From Leucoraja ocellata (lineage: Eukaryota): a DNA stretch of 64,000 nucleotides. The notes under the pieces are model-generated. The model made no database searches. It had not been told where the DNA came from and saw only the letters and a list, made by a program, of their open reading frames with translations. The position numbers and the translations under genes are program-made. This document shows positions 1-64,000 of this stretch, in pieces. The stretch spans positions 4,154,001-4,218,000 of the forward strand of contig JAWMAR010000203.1 of NCBI GenBank assembly GCA_036785375.1. Direction: 5' to 3'. Within the stretch, counting starts at the first letter, position 1; each line of letters opens with the position of its first letter.

Positions 1-839
1 AGCTATGGAGGCTATCCAGAAAGTGCAATCCAGAAAATAGTCATCAGTCATTCCACACTGCTAACAATTTCAAAGTTTCTCATGACCAACAATCAGAAAC
101 ATTGTGCCAAACTTAGGTAATCCATTCGTACAGTATAAGTTTTATTTTACCATACTTGAGACACTGTGCTGAAACAGGTCCTTCGGCCCATCAGGACCAC
201 ACTGACCAGCGATCACCCCGTACGCTAGGACTATCCTACACACTGCACATGGCGGCGTATTCGGCTAGCCACGCGGCGGGAGGATCCCGGCAAGCCTTGG
301 CAAAGCCCAACAGAAGGCCCAGCTGGCTTGCCGTGGACTGAGGACCTGCTCCGCAGACCGGAACCCGCCTGCAAGGTCCGGCTCACCCACCCAGAGTGAA
401 GTGAGTTGGACAGAGGGCCAGTAAGCAGACCGGCTGCAGGAGGCAGTGTACAGCCTTGATGGGGGAGTGGGCAGCTGGAGGCCTTGCAACAGCCTGGGCC
501 TCGGCTGGACTGGGCACCGCTCCAAGAGGCCGAGCACGTGGACCGTCTGGAGTGGTGGAGGACATCATGGTCACTCATGGCCAGGCCGACCCTGCAATGT
601 CACCAGGACAACAGGCCTTCGTGGTCAGGTCAAGAACCCTGCACTTGCAATTGTCACTGGAAAATGGCACCAAAACTGGTGACTGTATACCGACTCTGTG
701 TACTACTGTAAGACACTTGTATCTGCGATGCTCAGCTAACACGTATTTAAGTATTTCTGTATAGTGACACTTGTACTGAACTGTATACAAAAATGAATTT
801 CACTGTACCTCAGTACATGAGAGAAATAAAGTGCAATTG

Positions 840-1050
840 ACCCACTGAACACAAGGAATAATTTACAATTTCTGGAAGCCAATTAACCTACAAACCCCGT
901 CTTTGGAGAGTGGGAGTAAACCGGAGCACCCGGAAAAATCGTATGAGGTCTTAGGGAGAATGTACAAACTCCATACAGACACCCCCTAGTCAGGATGGAA
1001 CCCGGGTCTCTGGCGCTGTGAGGCAGCAACTCTACCGCTGCGCCACCGTG
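840..1050 (-). mobile_element. tRNA-derived SINE (V-SINE-like); related copies at ~1613-1760(+), 1900-2045(-), 8620-8925(-), 23110-23365(-), 43150-43442(-), 43606-43880(+)
   Basis: 5' head GGTGGCGCAGCGGTAGAGTTGCTGCCTCACAG...GGGTTCCATCCTGAC recurs at these positions. Confidence 0.7.
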
Positions 1051-1315
1051 TCAACATTACACGTGACAATAATAAACCTAAATCTAAGTCTTGTGGGTCG
1101 GTGAGACTAAATCCTGGAATAATTCACCAACAAACTTGTCAATGACTGATGGATAGACAAAACATGTCTGCCTATCTTTGTCTACCTTCGAATTTTCCAG
1201 CTTCTGCAATTCTTTCTTAAACAATGAGTGATGGATCTCAGATGAATGAAAATATCTCTAATAAGCTTATTTAAATTAACTTTTACTTGATTAATAATCT
1301 CAGAGATAAACTTAC

Positions 1316-1576
1316 CCGAGAAAACCACTCGAATCTGTTTTGTCATCCACTCATGCCTCATTGAGCAGATGTACTGATTCTGTTCGTCAAATACTTTCAG
1401 ATCGTGGGTCACGTTGAAATGGCCATTGGGTTCTCTCATGGTTATTTCACTGTGTTTGTTTAAATCGTTCCCCGATTTGTCCTTCCACTCCACCGTTGGG
1501 GCAGGATACCACCCGGACGACTGGCAAGAGAGCATGCCCATTTCGGAATTCCAGATTAATTTGATAGGATCAGCAG
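1316..1576 (-). CDS. IgC-type exon of butyrophilin/B7-family (BTNL-like) gene
   Basis: 261-bp phase 1-1 exon with ttggcag acceptor and GTAAG donor. Encodes ...LSCQSSGWYPAPTVEW...GHFNVTHDL...YICSMRH, the typical BTN/B7 C-domain signature. Confidence 0.9.
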
Positions 1577-2629
1577 CTGCCAAGAAAAGAAACATAAATA
1601 GCAACCATTAATGGCAACATGGTGGCGCAGCGGTAGAGTTGCTGCCTTACAGCGCCACAGACCTGGCTTCCATCCTGACTATGGGTGCTGTCTGTACGGA
1701 GTTTCCCCATTTTCCCCGTGACAGAGTGGGTTTTCTCCAGGTGCCCCCTTGTCCTCCCGTGCCGGACAATTGAGATTGTTTTACCGATACCAATTAACCT
1801 ACCGACCTAGGATAGACATAAAATGCTGGAGTAACTCAGGCAGCATCTCTGTAGAAGGAATGGGTGACGTTTCGGGTTAAGACCTTTCTTCAGACCTGTA
1901 TGTCTTTTGTGTGGGAGGAAGCCGGTGCCCCCACGTGGTCACAGGGAGAACGTACATACTCCCTACAGGCTGTACCCATAGTAAGGATCGAACTCTGGTC
2001 TCTGGAGCAGTAAGACAGCAACTCTACCGCTGTGCCACCATGCCACCATTAATAGTTGTATAATTAGACACCCCAAAGACATCCCTGTTCTTTGTAACTT
2101 TCATGCCATGGACATTCTCAGCTACATTTCCTCCTGACAGAGGCATGAAGTTTATTTGAACTGGTGGAACTTCACAAGAGAATTTTGATGAAGGGAGATG
2201 ACACCAGAATATTCGGCATCTGCTTCCTGTAAAAAAAGCTGTGTTAAGAATTAAAAAGAATCCCAAACACTGAACAATGAAATAAATAAACCCAGGTACA
2301 TTTGACCCTCACTGTAAACAGAATAAGAGAGAAGACAAGGAGGTTTCCAGTAGTGGGTGAGTCTAGAACCCGAGGGCACAACATCAGAATAAAACAGTTC
2401 CTTTAGAAAGGAGAAGAGGAAGAATTTCTACAGCCCGAGGGTGGTGAATCTGTGGAATTCATTGACACTGACAGCTGTGGAGTCCAAGTCATTGGGTATT
2501 TTTAAAATGGAGATTGGCAGGTTCTCGATTAGTACGGGAGTAAGGGGGTATGGGGAGAAGGCAGGAGATGACCGAATGACCAATGGGCCGAATGGCCTAA
2601 TTCTGCTCCTATCAAGTATGAAAACATAC

Positions 2630-2968
2630 CCCAAACAGATAGCCGGACAAGGTCAGCTCCATATCCATCGTCAGTGCTAATACGGACAATGTACTTTCCC
2701 TCATCCCAGATTTCGACATTCTTCAATGTAAGAAATGCTTTTCCTTCTTTAAATGAGGATGTGTCGACTTCAATTCTTCCCGAGTAGTTGGCATGTTGTT
2801 TGCTGACATCGCTTTTATCTCCCTTGTACTCGTACAAGATTCCAGCATCTTGATCCTTCTCCCACCTCACCCTCGGTGCACATGGATTGTCGCACTCAAA
2901 CGTACACTTGAAGGTGACATCCTTGCCGATCTCTACATCTGTGGCTCGTTCACAAGTGATGAATGCAT
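2630..2968 (-). CDS. IgV exon of butyrophilin/B7-family gene
   Basis: 339-bp phase 1-1 exon with ttcag acceptor and GTATG donor. Encodes GKDVTFKC...VRWEK...QHANYSGRIEVDTSSFKEGKAFLTLKNVEIWDEGKY, the BTN/B7 V-set pattern. In frame with the IgC exon. Confidence 0.9.
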
Positions 2969-3946
2969 CTGAACAAAAGGCAGAAAGGGGTTTATTATTG
3001 TCACCTTCACTTGAGTCGAGTTTAGTTCATTGTCACGTGTACCGAGGTACAGTGAAAAGCTATTCGTTGGGTGCTAACCAGTCAGCAGAAAGACAATACA
3101 TGACTACAATTGAGCTGTCCAAAGTGTACAGATGCACGATAAAGGCAACAATGTGCACAAGATAAAGTCCAATCAAAGATAATCTGATGGTCTCTAATGA
3201 GGTAGATAGTAGTTCAGGAATGCTCTCTAGTTATTGGTGGATGGGTCAGTTGTCTAATAATAGCCGGGAAGAAACTGTCCCTGAATCTAGTGGTGTGCGT
3301 TTTCACACTTCTGTACCTCTTGCCTGATGGGAGAGGGGAGCGGGAAGAAGGGGAGTGGCCAGAGTGCAACTTGTCCTTAATTATGCTGCTGGTTTTACCA
3401 ACGCGAGTCAAAGGAATGGAGATCCCGTCCCAAAATGTCACCCATTCCATCTCTCCAGAGATGCTGCCAGTTACTCCAGCATTTTGTGTCTATCAAAGGA
3501 ATGAAGGTTGGTTTGCGTGATGGTCTGGGCTGTGTGTCCACAACTCCCTGCAACTTATTGCTGTATTGAACTGATGCCAAACCAGGCTGTGATGCATCCT
3601 GATACAATGCTTTCTATGGTGTATATGTAGAAGTTGCTGAGAGTTGTTGGGGACATACACAGTGAAAAGCTTTGTTTAGCATGCAGTCCAATCAAATCAG
3701 ATACCACACATAAATACAATCAAGCCAAACACAAACGAAGATAGTGCAGAATAGAGTTCTCAGCATTATAGCGCAATAGTTCCATAGACAAAGGAGTTGA
3801 GGAGTTGAGGAGTCTGAGGGTGGTGAATCTGTGGAATTTATTACCACAGGCAGCTGTGGAGTCTGTTTATTTTAAAGCAGAGATTGCTAGATTCTTGACT
3901 AGTAAGCGTCAGATATGCCATTTCTTGTAGCCTTGGTAGGTATTTA

Positions 3947-6407
3947 CAGTGGCTTGCAAAAGTATTCAGACCCCTTGAACTTTTCCACATTTTGTCACGT
4001 TACAACCACAAACGTAGATGTATTTTATTTGGATTTTATGTGATAGACCAACACAAAGTGGTGCATAATTGTGAAGTGGAAGGAAAATGATACATGGTTT
4101 TCAATTATTTTTTACAAATAAAAAACTGAAAAGTGGGGCGTGTAAAAGTATTCAGCCCCCCTGAGTCAATACTTTGTAGAACCACCTTTCGCTGCAATTA
4201 CAGTTGCAAGTCTTTTGGGGTATGTCTCTACCAGCTTTGCAGATCTAGAGACTGAAATTTCTTTGCAAAATAGCTCAAGCTCAGTCAGATTGGATGGAGA
4301 GCGTCTGTGAACAGCAATTTTCAAGTCTTGCCAGAGATTCTCAATTGGATTTAGGTCTGGACTTTGACTGGGCCATTCTAACACATGAATATGCTTTGAT
4401 CTAAACCATTCCATTGTAGCTCTGGCTGTATGTTTAGGGTCGTTGTCCTGCTGGAAGGTGAACCTCCGCTCCAGTCTCAAGTCTTTTGCAGACTCTAACA
4501 GGTTTTCTTCCAAGATTGCCCTGTATTTGGCTCCATCCATCTTCCCATCCACTCTGACCAGCTTGTCCCTGCTGAAGAAAAGCATCCCCACAGCATGATG
4601 CTGCCACTACCATTTTCACAGTGGGGATGGTGTGTTCAGGGTGATGTGCAGTGTTAGTTCTACACCACACATAGCATTTTGCATTTAGGCCAAAAACTTC
4701 CATTTTGGTCTCATCTGACCAGAGCAGCTTCCTCCACGTTTGCTGTGTCCCCCACATGGCTTGTGGCAAACTGCAAACGGGACTTATTGCTTTTTTTCAA
4801 CAATGGTTTTCTTCTTGCCACTCTTCCATAAAGGCCCAATTTGTGGAGTGCACGACTAATTTTTGTCCTGTGGACAGATTCTCCCACCTGAGCTGTGGAT
4901 ATCTGCAGCTCCTCCAGAGTTACCATGGGCTTCTTGGCTGCTTCTCTGATCAATGCTCTCCTTGCCCGGCCTGTCAGTTTACGTGGACGGCCATGTCTTG
5001 GTAGGTTTGCAGTTGTGCCATACTCTTTCCATTTTCGGATGATGGATTGAACAGTGGTCCGTGAGATGTTCAAAGCTTTGGATATTTTTTTATAACATTA
5101 ACCTGCTTTAAACTTCTCCACAACTTTATCCCTGACCTGTCTGGTGTTCCTTGGGCTTCATGACGTTGTTTGTTCACTAATGTTCTCTAATAAACCTCTG
5201 AGGCCTTCACAGAACAGCTGTATTCCGGTAGGCGGCGCGGCTCTGGTCAGCAGCGGCCTCTGCAGCCTGTCCGTGTTTTATTATTTTTTTGTCTGTGTTT
5301 TTATGTAGTTTTTGTTATTTTATGTTGGGGTGTGTGTGTGGGGGGATGGGGGTGGGGTGGGAGGGGGGGGGGAAACTTTTGAATCTCTCCCTGCACTGGA
5401 GACCCGACCTTTTCTCGTCGGGTCTCAGTTGTCGTTGGGGCCGCAACGAGGAGCAGCCTCCAACGGGAAGAAGCCGGGGACTCTGGTGCCGACTCACCGT
5501 TGCAGTCGCGGAGCTGGCCGAGACCGGAGCGGGTGGAGCGGTGGAGGAGCGCTGCTGCTGCTGCTGCCACCGCCACTGCTGCTGCTGATGCGAAGGCTGC
5601 TACTGCGGGTCTGCGGACGGCGGCACCGGGAGCCCGCGGATCCCTGGAGGGAGACCGCTTTTCGGGGCTCCTGCAACGGCGAATTCTCCCGCCCGTGTTG
5701 CGGGGTTGAAGAGCTCCAGGAGCGGGGCCTGACACCACTGCCCCGCGCGGCTGGAATGGCCGCGGGACTTTGCGAGCGCACACCGGGGGCTCCAACACCA
5801 AGACCCGGTGTGCGACCTCGCACCACCCGGCGTGGCTTTAATGGCCGCGGTACAATCGCCATCGCCAGCCGGGGGCTTTGACTTTGACTATGACATCGGG
5901 GGGGGGAGAGTGCAGTGGAGAGATAAGTTTTTTTGGCCTTCCATCACAGCTATGTGATGGATGTTTATGTAAAATGTAATTATGTTGTGTCTGGGGTCTA
6001 TTTGTGTGTAATGTATGGCTGCAGAAACGGCATTTTGTTTGGACCTCCAGGGGTCCAAATGACAATTAAATTGACTCTTGACTCTTGTATTTATGCTGAG
6101 ATTAGATTACACACAAGTGGACTCTATTTACTAATTAGGTGACTTCTGAAGGCAATTGGTTCCTCTGGATTTTATTTAGGGGTATCAGAGTAAAGGGGGC
6201 TAAATACTTTTGCACGCCACATTTTTCAATTTTTTATTTGTAAAAAAATTTGAAAACCATGTATCATTTTCCTTCCACTTCACAATTATGCGCCGCTTTG
6301 TGTTGGTCTATCACATACAATCCCAATAAAATATATTTACGTTTGTGGTTGTAACGTGACAAAATGTGGAAAAGTTCAAGGGGTATGAATACTTTTGCAA
6401 GCCACTG
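3947..6407 (-). mobile_element. Tc1-like DNA transposon (IR/DR type), frameshifted transposase, interrupted by a retroposon
   Basis: TA|CAGTGGCTTGCAAAAGTATTCA...TGCAAGCCACTG|TA with ~215-bp TIRs. Transposase fragments at 5161-4166: GRPRK, WSDETK, FQQDNDPKH, WPSQSPDLNPIENLW. Confidence 0.95.
5225..6085 (+). mobile_element. GC-rich non-autonomous retroposon with a CTG repeat and Rex1-like microsatellite tail
   Basis: TGTATT TSD inside the Tc1 and a (gactctt)n tail. Homologous copies at 34447-34905(+) and ~59670-60600(-). Confidence 0.8.
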
Positions 6408-6544
6408 TATATGTTATTGTCGTTGGTTTACTATTACACTGTACTGAGGTAGGAAAAATATATCATTTTATGTGCTAGCCAGACAGATCATATCATTCAC
6501 AAGTACAACAGGTTGTGCTAAAGACAAATGAAAATTACAGTGTG

Positions 6545-7650
6545 TAGGAAGGAACTGCAGATGAACTACACCAAAGGTAGACACAAAATGCTGGAGTAAC
6601 TCAGTGGGACAGGCAGCATCTCTGGAGAGAAGGAATGGGTGAAGTTTCAGGTTGGGACCCTTATTCAGACTGAGTGTCAGGAGAGAGGGAAACAGAGATG
6701 TGGAAGGGTAAGGTGTGAAAACAAGAAATCAAAAGGGGAGTTGTCAAGGAAAATATAGAATGAATCATTGTTAGCACCAATGCATCCGACCAGTAAAATG
6801 TAAACAGGAGGAAACTAATCGAACTAGCATGTGGGAGAGATGGAGAGAGGAGAAAAGCAAGGATTACTTGAAGTTACAGAAGTCAATATAAATACATCTA
6901 GGTTATAAACTGCCCAAGCAACATGTGAGGTGCTGGGCCTCGCACTGACAGTGCAGGAGGCCCAGGACAGAAAGGTCAGTGTGGGAATGGGAGGTGGAGT
7001 TAAATTATTTAGCAACTGAGGCAGACTGAGTGGAGGTGTTGAACGAAATAATCGGCGAGTGTGCGCTTAGTCTCGCCGATATACAGGAGTCCATACATGG
7101 AACAGTGGATACAGTAGATGAGGTTGGAGGAGGTGCAAGTGAACCTCTGCCTCACCTGAAAGGACTGTCGGGGACCTTGGACAGAGTCGAGGGAGGAGGT
7201 ATCGGGACAGGTGTTGCATTTCCATCCGTTGCAGGGGCAAGTACCTGGGGAGGGGGTGGTTTGGGTGGGAAAGGACGAGTTGACCAGGGAGTTGTGGAGA
7301 GAATGGTCTCCATGGAAAGGGGTGGAGATGGGAAGATGTGGATCGTAGTGGAATCCTGTTGGAGGGGGCGAAAATGTCAGAGGATTATGTGCTGTATGCG
7401 ACAGTCCTTTCAGGTGAGGCAGAGGTTCACTTTATAGTATACCTTCCCCTCAGTAACAATGTTCCATTCTACATTTTTCTTGACCTTCATCCCCCTTGAT
7501 CTATCGTTTTACACCTAACCCTCCCATATCTCTATGTCCCCGTCTCCCCTGACTCAGTCTGAAGAAGCATCTCAACCCAAAATATCACCCATTCTTTCCA
7601 TCCAGAGATGCTGCCTGTCCCGTTGAGTTACTCCAGCATTTTGTCTATCA
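6545..7650 (-). mobile_element. Penelope-like element fragment (GIY-YIG endonuclease region)
   Basis: Minus strand encodes TCTSSNLIYCIHCSMYGLLYIGETKRTL. Flanked by the short 'atgctggagtaactcag...gcagcatctctgga' terminal repeat in opposite orientations. Confidence 0.75.
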
Positions 7651-9749
7651 TCAAAGATTTATAGTGTGATAGAGCAAGTGTAGATTCATGTTTACGGGCC
7701 TGTTAGGCTGCAGCAAATATGTCTTTCATTGTTCTGTTGTCAGTACATTTGAGAAATAACACTCTTGTATCTCTCCTTAGATGGTGTATGTCAATAAGAC
7801 GAGAGATCTGGTTATTATTGCTCCTTACTCTGTGCACATTATGTTTTAAATGTTAATTGCTTTGCGAGTGTTGAATACAAGTGATTTGGGAAAAGATATC
7901 TTGCTTGTTGCATCCCACCATTTTATTTTGCTGTTTATTGTGATGAAGTTTAAGGTGCTAGGTTTATTATTGTCATGGCTACTGAGGTACAGTGAAAAGC
8001 TTTGTTTCACAACTATCCAAACAATTCAGATAATACTCTACATAAATAAATCAAGTATTCAGGTAGTGAAGTGGAAGATACAGAGTGCAGAATATAGTTC
8101 TCATTCTTGTAGCGCACCAGTTCCAGAGACAAAGTCCAATGTCCACAGTGGGGTAGAGATGAATCAAACAGTAACCTAGCTTATGGAAGAATGCTTTGAA
8201 AAGCCTGATGACAGAGGGGAAGAAGCTGTTCCTGAGCCTGGTGGTGCCCACTTTCAAGCTTCTATACCTTCTGCCAGATGGGAGCAAGGAGAAGAGGAAT
8301 TACAGGGTTGGGACGTCTTTGATTATATTGCTTCTTTTTTGAATGCCTGGTTTGGGCTTTTCAACACAGGCTTTGGAAAACTGTGGTCATTCTCCGTTAC
8401 ATTGTCTGTTTGGCAGAAATAGAAGACACATGGAACTGTAACTGCTGGAATCTTACGTTGAACAGAAAGTATTTGAGTAACTCAGAGGGTCATGCAGCAT
8501 CTCTGGAGGACATGGATGTACGATATTTCAGATCAGGACCCTTCAGAAATAGATCATCTCCAGGGTCTTCAGTGTTATAATACTCGACAAGGTTATATTC
8601 AAGGCAGAATTGAATTAATTGTAAGATACAGCATGGAAACAGGCCCTTCAGCCCACCGTGTCCACGCCGACCATCGATCACCCGTTCACACTAGTTCAAT
8701 GTTATCTCACTTTTGTATCCACTCCCTACACACGACAGGCAATTTACAAAGTTCAATTAACTTACAAACCCACGTCTTTGTGTGTGGAAGGAAACAGGAA
8801 CACCTGGAGGAAACCCACACGGTCACAAGGGGAACATGCAAACTCCACACAGACACCACTCGAGGTCAGGAATGAACCCGGATCTCTGGCACTGTGAGGC
8901 AGTGGCTTTACCAGCTGTACCAACCAATGTGCTCAATTGATGGAGTGACGTTTGACCATATCTGTGAATAGGCCAAGGCAGAATATCAGTGGATAATTCG
9001 AAAATATGATCATTCATTTTGCCAGTGGTCACAGTAGTGGCAAAATTCAGTCAAGTAGAGACCAATAAAGTTGTTATGTCCCAAAGGTCCTTTTACAGAC
9101 TGGTTATCCTAATCACTGTTGGGATGAATAAAACTGTTTCGAGAAACAGAACCGCAGATGTTGGTTTAAATAAAAACACTGATGAGTTTCAGGTATGATT
9201 TGTATAATATTTTAAATATGTTATATAATATGTTCCGTGAGTTGGGTCACAAACCTGAACGAAAAAGCTCCTCGGCCCACAACTTAGCTGAGAGGAAAAG
9301 ATAGATCAGCCATGATTAAATGGCAGAATAGACTCGATGGGCCGGATGGCCTAGTTCTTCCCCAACGACGTATATGAACTTATGACTGGTTGGGATCATG
9401 TAAATCCCTTGAGAAATTAAATCCCTTGAGTAGATGTAGGAGAAAAGAGGGAAATCCCAAGGGCAAAAAAGAGGTTAAGTACTGCTTTGGCAAATAATGT
9501 AAAAGATCCTCTGAAGATATTCTTAGTGTATATTAAGGGCCTAAGAGTAACTAGGGAGAAAATAGGGCTCATTATAGATCAACAAGGTCATCCATGTTGG
9601 AGCCACATGAGATAAGCAAGATGTTAAACCAAGAGGCAGCTGTCAAAGGTGTTTAATTGTTAGATGTACTGCATGGAACAACAGAACAATTAAATGCTTA
9701 CTTGCTGGCAGCTTACCAGGTCTATAAATGCAACAGCACATCAATAACA

Positions 9750-11860
9750 TAGAACATAGAAAAATAGTTGCAGGAGTAGGCCATTCTGCCCTTTGAGCCA
9801 GACCGCATTCAATACGATCATGGCTGATCATCTAAAATCAGTACCCCGTTCCTGCTTTTTCCCCATATACCTTAATTCCTACAGCCCACAAGAACTAAAT
9901 CTAACTCTCTCTTGAAAACATCCAATGAATTGGCCTCCACTGCCTTCTGTGACAGAAAATTCCAGATTCACAACTCTCTGGGTGAAAAGGTGCTTCCTCA
10001 TCTCACTCCCAACCCCTTAAACCGTGACCTCTGGCTCTGGACTCCCCCAACATCGGGAACATTTTTTCCTGCATCTAGCATGTCCAATCCTTTAAGAATG
10101 TTATAGTTTCTATTAGATACCCTCTCATCCTTCTAAATACAAAAATAGTATTTCTAAATACAAGCCCAGTTGACCCATTCTTTCATCATATGTCAGTCCC
10201 GCCATCCTGGGAATTAACCTGGTGAACCCACGCTGCACTCCCACAATAGCAAGAAAGTCCTTCCTCAAATTAGGAGACCAAAATTGCACACAATACTCCA
10301 GGTGCAGTCTATCCAGGGCCCTGTACTACTGCCATAGGAACCCCTTGCTCCCAAACTCAAATCCTCTTGCAATGAAGGCCAACATGTCATTAGCTTACTT
10401 CACTGCCTGCTGTACCTGCATGCTTACTTTCAGTGGCTGATGTACAAGCACGCCCAGGTCTTGTTGCACCTCCCCTGTTCCTAATCTGACATCATTCAGA
10501 TAATAATCTGCCTTCCTGATCTTGCCACCACAGTGGATAGCATCACATCTATCCACATTGTACTGCATCTGCCATGCATCTGCCCACTAACCCAACCTAT
10601 CCAAGTCACCCTGCAGTCTCATAGCATCCTCCTCACAGCTCACTGCCACCCAGCTTTGTGTCATCCGCAATATAATCAAACAAGCAATAAATTAATAACC
10701 ATAATACTAGCTAACCACCATAGAGCAAGATAAAACAGTCCCTATTGCAACCAAAGACACAGTCCAGAGAACATTTTTGCTGAGGTTAGTGTTGTGTAGT
10801 GTTCAAGAGCCTGATGGTTGCTGGGAAGAAGCTATTCTTGAACCTGGAGGTCACAGTTTACACCCTCATGTACCTTCTTCCTGATAATAGAGGTGAAATG
10901 AGAGGATGGCCAGTGTGCTGCAGGTCTTTCATGAAGAAACTTGATTTGGATGAGTAAAAGGCAAGATTAGCACGTTTGCTGATGATACAAAAGTGAGTGG
11001 TTTTGCAGATAATTGTGAAAGATTGCAACAAGGTGGTGGGCAGAGGAATGGTTGATGGAATTTAATACAGTGAAGTGTGAGGTGTTGCATTTTGGGACGA
11101 CGAACAAGGGCAGGACCTACTCAGTAAGTGGTAGGCCACTGGGTAGTGTTGTAGAGCAGAGGGCTCTAGTACAGGTGCATGGTTCCTTGAAGGTCGAGTC
11201 ACAGGCAGATAAGGTGGTCAAAAAGGCACTTTGGCCTTTATCAGTCAGAGTATTGAGTATGGAAGTTAGGAGGTCATGTTGCAGTTGTACAATACGTTGG
11301 TGAGACCGCATTTAGAATATTGTGTTCAGTCTGGGCACCATGTTATAGGAAAGATATTGTCAAGCTTGAAAGGGTTCAGAAAAGATTTACGAGGATGTTG
11401 TCAGGACTAGAGGCTGTGAGCTATAGGGAAAGGTTGAATAGGCTGGGTCTCTATTCCATGGAGCATAGGAGGATGAGGAGAGATCTTATAGAGTTATACA
11501 AAATCATGGGAGGAATAGATCAGGTAGATGAACAGAGCCTTTTACCCAGAGTAGGGGAATCAAGGACCAGAGGTCATAGGTTCAAGGTGGAGGGGAAAAT
11601 ATCTGAGCGGTAACTAGGAATCCGATGGGTAAATCTTTCACACAGAGAGTGGTGGGTTTATGGAACAAGCTGACAGAGGAGATCGGTGAGGCTGGGACTA
11701 TCCCATCGTCTAAGAAATGGTTAGACAGGTACATGGATAGGACAGGTTTGGGAAGGTATGGACCAAGCGCAGGCAAGTGGGACTAGAGTAGCTGGGACAT
11801 TGTTGGCCATTGTGGGCAAGTTGAGCCGAAGAGCCTGTTTCCACACTATATCAATCTATG
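9750..11860. mobile_element. Two degenerate CR1 LINE 3' fragments (~9750-10670 minus; ~10940-11860 plus)
   Basis: [18 protein letters not shown]-like and RTRGH motifs; (atagaaac) tail. Confidence 0.8.
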
Positions 11861-13308
11861 ACACTAAACAAGGAACCGCAGATGCTGGTTTACATAAAGG
11901 GACACAAAGTGCTAGTGTAAATCAGTGGTTCAAGCAGCATCTCTGCAGAAAAGGAATCAGTGCCGTTTTGGATCCAAAGAAGGGTCTCAACCTGAAACAT
12001 CACCTATTCCTGCTCTCCATAGATGCTGTCTGACCCGCTGAGTTACTCCAGCATCTTTGGTGTAAATGAGCATCTAAAGTTCCTTCCAATACAGCATGTA
12101 TATGTATGTTGACTAACTCCAGCATCTTAGATCTCCCCAAATAGTAGCCCAGATGTAGGGTGTAAGTTGCAGCAGGAGGTAAAACTGGCATGTAACAAAG
12201 GTAATGCCACTATGGTGATGTGGGATTTCAATATGCAGGTAGACTGGGAAAATCAGCTTGGTTCAGGACCCCAAGAAAGAGTTTGTAGAGTGCCTCCAAG
12301 ATGAATTCTTAGAGCAGCTTGTAATGGAGCCGACCAGAGAAAAGGCAATTCTGGATTTAGTGTTGTCCAATGAACCAAATTTGATAAGAGAACTCGAGGT
12401 AAAGGGACCGTTTGGAGGTAATGATCATAATATGATTAGTTTTAATCTGCAATTTGAGAAGGAGAAAGTTCAATCGGAAGTGTCAGTGATGCAGCTGAAC
12501 AAGGGGGACTATGAAGGCATGAGTGAGGAGCTGGCTAAGGTAGACTGGAAAGGGATACTAGCAAGAATGACGGTGGAACAGCAATGGCAGGAATTTCTGG
12601 GCATAATCATGAAGACGCAGGATAATTTCAGTCTAAAAAAGAAGAAAGATTCTAAGGGGAGTAGGAGGCAACCATGGCTGACAAGAGACGTTAGGGATAG
12701 AATAAAACTGAAAGAAAAGATGTATAATACAGCAAAGAGTAGCCGCAAGCCAGAGGATTGGGAAACTTCCATAGGACACCAGAAGGAAACAAAACGGGCA
12801 ATACGGGCTAAAAAGATGAAGTATGAAGGGAAGCTTGCCAGGAATATAAAGAACAGTAAAAGCTTATTCAGATATGTTAAGGGAAAAAGAGAAGCAAAGT
12901 CAAATGTGGGTCCCTTGAAGGCAGACACGGGTAAAATTATTCTGGGGACCAAAGAAATGGCAGAAGAGTTGAACAGGAACTATGGATCGGTCTTCACTAA
13001 GGAAGACACAAACAATCTCCCAGAAGTACTGGATAACAGAGGATCTAAAGGGGTTGAGGAACTGAAAGAAATCTCAATGGGATTAGGTTAGGTAAGGGGG
13101 AGGTACAGCAAGACCTGGGTGTCCTTGTACATCGGTCACTGAAAATTGGAGTGCAGGTACAACAGGCAGTGAAGTAAGCTAATGGAATGTTGGCCTTCAT
13201 AACAAGAGGATTTCAGTATAGGAGTAGAGAGGTTCTTCTGCATAGAAACATAGAAAATAGGTGCAGGAGTAAGCCATTCGGCCCTTCGAGCCTGCACCGC
13301 CATTCAAT

Positions 13309-13515
13309 ATCAATCAATCAACCTTTATTGTCATCTTGCAAGCAACAAGTACAGTGCAAAATGAAAAGACGTTTCCCAGTGAATAGCGGAGCCTCGCACA
13401 TGAAATTTAAAACACTTCTCACATAATAACACTAAAAAACAATCCAGTCCCTGATGGAACAGAATAAATAGTTAAAATCAGGTAAAAAACACAATGTTAA
13501 AAACAGTAAACCAAT

Positions 13516-13551
<36 letters not shown>

Positions 13552-16500
13552 TCCGGGGCCGCTGATTTGAGTGGCCAGTGCCAGTTATTAAAGTGTCCGT
13601 GCCAGCCGCAGAGTCAAGTCAAGTGACTGTGAGTGCAGAGTGACTGTTTAGCAGCCTCACAGCCTGTGGTAGGAAGCTGTTTAGCAGCCTCGTAGTCCGG
13701 GCTTTGATGCTTCGATATCTCTTGCCTGATGGCAAGAGATCCAGGTGTGTGTGGAGGGGGTGCAGTTTGTCCTTGGCAATTCTCTGTGCTTTCTTCAGAC
13801 AGCGGCTCTGGAACAGTTCTTGTACCGAGGGTAGGGAGACGCCAATAATCCTCTCTGCTCCCCTCACTACCCTCTGCAGAGCCTTCCTGTCCGAGCAGTT
13901 GCAGGTGCAGTACCACGTATTGATGCAGTACGTGAGTACAGACTCCACCGTGCCCCTGTAGAAAGTCCTGAGGATGTTGGTGGGGAGTGAGGCCTGTTTT
14001 AGTTTCCTCAGGAAGTGCAGTCGCTGATGGGCCCGTTTGACGGTCCCAGTGGTGTTCCTGGACCAGGTGAGGTTGTCCGTTATCTGCACACCGAGGAACT
14101 TTATGCTCTCCACTCTCTCCACTGCAGTGCCACTAATGTTGAGCGGTGTATGCTCTGGCTGCGCCCTCCTGAAGTCGACAACCATCTCCTTAGTTTTTTC
14201 GACATTCAATTCCAGGTTATTTTTGCCGCACCAGTCCACCAGTTGTTCTACTTCCTCCCTGTACCTTGTTTCGTCATCTCCACTGATGAGTCCCACCACT
14301 GTAGTGTCGTCCGCGAACTTTATGATTTTATTGTCCCTGAATCTGGCAGCACAGTCATGTGTGAGCAGTGTGAACAACAGCGGGCTGAGCACACAGCCTT
14401 GAGGGGAGCCGGTGCTCAGCGTGATCGAGCCTGAAGTGTTCTTGCCAACACGGACTGACTGCGGTCTCTCTGTGAGAAAGTCCAAGATCCAGTGACACAG
14501 GGTGGTGTTGAGGCCCAGCAGGGTTAGTTTCTCCACAAGTCTCTGTGGGATGATGGTATTAAACGCTGAGCTGAAGTCAATGTACAGGATTCTGGCGTAT
14601 GTGTTCTTGTGTTCCAGATGCGCGATTACTGTGTGCAGCGTGGTGGAGATGGCATCCTCTGTAGAGCGGTTGGGGCGATAGGCAAACTGTAGGGGGTCTA
14701 ACGATGAGGGGAGGCTGGCAGTAATGTGGGGTTTCACCAGGCGTTCAAAACACTTCATTATTATTGGGGTCAAGGCGACAGGGCGGTAGTCATTAAGGCA
14801 GGCAACCACTGGTTTCTTCGCGATGGGGATTATCGTGGAAGTTTTGAGGCATGTGGGGACAATGGCCTGACTAAGGGAGATGTTAAAGATGTCTGTTAGC
14901 ACATCTGCTAACTCCTCAGCACATTCCTTTAGCACACGTCCTGGGATGTTGTCGGGTCCGACTGCTTTCCACGGGTTGACCTTAGACAGGATTCTCCGTG
15001 TGTCCATTTTGTCTATGGTCAGGACTGGCTGGTCGGTTTGTAGGCAGGGGCTGGCTCTCCTCTTGGGTGTGGTGTTTGCTGCATCAAAACGAGCAAAGAA
15101 GTTGTTTAATTTATCTGGGAGAGAAGTGTCCGTGTCGGTTACCTGCTGCCTTGCCTTGTACCCCGTCAATGTTTCGATTCCCTTCCACATCCTCCTGGTG
15201 TCTCCTGTGTCGCAGAGGTGTCCCTGGATTTTCCCCGCGAAGGCACGTTTCGCTGCCCTGATTCCTTTTCCCAGTGCAGTCCTGGTGGATCGGAGAGCGG
15301 CTGTGTTACCGGCTCTGTAGGCTGCATCACGAGCCCTCAGCAGCGAGCGCACCTCTGCTGTCATCCATGGCTTTTCGTTACCACGTGCAGTGAAAGTTTT
15401 CATGATAGTGACATCCTCAGTGCACTTGGCAATGTAGCCGATTACAGTCTCTGTGTACTCCTCGATGTTGATGAGGTCATCATAGGATGCTGCTGTCCTG
15501 AACACATCCCAGTCAGTGTGCAGGAAGCAATCCTGCAGTGCCGAGGCTGCTCCCTCTGGCCAGACCCTGGTGTGTTTTCTCTCCGCTCTGACTTGTTTTT
15601 GCAGAGGTCTGTAGGCTGGTGTTAAAAGCACTGAAATGTGGTCCGAGTGGCCCAGGTGAGGGCGTGGGGCTGCCTTGTAAGCCTCTGGGGTGTTGGTGTA
15701 AACCAAGTCCAAGATGTTCTCTCCCCTGGTCTCAAAATCCACATATTGCTTGAATTTTGGGAGCACAGTCTTAAGGCTGGTGTGATTAAAATCCCCGGCC
15801 ACCACAATGAAGCTATCAGGATATTTGGTCTGGAACTCACTGATGACGTCATGCAGGGCTCCCAGTGCTTCGTTGGCCTTGGAGTTTACATTTGCACTTG
15901 GTGCAACATATACAGCCACAACAAAAACAACGGAGAATTCCCTCGGCAGATAGAAAGGCCGACATTTCACGATGAGGAATTCTATCAGCGGAGAGCAGTG
16001 TTTCCCGGCTATCGTAGCGTTCACACACCAGTCCTTGTTTATGTACAAGCACAGGCCTCCACCTCGGCTCTTACCAGAGCTAGCTGCCTCCCTGTCCGCA
16101 CGGAACGATGTCATTCCCTCCAGCTGTATTGCCGTGTCCGGTATATTGCCGTGGAGCCATGATTCAGTGAAGACAAACACACAGCAGTTTCGTATATCCT
16201 TGTATGTTGTCCTGAGAAGACGCAGTTCGTCAAGTTTGTTGTCCAGGGAGCGGACATTAGAGAGGAGAAGCGAGGGCACTGCAGGTCGGGTGGGGTTGGC
16301 TGTTAGCCTAGCGTGAATGCCTGCTCTTTTCCCCCGTCTCCGCCTCACGTAAGAGCCTGCTCTTTTACCCCGTTTCTGCCTCCTCTCACACCGCTTGCGT
16401 CTTCTCCTCCTCCTCTCTCTCCTCTCTCGCCTCCTCTCTCCGGTCGTAGTCACATCTGCGGCCGATATGCTCGGCCTCGCAGCCGGTAGTAAAAGTCCAT

Positions 16501-16695
16501 AGCGGCGTATTTGGTCTAAATCGCACCAAAACGCGCCTTTACTACTCCCGCGGTTTGCCCCGATGTTTAGGAGCATGTTCCTGCAGTACATATATCTTGG
16601 ACAGACAGGACAAGACACACAACACTCACTTTTAAAAGCTCCGACTATCTCCCGAGGGGCCGCTGCGACTGTGCGCGCCGCCATCTTGGATACTC
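13309..16695 (-). mobile_element. Full-length Rex1/Babar-type LINE
   Basis: 5' CAAGATGGCGGC start, a single long ORF, 3' AATAAA and (TTGA)n tail. Confidence 0.9.
13619..16684 (-). CDS. Intact 1021-aa APE endonuclease + reverse transcriptase (Rex1 clade)
   Basis: [21 protein letters not shown] (APE); [34 protein letters not shown] (RT); [10 protein letters not shown]-terminus. No stops. Confidence 0.95.
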
Positions 16696-16993
16696 ATTCA
16701 TCCAACTCAGTATCCTGTACCTGCCTTCTCTCCATACCCCCTGATCCCTTTAGCCACAAGGCCCAAATCCAACTCCCTCTTAAATATAGCCAATGAACTG
16801 GCCTCAACTACCTTCTGTGGCAGAGAATTCCAGAGATTCACCTCTCTCAGTGTGAAAAATGTTTTCCTCATCTCAGCCCTAAAAGATTTCCCCCTTATCC
16901 TTAAACTGTGACCCCTTGTTCTGGACTTCCCCAACATCAGGAACAATCTTCCTGCATCTAGCCTGTCCAACCTCTTAAGAATTTTGTAAGTTT

Positions 16994-18370
16994 TGAGGAA
17001 ATATTATATAAATAGAACCCCGTGGATAGTGACTTTTATATAAGCTAGGTAATTTGCAAAAGAAAAACAAGGTTTTCCTGAACTGAAATAAAGTGCAAAC
17101 AGACAGATACACACAGGCAAAGATGAATCAAAACATGGAGGCCTGAACCTGAACCTGCTTAGCTTAGGTTTAGAAACATAGAAATTAGGTGCAGGAGTAG
17201 GCCATTCGGCCCTTCGAGCCTGCACCGCCATTCAATATGATCATGGCTGATCATCCAACTCAGTATCCCGTACCTGCCTTCTCTCCATACCCCCTGATCC
17301 CCTTAGCCACAAGGGCCACATCTAACTCCCTCTTAAATATAGCCAATGAACTGGCCTCAACTACCCTCAGCTAAGGCACTGGAGGAAATTGTATTTGATA
17401 TGACTTTATGTTGAAGAATAGATAACTGCAAAGGGGCCTCTTCTTAGGCCAGAGGTCAGTTGTTCTTTCCTTTGTGGACATTCTTGAACTGTGAGGTTTG
17501 AGCAGAGTGTGAGATAATAGGCCCTGTAGTTAGCCTTGGTTATGTTGAATTAGGATGGATGCGAGGGGAGTAGTTGTAAAAGACCTTGTAGAGAGATTAG
17601 AAATACAGCTTCCAGAGACAGCATGAAAAGGGGAGGCTGTAAATTAAGCTGTATGAAGTATGTAAGATAAGTGAATGAAGCTGTATCCTGGAACCAAACA
17701 CTAATTAATTAAATTGACAGATTTATGACCCATGTATGCTTGATTGGGATGTGAAGGATTTTGAACTTAGAAACTGTAATTCAGCAAACTTATAATTAAT
17801 GTTTTAAAGACATAGGTAAAAGTATTTAAAACTGTGAAATTAAAGTGAAACAATTTATGAAATGTATTGTCTTAGTTTGAATGTAAACATTACTTATAGA
17901 AATTGTTTAGATTTATAGAAATATCTTTCTTCTTGGTATGGGAAGTGTGTATGACTTGTGTGATCATTGTGTTATATACGTATCTTGTATTTTGAGGAGT
18001 GATCTTTCATAAGAGCCTACTGGGTTTTGCTGTGTTGAAATAAAATAATTCTAAAACAAAGTTATACCACAGGCAAACAAAGGCTGTAATGAGACCAGGG
18101 AAGGGGGATCATGTGAGTGATGTTGTAAATCACCAGAAGGACTCAGATGATTGGTTACTAGCTTGTCATACCCTCTGTATCTGAAATGACTAATACCTAT
18201 ATAAATGCCATGAGTTTGTATCAAAGTAACTCCTCTCTGGACCCGCCCCAGAGCATCAGCTCTGTGTTGGAAGGTTCAAGAGACTAGTCTCAGCTGAACA
18301 AAGAATTGATTTTAACAGCAACAAGTGTTTGAGTCAAGTTGACTTTAGATTGACAGAACTCAGTTTAACA
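16994..18370 (+). mobile_element. Solo LTR (probably ERV) containing a CR1-tail SINE at ~17171-17368
   Basis: GTTT|TGAGG...TTAACA|GTTT. Removing it restores the host CR1 sequence aagtttctataagatcc. TATA box (TATATAAA) at ~18198. Confidence 0.75.
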
Positions 18371-19445
18371 GTTTCTATAAGATCCCCCTCAATCTTCTAA
18401 ATTCTAGCGAATACAAACCGAGTCTATCCAGTCTTTCTTCATATGAAAGTCCTGACATCCCAGGAATCAGTCTGGTGAACCTTCTCTGTACTCCATCTAC
18501 GGCAAGAATGTCTTTCCTCACATTAGGAGACCAAAACTGTACGCAATACTCCAGGTGTGCTCTCACCAAGACCCTGTACAACTGTAGTAGAACCTCCCTG
18601 CTCTTATACTCAAATCCTTTTGCTATGAATGCAAACATACCATTTGCTTTCTTCACTGGCTGCTACACCTGCATGCCTGCAGTTGTATAGGGCTCTGGTA
18701 AGACCACATCTGGAGTATTGCGTACAGTTTTGGTCTCCTAATTTGAGGAAGGACATCCTTGTGATTGAGGCAGTGCAGCGTAAGTGCACAAGATTGATCT
18801 ATAGGATGGTGGGACTGTCATACGAGGAAAGATTGAAAAGACTGGGCTTGTATTCACTGGAGTTTAGAAGAATGAGGTGGGATCTTATAGAAACGTATAA
18901 AAGAACTGGACAAGCTAGATGTAGGAAAAATGTTCCTAATGTTGGGCGAGTCCAGAACCAGGGGCCACAGTCTTAGAATAAAGGGGAGGCCATTTAAGAC
19001 TGAGGTGGAGAAAAAACCTTTTCACCCAGAGAGTTGTGAATTTGTGGAATTCCCTGCCACAGAGGCCAGTGGAGGCCAAATCACTGGATGGATTTAAGAG
19101 TTAGATAGAGCTCTAGGGGCTAGTGGAATCAAGGGGAGAAGGCAGGCACGGGTTATTGATTGAGGACGATCAACCATGATTGCAATGAATGGCGGTGATG
19201 GCTCGAAGGGCCGAATGGCCTCCTCCTGCACCTATTTTCTATGTTTCTGTCCCTTGCTGTGTCTGTCTTTCGCTCTCTCCTTCCCTCCCTCTCTCGCTGT
19301 CTCTCTGTCTTTCACTGGAGGAACTCAGCGGGTCAGGCAGCATCTCTGGAGAGAAGGAATAGGTGACATTTTGGGTCGAAACCCTTCTTCGGACCCTCCA
19401 TTGATCCAGCCTGACCTGCTGAGTTCATGAACACTTTGCTCTTAA

Positions 19446-21640
19446 AATAAATTTGTGGTCCACTGAAGAAACAACACGATAGACCACTCTGGAAGTGCCA
19501 GTTTTGCTGTACACTTTATACTGTAGAACATATCATAATATACCCCGAGTGATTTAATGGGGTTAGTTTTTTTTAATCTGTTGTCTAGAATTAATCGGGT
19601 ACCCACCCTATGTACCTTTTATCAGATTTAAATCGGAATTACGATTTTTTTTTGTTTTCCTTAAGCACAAAAATAGTGAAGCTCATATCAGATGCCAAAA
19701 AATCAATGAAACAGCTGAAATAGCAATAAAGCAATAGAAATGTAGTGTATATGTCACTGAAAAAGGACAAAGCAAAAACAGGTTGAATTTTTAGAACTGT
19801 ATATAATATTGTACACAAAGTAGGCCATACACAGATATGTCTTCTGATATTGAACTGCAAGAAAGAAATGGCATCGACTTAGGGTACGTTCTACACTCTC
19901 GTAAGTCATGTGCAGATGTTTCTCACCACATAGGGAACCAGGGCTCGAAATTAGCGGTGGCCCGGTTGCTAATGGCAACCTACAGTGCCGCTGGGCAACC
20001 TGAAAGTCATGCCATTTTGCCCGGCTTGGCAAGCACCCGGGACTGTAGACAATGCTGGAGAAAATCAGCGGTGAGGCAGCATCTATGGAGCGAAGGAATA
20101 GGCGACGTTTCGGGTCGAGACCCTTCTTCAGACTGATGTCGGGAGGGGGAAGGGTGGTCGGGAAAAAGAAAGGAAGAGGCGGAGACAGTAGGCTGGTAAT
20201 GGGAGGGGAAGGAAGGAGAAAGCAAGGACTACCTTTGAAATTGGAGAAGCCAATGTTCATATCGGTGGGGTGTAAACTACCCAAGCAAAATACGAGGCGT
20301 TGTTCCTCCAAATTGCGGTGGACCTCACTCTGGCCATTGAGGAGGCCCATGATAGAAAGGTCGGATTCAGAATTGGAGGGGGAGTAGAAGTGCTGAGCCA
20401 CCGGGAGATCAGGTTGGTTAATGCGAACTGAGGAGTTGTGTGAAGCGATCGCCAAGCCTGCGCTTGGTCTCACCGAGGTTGATCATACGCTGAATAATCC
20501 AACCGAATTTTGTTTGGAAGTGGAAAGAAATAATAGAAATTGCATTAATTGCAACATGTAAAAAGAGATGAGATACTGTATTGTAATTTTGCTGCATGTC
20601 ATTGTGGTATGTCTTGATTGGTGAATATGTTTAGTTTGTGACTTTATTTGAAGCAGAAATAATCGCATTATCGCACGTGTCATCTAAGCCGTCTTAAATG
20701 ACCACCTAAACTATCATTTGGCAACCTACAAAGCTGCTTAGGTTGCCCGGCTGGCAACAGGGGAAAAAAGTTAAGCGAGAGCCCTGGGAACTAGATGCGA
20801 AAGAGTAGCGGAAAATATAATTTCAAAACAATCTAAAATGTCTATTATGATTGATGAATCTACTACTATTAATGGGAAAACTGTTCTAGTAGTCTGCTTG
20901 AGAGCAGCAGTTGGTGAATCTTCCCAACCTATATCATTCTATTTTGACTTAGAACATATGTAACTTGGTGAAGAAGGGTTTCGGCCCGAAACATTGCCTA
21001 TTTCCTTTGCTCCATAGATGCTGCTGCACCCGCTGAGTTTCTCCAGTATTTTTGTGTACCTGAAACTTGGTGCAAATTCAAAATCTATATATATATGATG
21101 GGCTTCTAAGGTGCTTACAAGCAGGCGGTTTTTTCAATACAGTACCTAAAAGAAAATGAGATATCACATGTAACTGATGGTGCATCAGTAATGTTAGGAT
21201 GAAATGCAGGGGTTGCAAAACTATTTCTTGAGGACTTCCCTAATGCAACTGTTTGACACTGTGCCAGTCACAGGCTTGAACTCAGTGTAGGTGATGCTAG
21301 AAGTGAAGTTGCTGGTTTGAATCATTTTCAGATATTTTGTGATAAATTGTATTCCTTATATCATAGGTCTCCTAAGAATCAGGATGAGTTAACTGCATGC
21401 GCTGAGGCTCTTCACTGTCAACTGTTGAAAATTGGTTGTGTTTTCAATGTGAGATGGGTTGCTTTGTCTTAAGGAATTGTAAAGGCAATGTGGCCGTCTT
21501 ATAAAGCTGGGAGCATTTTGGAAAAGCAAGCTGTGATGCTTCAAGATTTAGTGCAGAGAGAGCAAAGTACGAGGGGCTGAAAAAAAAATTAGAATCATCA
21601 GCTTTCGTAAATAATTTGGGCTCGTTGATGGTGCAATAAA
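19446..21640 (+). pseudogene. Decayed hAT (ZNF862/Charlie-like) transposase remnant
   Basis: SIMIDESTT, VTDGASVMLG and HCASHRLELSV motifs with stops and insertions. Confidence 0.75.
19939..20786. mobile_element. MITE with CAGGGCTC TIRs and 5-bp TSD (GGAAC), itself holding a Penelope fragment (~20045-20480); partial second copy ~23800-23955
   Basis: GGAAC|CAGGGCTCG...GAGAGCCCTG|GGAAC. Removing it restores the host hAT reading frame. Confidence 0.8.
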
Positions 21641-22058
21641 CTATATTGTACAATAAACTATATTATAAACACACAATAAACAAGTTATGCATTTTGTACT
21701 CTTACATGGGTATAACCGCCTATAAAAAAATGTCCCCCCTCCTTCCCAACCTCAGCCTCACGGACCTCAGAGTACCCCTAGTTCCTAAAACCCATTTCCC
21801 TCACTGGAAACCACACACCTCCATATTCAGTGATAGTTTCTTCCCAGCTGTTATCAAGCAACTGAACCACCCTACCAACAACTGGAGAGCGGTCCTGAGC
21901 AACTATCAAGCAATTCAAAAGAGAGTTAGATAGAGCTCTTGAGGCTAACGGAATCAAGGGGTAATGGGGAGAAGGCAGGAACGGGTTGCTGATTGTGGAT
22001 GATCAGCCATGATCACATTGAATGGCAGTGCTGGCTCGAAGGACCGAATGGTCTTTAC

Positions 22059-22810
22059 CAGGCACGGAAATCGCTATCAAAATATGGAGGAGACTGGGGG
22101 ATACCATTTTTAGCGGCTGCGTACGCATGCACTCGCTCACACACACACGCGAGGCTTCGGAGGCTCAATCCAGCGCTAAATGCAGCTCAACTCTGCCTGT
22201 CTCGCCGGGTTAACCTACAGCCCTGCCTGGACTGACGGGTCACCAGCGCTGCTTCTCCGCGCTGGCCATATTTCCCGCAAGCCCAGGCAGGTTAACCTGG
22301 CGGAACAGGCAGAGTTGAGCTGGGTTTAGCGGTGCTTCTCTGCACTGGCTGTGGGCCTGGGGGTACAGCTCGCATCGGACTCCTGACCTCTCTGGCCACC
22401 CATGGGGGGTGGGGGGGGGGGGGGGGGGGGGGGAGGGGGGCACTCGGGTGGGGACGGGAGAGCGCGGGAGACCTGGCCGGGATCTATCCTGGCTGCGGAT
22501 GAGGCGCCGGTCTGTGCCACGTCTCCCTCTTCCAATTACCGTGCACTATCCTCAGTCCCACCCACGCCTTCCTCCTCCAATGATCGCGCTGAATCATCAA
22601 GTCCCGCCCCATTGCCTGCTGCCCGAAGTCCCTCTTGTCCAATCAGCGCCCTCGATCAGCAGTCCGACCCCCACTGTCTCACAGAAAGCAGATTTCACCG
22701 GGTTTTAAAATCCGGATTACAAAAAAATGGGGGGGGGGGGGGGGGGGGGGGGGAGGGATGTTCACCACCTCTCAAAACAGAGGGGACACACCCCTGGTTT
22801 TCCGCCCCTG
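22059..22810. mobile_element. hAT-type MITE
   Basis: CAGGCACGGAAA...TTTTCCGCCCCTG termini with imperfect 8-bp TSD GTCTTTAC/CCCTTTAC; internal poly-G tracts. Confidence 0.65.
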
Positions 22811-23671
22811 CCCTTTACCATGTATCTACACACTGTAAATGGCTCAATTGTAATCATGTATTGTCTTTCCGCTGACTGGTCAGCAAGCAACAAAAGCTTT
22901 TCACTTTACATGACAACAAACTGAACTAAGGTTAAGTAACATAGACTTCCTTCAAGATATCAGTAGTAACATCTGCAAGAACCCCCTGCATTCAGGACTT
23001 TCTCCAAGGGAAATACAGAGGAAATGTCACAGCAACTATCCTAGCAAAGCCAGACTGACGTCACTTTACCTGCTGCACCACAGAGGTACATTCAATCAGG
23101 TTTTCAATCTTTAGTTTTAGAGATACAGCACGGAAACGGACTGTTTGGCCCACCGAGTCCTCGCTGACCAGTGATCCCCGCACACTAGCGGACAATTTAC
23201 AATCCTACACACACACGCACGGGACAACTTACAATTTTACCAAGCAAATTAGCCAACAAAGCTGTACGTCTTTAGAGTGTGAGAGGAAACCAGACCACAG
23301 AGAAAACGCACACGGAAATGGGGAGAATGTACAAACTCCTTATAGACAGCACCCATAGTGAGGTTCAAACCTCTCTCCTACATTCTGACATTGTTACCCA
23401 TTATTCATCCAACAATGGTGGTGTCACAGGTACATGGATAGGATGGAGGGATATGGGCCAAATGCAGGCAGATGGTACAAGTGTAGATGGAACATGTTGG
23501 TCAGCAGAGGCAAGTTGGGCCAGAGGGCCTTTTTCTACACAGTATGGCTCTAATAAATGTGAATGGAAACATTGTAATGCGAGCTTACTCATAATAACTC
23601 TCGCCTCATCAACGGTGAAGAACACCAAGACTCAAGCACCTGCAACCACCCACACCCAGAAAGGAACTTAC

Positions 23672-23717
23672 CAGCAGAAGCGAACAGGATGGAAAACACC
23701 AGATGTTTGAAGTACAT
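23672..23717 (-). CDS. Signal-peptide (leader) exon of the BTNL-like gene (exon 23721-23672, ATG at 23717)
   Basis: ctatttcag acceptor, AATAATG start, MYFKHLVFSILFASA, then a phase-1 GTAAGT donor. Spliced to the IgV exon it gives MYFKHLVFSILFASADA|FITCE, with an A-x-A cleavage motif. Confidence 0.75.
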
Positions 23718-24850
23718 TATTCTGAAATAGAAGTAACAACTGGTTAGAATGGAGGAGAGCAAGTATTTAAAGTCAACCTGAATGATCACAAAAGCTTAAA
23801 AAGAGTTCATTTCCCTAGACACTTTGTCCGAGCACATTATCGCACACTCATGCAAGCCGTCTTAAATGACTACCTAAACTGTCATTTGGCAACCTAAAAA
23901 GCTGCCTAGGTTGCCCGGCTGGCATTAGAGAAAAAAAAGTTAAGTGAGAGCCATGCTGTTGGTCAAGACAACTACTCATAAATATCAAAGATAGACACAA
24001 AGTGCTGGAGTAACTCAGCTTCTGTTGAGAAAAGGAGTACGTGGCATTTCGGGTCGAAAGCATTCTTCAGCAGTTCTGACTTCCCTACCATCGTGGGGAT
24101 CTATCGCAGTCGCTGCCTCAAGAAGGCTGGCAGCATCATCAAGGACCCACACCATCCGGGCCACACACTCATCTCCCTGCTACCTTCAGGTAGAAGGTAC
24201 AGGAGCCTGAAGACTGCAACATCCAGGTTCAGAAACAGCTTTTTCACCACAACCATCAGGCTATTGAACTCAACTCAAACAAAACTTTGAACATTAATAG
24301 CCCATTATCTGTTTTATTTATTCATGCATGTATATATTTATATAATGGTATATGGACACACTGATCTGTTCTGTATTCCTGCCTTCTATATTCTGTTGTG
24401 CAAAGCAAGAATTTCATTTTCCTATCTGGGAATAACAATAAACTCTCTTGAAACATGAATAATTCCTTCCACCACCTAAAACAAAGGTTTAAAAACTCTT
24501 ACAAAAGATAAATAATGCTTGATGCAACTCAGCAATAAATGGAAACAAAGGCAATTAAATTTCTGGTGGTAGTGGGGTCTTCAACATGAAATTTTGGCCC
24601 CGTGTTATCTCCCCACCCATGCTGCCCGACCTACTGAGTTTCCAACATTTTCTGCTGATATTTTAGGTTTCCAGCATCCACGGTGTTTATTTAGGCCTAA
24701 TATCCCTCAACGCCTTGCCTATACTTCATTCTATGCTACAATGATCAAATAAACTCAGTAGACAGACATGCAATATTAACATAACAGATATAACAAATAT
24801 ATATTTACAACTGGAATTATAATTACAAAACATTGATACGGAATACGTAC

Positions 24851-24930
24851 ATTTATGAAAAGTCAGCCCCAGCATCAACAAATCTGCTCTAAACCTTTCA
24901 CTCTGGCTGTACGTTGAGATGAGGAAGTTA
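24851..24930 (-). other. Putative non-coding first exon of the BTNL-like gene (5' boundary approximate)
   Basis: GTACGT donor at 24850-24845 lies ~105 bp downstream of the Y box in unique sequence. The leader exon has its own acceptor, so an upstream exon is needed. Confidence 0.5.
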
Positions 24931-24955
24931 AAATTGATACATAATCAGGTCCGGC

Positions 24956-25020
24956 CCAATCCGATGCCAGATTGCCGGCTACGTCACTAGTTGCGAGGCA
25001 GAGGAGAGATCGACAGGTTG
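24956..25020 (-). promoter_or_regulatory. MHC-type S-X1-X2-Y module (RFX / CREB-ATF / NF-Y)
   Basis: Minus strand reads CAACCT -16 bp- CCTCGCAACTAG TGACGTA -19 bp- ATTGG. Order, orientation and spacing match MHC SXY modules. Confidence 0.75.
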
Positions 25021-25043
25021 CAAAACGTTCTCCTCCTGCTGCA

Positions 25044-25152
25044 GATTGCGCCTGCGCGCAGTTGGCATCGCGCCGGCGTTTACCAATACCGCTACTGCGC
25101 CTGCGCTCACCCGGCACCAGGGTGCGCTCACCCACCACTGCGCCTGCGGTGC
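25044..25152. promoter_or_regulatory. CpG-rich promoter segment with three NRF1-like TGCGCCTGCG motifs
   Basis: tgcgcctgcgcgca, tgcgcctgcgct and tgcgcctgcggt within ~110 bp of CpG-rich unique sequence. Confidence 0.55.
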
Positions 25153-25659
25153 CGGCACTCCCCCTCCCCTTCACAACCTTCAATCCAATCCAGCCTTTGT
25201 GGACCGTCCCGTCCAGTCCACAGGGAACCTCCTTCTGTCGCAGTGTTTATATCATTTTAATAACATTTTTCATTTGTAAAATATTTATGTTGATGTTATA
25301 CTTTTTAGATTATTCGTTTATTAAATTTTGAGTTGATTGGCCAGAATAATCAAAACAGTATACTGAGGGATACATATTGATAAATGTTGCTTTATTTTTA
25401 ATACACTAATGTCTACAAGATAAGCACTGACCAGTTCCAATTGCACTGCACTCTGCATGAAACGTATCCGGTTTTGGTGCAGTCAATGCGTATCTGAAAC
25501 TTAAAACACAATGACTTGAATATTCAAATATGTGAGGCTGGTAAGTTAGTGGAATTTATCAAAAAGTTTGTCATGAATCACATGCATTAATGTCAATGTC
25601 TCAGTTGATTTTCGGTGTTGCAATGGGTTAGGTTACAGTGACTGTCTGGCCAAAGTCGT

Positions 25660-25725
25660 GAAATGGAAACAGAAAGTCAGAAACGAAACTTAGTGGTGTT
25701 TCCCCACAAACGAAACTTAGGAATT
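25660..25725. promoter_or_regulatory. ISRE/IRF-site cluster with a near-kB site
   Basis: GAAACGAAACT (25680-25690), CAAACGAAACT (25707-25717), GAAATGGAAACAGAAA, and GGTGTTTCCCC between them. Confidence 0.5.
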
Positions 25726-27515
25726 TTTTTCGCGGTGGGTGTGGTACAATCTAGATCAGCGGAATCTTGATCGTTTGGCAGTTGGGCTGAAGAATGGTTG
25801 ATGTAATACAGTGAAATGTAAGGTGTTGATAAAAGGACATATCTTTACTCAGAGAGTGGTAGCTGTGTGGAATGAGCTTCCAGTGAAGGTGGTGGAGGCA
25901 GGTTCGTTTTTATCATTTAAAAATAAATTGGATAGTTATATGGATGGGAAGGGAATGGAGGGTTATGGTCTGAGCGCAGGTATATGGGACTAGGCGAGAT
26001 TATGTGTTCGGCACGGACTAGAAGGGTCGAGATGGCCTGTTTCCGTGCTGTAATTGTTATATGGTTATATTACATAGTTCAGCAATGTTACAACATTTTG
26101 AGACTTAAAAATTAAGTCTGCAATTTATCCCATCAGATAAACCATAAAAATAAGTAAATTGACACCTAATTCACTTTCATATCTTCAATATTTAAAATGT
26201 TATGGCTATTTTCATACTCAGAAATTAGCATCTTGTTCCATATTGCTAGATGCAGGAAGATTGTCCCCGATGTTGGGGAAGTCCAGAACAAGGGGTCACA
26301 GTTTAAGGATAAAGGGGAAATCTTTTAGGACCGAGATGAGAAAAAGATTTTTCACACAGAGAGTGGTGAATAGAAACATAGAAATTAGATGCAGGAGTAG
26401 GCCATTCGGCCCTTCGAGCCTGCACCGCCATTCAATATGATCATGGCTGATCATCCAACTCAGTATCCCGTACCTGCCTTCTCTCCATACCCTCTGATCC
26501 CCTTAGCCACAAGGGCCACATCTAACTCCCTGTTAAATATAGCCAATGAACTGGCCTCGACTACCCTCTGCAGCAGAGAGTTCCAGAGATTCACCACTCT
26601 CTGTGTGAAAAAGTTCTTCTCATCTCGGTTTTAAAGGATTTCCCCCTTATCCTTAAGCTGTGACCCCTTGTCCTGGAATCTCTGGAATTCTCTCCCGCAG
26701 AAGGTAGTTGAGGCCAGTTCATTGGCTATATTTAAGAGGGAGTTAGATGTGGCTAAAGGGGTCAGGGGGTATGGAGAGAAGGCAGGTACAGGATACTGAG
26801 TTGGATGATCAGCCATGATCATATTGAATGGCGGTGCAGGCTCGAAGGGCCGGATGGCCTACTTCTGCACCTATTTTCTATGTTTCTATATTGCTTTTCC
26901 ATTGAATTAACTCAAAAGCTGTGATCGAGGACAGTCAAAAGCCATAACTTTCTTAAAAGTTATTATAGATTGAAGCATTCGGAAACAAATATGAAACAAT
27001 CTTACTTGGATGACCTGAAATTCAAGCATATAATTAGTTAGTTACCTAATTGTAGCTAATTACAAAATTGACCGTTGTAACAGAAATAGTAATAAACACC
27101 CAGACTGTTTTTGAAAAATCAAAAATGTGATATTCTCAAGATCATAACTTTAATATTATTGTATTATATGCTGTGTCAGTTATAGATAGGTAAATAATTT
27201 ACAATTTCTAGCAAAAGACCAAGTCTTTATCGTTGGTACACAAAATGCTGGAGAAACTTAGCGGGTGCAGCAGCATCTATGGAGAGAAGGAAATAGGCGA
27301 CGTTTCGGGCCGAAAACCTTCTTTATCGTTTCTTGGTCCTCCAAAATATTCCAAATGGAATTTAAACTGGAGGTGGTGAAGGGAGGGCTTAAATCAGAAA
27401 GGGTTATTGGGAAGAAAGAGTTACTTTAAATTTAGTTGCATCTGGTTGGGTAACTATAGTTGGGTGGAGATTATTCCATGCTTTATTTGTGCGGGGGAAG
27501 AACAAATTGTTGTAT

Positions 27516-30500
27516 AGGGTGATTTCACTAAAGGTCACTGGAGCGTGGATCCGCACCCACGTGACCAAAATTCGCCGGTGGAGGACACATACGGGTCCCT
27601 GTACATGTTAGTGGATGGGAAAAGTCGCATTTTCCCACCCGTTAAAAACATAGAAAACGGCGAGGTTGAGAGCTGCAATTTTCTGTGCCAGTCGGGGTGA
27701 CTGTGAGGCACAGCTACCTAGATTTACAGGGAAAAAAAAATATTGCAAGTGAGGTAAATTCAAGAGGGAACTGAAGGTGCCTATCCACCGGAAGTCAGGA
27801 GCCGACAATTGCCGAAGATATTTAAAGGTCCAAAATAGCGGGAAATATCGCGTTTTCCCGCTGAATTTCATCAAAAGTAAGGCATTATATACTTTTTTAT
27901 CTTTATTCATTTGTTAGATGAGATTTTTTAAAAGTGAAAAATCACTCATTAAAAGTTCAAAATCGGCCATGGTTCTCAGGTTGGTTTTAACATGCAAAAT
28001 CAAAACGCCTCTGAAGCTGCATTTACCATTTAAATAATGATAAACTATCAATGCATTTTTAAATAAATTTCACTCAGATGCAAGCTAAGGAATGTGATAA
28101 TTATCAGCTGTCAGTTGGACAAAATTAGGACATTTTATTATTTGCCAAAATATATTTCTCAATGTTTCTTGTTTAAAGCCTGCACATTCACCCAAACAAC
28201 TTATGTATTACTTTCTTTATCATCTAATAACAGACAAGCCTGCAGCATGGAATGATGTCTACAATCCTGGTTGGGCACCCACTGTGAGCAGGATAGACAT
28301 TGCGCACTTTTGCACCCGTTTAAAACAGCTAAAATGGTCCTTTTTTGCGCTGTAAATAACTGTGGCAGTCGCGGTAACCGTGAGACACAGTTATCTTACT
28401 TTAGAGTTCCAAAGGTAAGGAAAGAAGAAGGTAAACACAAGAGGGAACTGAAGGGGCAACAGCAGCGGAAGTGGTTAGCAAACATTGGCCGTGGAGATAT
28501 GAAGATAGAAAAAATTGGGACTTATCGCGTTTGCTCGCTGCATTTCATCAAAAGTAAGTCATTATTGAAGTTTTATCTTTATTCATTTGTTATATAAAAA
28601 TCACCCAAACAACTTATTTCTTTATCATTTAATAACAGACAAGCCTGCAGCATGGGATAATGTAAACAATCCTGATTGGGCACCCACTGTGAATATGGGA
28701 CGCGGCGACGACAATGAGCAGGGTATACAACGTGCACAAGAACGCCATGCACGTGCAACAAGAAGAGAGAGTATTAAAGCAGATGTTGTCGCAGCTCAAG
28801 CATCTGTAGCTCTGCAAGTTGATGCTGAGCAGGCTGATGATTATGAGAACTTTGAACCGGTGCTGGAAGTACACCGTCAACTTGACATAGAAACACAAAC
28901 ACCAGTCAAAGAGACAATGGACACATCAACACAAACAGACATGTGTGGAGTAGACATAACAGTACTGGAAGCACAACTATACCAAAAAAATAAAGAGCTC
29001 ACCAAAGCTAGACAAGAAGCAGCCAAAATTAAGTTAACACAAGAAAGCCTTTCCAAGGATGACAAAAAGGTTAGGTTCTACACAGGTTTACCAACATTTG
29101 CAGTTTTGATGCTGGTCTACGATTATGTTAAGGACAAGCTCACCAAAAGACGTTCACTAACACATTTTCAGCAGTTGCTGATCGTCTTGATGAAGCTGCG
29201 ACTTGCAGTGCCTCATGAGGATCTTGCATATCGATTCCTTGTTAGTAATGCCACAGTATCGCGTGTATTCACTAGTGGGATTGATGCCCTTCATGGCTTA
29301 TCCAAGTTAATCATTTGGCCTGAAAGAGATGTTCTGTGGAAAATCATGCCCATGCAATGTCGGCGGACATTTGGAAAGCGTGTGGCAGTGATCATAGATT
29401 GCTTTGAAATATTTTGTGATAGACCTACGAGTTTAGAGGCGCGCGCACAGACTTGGTCTAACTATAAGCACCATAACACCATCAAATTCTTGATAGGTAT
29501 TACACCATGTGGTGCTATTTCATTTCTATCTGCAGCATGGGGGGGCAGAGGCACAGATAAAACAATTACACTTTCATCTCAATTTTTTGACAACCTGCTC
29601 CCTGGAGATGTCATTTTAGCTGATCGCGGTTTTGACATAAAAGATGCTGCAGGATTTCACGGGTGTCAAGCAGAAATCCCTGCATTTGTAAGAGGGAAAG
29701 CACAACTATCTGCGCTGGATGTTGAAAAAACTCGTGAAATAGCTAATTTACGCATTCATGTAGAGCGTGTCATTGGTGGGGTCAGGCAAAAATTCCTATT
29801 TCTAAGTCATACTGTGCCATTGGAGTACATGATTACCAACTCTGAAAATCAAGTACCCAAAATTGATAAAATTGTAAGGGTCTGTTGTGCACTTTTTAAC
29901 TTAAATGACTCCATAATGTCACAGTAGATGCAGACAATTGTACTTTAGCGTGTTGTGCAAATACGAACAATAAAAACTTTCAACAGTTTCTTGGCTCATA
30001 AGCATTTATTAAGTATGAAACTGCTAGTATTTGGCGAACCATTAAATAACAAACATTGTGTCAAAAGTGCACTTCACAATCTTTAACATTAGACTTAAAT
30101 ATAACTGTTTCACAAAGTGACTGTTGTGTTTTAAAGTGACAAAAAAAAGCCCATTACGTGGCTGTAAACAGTGCAAGGTAAACGTGGCATACAAATGAGA
30201 GACTTTGTATTTAACATAAACATTTTCAGCAGAAAACTTTAAAAAAAAGAATGTGCAGGCTTTAAACAAGAAACATTGAGAAATATATTTTGGCAAATAA
30301 TAAAATGTCCTAATTTTGTCCAACTGACAGCTGATAATTATCACATTCCTTAGCTTGCATCTGAGTGAAATTTATTTAAAAATGCATTGATAGTTTATCA
30401 TTATTTAAATGGTAAATGCAGCTTCAGAGGCGTTTTGATTTTGCATGTTAAAACCAACCTGAGAACCATGGCCGATTTTGAACTTTTAATGAGTGATTTT

Positions 30501-30922
30501 TCACTTTTAAAAAATCTCATCTAACAAATGAATAAAGATAAAAAAGTATATAATGCCTTACTTTTGATGAAATTCAGCGGGAAAACGCGATATTTCCCGC
30601 TATTTTGGACCTTTAAATATCTTCGGCAATTGTCGGCTCCTGACTTCCGGTGGATAGGCACCTTCAGTTCCCTCTTGAATTTACCTCACTTGCAATATTT
30701 TTTTTTCCCTGTAAATCTAGGTAGCTGTGCCTCACAGTCACCCCGACTGGCACAGAAAATTGCAGCTCTCAACCTCGCCGTTTTCTATGTTTTTAACGGG
30801 TGGGAAAATGCGACTTTTCCCATCCACTAACATGTACAGGGACCCGTATGTGTCCTCCACCGGAGAATTTTGGTCACGTGGGTGCGGATCCACGCTCCAG
30901 TGACCTTTAGTGAAATCACCCT
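27516..30922 (+). mobile_element. ISL2EU (PIF/Harbinger-related) DNA transposon with 674-bp near-perfect TIRs
   Basis: AT|AGGGTGATTTCAC...GTGAAATCACCCT|AT. TIRs 27516-28189 and 30249-30922; the ORF track gives identical 100-aa peptides from the two arms. Confidence 0.9.
28334..29927 (+). CDS. THAP-domain + DDE_Tnp_4 (HARBI1-like) transposase, 2 exons (28334-28553, 28639-29927), 502 aa, intact
   Basis: CAVNNC...CSLHF...WAPTV (THAP); IIDCFE, SNYKHHNT, ADRGF, RIHVER (DDE); 85-bp GT-AG phase-1 intron. Confidence 0.9.
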
Positions 30923-31872
30923 ATACATTTGTCTTTGTAGCTGGGATCACAAATTGGTTCGGATGCCCTCGTCTGCCCCTAATTGGTTTGGGTTTGGTGT
31001 AGGTTTTGTAGTCTATGTCGAGCTGACCATTTAACATTTCGTAAAAACAGGTCAAACGGTGAGCTTCACGTCTGTCTTGGAGAGGGTTCCACCCCAGAGA
31101 ATTCAGAAGTTTGGTGACACTCGCTTCTCTCTCACAGGTGTTAGTAACAAATCGAGCTGCCTGTCTTTGGACACGTTCGATGGAAGAAATGTTTTTATTT
31201 GTGTATGGGTCCCATGCTGCAACTGCGTAGTCCAAATGATGAAGATCAGTTGCTAGCTGGTACATTGGCATATCAAAATCAGTAGCACCATCATATTCCT
31301 CAGATTACAACCAGTAGGCAACTGTACACCTTGTTTTTCCTCAACTTTTCAATTTTGGCATTGTAAACTACAAGTTTTTGCTCTTCAAACCACGCATGAC
31401 ATGCCTTTCTGCCCACAACTTTCCCATTAAGAATGTCCTGTAGATCATCACATTTGGAGTAGTCCACATTCGGATAATCTTTGCGAATGCTGTTTAAATC
31501 AGTCTCTTTCAATTTTTTTCCTCGCTTTTTCCTCTCTTTCGTGTCCCGAGCATGCTCCTTGCTTTTCCGACGCTTGATGATTTCTGCTCTCAATTGCTTC
31601 TGTTTTTTATTCCATCTGTTCCTCTGCACTCTCCCCCATGTCACTGCCTTACAGAGCACCTCCTCCCTATGATGCTCCTCGTGATTATTAAGGGAATTGA
31701 CTGTTCTATTCTTGCAGGCCCGCATCCTACAGACAAATAACACATGGTGGCATTGGGAGATTTCTGTTTTGATGAGCTAATCATGCCCATTATCTCTTCC
31801 GCATCAATTTTGTGTGATCTTGCTGATGCAGTCTCCTCCTTCAGTTTCTCAGTTACATCAAGTACAAAGTAT

Positions 31873-32772
31873 AGGGAGGTTTCACGGCAATCGGGTCATG
31901 ACCCATGACCCGTGCTGTTGCTACGCTACTCCAAATGGATTACACGCAATGAACTGCAGGTAGGCACTTACCATTGTTTCCAGGGTAGAGGGCCCATTAA
32001 AACCCGCCGCAATTGTCAATTTTTGCGCTGTAAATAATTATGGAAATCGGGATAAGCGTGAGAGACATTTAGCCTACTTCAGGATTCCAAAAGTGAGGAG
32101 AAATGACAGTAGATAGAAGCGAGAGCTGAAGGGACAACAACAGCCAGAGTGCTTAGCGAACATTGGCCGTTTTCTCACTGCACGTCATCAACAGTAAGTC
32201 ATTATTAGTGTTTTTTCTTGATTCCTTTGGCATCTAAAAAGTTTCAGAAGTGATAAATCTGTCTGTAAATTTTTTAAATCGCCCATGGTTATCAAGTGGG
32301 GTTTTACATACAAAATGAAAACGCATCTGAAGAAAAATTTACAGCCAGATTTATCACTTCTGAGACTTTTTAGATGCCAATGGAATCAAGAAAAAACACA
32401 AATAATGCCTTACTTGATGAAATGCAGTGAGCAAACATGATAATTCCCAATATTTTCAATTCCGATATCTGCACATCCAATGTTCGCCAAGCACTTTAGC
32501 TACTGTTATCCCTTCAGCTCTCGCTTCCCTTTACCTTAATTTCGCTTCACTTCTGGCATTCTGAAGTTGGGTACATGTCTCTCACACTTACCCCGACTTC
32601 CACAATTTTTTACAGCGCAAAAATCAAACATTTTGGCGTTTTATAACAGGTAGGAAAGTACACGTTTCTTGCATTAATATCATATACTGGAAGTGACGGA
32701 TGTCCTCCAGATGGATTGAGCGGCTCCATACGTCAAGTCCTATGACCCAGTGACCTTACGTGCAACCCCCCT
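31873..32772. mobile_element. Non-autonomous ISL2EU-related MITE made of two inverted THAP-exon remnants; right-end fragment of the same family at ~36586-36808
   Basis: AT|AGGGAGGTTTCACG...CGTGCAACCCCCCT|AT. Removing it restores the host transposase frame (YSK/YFVL). Confidence 0.8.
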
Positions 32773-35425
32773 ATTTACTATACTACCTCTCCAACATAAT
32801 GATGACAGCTTGAAGACAGCTCCTCATCTTTGAACTGAACTGTGGATGTACTGGTAGCTCCCAAAGTTTTGTCAATGTGGCATCAAGATGTACCTCCTCA
32901 CCAAAGAAATCTTCCCTTGCTAATATCAAGTTGGCTGGATTATCTGTGGCTTCCTTTAGAGCAGCAATCACCCCTTTAACCACTTTGATGCCATCAACAT
33001 GATTGATCTGATTCTGGCTTGAAGTGTAGAAGCGCTTCACCCAAGGCCCAGTCAGATATTTGCCAAGTAAGTCTAATATCTGAAGTTCTACTTTTGCATC
33101 AGCCTGGGTGAAGTCATGGAGGATGGCGCTTTTCAACCCCCCACAGAATGTTCCGCTATTCAGCAGGGCAACAAAGTCATCATAATATTCTATGAGCTTG
33201 ACACTAATATGAAACAGTATGTACAATCTGTTGCCACGGTATCGTGGGAGGACAACTCGGGGGATGTCCCTGCCATCCAAAAATCCTTTTGGGTCCCCTT
33301 TTCCATTCTTGTACCGAAGTTTGCTCATCTTCAGTATGGCATTTACTGCTAGACAGTCTTACCCAAACAAGAATTTTCCTCCGGATTGTTTCTGCATTTT
33401 GAGGGCTGAGCGAACTGATGTTGCATTGGAGTCAAGAGGATGCAAGTGGCAGTAGAGCTCATTCAAAGATTTACCCCACTCACTACTCACAATCCTAATA
33501 GCAGCATGATTAGCTGCACACCTGTCACTCATTGTGTTTGAAATGTTGGCGATTATCTTTTGCCTGGTATCTTGAAAATCTGCTTGCTCATTGAAATGAG
33601 TGTAAGTTTTACACAAATTGTCAACTGTTTCGCAAATATGTTGTGCATAGTCCTCAACAGTTCCACCAGCCAATTCATCGACTGCTGCAGAAAGACATTT
33701 GTCTGTGGTGGTGAAGTGTACACTGTTAACGTGGGTCTCTTCCTGGGTGGTTGCATCAAAACCCACAGTCAAACCCTTTGTTGCAAGGAGCATCTCTGCT
33801 GTTTGCAACTCAGCAATAACTCCCAATTCTCGGGCCATAACTTCACCTGCACTGCGTCGAGGAACATGATCCAGATTAAGTCCACTCCGCTTGTAGAACT
33901 GGCTTATTAGGATTGGAATGTTTGCTGTGGGAGTTTTGTGTACAATACAGTCAAACACATGCATGCTTGTTGTTGAGGAGTAAGTTTTCTGGTCCACCTT
34001 TGACTTGACAATACTGGCAGCCTGCAGAGTTTTGATTGTTTCTTTGTGGACAAGATTGTCAAATTCGAGGCGTCTCACATCCTCTTCCATGTCCTTTAAA
34101 TTTTCATGAACTTTTCTGTACTGGTGAATTGAAACAGTTTTCCTCTTTTTCTTACTGTCATGAAACATCAGCAATTGTCTGTGTGCTTTTTTAAATCTCA
34201 AAAGCTCTGCCTTGGTTTCAGCAAGCTCTCGTGCAAACGTTTTCCCACGTAATTTGGTTTTGAGTGCCTGAATCTTTCTGTCCGTTAAATCTATTTGGTA
34301 TTGCTTTCTCTTTAAGGCTTGATTAACTACACATTTGGGAGTTTTCAACTGTGCCCTAAGTTCACTGATCTTTGTGTGAAACTTTATTGTAAGAGCAGCC
34401 CTGAATTCAGACAGAAAATTTAGTATTTTCTTCAATTTCTGTTTCCTTGGTTGGGGACCGCTTTTCATGGCTCCCGCAACGGCGACTTCTCCCGCCCGAG
34501 TTGCGGGGTCGAAGAGCTCCTGGAGCGGGGCCTTACAGCACCGCCCGCGCGGCTTGGAATGGCTGCGGGACTCTGCGAGCGCACGCCGGGGGCTCTAACA
34601 TCAAGAACCTTCCATCACCCGGCGACCTTCCATCACCCGGCGTGGCTTTAATGGCCGCGGGACAATCGCCATCGCCAGCCGGGGGCTTTGACTTTGACTC
34701 TGACATCGGGGGGGGGGGGGGGGGGTGGGGGGGAGAGTGCAGTGAAGAGATAAGTTTTTTTGGCCTTCCATCACAGCAATGTGATGGATGTTTATGTAAA
34801 ATATGTTGTGTCTTGGGTCTATTTGTTTGTAATGTATGGCTGCAGAAACGTCATTTCGTTTGGACCTCAAGGGGTCCAAATGACAAATAAATTGTATCTT
34901 GTATCTTCTGGAAGTTTAAAAGTTTCATCACAAATTTTCATAAATGCTCCAAGTTCCTTGTGATTGGTGAGTATTTTTAAAGTTATCAAAGCTAACGAGA
35001 GCCTTCACTCTTAACTTAACAGCACCAAATGAATAACCTTCTGCATCCGACAAAGAGAAATGTGAACTCAGCCATTTCTCTGTTTCAGGCAGACTTTTTC
35101 CAAACGAGGTATACAAGTACAAGAAATTCATATTTATCAGTTTCATCTAAATTTAATTATTAGATCTAAACATCTATCCATTTCTTAAGAAAAGGTTAAC
35201 TTTTTAAATAGTCTAAGTGTCCAAATAACATTCACACAAGAATTCACAATGTAACGTGATTTTTAAATGTCATTGTCATGAATTTATAGGCCAAATGGAA
35301 GGAATTTAATGTTTAATTCCCGTAAATTAATGGGCATTTAAATCATCTTGCGAGGGGTTTTGTAGAACGCGATCGATTGGAACGTTGCGGTTGCGATGAA
35401 TTTGAACCCCATATCGGCAGAAAAA

Positions 35426-36585
35426 ACAGATGGTGGCTCTTGGAACAACATCATCGATGCACTTACTTATGTAGCCTGTGACAAACTGTGTAATCGTTGA
35501 TGCTGCCTTCTGCTGCATCCTCAAACATCTGCCAGTCAGTTTTGTCAAAGCAGTCCTGCAAGACCTCATCAGCCACATTGTTCCATTTGTAAATGTCCCT
35601 GGAAACTGTTTCTTCTGTTTTAGTTTCTGCCTGTATGCAGGCAGCAGTAGGGTGGAACAGTGGTCTGGCTTCCCAAAAGCCGGGCGGGGGATGTATCGCT
35701 CTGAATGGGGTGTAACAATGGTCTAAGGTCTGCTCTCCCCTGATGGGAAAAATGATATGTTGGTAATATTTTGGGAGAACCTTCTTCATGTTGGCTCCGT
35801 TGAAGTCTCCCAGAACAATGACCGCAGACTCAGGGTGGGAGTTCTCCAGCTCATTTACAGTCCTATACAGTTGGTCCAGGGCTAGGGTTTTATCAGCGTG
35901 TGGGGGGATGTAAACAACTGTAAGGAGGACTGAGCTGAACCCGCTCGAGAGGGTGAACAGTCTAGCTTTAATGGTCAACAGCTCCAGAACCGGGGAGCAG
36001 TGAGTAGTGAAAACGCAGACATCTGTGGCCCACAAAGAGTTAACCATAAAGCATACTCCCCCCTCCTTTCTACTTGCCTGATTCCTTCCTTCTGTCTTGT
36101 CGGTAGACGGAAAAACTCTCCGGAGTTACGGCACAGTCGGGTACGCTGGTCTCCAGCCACGTCTCTGTGAACACCAGAACACAGCATTTCTTAATGTCCC
36201 GATGGTGTTCGATCCGTGCGCGCAACTCGTCCAGTTTATTATCCAGGGATTGCACATGAGCTAGCAGGATGCTGGGCAGAGGAGGTTTGTTGTTTCTTCG
36301 CCGACTTCTGCACAGAACGCCGACACGCTTCCCTCTCTTAGCGTTCCTCCCCCACCGCCGTGCAGGTAAGCAAAGCACTCAGGGGAGGCTGTCATCCGTG
36401 ATATCAATAACCAGCTTAAAGTCCCCGTTGGCTGCCTTTCTTATCTCCAAAAGTGATTGTCGATCATACTGAATGCGTGAAAGAACAGTATGTACAAAAA
36501 GAACAAGTAATAAAAAATAAATACATGCAAGTTTGCTGAGATGACTCGAAGCTCTCGTCAGTGCAGCCATCTACACGGCGCACAG
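35426..36585 (-). mobile_element. 5' (APE) fragment of a second Rex1-type LINE
   Basis: [36 protein letters not shown] motifs, frameshifted. Confidence 0.85.
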
Positions 36586-39231
36586 GAAGGTTTTTACATA
36601 CAAAAAGAAAACACCTCTGAAGCAATATTTGCAGCCAGGTTTATCACTTCTGAGACTTTTTAGATACCAAAGGAATCAAGAAAAAACACAAATAATGCCT
36701 TACTGTTGATGAAATACATTGAGCAAACGCAATAATTCACAATATTTTCAATCCTCCGGCTCCGTGCGTCAAGCCCTATGACCCAGTGACCTTACGTGCA
36801 ACCCCCCTATAGGAACCTGAGGTGTATCTTTTTTACACAAAGGGTGGTGGGTGCATGGAGCAAGCTGCTGGAGGTGGTTGTTGAGGCAAGTTCTATCCCA
36901 CCATTTAAGAAACCTTTAGACTGATACCCGGATACGACAGGTTTAGTGGAATATGGGCCAAACGCAGGCAGTTGCGATTAGTATAGATGGGACACGTTGG
37001 TCGGTGTGGGCAAGTTGGGTCAAAGGGCCTGTTTCCAGGCAGTATGACTATGACTAATTGCCCTCGATACCCTGTTCCCTGTGGCTCTCCCTTGTGTCAC
37101 AATCTTCACAAAGAAATGTCTTGAGTTTTTTTACACAGATCTGTTGAATTGGAATTATGAATAGAAAGTGTTTGAAGAATGATTGCAGGCACAAGGATCA
37201 GCAGATGCTGGATGGATAGAAAGGAGATGAGGGGAAATTTCTTCAGTCAGAGGGTGGTGAATCTGTGGAATTGCCACAGATGGCTGTGGAGGCGTAGTCA
37301 CTGAGTATTTTTTAAAGCAAAGAATGACAGGTTCTTGATTAGTAAGGGCATCAAAGGTTACGGGGAGAAGGCAGGAAAATGTGGTTGAGAATGAAAAATC
37401 GATCAGTCTTTATTGAATTGCAGAGCAGATTCAATGGTGTGAATGGCCTAATTCTGCTCCTATGTATTATGGCTTTATGCTGAGTAACTCAGCGGATCAG
37501 AGAGCATCTCTCGACAATATGGATAGGTGACGTCTCAGGTCGCGACCCTTCTTCACACTGATTGCCGTGGAGGCGGGAGGGGGGGGGGGGGGGGTGGGTG
37601 GTTGAAAATTCGGTGAGGGACGGGACAAAGCCTGGCAAGTGATAGGTGGATACAGGTGGGGGGGGGGGGGGGTTGACTGACAGATGGGTGGAGTCAGTTT
37701 ACAATGAGGGGAAGAGATGGGAAACTTTGATAGGAACCTGAGGGACAACTTTTTTCACACATAGAATGGTGGGTATTGTTCGATTAACTTTTCGTAACTT
37801 TGTCGGCACCAGAAATGTTACAACTCTTTGTGTACTGCCTAGGCGAGGTCTGCTGTATGATTTTACCGGATTGTATGCAACACAAAACATTTCACTACAT
37901 GTGACGATAAAATATCATTCATATGGACATGACTTCAGAATTAAGGGACAGAAGTTTAGGGGTAACATGAGGGGGAACTTCTTTACTCAGAGAGTGGTAG
38001 CGGTGTGGAATGAGCTTCCAGTGGAAGTGGTGGAGGCAGGTTCGTTGGGTTCATTTAAAAATAAATTGGATAGGCATATGGATGAGAAGGGAATGGAGGG
38101 TTATGGTATGAGTGCAGGCAGGTGGGACTAAGGGAAAAAAGTTGTTCGGCACGGACTTGTAGGGCCGAGATGGCCTGTTTCCGTGCTGTAATTGTTATAT
38201 GGTTATATGGAACAAGCTGCTGGAAGAATATATTGAAGCAGGTACTATAACAATGTTTAAAAAATATTTGGACAGGTACCTGGATAGGATAGGTTTTGAG
38301 GGATATGGGCCAAATGCAGGCATGTGGGACTAGTGTAGATGGGACATGTTGGTGGGTGTGAGCAGGTTAGGCCCAAGGGCCTGTTTCCACACTATACAAC
38401 TCTATGACTCTAATCTAAGTGGAGAAGTGGAATGTAAAGCCGCAGGGAGGGATATAGGTGGATGGTGACAGGAAAGGTGGGAGCGGGCTAGTGGGAGAAA
38501 GGGGTGCACACTGGGGGAAGGGAGTAAAGGCACAGGAAATTTAGGGAGAGACCTGGGATCAACTGCATCTGACAGAAACATGAAGGCATAACTGCACAAC
38601 ATAAGAAGGAAACCGAGTGGAAATTCTCAGAACAAACCCCTCAACAGATGAGCCACGGAGAGGTGGTCGGGCCGTGGAAAACTGGAAGTTAATAATGATT
38701 TAAAGATACAAAATGGAGTCTGCTGAAACTAAGACAAGCTTCTATTAAATTGCAAGGCCAGCGAAATGCACTAACATTTACCTTTCAGTACATTAACAAA
38801 GCTAGTACAAGTTTCACGAATGTCTTCTCTACAATGTAAACATTGAGAGAGAATTCAGACTAAGATTATGATGTGCGTCATAAGTAGAAAAAACTAAAAG
38901 CTTGTTCGGCCAAAATATCCTCTATCAGAAGACCCTGTCAATCTGCTGTCAATCTTAAGGATCTGTCAATCTTAAGAAGCAAGAGACTGTACTAACTATA
39001 GATAACGTATTGCTGAATCGTCGAATAAAGGGGTATATATACATGTACTGAAGTAATTGTTCCTGGATCGATCGCCTCAGCGCAGAGGGGGAACAAGGAG
39101 GGAGGGAAGAGAGAGACTAAGACTTTTGCCTCCATCACAGTGAGGAGGTGCTTGGTGAACTCACTGTGGTGGATGTTAATTTGTATTTATTGTATGTTTT
39201 GTTATTTATTATTATAGTGTATGTCTGCAGG

Positions 39232-39625
39232 CAGGGAGAGGGAGAGAGAGAGGGGGAGGAGAGAGGGGTGGGGTACGGGAGGAGAGAGGGATGGGGAGAG
39301 AGGAGGGGAGGAGGGAGGGGAGGAGGGAGGGGGAAGAATGTGGAGGGAGGGGGAGAGGGGAATGGAGAGAGTGGGAGGGGGAGGGGAGAGAAGTGGAAGA
39401 GAGGGTAGGGAGGGAGGGGTAGAGGGGTAGGGGGAGTGGTGGAAGAGGGACAGAGGGGTAGGGGAAAGGGGGCAGAGGGAGAGAGGGAAGGGATTGCAGT
39501 AGAGAGGGAAGGGGGGTGGGGGGGAGAGAGGGATGGGGGTGGGAGGAGGGGGAGGAGATAGGGGTGCGGGAGGGGAGGAGAGAGGGGAGGGGGAGAGAGT
39601 TGTGGGGGAGGAGGGAGATGGGGAA
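39232..39625. repeat. Purine-rich (G/A) low-complexity tract
   Basis: Near-pure G/A sequence. Confidence 0.85.
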
Positions 39626-39667
39626 CCACCTCCAGTTTAAATTCCATTTGGAATATTTTGGTGGTAC

Positions 39668-40570
39668 TCATCTCCAGGGGGGGACGAGTACGCCTACCGG
39701 GATGAGGTGGAGCAGCTGACAGTGTGGTGTGAAGAAAATAACCTGCTCCTCAACGACAAAGGAAGTAATAATAGACTTCAGGAAGAATAAAACGGACATG
39801 GTACCATTGACTATCAGAGGGGACTGTGTAGAGAGGGTGGCGGATTTCCGCTTCCTGGGAATCCATATTGAGGAGGACCTGACGTGGAGCGTGAACACCA
39901 CTGCGCTGCTGAAAAAGGTCCAGCAGAGACTGCACTTCCTGAGGGTGCTCAGGAAGAACAGCATCACTCAGAGACTGCTGCTGTCCTTTTATCGGTGCTC
40001 CATTGAGAGCATACTAACATACTGTGTATGCGTGTGGTACACCAGCTGCACAGCGGCTCCGAGGAAAGTGCTCCAGAGGGCCATTGACAACGCCCAGAGG
40101 ATTGTCGGCTGCCCTCTCCTTACCTTGGAGGACTTACACAGTTCCCGCTGCACCAAAAAATCCCAGAGTATCATAAAGGACATTTCCCATCCCGGACACT
40201 CCCTGTTTGAACTGTTGCCTTCAGGCAGACGGTACAGATCTACAAGGACAAGGACGAACAGACTAAAAAACAGTTTTTACCCCACTGCTATAAAAGCACT
40301 AAATGTAGCCGCCAAGGAACGCAGGGGCGAGACATACTAAGGGACTGTGGTACACTGTGAAATCGACAGAAGGATGGAGGGTTGGGTGTTTATGCGTGCT
40401 ATTTTCGTGATATTTATTTAGTTGTTTATCTTTTAATATTTTACCTTGTATGTATCGTTAGCTTTTAGAAATGTTTGAATGGTGCACTGACTGGCTGACA
40501 TTTTTAAATTTCGTTGTACATGGTTCATGTTACAATGACAATAAAGAAACTATTCTATTCTATTCTATTC
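39668..40570 (+). mobile_element. 5'-truncated Rex1-type LINE
   Basis: KEVIIDFRK...FLGIHI...LPSGRRYRS; AATAAA and (ATTCT)n tail. Confidence 0.9.
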
Positions 40571-43500
40571 TCAGTATCCTGTACCTGCCTTCTCTCCGTA
40601 CCCCCTGATCCCTTTAGCCACAAGGGCCACATCTAACTCCCTCTTAAATATAGCCATTGAACTGGCCTCAACTACCTTCTGTGGCAGAGTTCCAGAGATT
40701 CACCACTTTGTGTGGGACTTCTCTGTATAGTCTTATCAACATACTGTGAAGATATTTTTATCACACCCGCCTGGCGAAATAAACATTACTGCTTGATCAC
40801 TGATTGTATTTGTGTTTCTGTCTGTTCAAGCATATTTGTGCCATGACGGAACAAAGAAAGACCCAGCAAGGGTGGAGGGGGGACCGAGAACATTGAGGTA
40901 CCCAGCGGGGGAGGATGTGGGGTGCCGAGAACAAGGAGGGACCCAGCAGGGGTTGTGGGGGATGAAGGAAAGACTTAGCGAGGATGGGGGGCCGCCAAGA
41001 GAACATAGAGGGACATAGTGGCGGGGGAATGGCGAGAACAATGAGAGACCAACGTAACTCCAATGAGTACTTTTGTAACTGTTAGCATCAGGAACGTGGC
41101 GACTCTTTGTGTGCTTCGTGTATTGTATGCAATAACAAAGTATTTCACTGCACCAAGTTGCATGTGAAAATAAAAGATCATTGAATTCATTGACTGCTTG
41201 TTCCTACCAACTCTCTCCTGTGGCATGATCTTTGCAGAGTAATTTATTTTACTTTTGTTGCACTGACGCACTGAAGAGGAATCAGAAACAGAAAGTGTTC
41301 AAGGATGCCCATGGCTCCAGTGGCCAGAGTTCAAGCCCGACCTCCACTGACTCCATTCCCAAAATCCACAAACCTGGACTGCCCTGGCAGACCCCTTTGT
41401 TCTACCTGCTCCGTCCCACCAGATGCACCTCTATTCTATTTTGTCCCCCCCTCCGCCATTCAGTTCCTTCCGAACTACATCAGAGATTCCTCACAAAGTT
41501 CTTTGACTCTTCAATAGCTTCTCACTTCTCAGAAGGTCATGTGATAGGAGCAGAATTAGGTCATTTGGTCCATCAAGCCTGCTCCAGCATTCAATCATGG
41601 CTGATCTATCTCTCCCTCCTAACCTCATTCTCTTGCCTTCTCCCCATAACCATGCTAATCAAGAATCTATCCATCTCTCCTTAAAAATATCCATTGACTT
41701 GGCCTCCACAGCTGCATGTGGCAAGGAATTCCACAGATTTATCACCCTCTGACTAAAGAAATTCCTCCTCATCTCCTTCCTAAAGGAACATCCTATAATT
41801 CTGAGGCTATGACCTCTAGTCCTGGACTCTCCCAGTACTAGAAACATCCTCTCCACATCCACTCTATCCAAGCCTTTCACTATTTGGTAAGTTTCAATAA
41901 ATTCCAGTGAGTACAAGCTCAGTGCCGTTAAACACTCATCATATGGTCTAATTCCTAGACCCCCATCATTTCATCTTCACCACAGGTGCCCAGTGTCTTT
42001 GTACCTCCATTCTTTGTATCGCCAGGAAGGATTCAGGGTGCACCGATGCTTCCTACAATCAAAAGAACACAAAGTGCCGGAGTATCCCAGTACTCCACAT
42101 GTGGCCTCACCAATGTCTTGTACACAGTCACACATCATGCCTTTGGTCCTTGTTCACTGCTGTATTTGTTACTAGCAATTCTTAAACCAAATGCTTGTGA
42201 GCCTAATACAATGCAGTCATTCCACATATTTTACCAGATGTATTGCAATTTCCTGGGTAATATTTTTTTAATGAACAAATATAAAATAAATTCCAAACTT
42301 CATACGTTTTCTCACAATTAATTTAATCAGTAGTACAAATCCAAAGCAAGAGTTTATGCAACTTGTTCCCATGATAATGTGATAACACTGATGAATACAC
42401 TTGTAGACACCCTGTCATATCAAACCAGTCGCTAAGTATAGAACTTGAAAATAATGGAGCATCATTTTGATGTTCATTATGTGTATAAGTCCACCGATAT
42501 CCTCAAACAATCTGTTATAAGTACGTACATTCACATTTAAGAGCGATACAAGGTGCATAGACCATTTAAGAGGATGTTGCCAGGACTCGAGGGGTGGGTG
42601 AGCAGGCTAGGACTTTATTCCTGAGAGCACAGGAGGACAAGGGTTGATCTTATAGAGGTGTATAAAATCATGAGAGGAATGGATCAGAGAGATGCACCGT
42701 GTCTCTTGCCCAGAGCAGGGGAATCAAGAACCAAAGGACATAGGTTTAAGGTGAGAGGGGAACAATTTAATAGGAACGTTTTCACAAAGAGATTGATGGG
42801 TGTATGGAACAAACTGCTGAGGCTGGTAGTATTACAACATTTAAGAAGCATTTGGACAGGTACATGGATAGGACAGGTGTATAGAGGGATAATGAGCCAA
42901 ATGCAGGTAGGTGGGACTAGTATAGATGGGACATGTTGGTTGGTGTTGACAAGTTGGTCTGAAGAACCTGCTTCCACACTGTATGACTCTGACAAATAAT
43001 TGCAGATGTCGGAAACTTGAACAAAACACAAAGTGTTGGAAGAACTCAATGGGTCCGGCATCATCTGTGGAGGGAATGGACAGAAGACGTTCCCAAGATT
43101 CCCTTAAGCAAGACACATAGTAGTTTTAAAAAGAGTTATCCTCTTGCTTAGTTTAGTTTAGTGTAGTTTAGAGGTACAGCGTTTCAACAAACCCTCAGCC
43201 AACCGAGTCCACGCTGATCAGCGATTACCCATTCTGTCCTACAAACTAGAGACAATTTACCAAAGCCAATTAATCTACAAACCTGCACGTCTTTGGGATG
43301 TGGGAGGAAACCGGAGCACCAGGAGGAAACCCACACTGTCACAGGGAAAAGGTGCAAACACCACACAGACAGCACCCGTAGTCAGGATCAAACCCCAGTC
43401 TATGGCACAGTGAGGCAACAACTCTTCTGCTGCACCACCGTGTTCACCTTCATGGATACATTTCATCTGATACAGTTCCTCAGACCCCAACAAAGAAATA

Positions 43501-44213
43501 GTAATGGAGATTGTGAGAATGGCTTTGTTGTCTCATCAATAGGAATGAATTCCCTTGAGTGTCTGTACTCGTTCAATCTAAACTAAATAAATATATTCCT
43601 AAATAGTGGCAGCACGGTGGTGCAGCAGTAGAGATGTTGCCTCACAGATTCAATCCTGACTACGGTGGCTCTGTACGGATTTTGAATTTACTCCCCATGA
43701 AGGTGTTGGTTTTCTCTGGGTGCTCTGGTCTTCTCCCTTGTTTCAAAGAATGGTAGGTTAATTGGCTTCGGCAAGTAATTGTAAATTGACCCGGGTGTGT
43801 AGGATAGTGTAAGGGGGATCGGTGGCCGGCATGGACAGTGGGCTGAAGGGCCTGTTTCCGCATTGTATCTCTAAACTAAACTAGATTTTTAATGAAAGTA
43901 GATCACACTTGTGAAAATGTTCACATCTACTTGACGCTCCATCATGGCATTTGTGCACAGTTTGAACATTTTTGTGGTTTCATTTTAGTTGTAAGTTTCA
44001 GTTTCTTGTATCTTCATTTTTTAGTAATTAGTGATTTACTAGTTGGCCTTTCCCCTTTCAACAAACTTTGATCACTTCACCCTCCCCTTCCCTCCAGTTT
44101 AAAACACACTTGCTTTCTCCACATCTGTGGTTCCCTCTACAGGATGAGGGGTGGGGAGGGCATCATTGAAATATACCGAATAATGAAAGGTTTAAAGAGG
44201 ATGTGGAGAGGAT

Positions 44214-45405
44214 CAGTATTGCAGTGCTATTTTTTTAGGTGCCGGAGCTGTCAAACGGGTGTCATTTCAGGTTTTGCTTGTGGATAAGTTTCAGTTTCAG
44301 GTTTTGCTGGGGGATAACCAGGGATAAGTTTCTTTTTCTTCCTCATTTCTTCCTCATTTCTTCAGTGCAAACATCTGAACAGGAATACAAGTCTGATTTT
44401 GAAACATTATTATGTTCAGAACTACATTTGTACCTGGTTAGAAAGTTTGAACTAGAAGCAGGTGAAACACAGCTTTTGTCACTTTTACTATTATCAGTCT
44501 CTTTTACATTATTCTTGTTGCACTCCTCAGCTTGTTTACGAAAGAAAGAAGTTAATGTTGTTTGTGTAGAAGCCATAGGATTGTTAATGAGAAAAATTAA
44601 CTCTAGTATTAGAGAGTGATCTACGGAGTGGCACGGACTACCACAAATGTAGCCTAAGGGCCCACTTGGTCGTCATTTGCGCGTAATTTATGCAACATCA
44701 TTTACGCGTCCCGAAGCACGATGCGCGCGTCGTGACACGCACGTGATGAGCGTATGGTGCGCATTACGCGCGCATGGTGCACGATGACATAGGCAGTGAC
44801 GCGCAGCGTTGCAGGATTTTGTGATGTACAAAATCATCACGCGCCATCTGCGTGATGTGCAAGTGGGTCAGGCCCTTTACTAATGCGACTGAGTCAGAGC
44901 AGTGTTGCTAAGCTGCAGTTATAACAGAATTTACTGAAATAAAGCAAATGTTCTTTTGCATTTTAGTCACCTAAATTTGAACCATCTTACCAAGTAGTCA
45001 AATATGAAAAAGGAACGTCTAATGAACTTTTGATAAAGCCACAGATATTACAGAATATTAGTATCAAAAGCGGTAGGTTGGCAACCTGCCTCGTACCGTT
45101 TTTGTCGGAGAAATGATTGGACAGGAAGTGTAGGTGTCGATACTCAAAATATCCTGACACGTCGGGTATGACATGGTAAGTAAACCTATTCAAATCCTGC
45201 TGAGTTTTTAGATATACAAGAAGTTAAAGATCTTTACGTAAATTATTATCTTATCTACCCCAACCTTTGCTTCCATAAAATCCCCTTTATATGCGGACTC
45301 TGTTAAATTTCCCTATAGTTAAATTCCCTACTGTTTATTTTGGCTTTTTTTTTACAGAGATGCCGGAGCAGCGCTCCAGTGAGCTTCGGCAGCACTGCAC
45401 CCCTG
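44214..45405 (-). mobile_element. hAT-like deletion derivative containing a Harbinger-like MITE (~44658-44875)
   Basis: Termini CAGTATTGCAGTGCT / AGCACTGCACCCCTG and a transposase-like N-terminus MASTQTTLTSFFRK. The inner MITE is GGGCC..CCACTTG...CAAGTGGG..GGCCC. Confidence 0.5.
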
Positions 45406-45419
45406 GCTGCCACAGAATC

Positions 45420-46745
45420 TCATGTCTGTCCCCCTATCTATAATAGTGCCTTCTCACTATTGCTCTGCCTGACTTCACCTTACCCCGCTGTGCCTCAGAT
45501 CCAGGGCTAGTGCCACAGACATGGATGCTGCTGCTCTCTCCTGAATGGTAACCCACCTCACCCCATGTCCAAAATGTTACCTGTTTGGCAGGGGAATGGC
45601 TGCAGGAAATTCCTGAACTCTTTTCCTACTCTCTTTCCATGTGGTCACCAATCTATTCTCTGTCTGTACTTTAGCTGCCTGCGACCACTTCTTGAGAGCT
45701 ACTATCTATGACTTGCCCACTCTCCTGGATGAGCCTGAGGTCATCCAGCCACAGCCCCAGTTCCCTAACGCCGTCTTTAAGGAGCTGCATCTGGACGCAC
45801 TTCCTGCAGATGTAGTCCTCAAGGACATTGACCATCTTCCTGAGTTCCCACATCCCACAGGCCGAGCTCTCCATGGCACTAGTTTCCATCCCACCCACAC
45901 CAGGAAGCTCCAAAGGTTTCAAATGTCTTTTATTGTCACGTATGTCAATTAAAGTACAGTGCTGTTCGAATTAGCATCTTCATTATCTGCAAAACCACCC
46001 ACTTTTATATCATCTGCATACTTGCTAAACTTTCCATGTATGTTCCCATCCAAATCATTGATATAGATGACAAAACGTAATGGGGCCTCAATGAACCCTG
46101 AGGCACACCACTACTCACAGGCCTCCATTCTGAGAAGCAACCTTCCACCATCACCCTCATTCCATTCAGGTATCTCTCACTGATCCCATGTGATCTGACC
46201 TTCCAGAGTAGCCTACCATGCGGAACCTTGTTGAATGCTTTGCAGAAGCCCATAATTACAACATCTATAGCTGTGCCCTCATCAACCTATTAGGTAACAT
46301 CTTCAAAAACTCAGATTCGTGAAGCACAAACTACCATGAACAAAACCATTTTGAAACTCCCTAATCAGCCCTTATCCATCTAACTACATGTATATCTTGC
46401 CCCACAGAATACTCTCTAGTAACTTTCCAACTATGGATGTTAAGCTCACTGGCCTATATTTCCTAGCCGTTTCCCTACAGCCCTTCTTCAATAGAGGCAC
46501 ACCATTTGCCACCCTCTAGTCTTCCGGCACACCTCCTGTATTTAATGACGACTTGTAATATTCAGCTGGGGCTTCCGCAATCTCCTCTCCAGCTTCCCAC
46601 AATGTCCTCATATCTGATCAGGCCCGGGAGAATTATCTACCTTCACATACGTCAGGACATTCAGAACCTCTTCGACCGTAATACTGACTGCTCTCAAGAC
46701 ATTCATTGCCCCAAGCTCCTCAATCCTCGTCCTTCTCCATAATAA
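45420..46745 (-). mobile_element. Degenerate CR1 fragments including ORF1 zinc-finger/zipper and RT pieces
   Basis: SACGMWE...YICRKCVQMQLLKDGVREL; FCKAFNKVPHGRL; SGVPQGS. Confidence 0.7.
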
Positions 46746-46749
46746 AAAT

Positions 46750-46985
46750 GCCTTGCCCTCAATGCTTTCAATGCCTTGCTTTCAATGCTTTGCCCTCAAT
46801 GCCTTTCCTTCTATGCCTTACCGTCAATGCCTTAACTTGCCTTGCCTTCAATGCCTTAACATGCCTTGCATCCAATACCTTACCTTGCCTTGCCTTGCCT
46901 TGACTTCAATTCATTGCCTTGCATTCAGTGCCTCACCCTCAATGTCTTGCCTTCATTGCCTTGTTTCTGAATCCTTGCCTCCGAC
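46750..46985. repeat. Degenerate (CCTTG/CAATG) microsatellite
   Basis: Reiterated tgcct/caatg units. Confidence 0.8.
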
Positions 46986-47343
46986 ATCTTATTTTTCACA
47001 ATTCCATTAGTTCCCTCCACTAACCCAGAGGATTGGGGCTGATATGGGATGTGTAGGTTCCAGTCAAATCCTAGCACTTAGCATAAGGCTTTAACTATCC
47101 GTCCTGTAAAGTCTGGGAATTACATCCTTCATTAGGCACTTCTCGCATCATCCTTTCTGGTGGGGAAGGCCTCAACCCATTTAGAGAATATGTCCACAAT
47201 AACTAATAGGTATTTTAATCTTCCACTAGTGGCCATGTGTACAAAATCGATCTGCAAATTTGTGAACGGCCCACCGGGTAAAGGTAAATGGTCAAATATT
47301 GCAGTTGTTTTCCCTCTATTGTACTGCCTACAGATGCTGCAAG

Positions 47344-50300
47344 TGTGGTATTATGCAATAATAGTGTAAGGCTGGGCAGACGGGCACTAGGAACCAGTGT
47401 GACAGAAGCCAGGCTCCAGTAACCGGATGTGACTGGAACCCTGGGGTGTGGCAGTTAGGGAGATGCCTGGGCTGGCACACGAGCCTGTTGCTGTTGCTGC
47501 TGTTGTACAGAGTTGTTAAATAAAGAGATACTCCGTTTACGTCGTCGTACGAGCCTTATTACAAGCATAACTCGACATGGTGTCAGAACTGGGAGACTTG
47601 TTAGCAAAAAAAATAAATAAAGAAGAAGAGGAAGGTGTATCGTTTTGGCGGGAAATGGGAGACGAGCTGGCAGATATGGCGCACCCTACACCAACTGCTA
47701 CGTTCACAATACAACCTCCAGAGCCATCCGATTTTACCAAGCCTCAAGAATGGGAGCGTTGCATCAGGAGATTCGACCGCTTCAGGCTTGCAAGCAACTT
47801 AAACGCGACGTCGGCAGAAAACCAGGTGAACACGTTAGTGTATTGCATGGGCGATGAAGCTGAAGATGTGCTAAAGGGGCTAACGCTAACTGCAGATGAG
47901 AGAGGGTGTACACGGATGTCAAGGCAGGCTTTGATGCATTTTTTGTACCTAAAAAGAATGTAATCTACGAAAGAGCCAAGTTCAATCAGCGTGTGCAACT
48001 GCCAGGAGAAACGGTGGATTCCTTCATCACTGCTCTATACGGATTAGCTGAACACTGCAACTATGGACAGTTACAGAACGAGCTGAACCGCGACAGGTTA
48101 GTGGTCGGGCTGAGAAACGTCTCATTGTCAGAAAAGCTACAGCTAGACAGAGACCTAACCCTTGAAACTGCTATAACAAAGACAAGGCAGTCTGAAGAAG
48201 TTAGACGACAGCGGTCTGACTTAAGAGGAGAAAATAGCGGTGCTAGCAAGTGCTCAAATGTTGATGCTGTGCATGCTAAAAGCTACAGAAAACCCAAATT
48301 TCCCTCAAAGCCTCAGCCACAAGCACAAACACCAGGCAAAAATAAACTTAATACACAGCCACAGCCAGGTTCAAAGGCCTGCTATAGATGTGGAAAAATG
48401 CCCTTGCATGGAAAATTGGAATGCCCTGCTAAAGATGCTGTGTGTCACAACTGTGGCAAAAAGGGACATTATGGCAAAGTGTGCAGAAACAGTGCAAAAT
48501 CTCTCAATCAAGGAAGACCTGCCATAGAGCGGCTTCAGCTTGTGTGCAGGGTTGATGGCATCACCTTGGAATCAGTGAAACAACAATATCCAAAGCTGTG
48601 TAGCGGCTTGGGTCTTGTTCGGAGGCCATACTCAATTAAATTGAAGCCAGAGGCTGTGCCCTTCTCTATCCACACGCCACGCAGAGTCCCTCTGCCACTT
48701 ATGGGAAAAGTGAAGGAGGAGATAGACCGTATGGAGAAGATGGGCGTAATCACCAAGATTGAGGAGCCGACTGATTGGTGTGCCGGGATGGTGGTGGTGC
48801 CGAAAAAAACCAGTGATGTTCGCATTTGTGTGGACTTCACAATGATGAATGGATCAGTATGCAGAGAAAAGTTTATCCTGCCTTCTGTCGCGCACACTCT
48901 GGGCATGCTAGCTGGCGCAACAGTATTCAGCAAATTAGATGCCAACATGGGCTTTTGGCAAATACCATTGACAAAAGAGTCTGCCAAATACACCACCTTC
49001 ATCACACCTTTTGGGCGCTACTATTTTAACCGTCTACCCTTTGGCATAGCATCAGCCCCTGAGCACTTTCAAAGGATGATGATGACAGAAGTGACCGGTG
49101 GTCTGGAGGGGGTACTGTGTCACATGGATGACATCCTGGTCTGGGGACAGACGCAGGAGGAGCATGATGTGCGGCTACATGCGGTGCTAGAGAAGGCACA
49201 AAAGGCCGGCATTACGCTCAACATGGACAAATGTGAGCTCACACGCCACACAGTCAGATTCCTGGGTCATGTAATTTCAGCAGATGGAGTGAAGCCAGAT
49301 CCAGAGAAGACGAGAGCAGTACAAGAGATGGATGCACCCAAAAATGTCAGCGAACTCGGGAGTTTTCTGGGCATGGTCAATCAGCTGGGCCGCTTCTTGC
49401 CAAACCTGGCTGAAAAAGACAAAGTGCTACGAGACCTGCTGTCCAAGAAGAACCACTGGTACTGGGGGACAGAGCAGCAGGCCGCCTTTGATCAGTTAAA
49501 AACAGAGCTGTCATCCACACCAGTGCTCACATTATACAACCCAAACAGTGCTCTAAAGATCTCTGCTGATGCCTCTTCCTTTGGCCTGGGGGCAGTCCTG
49601 CTGCAGAAGAGCGATGCCATGTGGTCACCTGTGGCATATGCGTCCAGGTCAATGACACCAACAGAGCAGCGATATGCTCAAGTAGAAAAGGAGGCATTGG
49701 CTGCGACGTGGGCATGTGAAAGGTTCAGCTGTTTCATCCTGGGAAGACCATTCGAGCTGGAAACCGACCATAAGCCGTTGGTGAGTCTGCTGGGAGGGAA
49801 AGCTTTGGATGACCTCCCACCAAGAATCCAAAGATTTAGGATGAGACTCATGAGGTACAACTATACAGTCGATCATGTCCCTGGCAAAAGCCTGTGGACA
49901 GCCGACACCTTATCTCGTGCTCCTCTGAGAGCCGCAAGAACACACACAGACACGTGCCTATTAGAGGACACCAACATCTATGTAGACTCTGTCATCAGCA
50001 ACATTCCTGTCAGTGGAGATTATCTGAGCAGCCTACGTGCACAGTACTGCACAGACGGCTGGCCCGACAAAAGCCAACTGCAGGGAGTGCTGAGACATTA
50101 CTGGGCTGATAGAGCAGTGCTGACTGTGCACGATGGGCTGCTGCTGCGGGGCACGCGGCTCGTCATCCCATCAGCCTTACAAGGTGATGTGCTGCAGAGA
50201 CTACACGAGGGACACCTGGGGGTGACAAAGTGCAGGGGCCGTGCCAAACAGAGGGTATGGTGGCCAGGACTCAGCAGCCAGCTGAATGACATGGTGCTGA

Positions 50301-51740
50301 AATATAGAACCTGCATCCAAGAGAGAAGGAACGTCAAAGAGCCGCTGATGCCAACGGAGATGCCAGACAGGCCTTGGCAAACCTTGGGAGCTGACCTATT
50401 CACGCTGAAAAACAAGACTTATCTACTAGTAGTAGATTATTTCTCAAGATATGTGGAAGTTGCGCTGCTATCACCCACAAGGTCCACAGATGTGGTGGTA
50501 CACCTGAAATCCATATTTGCTCGTCATGGAATTTGTGAATTTCTTAAAAGTGACAATGGGCCCCAGTTCTCAGGTAGCCACTTTAAAGCCTTTGCAGCAG
50601 GGTATGGCTTTGTGCACATCACGAGCAGCCCCAGGTTTCCTCAGAGCAATGGTGAGGCGGAACGCGCTGTACAAACCGTGAAAAACCTGCTAACAAAGGC
50701 GTCAGATCCTTATCTTGCATTGCTGGCCTACTGAACGGCTATAGCCCGGCCGAGCTGTTGATGGGGCGCCGCCTCCGCACTACTGTTCCTGCCCTTCCAA
50801 CCCTGCTGAATCCAGTTTTGCCTGACTACAACGCGCTGGTGGCCAAAGAAAGGGAGAAGAGGTGGAACGACGCAAGATCCTTCGACAAGAGGCACGGAGC
50901 GAGAAATCTGGAGCCACTAGTACCTGGGGAGGATGTGTGGATCACCGATGCACGAGTCCAGGGCAAAGTGCTATCTACACACAATACCCCTCGCTCTTAT
51001 ATCGTCCAGGTGCCTCAGGGCACACTGAGGAGGAACGGCAGCACTTGGTGCCGCTGCAGACCAACAGTGGGGTAGTCGACGCCGATGAGCCACCGGTGGG
51101 AGAAGAGCCAGCTCCACCAGAGCCAGCTCCACCAGTGACAACATCACCCAGCGGAGAGGGCCCCACCACAGAGACTGTGCGGACCAGGTGTGGGAGAGAG
51201 GTTAGAAAGCCGAAGAGACTTGATTTGTGATTTATTGATCTGTTTTCTACAATAAAGAAAAAGAGAGAGTGAAATGTGATGTGAAATTGTTCTGTAAACC
51301 TGTTACATTTACCTGAAACCTGAGAGTTTAAGTTTTGAAGAACAGCCTGCTAAAGAATAGTTCACAGTATGGTAACGTGTAAGTTATTTTATTTCTATTT
51401 TGCATGCTTAGATCAGGGACAGGTCTTCCAGCAAAAGGGCAGAATAAACCCCTTAAGACCTGCAGAGACAAAGGTAGTCCACCCTTTGTTCTCAAAGAAA
51501 GGGAGATGTGGTACTATGCAATAATAGTGTAAGGCTGGGCAGACGGGCACTAGGACCCAGTGTGACAGAAGCCAGGCTCCAGTAACCGGATGTGACTGGA
51601 ACCCTGGGGTGTGGCAGTTAGGGAGTTGCCTGGGCTGGCACACGAGGCAGTTGCTGTTGCTGCTGTTGTACAGAGTTGTTAAATAAAGAGATACTCCGTT
51701 TACGTCGTCGTACGAGCCTTATTACAAGCATAACTCGACA
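47344..51740 (+). mobile_element. Gypsy/Ty3 LTR retrotransposon with both LTRs (47344-47577, 51507-51740)
   Basis: 234-bp TG...CA LTRs with ~5 mismatches counted by eye; GCAAG TSD; PBS TGGTGTCAGAA (tRNA-Leu-like); PPT AAAGAAAGGGAGA. Confidence 0.97.
47577..51230 (+). pseudogene. Gypsy gag-pol (gag, 2 zinc knuckles, RT, RNase H, integrase); frameshift in gag, protease deleted, integrase stop at 50732
   Basis: CHNCGKKGHYGKVC, ICVDF, LPFG, HMDD, ADASSFGLG, ETDHKPL, VDYFSRY, SDNGPQF, SNGEAER. No DTG/DSG motif. Confidence 0.9.
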
Positions 51741-51919
51741 GCAAGAGGCTGTTATCCTTTGTGCCATTGCCGCTACTCCGGCTGTGAAATATTGTCTGGA
51801 TATATCATGTATCATCCCCTCTTTTCCTACATCCTTGCCTATGTGTTAATCTGACAAAGGGCATGGAGAAAACCCCTGGGACAAACCACTCTCCTATCGG
51901 GGTGACGCTAGTCCCTTGC

Positions 51920-54540
51920 GAGGGAAGACATAGGGACTGACGAGGTAGAGTCACTGTGGATTGAGTTGAGGAATTGCAAAGGCAAGAAGACACTAATTGG
52001 TGTTATCTGCAGACCCCCAATTAGTAGCCCAGATGTGGGGTGTAAGTTGCAGCAGGAGTTAAAACTGGCATGTATCAAAGGTAATGCCACCGTGGTGATG
52101 GGGGATTTCAATATGCAGGTAGACTGGGAAAATCAGGTTGGTTCAGGACCCCAAGAAAAAGAGTTTGTAGAGTGCCTCCGAGATGGATTCTTAGAGCAGC
52201 TTGTAATGGAGCCGACCAGAGAAAAGGAAATTCTGGATTTAGTGGTGTCCAATTAATCAAATTTGACAAGAGAACTCAAGGTTACGAAACCGCTTGGAGA
52301 TAGTGATCATAATATGACTAGTTTTAATCTGCAATTTGAGAAGGAGAAGGTTAAATTGGAAATGGCAGTGATGCAGCTGAAAGGGATCCTAGCAGGAATG
52401 ACGGTGGAACAGAAATGGCAGGAATTTCTGGGCATAATTCGGAAGACGCAGGATCATTTCATTTCAAAAAGGAAGAAAGATTATAAGGGGAGGAAGAGGC
52501 AACCGTGGCTGAGATGAGATGTTAGGGATAGAATAAAACTCAAAGAAAAGATGTATAACACAACAAAGAGTAGCTGGAACCCAGAGGATTGGGAAACTTT
52601 CATAGGATAACAGAAGGAAACAAAACGGGCAATACAGGCTGAACAGATGAAGTACGAGGGGAAGCTGGCCAGGAATACAAAGATGGACAGTAAATGCTTC
52701 TTTAGATATGTTAAAGGAAAAAGAGTATCAAAGTCAAATGTGGGTCCCTTGAAGGCAGACACGGGTGAAATTATTATGGGGAACAAGGAAATGGCAGAAG
52801 AGTTGAACAGGTACCTCGGATCTGTCTTCACTAAGGAAGACACAAACAATCTCCCAGATGTACTGGAGGACAAAGGATCTAAGGAAGTCGAGGAACTGAA
52901 ATAAATTTTCATTAGGCGAGAAATAGTATTGGGTAGGCTAATGGGACTGAATGATGATAAATCCCCTGGGCCTGATGGTCTGCACCCCAGGGTCCTCAGG
53001 GAGGTGGCTCTAGAAATAGTGGACGCATTGTTGATCATTTTCCAATGTTCATTAGATTCAGGATCAGTTCCTGTGGATTGGAGGATAGCTAATGTTATCC
53101 CACTTTTCAAGAAAGGAGCGAGAGAGAAAACGGGGAATTACAGACCAGTTAGCCTGACTTCGGTGGTGGGAAAGATGCTTGAGTCAATTATTAAAGATGT
53201 AATAATGGGACATTTGGATAGCAGAAATAGGATTAGTCCAAGTCAGCATGGATTTATGAAAGGAAAATCATGCTTGACTAATCTTCTGGAATTTTTTGAG
53301 GATGTGACAAGTAAAATGGATGAAGGGGAGCCAGTGGATGTAGTGTATCTAGACTTTCAGAAAGCCTTTGATAAGGTCCCGCACGGGAGGCTGGTGACTA
53401 AAATTAGAGCACATGGTATTGGGTGTAGGGTGTTGAGTGGATGGAAAATTGTTTGGCAGAGAGGAAGCAAAGAGTAGGAGTGAACGGGTTCTTTTCAGAA
53501 TGGCAGGCAGTGGCGAGTGGAGTGCCGCTAGGCTCGGTGTTGGGGCCGCAACTGTTTACCATATAAATTAATGATTTGGAAGAGGGAATTAGGAGCAACA
53601 CTATCAAGTTTGCGGATGACACAAAGCTGGGTGGCAGGGTGAAATGTGAAGAGGATGTTAGGAGGTTGCAGGGTGACCTGGACAGGTTGAGTGAGGGGGC
53701 AGATGCGTGGCAGATGCAGTATAATATAGATAAATGTGAGGTTATCCACTTTGGCGGGCAAAAACAAGGGGGCATATTATTATCTCAATGGGGTTAGGTT
53801 AGGTAAGGGGGGGGGGGGGGGGGGTACAGCGAGACCTGGATGCCCTTGTATACCAGTCACTGAAAGTTGGCGTGCAGGTACAGCAGGCAATGAAGAAAGC
53901 TAATGGAATGTTGTCCTTCATAACAAGAGGATTTCAGTATAGGAGTAAAGAGGTTCTTCTGCAGTTGTATTGGGCTCTGGTGAGACCACATCTGGAGTAT
54001 TGCGTATAGTTTTTGTCTCCTAATTTGAGGAAGGACATCCCTGTGATTGAGGCAGTGCAGCGTAGATTGATCCCTGGGATGGCGGGACTGCCATATGAGG
54101 AAAGATTGAAAAGACTAGGCTTGTATTCACTGGTTTAGAAGGATGAGGGGCTATCTTATAGAGACATATAAAATTATAAAAGGACTGGACAAGCTAGATG
54201 CAGGACAAATGTTCCCAATGTTGGGCAAGTCCAGAACCAGGGGCCACAGTCTTTGAATAAAGGGGAGGCCATTTAAGACTGAGGTGAGAAAAAACTTTTT
54301 CACCCAGAGAGTTGTGAATTTGTGGAATTCCCTGCCACTGAGGGCTGTGGAGGCCAAATCACTGGATGGATTTAAGAGAGAGTTAGATATTCTAGGGGCT
54401 AGTGGAGTCAAAGGATATGGGGAGAAGGCTGGCACGGGTTATTGATCGGGGACGATCAGCCATGATCACAATAAATGGCGATGCTGGCTCGAGGGGCCGA
54501 ATGACCTCCTCCTGCACCTATTTCCTATGTTTCTATGTTT
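51920..54540 (+). mobile_element. 5'-truncated CR1 LINE (APE C-terminus and RT, degenerate)
   Basis: GDFN, SDHN, KSPGPDG, NYRPVSLT, QHGF, LDFQKAFDKV, FADD; (ctatgttt) tail. Confidence 0.9.
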
Positions 54541-55609
54541 CTAAATCTTACTCGCATCCCTGCTGCAACCTATGTGTAACTAGTGCTGTCTTTCCCTCTC
54601 CTCTACTGTCCCCTGGGCCTCTACCACTGTGTGAGGGAGCTGGACATCTGCTGGCTGAGAAGCTGCACAAGCGTCTGTCTAGAGACTGTTGCTTCTTTGG
54701 CAACTTGATGAGCTGCGGCATTACCGAGGGTGATGTCATATGTATCATGAGTGTGGGACTTGTATTTGGCAATGTCCACTATATCAGGCAGGAGACCAAC
54801 ACGCTAATAGGCCTGTTCCACTTAAGCAACTTTTTAGGCGACTACAGGAGACTATGTGGTCGCCACATGGTTGCCACATGTTCACGGGTGGTTGCCGGGG
54901 AGTTGCCTTCATGGAGGTGAGGAGTTCCCGCATTGTCAGAGCTAGTTGTGGCTTCATTCTGGTCACCGCTAATTTTTCAACATGTTGACCAGAATGACTT
55001 CAGAATTAAGGGACAGAAGTTTAGGGGTATCATGAGGGGGAACTTCTTTACTCAGAGTGGTAGCGGTGTGGAATTAGCTTCCAGTTGAAGTGGTGGAGGC
55101 AGGTTCGTTGGTATCATTTAAAATAAATTGGATAGGCATATGGATGAGAAGGGAATGGAGGGTTATGGTATGAGTGCAGGCAGGTGGGACTAAGGGAAAA
55201 TAATTGTTCGGCACGGACTTGTAGGGCCGAGATGGCCTGTTTCCGTGCTGTAATTGTTATATGGTTATATGAAGTCTCCATGCCGAGTAGCGAGAATTCT
55301 CGTGGCGTAGGTGTAGTGGTAGTGGGTCGCCAGGTGGTCGTAGGTTCTCATAGGTTCTCGTAGGTTGTCGCCGGTGCTGACCGGTGAATTTCATTAGCTC
55401 ACTGGGAAAAAAACCGTAAACAGTAGTTTTCAGAACCAAGGATAACTGGCCGCTAATGTTAAAGTCTGCTGAGCTTCACAGCCGTGTATCACTGGCTTCT
55501 TAAATGTTGTTACCACTCCTTCTCCCCACGCCGTCTCCCCCTGCTCACCCCTTCTCCCCCCCGTCCCCCATCTTTTAAAAGACTTATGTGACCCTTCCCG
55601 TACATAAAA

Positions 55610-57275
55610 ACATAGAAAATAGGTGCAGGAGTAGGCCATTCAGCCCTTCGAGCCTGCACCGCCATTCAATATGATCATGGCTGATCATCCAACTCAGTAT
55701 CCTGTACCTTCCTTCTCTCCATACCCCCTGATCCCTTTAGCCACAAGGGCCACATCTAACTCCCTCTTAAATATAGCCAATAAACTGGCCTCAACTACCT
55801 TCTGTGGCAGAGAATTCCAGAGATTCACCACTCTCTGTGTGAAAAATGTTTTTCTCATCTCGGTCCTAAAATATTTCCCCCTTATCCTTATACTGTGACC
55901 TCTTGTTCTGGACTTCCCCAACATCGGGAACAATCTTCCTGCATCTAGCCTGTCCAACCCCGTTAAGAATTTTGTAAGTTTCTATTAGATCCCCCCTCAA
56001 TCTTCTATATTCTAGCGAGTACAAACTGAATCTATCCAGTCTTTCTTCATGTGAAAGTCCTACCATTCCAGGAAACAGTCTGGTGAACCTTCTCTGTACT
56101 CCCTCTATGGCAAGAATGTATTTCTGCATATTAGGAGACTAAAACTACACAATTCTCCAGTAGAACCTCCCTGCTCCTATACTCAAATCCTTTTGCTATG
56201 AATGCTAACATACCATTCACTTTCTTCACTGCCTGCTGTACCTGCATTCCTACTTTCAATGACTGGTGTACCATGACACCCAGGTCTCGTTGCATCTCCT
56301 CTTTTCCTAATCGGCCACCATTCAGATAATAGTCTACTTTCCTGTTCTTCCTACTGAAGTGGATAACCTCACATTTATCCACATTATCCTGCATCTGCCA
56401 TGTATTTGCCCACTAACCCAACCTATCCAAGTCACCTTGCAGCCTCCTAGCATCCTCCTCACAGCTAACACTGCCCCCCAGCTTCGTGTCATCCGCAAAC
56501 TTGGAGATGTTGCATTCAATTCTTCGTCCAAATCATTAATATATATTGTAAATAGCTGGGTTCCCAGCACTGAGCCTTGCAGTACCCCACTAGTCACTGC
56601 CTGCCATTCTGAGAGGGACCCGTTTACTCCTACTCTTTGCTTCCTAGCTGCCAGCCAGTTCTCTATCCACATCAATACTGAACCCCCAATATCATGTGCT
56701 TTACGTTTGCATACTAATCTGTTATGTGGGACCTTGTTGAAAGCCTTCTGGAAGTCCAGATATAAGTCGTCAAGTCACTTTTATTTATATAGCACATTAA
56801 AAAAACAACTCTCGTTGGTCAAAGTGCTTTATATTTGTTATAAGAATAAACAAACAAACTACATACATATATACATATAGCCCTCGCTCAGTGGGCTTCA
56901 GGAAAGGCTTGGGAGTATATATAAGTTTTTAGTCTTGACTTAAAGGAGTCGATGGAGGGGGCAGTTCTGATGGGAAGGGGGATGCTGTAACACATCCACT
57001 GGTTCTCCCTTATCCACTCTACTAGTTACATCCTCGAAAAATCCTATAAGATTCTTCAGACATGATTGACCTTTCATAAATCCATGCTGACTTTGTCCAA
57101 TGATTTCACCACTTTCCAAATGTGCTGCTATCCCATCTTTAATAACTGAATCTAACATCGATAGTGGGGAAAATGCTAGACTAACTGGTCTGTAATTCCC
57201 CGTTTTCTCTCTCCCTCCCTTTTTAAAAGTGGGATTACATTAGCTACCCTCCAATCCTCAGGAACTATTCCAGAT
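55610..57275 (-). mobile_element. CR1 LINE RT/3' fragment
   Basis: QHGFMKG, SGVLQGSVLG, KCEVIHF, RTRGHS; catagaaa tail. Confidence 0.85.
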
Positions 57276-57849
57276 TCCAGGTGTGGCTGCCTGGGCAGCG
57301 GTTCCATTGGGGAAGAGAAAGCCTCTAGAGTCTCAAAGGGGGTGAGAACTGCATATCCTGCTCAGATGCACTCGGCACATGGGCGGGTGGGGGCCGCATT
57401 GGTGAATAGGACCATATCCCTTTGACGGGGTTAAGAGCCAGGGCTCATTGGAAGGTTAAACTAGGTTTGGATGTGACCTCCTAGCTGGCTCTTCTAGCGG
57501 CAGTAAATTGGGTAGCCGCAGAATTTGGGAGCAGAGTTACTGCATGGGGGACCAAAACAGTGCGAGGGTGATCTAACACTAGAGGGCGGATTCCTCCACC
57601 TTAATTGCAGTGGCAGTGACAGCACGTAAACAATCAGGCCTGCCCATTACAACAGGTCGTGGCTGAACAGAATGATGCGCGACAGGCTTCATGAGACTAC
57701 TGTGGTTCTGAGTCAGTCTGGTGTTGGCAAAACATTGTTTATTGTTCACAACAAGACAAAAGAGATGCCATAAAAGTGGTCCTTAAGATACCTTTAGTTC
57801 ATATTTTAAGTTGCAAAACAGTGATTAAGTCCCCATACCAATGGGCAGT

Positions 57850-58499
57850 GTTTTCCATGCAGATATGGGGATCTAAAACACTGCAAACCGCAACGTTCCA
57901 AATGGTCGCGTTCCAGAAAAACCCACAAGCAAGATGATTTAAATGGCCATTAATTTACAGGTATTAAACATTAAATTCCTTCCATTTGGCCTATAAATCC
58001 ATGACAATGAGATTTAAAAATTATGTTATATTGTGAATTCTTGTGTGAATGTTATTTGGACACTTAGGCTATTTAAAAATGTTAATCTATTCTTAAGAAA
58101 TTGATAGATGTTTAGATCTAGTAATTGAATTTTGTAATTAGCTACTATTAGGCAACTAACTAATTATATGCTTTAATTTCAAGTCATCTAAGTAAGATTG
58201 TTTCATATTTGTTTCAGAATGCTTCAATCTATAATAACTGAAAATTTCTTTTAGTTCTCTTAATTCTTAAGAAAGTTATCGGCTTTTGACTGTCCTCGAT
58301 CACAGCTTTTGTGTTAAGTCAATGGAAAAGCAATAGAGAACAAGATGCTAATTTCCGAGTATGAAAATGGCCATAACTTTTTAAATACTGAAGATATGAA
58401 AGTGGATTAGGTGTCAAATTAAACTTATTTTTATGCTTTATCTGATGGGATAAATTACTGACTTGATTTTTAAAATCTCAAAATTTTGTAACATTGCAA
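57850..58499 (+). mobile_element. Internally deleted derivative of the 26082-35425 DNA transposon
   Basis: 57850-58130 is the reverse complement of 35150-35425, and 58130-58499 is the reverse complement of 26082-27070. Confidence 0.75.
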
Positions 58500-59259
58500 T
58501 GAGGAGTGCACAGCACTGGTGCATTCCTCAGAGCCCTTTTCAGCTTCTGGAAGGCCTTTATTTCTGCCGACCATATAACCATATAACCATATAACAATTA
58601 CAGCACGGAAACAGGCCATCTCGGCCCTACAAGTCCGTGCCGAACAACTTTTTTCCCTTAGTCCCACCTGCCTGCACTCATACCATAACCCTCCATTCCC
58701 TTCTCATCCATATACCTATCCAATTTATTTTTAAATGATACCAACGAACCTGCCTCCACCACTTCCACTGGAAGCTCATTCCACACCGGTACCACACTCG
58801 ATGTTATTTGGCACATTTGGTCCAGCTGCCAGTGCAAGGCACGAGTCCATATCTCAATGCTCAGGGATCCAATGCCTGCAGTAGTTGGCCATGCCAAAAC
58901 AGGAGAGCATCGTCGCTTTTGTCTGTGGCGGTGGGGTGCTAAGAATAGTCGCAAGCCGATCTGGGCCTAAGCTGCGGGTCCCTTTAAACAAGACATGTTC
59001 CAGGTATTGCACAACTGCTGCATTGTGACTGATACCTTACGTCCTTTCTGATCCAGATAGCATAGCAGGGCAAGAGTGTCCCATTCACAGTCACACTGAG
59101 TGGGTGTGGCCACAACAAGGTCATCCACATGCTGCAGGATACGGCTGTTCCCAGGCAACTGTAACTCGCTAAGATCATTCCTCACCATGGCTGCATACAC
59201 GGCGGGGCTTTTGGTGTAACCCTGGGGCAACCTAGTCCACATATACTGCCTGCCACTGT

Positions 59260-61115
59260 ATGATTACTGACTATCCTGATGCCAAAGAATGCCTCTCCAA
59301 CTTCCTTGAATGTCTACTGACCGGTGGCCCTCACCTCCATGGTCATGAAATACTTCGAGAGGCTGATCATGAACCACACCTGTGCCTTCCCCCCTCGCAA
59401 CATGGACCCGCTGCAGTTTGCATACTGTCCAAACAGATCCACGGATGATGCGGTCTCCCAGGTTCTGCACACCGCTCTCTCTCGCCTTGACAGCCAGAAA
59501 GGGGGCTATGTGAGGATGCTGTTCATAGACTTCAGTTCAGCTTTCAATACCATAGTCTCCACAAGACTTGCTGAGAAGCTGCTGAAACTGGGGCTGAACA
59601 CTCCTCTGTGTATCTGGTTTCTGGGCTTTCTCACCGCCAGGCCCCAGGGGTCAAGATGGGGAGACCCCGAATCAGAATCAGAATCAGAATCAATTTATTT
59701 GTCATTTGGACCCCTGGAGGTCCAAACGAAATGCCGTTTCTGCAGCCATACAATACACACAGATAGACCCCAGACACAACATAATTACATTTAACATAAA
59801 CATCCATCACATAACTGTGATGGAAGGCCAAATAAACTTCTCTCTCCACTGCACTCTCCCCCCACCCCGATGTCAGAGTCAAAGTCATAGCCCCCGGCTG
59901 GCGATGGCGATTGTCCCGCGGCCATTAAAGCCACGCCGGGTGATGCAAGGTCGCACACCGGGTCTAGATGTTGGAGCCCCCGGTGTGCGCTCGCAAAGTC
60001 CGCGGCCATTCCAGCCGCGCGGGGCAGTGATGTAGGCCCCGCTCCAGGAGCTCTTCGACCCCGCAACTTGGGCGGGAGAAGTCGCCACCGCAGAAGCCCC
60101 GAAAAGCGGTCTCCCCCCCAGGGAGCCGTGGGCTCGGCGCCGTCGTCCACAGACCTGTAGAGAGCTTCCGACTCTCCGGCAGCAGCAGCAGCAGCAGCAG
60201 CAACAGCACCAGCAACAGCACCAGCAGCAGCAGCAACAGCACCAGCAGCAGCAGCGCTCCTCCACCGCTCCGGACCCGGCCAGCTCCGCCACGGTGAGGT
60301 GAGTCGACACCTGAGTCCCCGGTCTCTTCCTGTTGGAGGCCACTCCTCGTTGCGGCCTCAACGACGACTGAGGCCCGACGAGAAAAGGTCGGGTCTCAGT
60401 GCAGGGAGAGATTCAAAAAGTTTCCCCCCCCCCTCCCACCCCCCCACACACACACACACACCCCAACATAAAATAACAAACACTACATAAAAACACAGAC
60501 AAAAATAATAAAAACGCGGACAGGCTGCAGAGGCCGCTGCTGGCCAGAGCCGCGCCGCCTACCGCTCCGGACCCGGAGAGAAACATACATCCAACATACA
60601 TTGGACATACATCCAACCCCCACTTTGGGGCTGTAGAAAGCATCTTGTCCGGTAACATCACAATCTGGTTTGGGAACAGCTCCACCCAGGACTGGACGGC
60701 CCTGCAGAAAGTAGTGCGTTCGGCCAAACGCACTATGGAAACTACACTCACCTCCCTGCAAGACCTGTACACCAGGAGGTGCATATCCAGAGCTAGTAAC
60801 ATTATGGGGGACCCCTACCCCCCCAGCTACGGACTGTTCCAGCTGCAACGGTCAGGCAAATGCCTCTGTTGTCACGCTGTGAAAACAGAGAGGATGAGAC
60901 GGAGTTTCTGCCCACAGCCCATCAGGACTGTAAACTCTTATCTCACCAGGGACTAATTTACTGTTGTGTTGTGTCTTTTAAAAAAAATAATTCTAACATG
61001 TAAATACTGATTCTGTTCTCTTCTGTTCTTTTGTTTTTGCACAATCCGCAGGCATTGCCACTCATCTCATTGCACATCTTGTATGTGTATGTGACAAATA
61101 AAGTGGACTTGACTT
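59260..61115 (+). mobile_element. Rex1-type LINE fragment containing the GC-rich retroposon (~59670-60600, minus)
   Basis: [18 protein letters not shown]; tail gacaaataaagtggacttgacttg. The inner element has a CAG tract and a (gattct)n tail. Confidence 0.8.
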
Positions 61116-61904
61116 GTAACATGATAGAGAAGAATGCAGAGCAGAGGTCAACCATTGTATAACATTCTGAATTGGATGTGGGGGAGGAGAGGATCACATT
61201 GATGGCTGGATCTATGGGGGAGATGGTGACCACAATTCGATTAATAGCCCTGAGATCTTGGACAAACCGCCCATTTATTTTTTTCTGTCTCAGAGCCTCT
61301 ATGATGGGCCTGATGCTCTCAATTGCCTCTGGGGGTAGGTTATACTGTCTAATAGAAGGAAGGGAAACATTTTCCTTCATCTTGTGGGGAAGTGCCGATT
61401 TCAGCAGGCCGATCTCAACCGGAAACGTGACCCATTCCTTCTGTCCATAGATGTTGCCTGTCCCACTGAGTTACTGCGGCATCTACATTCTGCTGAGAAG
61501 CAGCTTTATTCTCAACTAGACCAAGTGGGACCCATTGAACCCCGTTCCCCCAACGCAATATTCCACCACTCACCCATAGCCCCCAAATGCGTAGGCACGT
61601 TATGACCGCCAGAGATCTCCGTTGTGACGCGAGTCACAGTGACCCTTCCCAACTGTGCCTTGCCATCCCTCTTCCAACTCCTATCCTCCTCTGTTCCACC
61701 TCATCCCCCAATACTGCCTCCCCCTCGTCTTCACCCTCCATCTTCTTTCCCATCTCCTCATCCCCTCTCCGTCTCCGTCCCCCCCTCTCCTTTTCCCTAC
61801 CCCCAATCACTCCCTCGCTCCCTCCATAACCCCTCTCCCCTCCCTAACCTTCTCCTCTCTCTTTATCCCCCTGCTCCCCCACTCCTCACCTCCCTCCTAT
61901 CCCA

Positions 61905-62310
61905 CCCGCCCACAATGAAAATCATGATGTTTTTTTAAACAGTTTTCATTTTGCGATTTTTTAATGTAAATGGAAACCTCCCCCTTATAACCCCCCACGA
62001 TAAAAATCGCGATTTTTTTCCAAATTAAACCTCCCCCTATTGCAGCCCCTCACAATGAACATTGCGATGTTTTTTAAAAAGTTTTTTTTTCTGCGATTGT
62101 TTATGTAAATGGAACGCTCCCCCCATCCCACTCCCCCCATCCCACTCCCCCCATCCCACTCCCCCCTCAATGAAAATCGAGATTTTTTTTCAAATTAAAC
62201 CTCCCCCCTATCCCAGGCCCCCACAATGCAAATCACAATGTTTTTCTTTTAAAGGGTTTTTTTTTTCGTCTCCCCCTTATCCAACTCCCCACAATGAAAA
62301 TGGGGATTAA
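61905..62310. repeat. Imperfect tandem repeat (CCCCCACAATGAAAATCGCGATTTTTT-like units)
   Basis: At least five recurrences of cacaatgaaaatc followed by a poly-T tract. Confidence 0.65.
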
Positions 62311-62329
62311 AAAAAAAAAAAGAAAGATT

Positions 62330-64000
62330 TAATGAAAACTTATCGTTTGAAGTTTGATCTTTATTTTATGTGGTTGAAATGAGGGAATACGTGAGAGCCC
62401 ACCAGCCCTCATGCGCGTCAATCTTTAGATCCTGTATGAAACCACAGACCAGTTGCTGAAATTATACTATCGAAAGATTAACGAGCCTGGACCTACCGGT
62501 TGATCTTTATGAGAAGTAGGGTTGGGAGTGGAGGGCACGTACTCCCTCACTTCTACTTCTCATTAAATAAAGATCAAACTTCAAACGGTAATTTCTCGTT
62601 TAATCTTTCTGTTTTATTTCAAAGTCACGTGATTGACTACGTAAAGCCTTCAAAGCTATGTGGTTTCATGCAGTAACCCAATCTGTGTGTGAAACACTTA
62701 AACAGATAAAACCATAAATGGTAGAAAGACATGGGTTATTATCAACATGATGCTAACTTGCATACATGGCCATTGCTCTTAATCGGACCATAGTCCCAAT
62801 TGACTTTGAGTTAGACAATAACTCATGCAACACTGTACAGAATTCTTTCTGCAATCATCCAGACATATTCAACCAATATGTTATAACTTCTGAAAGCGCA
62901 CAATGTAAACATCCTGCTGTTGCAAGAAGATGGACAAATGGGAATATCCTTTCTATTGGCTGCTAATGAGCCACTAACAATCTCTTGAAAACTATTAATT
63001 AACAATGAAGAACTTTTCCATCATCGCATTGGTACCCGCAAGGTCAGTGTACCTGTATACATAATAACACCCCCAATCTCCGATCTGGGGGATATGCTGT
63101 CAACTCCAACTTGTACCCAGCCGTGCCCGTTTAGCTTTATGAGATCATTCCCATAACAAGCTACCCTCATGTCAGTTATGACCCAGAGACCGAGCCAGAG
63201 ATTGAGTAAAGGGTATGTTCTTTGTGCTGAATCAGCTGCTAAAACATAAGCAACTTAAAAGATTCTGCTCCCATGAGGAAAACAGTAGATGAATATCTGC
63301 ATAATAATGTACTGATATACATTCCACACTACTATTGGTCTAGGCTTTAGAGCAGTCATATAAAATACACCTTGCATGATGTTAGTCAACAACCAATAAC
63401 CAATCATTAATTGTCCCACTTATGGTACTATAGAGAATGACAAAGCAGCTCAAACAGTGTCAATTGAACTATAACATAATTGCTTCTCTGAGCGCAAACT
63501 GAGAGAAACACAAAGCTCTGCTACTTATGTTTAAAAGCAGCGCACATGTCTTCTCCACAAAGTCCCATACAATCGTGCAGAGCGAGCTGCACGAGAAATA
63601 GGCTGAGCTAGCCCTCACTCGTGACTTTGAGTAAATAGGAGCTTCGTCAGCCGCCTTACCATGGACACGCCAAATGAGTAGGCAAATTTGGCATTATTAA
63701 ATTTCATGTTGCCTCATCCTTAATATCTTAAGAGGCATCTACTGATAAACCCCTAAGTCTTATCAGCTACAAAATTTGTGTGTTGTCTAAAACCTCCATG
63801 ACACAATGCCCTTTTGATTCGATAAGGGCAGCATTAGCTTTAGAATCTTTGTAAATAGCCTAGGCCTGAAGACAACCCCTAGGTAGAGCCTAAATTTCGT
63901 ACCACTGGCTTTGTCATCAAAACACCAGATATATCTGTACCCCTCATGAAGAGATATAGCAAAGTATGCATCTTCAAGATCGATTGAGACCCTCATCCTC
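62330..64000 (-). mobile_element. Degenerate DIRS-type tyrosine-recombinase retrotransposon (3' end and RT)
   Basis: SIDLEDAYF...PRLFTKILK RT peptide. The terminal 62330-62372 is complementary to 62560-62605, consistent with a DIRS ITR/ICR structure. Confidence 0.7.

Follow-up and report, generated by a model that had tools for sequence, protein, structure and literature searches.

The question raised by this locus of the skate Leucoraja ocellata is whether a set of SXY-like boxes, which lies upstream of a B7-family gene on the same strand and in the same orientation, acts as the promoter of that gene. Work on mammals has elucidated SXY modules and the transactivators that act on them. The window, that is, the whole stretch of DNA analysed, comprises 64,000 nucleotides (contig JAWMAR010000203.1), and its features are collected in Table 1. 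A first-pass annotation had proposed that the gene is driven by an SXY promoter of the MHC type through a non-coding first exon. The element emerges as a well-formed candidate next to a B7-family gene that is itself confirmed, and the RNA test spoke against its use as the proposed promoter.

Table 1. Features of the candidate module, its surrounding island and the B7-family gene (window positions).
Feature	Position	Strand	Details
S-box-like hexamer CAACCT	25015..25020	-	sequence; with the preceding G, GCAACCT, a second GCAAC half-site
X1-like box CCTCGCAACTAG	24987..24998	-	RFX half-site GCAAC
X2-like box TGACGTA	24980..24986	-	CRE half-site, abuts X1
Y box ATTGG	24956..24960	-	19 nt past X2
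Non-coding exon 1 of the first-pass annotation	24851..24940	-	donor GT at 24850; unsupported, depth 0, no joint listed
Leader exon	23672..23721	-	ATG 23717, reads MYFKHLVFSILFASA, phase 1 end, acceptor cag, donor GTAAGT
Intron	2969..23671	-	20.7 kb, filled with transposable elements
IgV exon	2630..2968	-	339 nt, phase 1 to 1, Pfam V-set 3.1e-9
IgC exon	1316..1576	-	261 nt, phase 1 to 1, Pfam C2-set_3 (BTN3A2-like IgC) 3.3e-15
Small CpG island	24900..25200	.	GC 0.55-0.63, CpG o/e 0.91-1.15
Three direct copies of TGCGCCTGCG(C/G)	25047..25148	.	spaced 49 and 43 bp apart
Two extra ATTGG boxes	25083-25087, 25185-25189	-	sequence
IRF/ISRE-like GAAA repeat cluster	25657..25722	+	GAAATGGAAA, GAAACAGAAAGT, GAAACGAAACT, AAACGAAACT

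The gene has the B7/butyrophilin layout of signal peptide, IgV and IgC, with each Ig domain on its own phase-1 exon. Its structure was largely read correctly at first pass: the IgV and IgC exons are phase-compatible (all phase 1) and Pfam-supported, the leader exon is covered by RNA-like contigs in 3 of the 3 contig runs and agrees with the orthologue leaders in length and in its junction with IgV, and the intron of about 20 kb described as filled with transposable elements holds a LINE ORF at 13619-16684 and Tc1/mariner pieces at 4166-5073. Alignment to orthologues places the last exon of the gene beyond the window.

By sequence, the skate gene is assigned as orthologous to a VTCN1-like IgV-IgC protein, about 240 aa long, that is conserved in elasmobranchs; its closest proteins are B7/BTN members, and Pfam, PDB and orthologue matches agree with the earlier identification of a B7/butyrophilin-family gene of a cartilaginous fish. 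Structures of human VTCN1 (B7-H4; 4gos, 4.6e-11) for IgV, and of BTNL8/BTN2A1 for IgC (BTNL8 22kk_C, 1e-11), are the best PDB matches of the skate domains, the matches to VTCN1 and BTNL8 being weak (bit scores 46-48); the sub-family within B7/BTN is not settled. Shark and ray orthologues of 237-244 aa are named VTCN1 or VTCN1-like, 'V-set domain-containing T-cell activation inhibitor 1(-like)', by the NCBI pipeline. The skate IgV and IgC are colinear with Narcine bancroftii P0162 (59% and 58% identity), and share 47% and 50% identity with Heterodontus francisci XP_067896839.1 and 39% and 47% with Callorhinchus XP_042190234.1 ('butyrophilin-like 2 / CD276-like'). The F-strand cysteine, kept by Narcine and sharks, is absent from the skate IgV. 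Protein searches with the IgV exon returned one candidate and none that was scored, and the representative set gave no self-match, with a best single-domain identity of 49%; the skate protein is therefore absent from those collections. B7-H6 (NCR3LG1), the NKp30 ligand, was rejected as an identity, no B7-H6 chain being found among the best 60 PDB rows when the horn-shark orthologue and both skate Ig exons were used as queries.

The orthologue product consists of signal peptide, IgV, IgC and a short conserved tail. No transmembrane segment was found in any of 11 orthologues of 236-244 aa (19-residue windows after residue 30, maximum Kyte-Doolittle mean 1.32; orthologues only), and their precomputed Pfam lists contain Ig families only, with no B30.2. 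The two marks of a butyrophilin proper, i.e., a transmembrane segment and usually B30.2 (PRY/SPRY), are thus missing in the orthologues, to which this comparison is confined, the skate 3' end being outside the window. Because the orthologues have neither, the skate gene is probably not a butyrophilin proper.

Upstream of the leader exon, the minus strand reads CAACCT-N16-CCTCGCAACTAG-TGACGTA-N19-ATTGG from 25020 to 24956, exactly where the first-pass annotation had placed the S-X1-X2-Y string (read directly from the sequence, coordinates rechecked). The four boxes follow each other in the order S, X1, X2, Y on one strand, and GTTGC at 25017 on the plus strand is the GCAAC of the S box read on the other strand. 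The sequence of the S box sets whether a module answers to NLRC5 or to CIITA. The S hexamer CAACCT presumably resembles the MHC class I type; a literature text search for it returned one unrelated primer only. S and X are separated by 16 bp, and X2 and Y by 19 bp (21 bp when the count starts from TGACG). According to excerpts of published work, X is preceded by S at a distance of about 15-16 bp and followed by Y at about 20-22 bp (Ludigs 2015, PMC4374748; Dang 2020, PMC7753138). The order and the S-X gap of about 16 bp noted at first pass therefore match the spacing that excerpts of Ludigs et al. (2015, PMC4374748) report for NLRC5 targets, and the X-Y distance of 19 bp comes near 20-22 bp, a comparison that is approximate since boundary definitions of published motifs may differ.

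Chance origin of this composite is unlikely. In the window there is a single occurrence of the exact X1-X2 19-mer class, and the relaxed X1-X2-Y composite was observed once against 0 to 0.01 expected per window (300 Markov simulations). For S, X and Y together, 3.5e-4 (strict) or 0.011 (core) occurrences are expected analytically over 355 windows of the genome, counts that are optimistic because the motif definitions are post hoc. Within the window, only the X1-like box matches CCYNGCAACNNNTGMSGYM without a mismatch; with up to 2 mismatches, 7 matches were found versus 1.81 expected, and those with 2 mismatches at 5687, 34490 and 60059 are part of a GC-rich repeat that lacks a CRE.

The motif lies within an island of about 300 bp, some 1.2 kb upstream of the leader exon, whose flanks have CpG o/e mostly of 0-0.6. 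Present function may nevertheless be lacking, the boxes being a chance match met in reading many windows, the relic of a decayed promoter or that of a low-copy mobile element. This account agrees with the post hoc definition of the motif and with the fact that no transcription is seen; it is considered unlikely, as the chance count stays far below 1 even over 355 windows, CpG o/e of about 1 has been kept inside a region at 0-0.6, no second copy of motif or island occurs within the 64-kb window, and the island is without cover while neighbouring repeats reach a depth of thousands in the same RNA runs.

The RNA data comprise three contig (RNA-like assembly) runs and one raw-read run, X24. In all three contig runs, RNA-like contigs cover exactly 23672-23721, with depths of about 4.5, 9.7 and 20, and the depth ratio of 1.78, shared by the 3 runs, corresponds to 32:18 positions and so to the leader exon exactly. 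Since contig cover ends exactly at 23721, some upstream exon exists. That exon was not found at the motif: depth is 0 over the bins of 24815-25016, i.e., over motif and proposed exon 1, in 4 of 4 runs (X1, X5, X7, X24), and the three contig runs that contain the leader exon have depth 0 in 13 of 13 bins of 24512-25824. X24 has some depth (0.22-4) in 4 of these 13 bins, all outside 24815-25016. No joint 24851>23721 is among the joints listed for the RNA runs. An SXY module typically lies directly before the start site of the gene that it regulates; this position is not seen for the skate element, neither RNA cover nor a joint being present at 24815-25016. An induced first exon, or a very short one, could escape this RNA test.

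These data bear most directly on the promoter proposed at first pass, in which transcription would start about 30-100 bp past the Y box and an exon 1 ending at 24851 would be spliced to 23721, in dependence on CIITA or NLRC5. Order, spacing and orientation of the module fit such a promoter, as do the strong acceptor of the leader, the need for an upstream exon and the precedent of mammalian BTN genes described in excerpts of PMC7753138; moreover, an exon 1 of less than about 20 letters in a contig would escape placement. The donor that had been claimed at 24850 exists insofar as a GT follows AAT there, a match in the letters that no read or contig uses; AAT/GTACGT is a moderate match only, and GT sites are frequent. 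Zero depth in every run at motif and exon 1, and a joint that is unlisted although three runs hold the leader at appreciable depth, speak against this model, so that the claim that the gene is 'driven by' the SXY promoter is not borne out, and the model as a whole is regarded as very improbable.

Besides the SXY-like boxes, the island holds the TGCGCCTGCG(C/G) copies, which are assumed to be NRF1-like, and three co-oriented CCAAT boxes, Y box counted. Multiple GCGCCTGCG repeats together with CCAAT boxes are typical of generic CpG-island promoters. The island may serve as a generic promoter or regulatory element of a different transcript, for instance a divergent ncRNA on the plus strand or a gene outside the window, with its SXY likeness unrelated to CIITA or NLRC5. 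Three GCGCCTGCG repeats and the three CCAAT boxes suit this explanation, and the plus-strand CCAAT at 25185 sits 30-80 bp before the sole nearby reads, about two fragments of X24 at 25118-25420 whose first mates are all on the minus strand and which show 2 differences from the window. A promoter of the housekeeping type should, however, give clear RNA, and the three contig runs show none and X24 only these fragments; the direct contact of X2 with X1 and the distances from S to X and from X to Y are left unexplained as well.

A plus-strand host gene served by the island was also sought and none was found: the plus strand of 25200-64000 has 80 ORFs with a length of 70 aa or more, and these showed no host-gene domain and only transposon domains. 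Matches of 78 of the 80 were limited to RVT_1 (2), ALKBH8_N (1), THAP (1) and Exo_endo_phos_2 (1), and the remaining two encode a transposase and a retrotransposon pol, in a scan that would miss short exons. No Rfam match occurs in 23300-26300 at E up to 1. With no host-gene domain found on the plus strand up to 64000, the generic explanation is held to be possible and rather improbable.

In class I promoters, an ISRE lies adjacent to SXY. The skate IRF/ISRE-like cluster is located 640-700 bp upstream of the S box and holds 2 of the 10 GAAANNGAAA matches and 3 of the 18 AANNGAAAC matches of the window.

The reading tentatively preferred is that the motif is a real transcription-factor platform, acting most likely on the B7 gene, without being the promoter from which the sampled RNA arose. 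It is favoured because the composite is improbable by chance and CpG has been kept in a CpG-depleted region. Strand and orientation shared with the gene, the failure to find another host-gene domain, the IRF/ISRE-like cluster farther upstream, the S-X and X-Y distances and the SXY modules of mammalian BTN2A2 and BTN3A genes also count in its favour. The candidate platform would consist of the RFX half-site of the island, the abutting CRE half-site, the NF-Y box and the upstream S-like hexamer, whose order, orientation and spacing are those of the mammalian SXY enhanceosome module and which face the gene. For the B7 gene, such a platform might be a proximal enhancer or else an alternative promoter that is inducible or restricted to certain cell types, and the leader exon would then join, at its 5' side, an upstream exon elsewhere than the proposed exon 1. 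Counting against the platform are the facts that the RNA neither begins at the module nor runs across it, that the GCGCCTGCG repeats and CCAAT boxes of the island suit a generic promoter, that the ISRE-like cluster is 650 bp off and that the motif was defined post hoc. Recruitment of CIITA or NLRC5 would be a further step, and the full proposal, in which an SXY enhanceosome responsive to CIITA or NLRC5 would turn on a secreted VTCN1-like B7 protein in skate cells that present antigen or are stimulated by interferon, is judged quite unlikely.

No paper on an SXY module at a cartilaginous-fish B7/butyrophilin gene was found in the literature search. In mammals, as far as excerpts of the sources go, BTN2A2 (human, mouse) is a CIITA target and human BTN3A1-3 are NLRC5 targets, all with SXY modules upstream (PMC7753138; PMC11257985), which is the background that the first-pass annotation had given (PMC7753138). 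If the skate element works, its 65 bp offer a test of whether co-signalling ligands were linked to MHC genes through RFX/CREB/NF-Y and CIITA/NLRC5 about 450 million years ago.

A mammalian SXY module is bound by RFX5/RFXAP/RFXANK, CREB/ATF and NF-Y and transactivated by CIITA or NLRC5. Mammalian BTN modules lie in proximal promoters, and ChIP and reporters have shown that they work, whereas the skate module, situated in a CpG-rich promoter-like island, lies 1235 bp upstream of the nearest confirmed exon, with no transcription start seen beside it and with an IRF-like cluster 650 bp upstream in place of an adjacent ISRE; with regard to factor binding and transactivator response, it is a candidate. 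In BTN3A the Y box is reversed (CCAAT) and follows X by 13 bp; that of the skate is the canonical ATTGG. The skate module and the mammalian SXY enhanceosome have in common the order S, X1, X2, Y on one strand, an X2 that abuts X1, and ATTGG as the Y box.

An SXY-like motif set (CAACCT-N16-X1-TGACGTA-N19-ATTGG) lies on the minus strand upstream of a GT that had been read as a splice donor. The string described in the first-pass annotation is present, and its coordinates were confirmed by further analyses. The window has a single GCAAC-N3-TGACG composite, where 0.047 would be expected, and a single one that also includes ATTGG at loose spacing, where 0 to 0.01 would be expected (300 first-order Markov simulations). 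An analytic first-order calculation, in which Y could take 11 spacings and an S-like pentamer 5, gave expectations of 3.5e-4 (strict X box) and 0.011 (core X box) over 355 windows of this genome, and of 0.04 and 1.3, respectively, for an assumed 2.5-Gb genome; as the motif patterns were fixed after the site had been seen, the true odds are less extreme than those computed. Chance alone is a poor explanation of the module, and as a regulatory candidate the element is both credible and non-random.

Features of the skate locus, with positions in the window
Feature	Position	Strand	Details
S-box-like CAACCT	25020-25015	minus	seen in sequence; 16 nt to next element
X1-like CCTCGCAACTAG	24998-24987	minus	seen in sequence
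X2-like TGACGTA	24986-24980	minus	seen in sequence; 19 nt before ATTGG
Y box ATTGG	24960-24956	minus	seen in sequence
GT	24850	minus	downstream of module
Two further ATTGG boxes	25083, 25185		in island; orientation as module's Y box
Three direct copies of GCGCCTGCG (TGCGCCTGCG(C/G))	25047-25148		in island; 49 and 43 bp apart
NF-kB-like decamer, one	25223		listed with island contents
IRF/ISRE-like GAAA repeat cluster (GAAATGGAAA, GAAACAGAAAGT, GAAACGAAACT, AAACGAAACT)	25657-25722	plus	
Leader exon	23721-23672	minus	pyrimidine-rich acceptor ending cag; ATG at 23717; GTAAGT donor
IgV exon	2968-2630	minus	phase 1 to 1; good splice sites; Pfam V-set 3.1e-9
IgC exon	1576-1316	minus	phase 1 to 1; good splice sites; Pfam C2-set_3 3.3e-15
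LINE reverse transcriptase ORF	13619-16684	minus	1021 aa; long, uninterrupted
PIF/Harbinger-type DDE_Tnp_4 transposase ORF	28587-29927	plus	446 aa; long, uninterrupted
LTR-retrotransposon pol ORF	47906-50734	plus	942 aa; RT, RNase H and integrase domains; long, uninterrupted
GC-rich repeat family, three copies	5300-5900, 34400-34900, 59800-60400		ORF-like stretches in common

The module sits in a small CpG island of 300 bp (GC 0.55-0.63, CpG o/e 0.91-1.15; flanks mostly 0-0.6). Apart from a 51-bp repeat edge, blastn found no second copy of 24500-25850 in the window. A repeated TGCGCTCACCC unit lies between the three TGCGCCTGCG(C/G) copies of the island, whose GCGCCTGCG motif is presumably NRF1-like. 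The IRF/ISRE-like cluster lies in single-copy sequence, 640-700 bp upstream of the S box; it holds two of the 10 matches to GAAANNGAAA in the window and could act as an interferon-response element within the module's regulatory region.

The gene model is well supported from the leader exon onward. The leader encodes MYFKHLVFSILFASA and ends in phase 1; the leader, IgV and IgC exons are phase-compatible as had been claimed, with the Ig domains recognized by Pfam and the leader covered in RNA-like contigs. C2-set_3 is the butyrophilin 3A2-like IgC family, and tblastn with both Ig exons as queries found no additional Ig exon in the window. The intervening transposon-filled intron, put earlier at about 20 kb, was recovered at 20.7 kb and contains a LINE ORF (RVT_1, 4.7e-35) and Tc1/mariner pieces (DDE_3, HTH_Tnp_Tc3_2).

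Three uninterrupted transposable-element ORFs suggest that elements have recently been active around the locus. The copies of the GC-rich repeat share a CCCCGCAAC..GGGCGGGA motif, the source of 2-mismatch 'X-box' matches, which were rejected as SXY modules.

A HMMER search with the IgV exon as query, run against 1.84 billion representatives, returned 557 matches at E <=0.001. The best single-domain matches were P0021 (XP_067896839.1; 49% identity, 241 aa), annotated VTCN1 in Heterodontus francisci, and P0074 (43%, 268 aa), corresponding to Callorhinchus milii proteins annotated CD276-like or butyrophilin-like 2. P0021 as query matched 10 proteins at E <=1e-10 among 45 candidates, all of 237-244 aa; nine bear VTCN1 or VTCN1-like names (in the horn shark, seven other sharks and the electric ray Narcine bancroftii) and one is an unnamed protein from a Logan contig. 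Identities of the IgV and IgC exons are 59 and 58% to Narcine, 47 and 50% to Heterodontus, and 39 and 47% to Callorhinchus. The skate leader has 15 residues ending ..ASA, with D-A-F across the splice, and the Narcine leader 16 ending ..SSI, then D-A-F. The nearest PDB matches are human VTCN1 for the IgV exon (4gos, 4.6e-11) and BTNL8 for the IgC exon (1e-11); B7-H6 identity was rejected, no B7-H6 chain being among the best 60 PDB matches listed. The label 'butyrophilin/B7-like in a cartilaginous fish' is upheld by Pfam, PDB and elasmobranch orthologue matches.

The orthologues (P0021, P0151 and P0154-P0162, the last from Narcine) have 236-244 aa, and in 11 of 11 the signal peptide is the only strongly hydrophobic 19-residue window. 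Since no transmembrane-grade segment follows it, the VTCN1-like family appears to be a secreted protein of B7 type, with IgV and IgC domains, that is conserved in lineages from chimaera to rays; it is not a butyrophilin proper. Most orthologues share a C-terminal tail, ..F-T/S-D-G..D-D-G..D-L, with final residues D-L or E-L; the corresponding skate exon is absent from the window. At the F strand the skate IgV has Y-I-V, Narcine and sharks have Y-x-C, and Callorhinchus likewise is without this cysteine. Skate and Narcine have extra cysteines in common, in an F-E/D-C-x3-C stretch after the B strand of IgV.

Promoter use was assessed in three RNA-like contig assemblies from three studies (runs X1, X5 and X7, labelled 'RNA?'), picked by their share of IgV-exon words (0.73, 0.58 and 0.55), and in X24, an oligo-dT RNA run of raw reads that carries the same species label; all were mapped onto 23300-26300. 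Among single-copy sequence, the assemblies had depth only in bins 23603-23703 and 23704-23804 (X1, 3.08 and 1.73; X5, 1.42 and 0.80; X7, 6.41 and 3.61). The ratio is 1.78 in each, or 32:18 positions, which places the cover on 23672-23721 exactly. The assemblies therefore behave as RNA and the leader exon is used; as cover ends at its acceptor, an upstream exon should exist. A non-coding exon 1 at 24940-24851, spliced to 23721, had been proposed for this place. Depth was zero in X1, X5 and X7 in all 13 bins of 24512-25824, which include the module and that exon, and no 23721-to-24851 joint was among the joints listed. An uncovered stretch is no proof of absence in such mapping, and it would miss a first exon of which a contig holds less than about 20 letters. 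X24 gave no reads over the leader exon and about two fragments near the island (25118-25420). In these the first mates all map to the minus strand, and every fragment differs from the window at two sites (C>T at 25264, T>A at 25302). The fragments may come from a weak plus-strand transcript that runs divergently from the island, or from another allele or copy.

The RNA result speaks against the exon-1 model as far as these samples go and does not show the element to be inert; transcription driven by SXY may be confined to cells or stimuli outside them. The statement that the module drives the gene is mildly contradicted by these data, and its role as this gene's promoter, hence an ancient co-regulation, is unproven. 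A functional platform with some kind of action on this gene is a possible reading of the element, held with some doubt; putative co-regulation of the CIITA or NLRC5 type is unlikely, and the promoter model exactly as proposed is more improbable still.

Publications on elasmobranchs place NKp30/NCR3 and UrIg in the MHC, UrIg within its class III region (PMC10751288, PMC12227049), and butyrophilin genes of three cartilaginous fishes on the MHC class I chromosome (PMC12841164); a candidate MHC linkage of the skate locus is plausible. The literature searched contained no account of a cartilaginous fish B7/BTN gene with an SXY module. In mammals, published work confirms the regulation cited earlier: BTN2A2 is a CIITA target, and BTN3A1-3, whose module is atypical, are targets of NLRC5 (Dang et al., 2020, PMC7753138; 2024 review, PMC11257985). 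In NLRC5 targets, S is reported at 16 bp and Y at 20-22 bp from the X box, a spacing that is critical, with NLRC5 specificity set by the S box (Ludigs et al., 2015, PMC4374748). Compared with the mammalian module so described, the skate module lacks closeness to a demonstrated transcription start, but it follows the same rules of order and spacing and has the canonical ATTGG.

Follow-up and report, generated by a model that had tools for sequence, protein, structure and literature searches.

A skate ISL2EU-type transposon whose long terminal inverted repeats appear to derive from its own THAP exon

Why should the long terminal inverted repeats (TIRs) of a DNA transposon resemble the beginning of the very gene that they enclose? 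The question is raised by an element with a THAP-domain transposase that we analysed in 64,000 nt of Leucoraja ocellata DNA (hereafter the window; contig JAWMAR010000203.1). A previous sequence-only reading of this locus had proposed that the TIRs are a decayed copy of the element's THAP exon. By combining alignment within the window with a search for relatives in the same genome, a genealogy of THAP-exon copies and RNA reads from a related organism, we arrive at a similar answer, in which the long TIRs appear to reproduce the ancestral 5' end of the element in non-coding form, though by a different route from the one first suggested. The features on which the argument draws are collected in Table 1.

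Table 1. Layout of the element and its flanking duplication, in window coordinates.
Feature	Position	Strand	Remark
Element (ISL2EU-type DNA transposon)	27516-30922		3407 bp
AT target-site duplication, left	27514..27515		AT flanks 14 of 16 two-ended copies, on both sides; paralogous empty sites with a single AT
Left TIR, portion paired in the window copy, 674 nt	27516..28189	+	1 mismatch to right arm
Outer TIR zone, fast-evolving	27516..27880	+	Conserved over its initial ~50 nt; a block around 27585-27605 is hypervariable
5' leader and THAP exon 1, decayed copy	27626..27876	+	No start codon, no full frame
Inverted repeat, 9-bp stem, two TTTSSCGC motifs	27837..27862		Perfected stepwise over subfamilies
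Ancestral long intron, 357-nt copy	27877..28233	+	GT..AG retained; 27876 joined to 28234 in 4 RNA reads (related organism)
Remaining left arm, exon-2 remnant	28190..28313	+	Pairs only in full-length relatives; terminates at GCGCACTTT microhomology
Transposase exon 1 (THAP)	28334..28553	+	PF05485 E=1.3e-10
Transposase intron, 85 nt	28554..28638	+	Shortened relative to TIR copy
Transposase exon 2 (HTH_Tnp_4, DDE_Tnp_4)	28639..29927	+	E=1e-14 and 3.9e-48
Intergenic remnant	29928..30244		AATAAA at 29969 (+) and 30005-30010 (-)
Deletion junction	30244..30249		~2.37 kb gone: YqaJ gene, relic right terminus, inner right arm
Right TIR	30249..30922	-	1 mismatch to left arm
AT target-site duplication, right	30923..30924		As for the left duplication

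The two inverted arms match over 679 nt without gaps (27511-28189 and 30249-30927), and the single mismatch noticed by eye in the earlier reading is indeed the only one (27574/30864); because five of the matched bases belong to the flank, the TIR proper measures 674 nt. Inside the left arm, 27626-27919 aligns with the coding THAP exon 1, its donor and the start of its intron (28303-28595) at 70.9% identity over 296 columns (E=7.6e-35), with a local score of 241 that lies far above both the mean (28) and the maximum (45) of 300 shuffles, which makes significant a resemblance first proposed from the letters alone. Further inward, 28188-28287 and 28601-28692 share 86% identity across 100 columns (E=2e-29), bearing out the proposal that 28186-28290 duplicates the intron end and exon-2 start. 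Both splice sites of the long intron are preserved in the TIR copy, whereas the coding gene carries a deleted version of it. Three upstream ATGs lie within the exon-2 remnant of the left arm.

The gene beside this dead copy was said to be intact, and its spliced ORF does translate into 502 aa with no stops, within which Pfam identifies the THAP, HTH_Tnp_4 and DDE_Tnp_4 domains and motifs fall in the region of D327, D402 and E449. Among database proteins the closest is one annotated in the little skate, which is identical at 496 of 502 aa. Other matches descend from skate proteins (70-99%) through three others (53-70%) to full-coverage relatives at about 42-48%, which come mostly from marine invertebrates and ticks where named and are patchily distributed. 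A search of the elephant shark found no ISL2EU (PMC9179366).

To place the TIR copy among its homologues, we used a tree of 80 THAP-exon sequences over 299 columns, taken from the window and 50 of 166 loci with matches of at least 230 columns, and rooted on older single-THAP subfamilies treated as the outgroup, which split off at 100/100. On this rooting, the coding exons of the family are sister to a ladder of TIR copies, whose identity to the coding exon falls from 85-88% in MITE left ends and 79-82% in the MITEs that follow to 76-78%, 74-75%, 73% and finally 70-71% in the arms. Summed from the split, branch length amounts to ~0.35 for the window TIR versus ~0.07 for its coding exon. This placement therefore indicates that the TIR descends from the element's own ancestral exon, in agreement with the coding-to-TIR conversion originally put forward, and the MITE subfamilies record successive stages in the decay of the exon copy.

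Searching the genome itself, with the best 40 of 3951 candidates scored, we recovered relatives of 5.7-5.8 kb at 98-99% identity to the window element. These full-length relatives (L030-L034) have arms of ~800 bp that are 95.5-99.75% identical within an element; two of them, L030 and L032, have more divergent arms (95.5% and 97.4%), which are not paired in the tree. TIR length thus goes from short ends in older subfamilies to ~800 bp in the full-length relatives and 674 nt in the window copy, which, lacking their second gene and 120 bp of their right arm, is a deletion derivative. The deletion junction recurs at three other places, twice on C171 and once in a short derivative on C20. Flanks of the two C171 copies are alike, so that these are probably one duplicated insertion, but they are unlike those of the window copy, which suggests that the deleted form has itself moved, presumably with help in trans. 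Empty sites paralogous to L031 hold a single AT (104 spanning matches), in a comparison that covered 11 copies, 5 of them without spanning matches and two with poor ones.

That all five of these relatives lie on other contigs, with both arms and differing flanks, indicates that the second arm is genuine. An assembly artefact, whether in the second arm or at the tandem junction, would agree with the fact that none of the contigs listed bridges the deletion junction (those listed from organism A stop at 30240-30244). Yet the tandem junction motif is found at 11 places in the genome and the deletion junction at 4, the flanks of two-armed relatives are distinct, and one short-read contig (run X4, which may be the assembled sample) bridges the tandem junction without differences; we regard such an artefact as extremely improbable.

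What the window copy has lost is a gene that full-length relatives carry convergent to the transposase. In L031, where both ORFs are intact, ORF2 has its own ATG and encodes 636 aa with a YqaJ exonuclease domain (PF09588, E=2.5e-21), its profile matches being YqaJ and viral alkaline exonuclease only. By eye, ORF2 (L031:2040-3620) also has a Cys/His motif near its start that we take to be SWIM-like and a Cys-rich C-terminus that we take to be PHD-like, neither of which was reported by Pfam. Insertions with retroelement-like ORFs and direct repeats of ~210 bp break up the older long-TIR copies L035, L042 and L043.

On the basis of its domains, the YqaJ gene of its family and its AT duplication, we assign the window element to the ISL2EU type (PHIS). 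ISL2EU elements are described as having a THAP-HTH-DDE transposase, a YqaJ second ORF and AT duplication (PMC4482050, PMC4122938); likewise, the window transposase contains all three domains, the YqaJ ORF is present in L031 and deleted in the window copy, the duplication is a 2-bp AT and the host is an animal. The TIRs differ: those reported for 25 ISL2EU families measure 6-259 bp, a reported range rather than a definition (PMC4482050), whereas those of 674-800 bp here are about three times the longest reported, in a genome whose older subfamilies are short-ended. They differ further in being apparently made from the element's own exon-intron module and in having a relic terminus buried inside. 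An A-AT-T target context and a TIR starting GG are given as usual, not defining, features of ISL2EU (PMC4482050), while the flank here is mostly T-AT-A, the base preceding AT being T in 12 of 16 copies and A in 3, and the element end reads AGGG if AT is the duplication. Differences from PIF/Harbinger lie in the AT duplication, which is not a 3-bp TWA, and in an ORF2 that is YqaJ, not Myb/SANT. Elements of the P superfamily make an 8-bp target duplication. Galileo is reported to have a P-type transposase and a 7-bp duplication (PMC3573991), as against a DDE_Tnp_4 transposase and 2 bp in this family.

The route by which the long TIRs arose is suggested by a terminus-like motif that full-length elements carry 920 bp in from their right end, where it precedes the ORF2 ATG by ~100 bp. 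We surveyed this relic terminus at 30 loci, of which 22 reached it: it is internal, with a constant outer neighbour, in all 9 long-TIR loci and the true end in all 13 older loci, which have 9 distinct flanks. In L041, for example, an older element of ~4.7 kb that is 81% alike, there is just one THAP exon and an intron of ~330 nt, the ends are short and differ from each other, and the element finishes at a terminus of the relic type. Outside the relic, the long-TIR family bears an inverted left-end module of ~920 bp, comprising terminus, leader, THAP exon 1, long intron and a deleted piece of exon 2, and exon-2 homology in this right arm extends ~110 bp beyond the point at which the left arm ends. 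The left arm itself corresponds to the outer ~800 bp of the right-end module, the joint being a 9-nt microhomology that lies ~25 bp ahead of the transposase ATG; the arm stops at GCGCACTTT, which is present in native leaders just before the ATG as well as in the exon-2 remnant. MITEs L148-L165 contain the same deleted exon-2 piece, reaching past the left junction. We also considered whether the right arm could be a THAP exon belonging to the exonuclease gene, and ruled this out, as ORF2 starts at an ATG of its own, ~100 bp inward of the relic terminus, and its large exon yields no THAP match.

We propose that a left-end fragment joined to the outside of the original right terminus, that the new outer termini took over as functional ends, and that the right-arm copy would later have replaced the native left end through a template switch at the 9-nt microhomology. 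Template switching or break repair between arms may be the cause both of this copying and of continued homogenisation. The module would now act as a transposase-binding end and, because it replaced a native left end of 110 bp, likely also as a promoter or 5' leader; the transposase promoter probably lies within it. A right-first, left-second order of addition is likely, and it is one that we infer, because no element that retains the native left end while already bearing the added right module was present among the loci fetched.

The reverse order had been favoured in the sequence-only reading, namely that an in-situ tandem duplication of the 5' module came first and that its upstream copy was afterwards mirrored at the 3' end. 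The window by itself does show a tandem pair, and a TIR copy that is sister to the element's own exon would fit; in full-length relatives, however, the right module exceeds the left in length and abuts the buried terminus, the left arm is a truncated copy ending within the exon-2 remnant at the microhomology, and the MITEs carry the same deleted module beyond the left junction. Since mirroring the left arm would leave the additional ~110 bp of the right arm unaccounted for, we consider 5'-first duplication unlikely. We instead hold with good confidence, for the account as a whole, that the window element is an ISL2EU-type copy without its exonuclease gene, whose own 5' end was added on the right and then copied to the left.

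Elsewhere in the window, 31872-32773 holds an older non-autonomous relative of ~0.9 kb with an original right-type end, a left-type end and a pair of inverted remnants of the THAP exon, which match one another at 72% and the coding exon at 75%; it is an independent case of left-end sequence beside a right end. A short left-end fragment of the same older subfamily lies at ~36580-36810 (80% over 100 bp). Upstream of the element, 26280-26890 consists of nested inverted repeats (87-100%) from LINE-like 3' fragments.

Beyond their origin, the arms have a history of joint change. In seven of seven element pairs, 17-74 columns differ by element, with a state common to both arms, and 0 by side; the arms of one element evolve in concert and are repeatedly homogenised. 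As a result, arm identity does not date an insertion, and the near-identical TIRs lose the value as an age clock that they had been given, although the youth of the copy stands by virtue of the ~99% identity between copies. It is possible that assembly polishing inflated arm identity in the youngest copies, but lineage-specific shared differences could not be created in this way.

Change in the outer part of the arms is furthermore fast. When real copies are compared pairwise, with the C42 and C156 copies as references, divergence amounts to 12-17% in the outer 115 bp and 14-15% in the pseudo-exon, as opposed to 3.5-7.2% for fourfold sites and 4-7% for introns and intergenic DNA. The ratio of outer zone to interior, with the hypervariable block removed, is 3.0-5.0 (p<=2e-5 in five of five comparisons, which share branches and are non-independent); this excess declines from the end inward, and the inner TIR is not significantly above the interior (p=0.095-1). 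Three candidate causes can be set aside. CpG decay is ruled out by CpG transitions making up just 3 of 73 differences from the C42 copy and by CpG counts that do not fall; GC-biased conversion is unsupported (29 vs 19 and 33 vs 26 sites); and homogenisation itself affects the inner TIR too, which is nevertheless not significantly faster.

Along the series, the local fold energy of the outer 364 nt drops from near -83 kcal/mol to near -108 kcal/mol, with z going from -0.5 to -3.4 on 25 shuffles per sequence, and the same changes placed at random on three older arms reach the fold energy of the window in 0, 1 and 0 of 120 sets. The count of TTTSSCGC motifs, which in the 27837-27862 stem we take to be E2F sites, runs 0, 1, 2 over the same series. 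Selection on a regulatory role is our preferred cause of the fast outer change, at about an even balance with end-biased mutagenesis. A purely mutational origin, in which transposition or repair exposes single-stranded ends, possibly resected by YqaJ, and template switching perfects quasi-palindromes, is a serious possibility to which we give somewhat less than an even chance. It would account for an excess that diminishes inward without significantly elevating the inner TIR, for differences that are clustered, transversion-rich and rarely at CpG, and for fold energies lower than random placement gives; but the transversion excess is significant in just one of five comparisons, and the 9-bp stem reached perfection gradually, through several subfamily steps, creating two TTTSSCGC motifs as well. 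The fuller form of the selective reading, which we put forward tentatively and consider less likely than not, is that the dead THAP exon has become a symmetric regulatory end under positive selection, its arms kept identical by repair, with the outer 365 bp changing at 3-5 times the neutral rate while gaining hairpins and paired E2F-like sites, the MITE subfamilies recording the steps and YqaJ perhaps driving the copying between arms.

A regulatory role of another kind was also suggested for the arms, in that read-through into the right arm would yield hairpin or antisense RNA against the THAP exon and hence self-silencing. The RNA evidence that we have comes from three runs of a related organism, whose reads are mostly 90-95% alike to the window element (99+ identity in 70 of 746, 26 of 1163 and 114 of 1661) and for that reason report on relatives of the window family; no transcript of the window family itself was found in these three runs. 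The relatives splice exon 1 to exon 2, and the joint over the ancestral intron of the TIR copy occurs as well (Table 1). A transcript over both arms would fold across 674 nt, and in run X16 TIR-like sequence is covered on both strands while the coding part is covered on one; moreover, the genome contains palindromic MITEs of 1.1-1.4 kb with two TIR arms head to head (among them L045, L047, L048, L049 and others of 1.3-1.4 kb), a layout like that of Mu killer. However, these reads, mostly 90-95% alike, are not of the window family, the AATAAA at 29969 precedes the right arm, the RNA depth of relatives drops to about zero past 29988, and in full-length elements a whole convergent gene separates transposase and right arm. 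The arm also matches the exon at only 71%, having fallen from 78% over time, with exact exonic runs of 17 nt at the longest. We thus find self-silencing by the window copy to be weakly supported and improbable. The palindromic two-arm MITEs would be better candidates for hairpin RNA, which would target the arms more than the exon. The youngest hairpin motif has 26 exact occurrences.

Replacement or extension of transposon ends is already known, and the mechanism class proposed here would accordingly not be new. Galileo of Drosophila mojavensis is reported to have long TIRs extended by recruited internal sequence, with repair between arms (PMC3573991), and resembles the present family as a THAP transposon with long recruited TIRs and two-TIR non-autonomous copies. 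It belongs to the P superfamily, though, and is described as recruiting the spacer regions F1/F2, with the longest TIRs in copies without a transposase ORF (PMC3573991), whereas here a coding exon and intron seem to have been recruited and are present in an element with both ORFs intact (L031). Similarly, the Rhodnius mariners Rpmar49 and Rpmar17 have long TIRs with transposase homology and one end replaced by the other, but are reported as non-autonomous, with the coding part lost (PMC4678618), unlike the skate element, in which the coding THAP exon is kept beside its dead copy. In maize, MuDR likewise has two convergent genes between TIRs that contain promoters, and in Mu killer the 5' portion of the transposase gene is duplicated in inverted orientation, much as in the palindromic MITEs here; promoter and silencing functions are shown in that system (PMC3440606) and putative here, in arms that resemble the coding exon at only 71%. 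KolobokP is composite-like, though its repeats are direct (PMC9587614). Our literature search, which was incomplete and ran without Repbase and without the supplementary tables of PMC4482050, returned no long or exon-derived TIRs in ISL2EU. What appears to be new is the recruitment of an exon-intron module, the survival of the coding exon beside it, and ends that change faster than neutral sites.

Taken together, short-TIR ancestors, a ladder of MITEs, long-TIR elements and deletion derivatives form a graded series within one genome, along which one can trace, step by step, how a long TIR was born out of coding DNA. For ISL2EU, with no proof of activity reported as of 2022 (PMC9179366), L031 and its two intact ORFs make the roles of the YqaJ exonuclease and of long TIRs testable. 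More generally, TIR identity is no clock where arms are homogenised. Arms races over end sequences are known for retroelements, and, if the fast change of these TIRs reflects selection, it would represent their counterpart in a DNA transposon.
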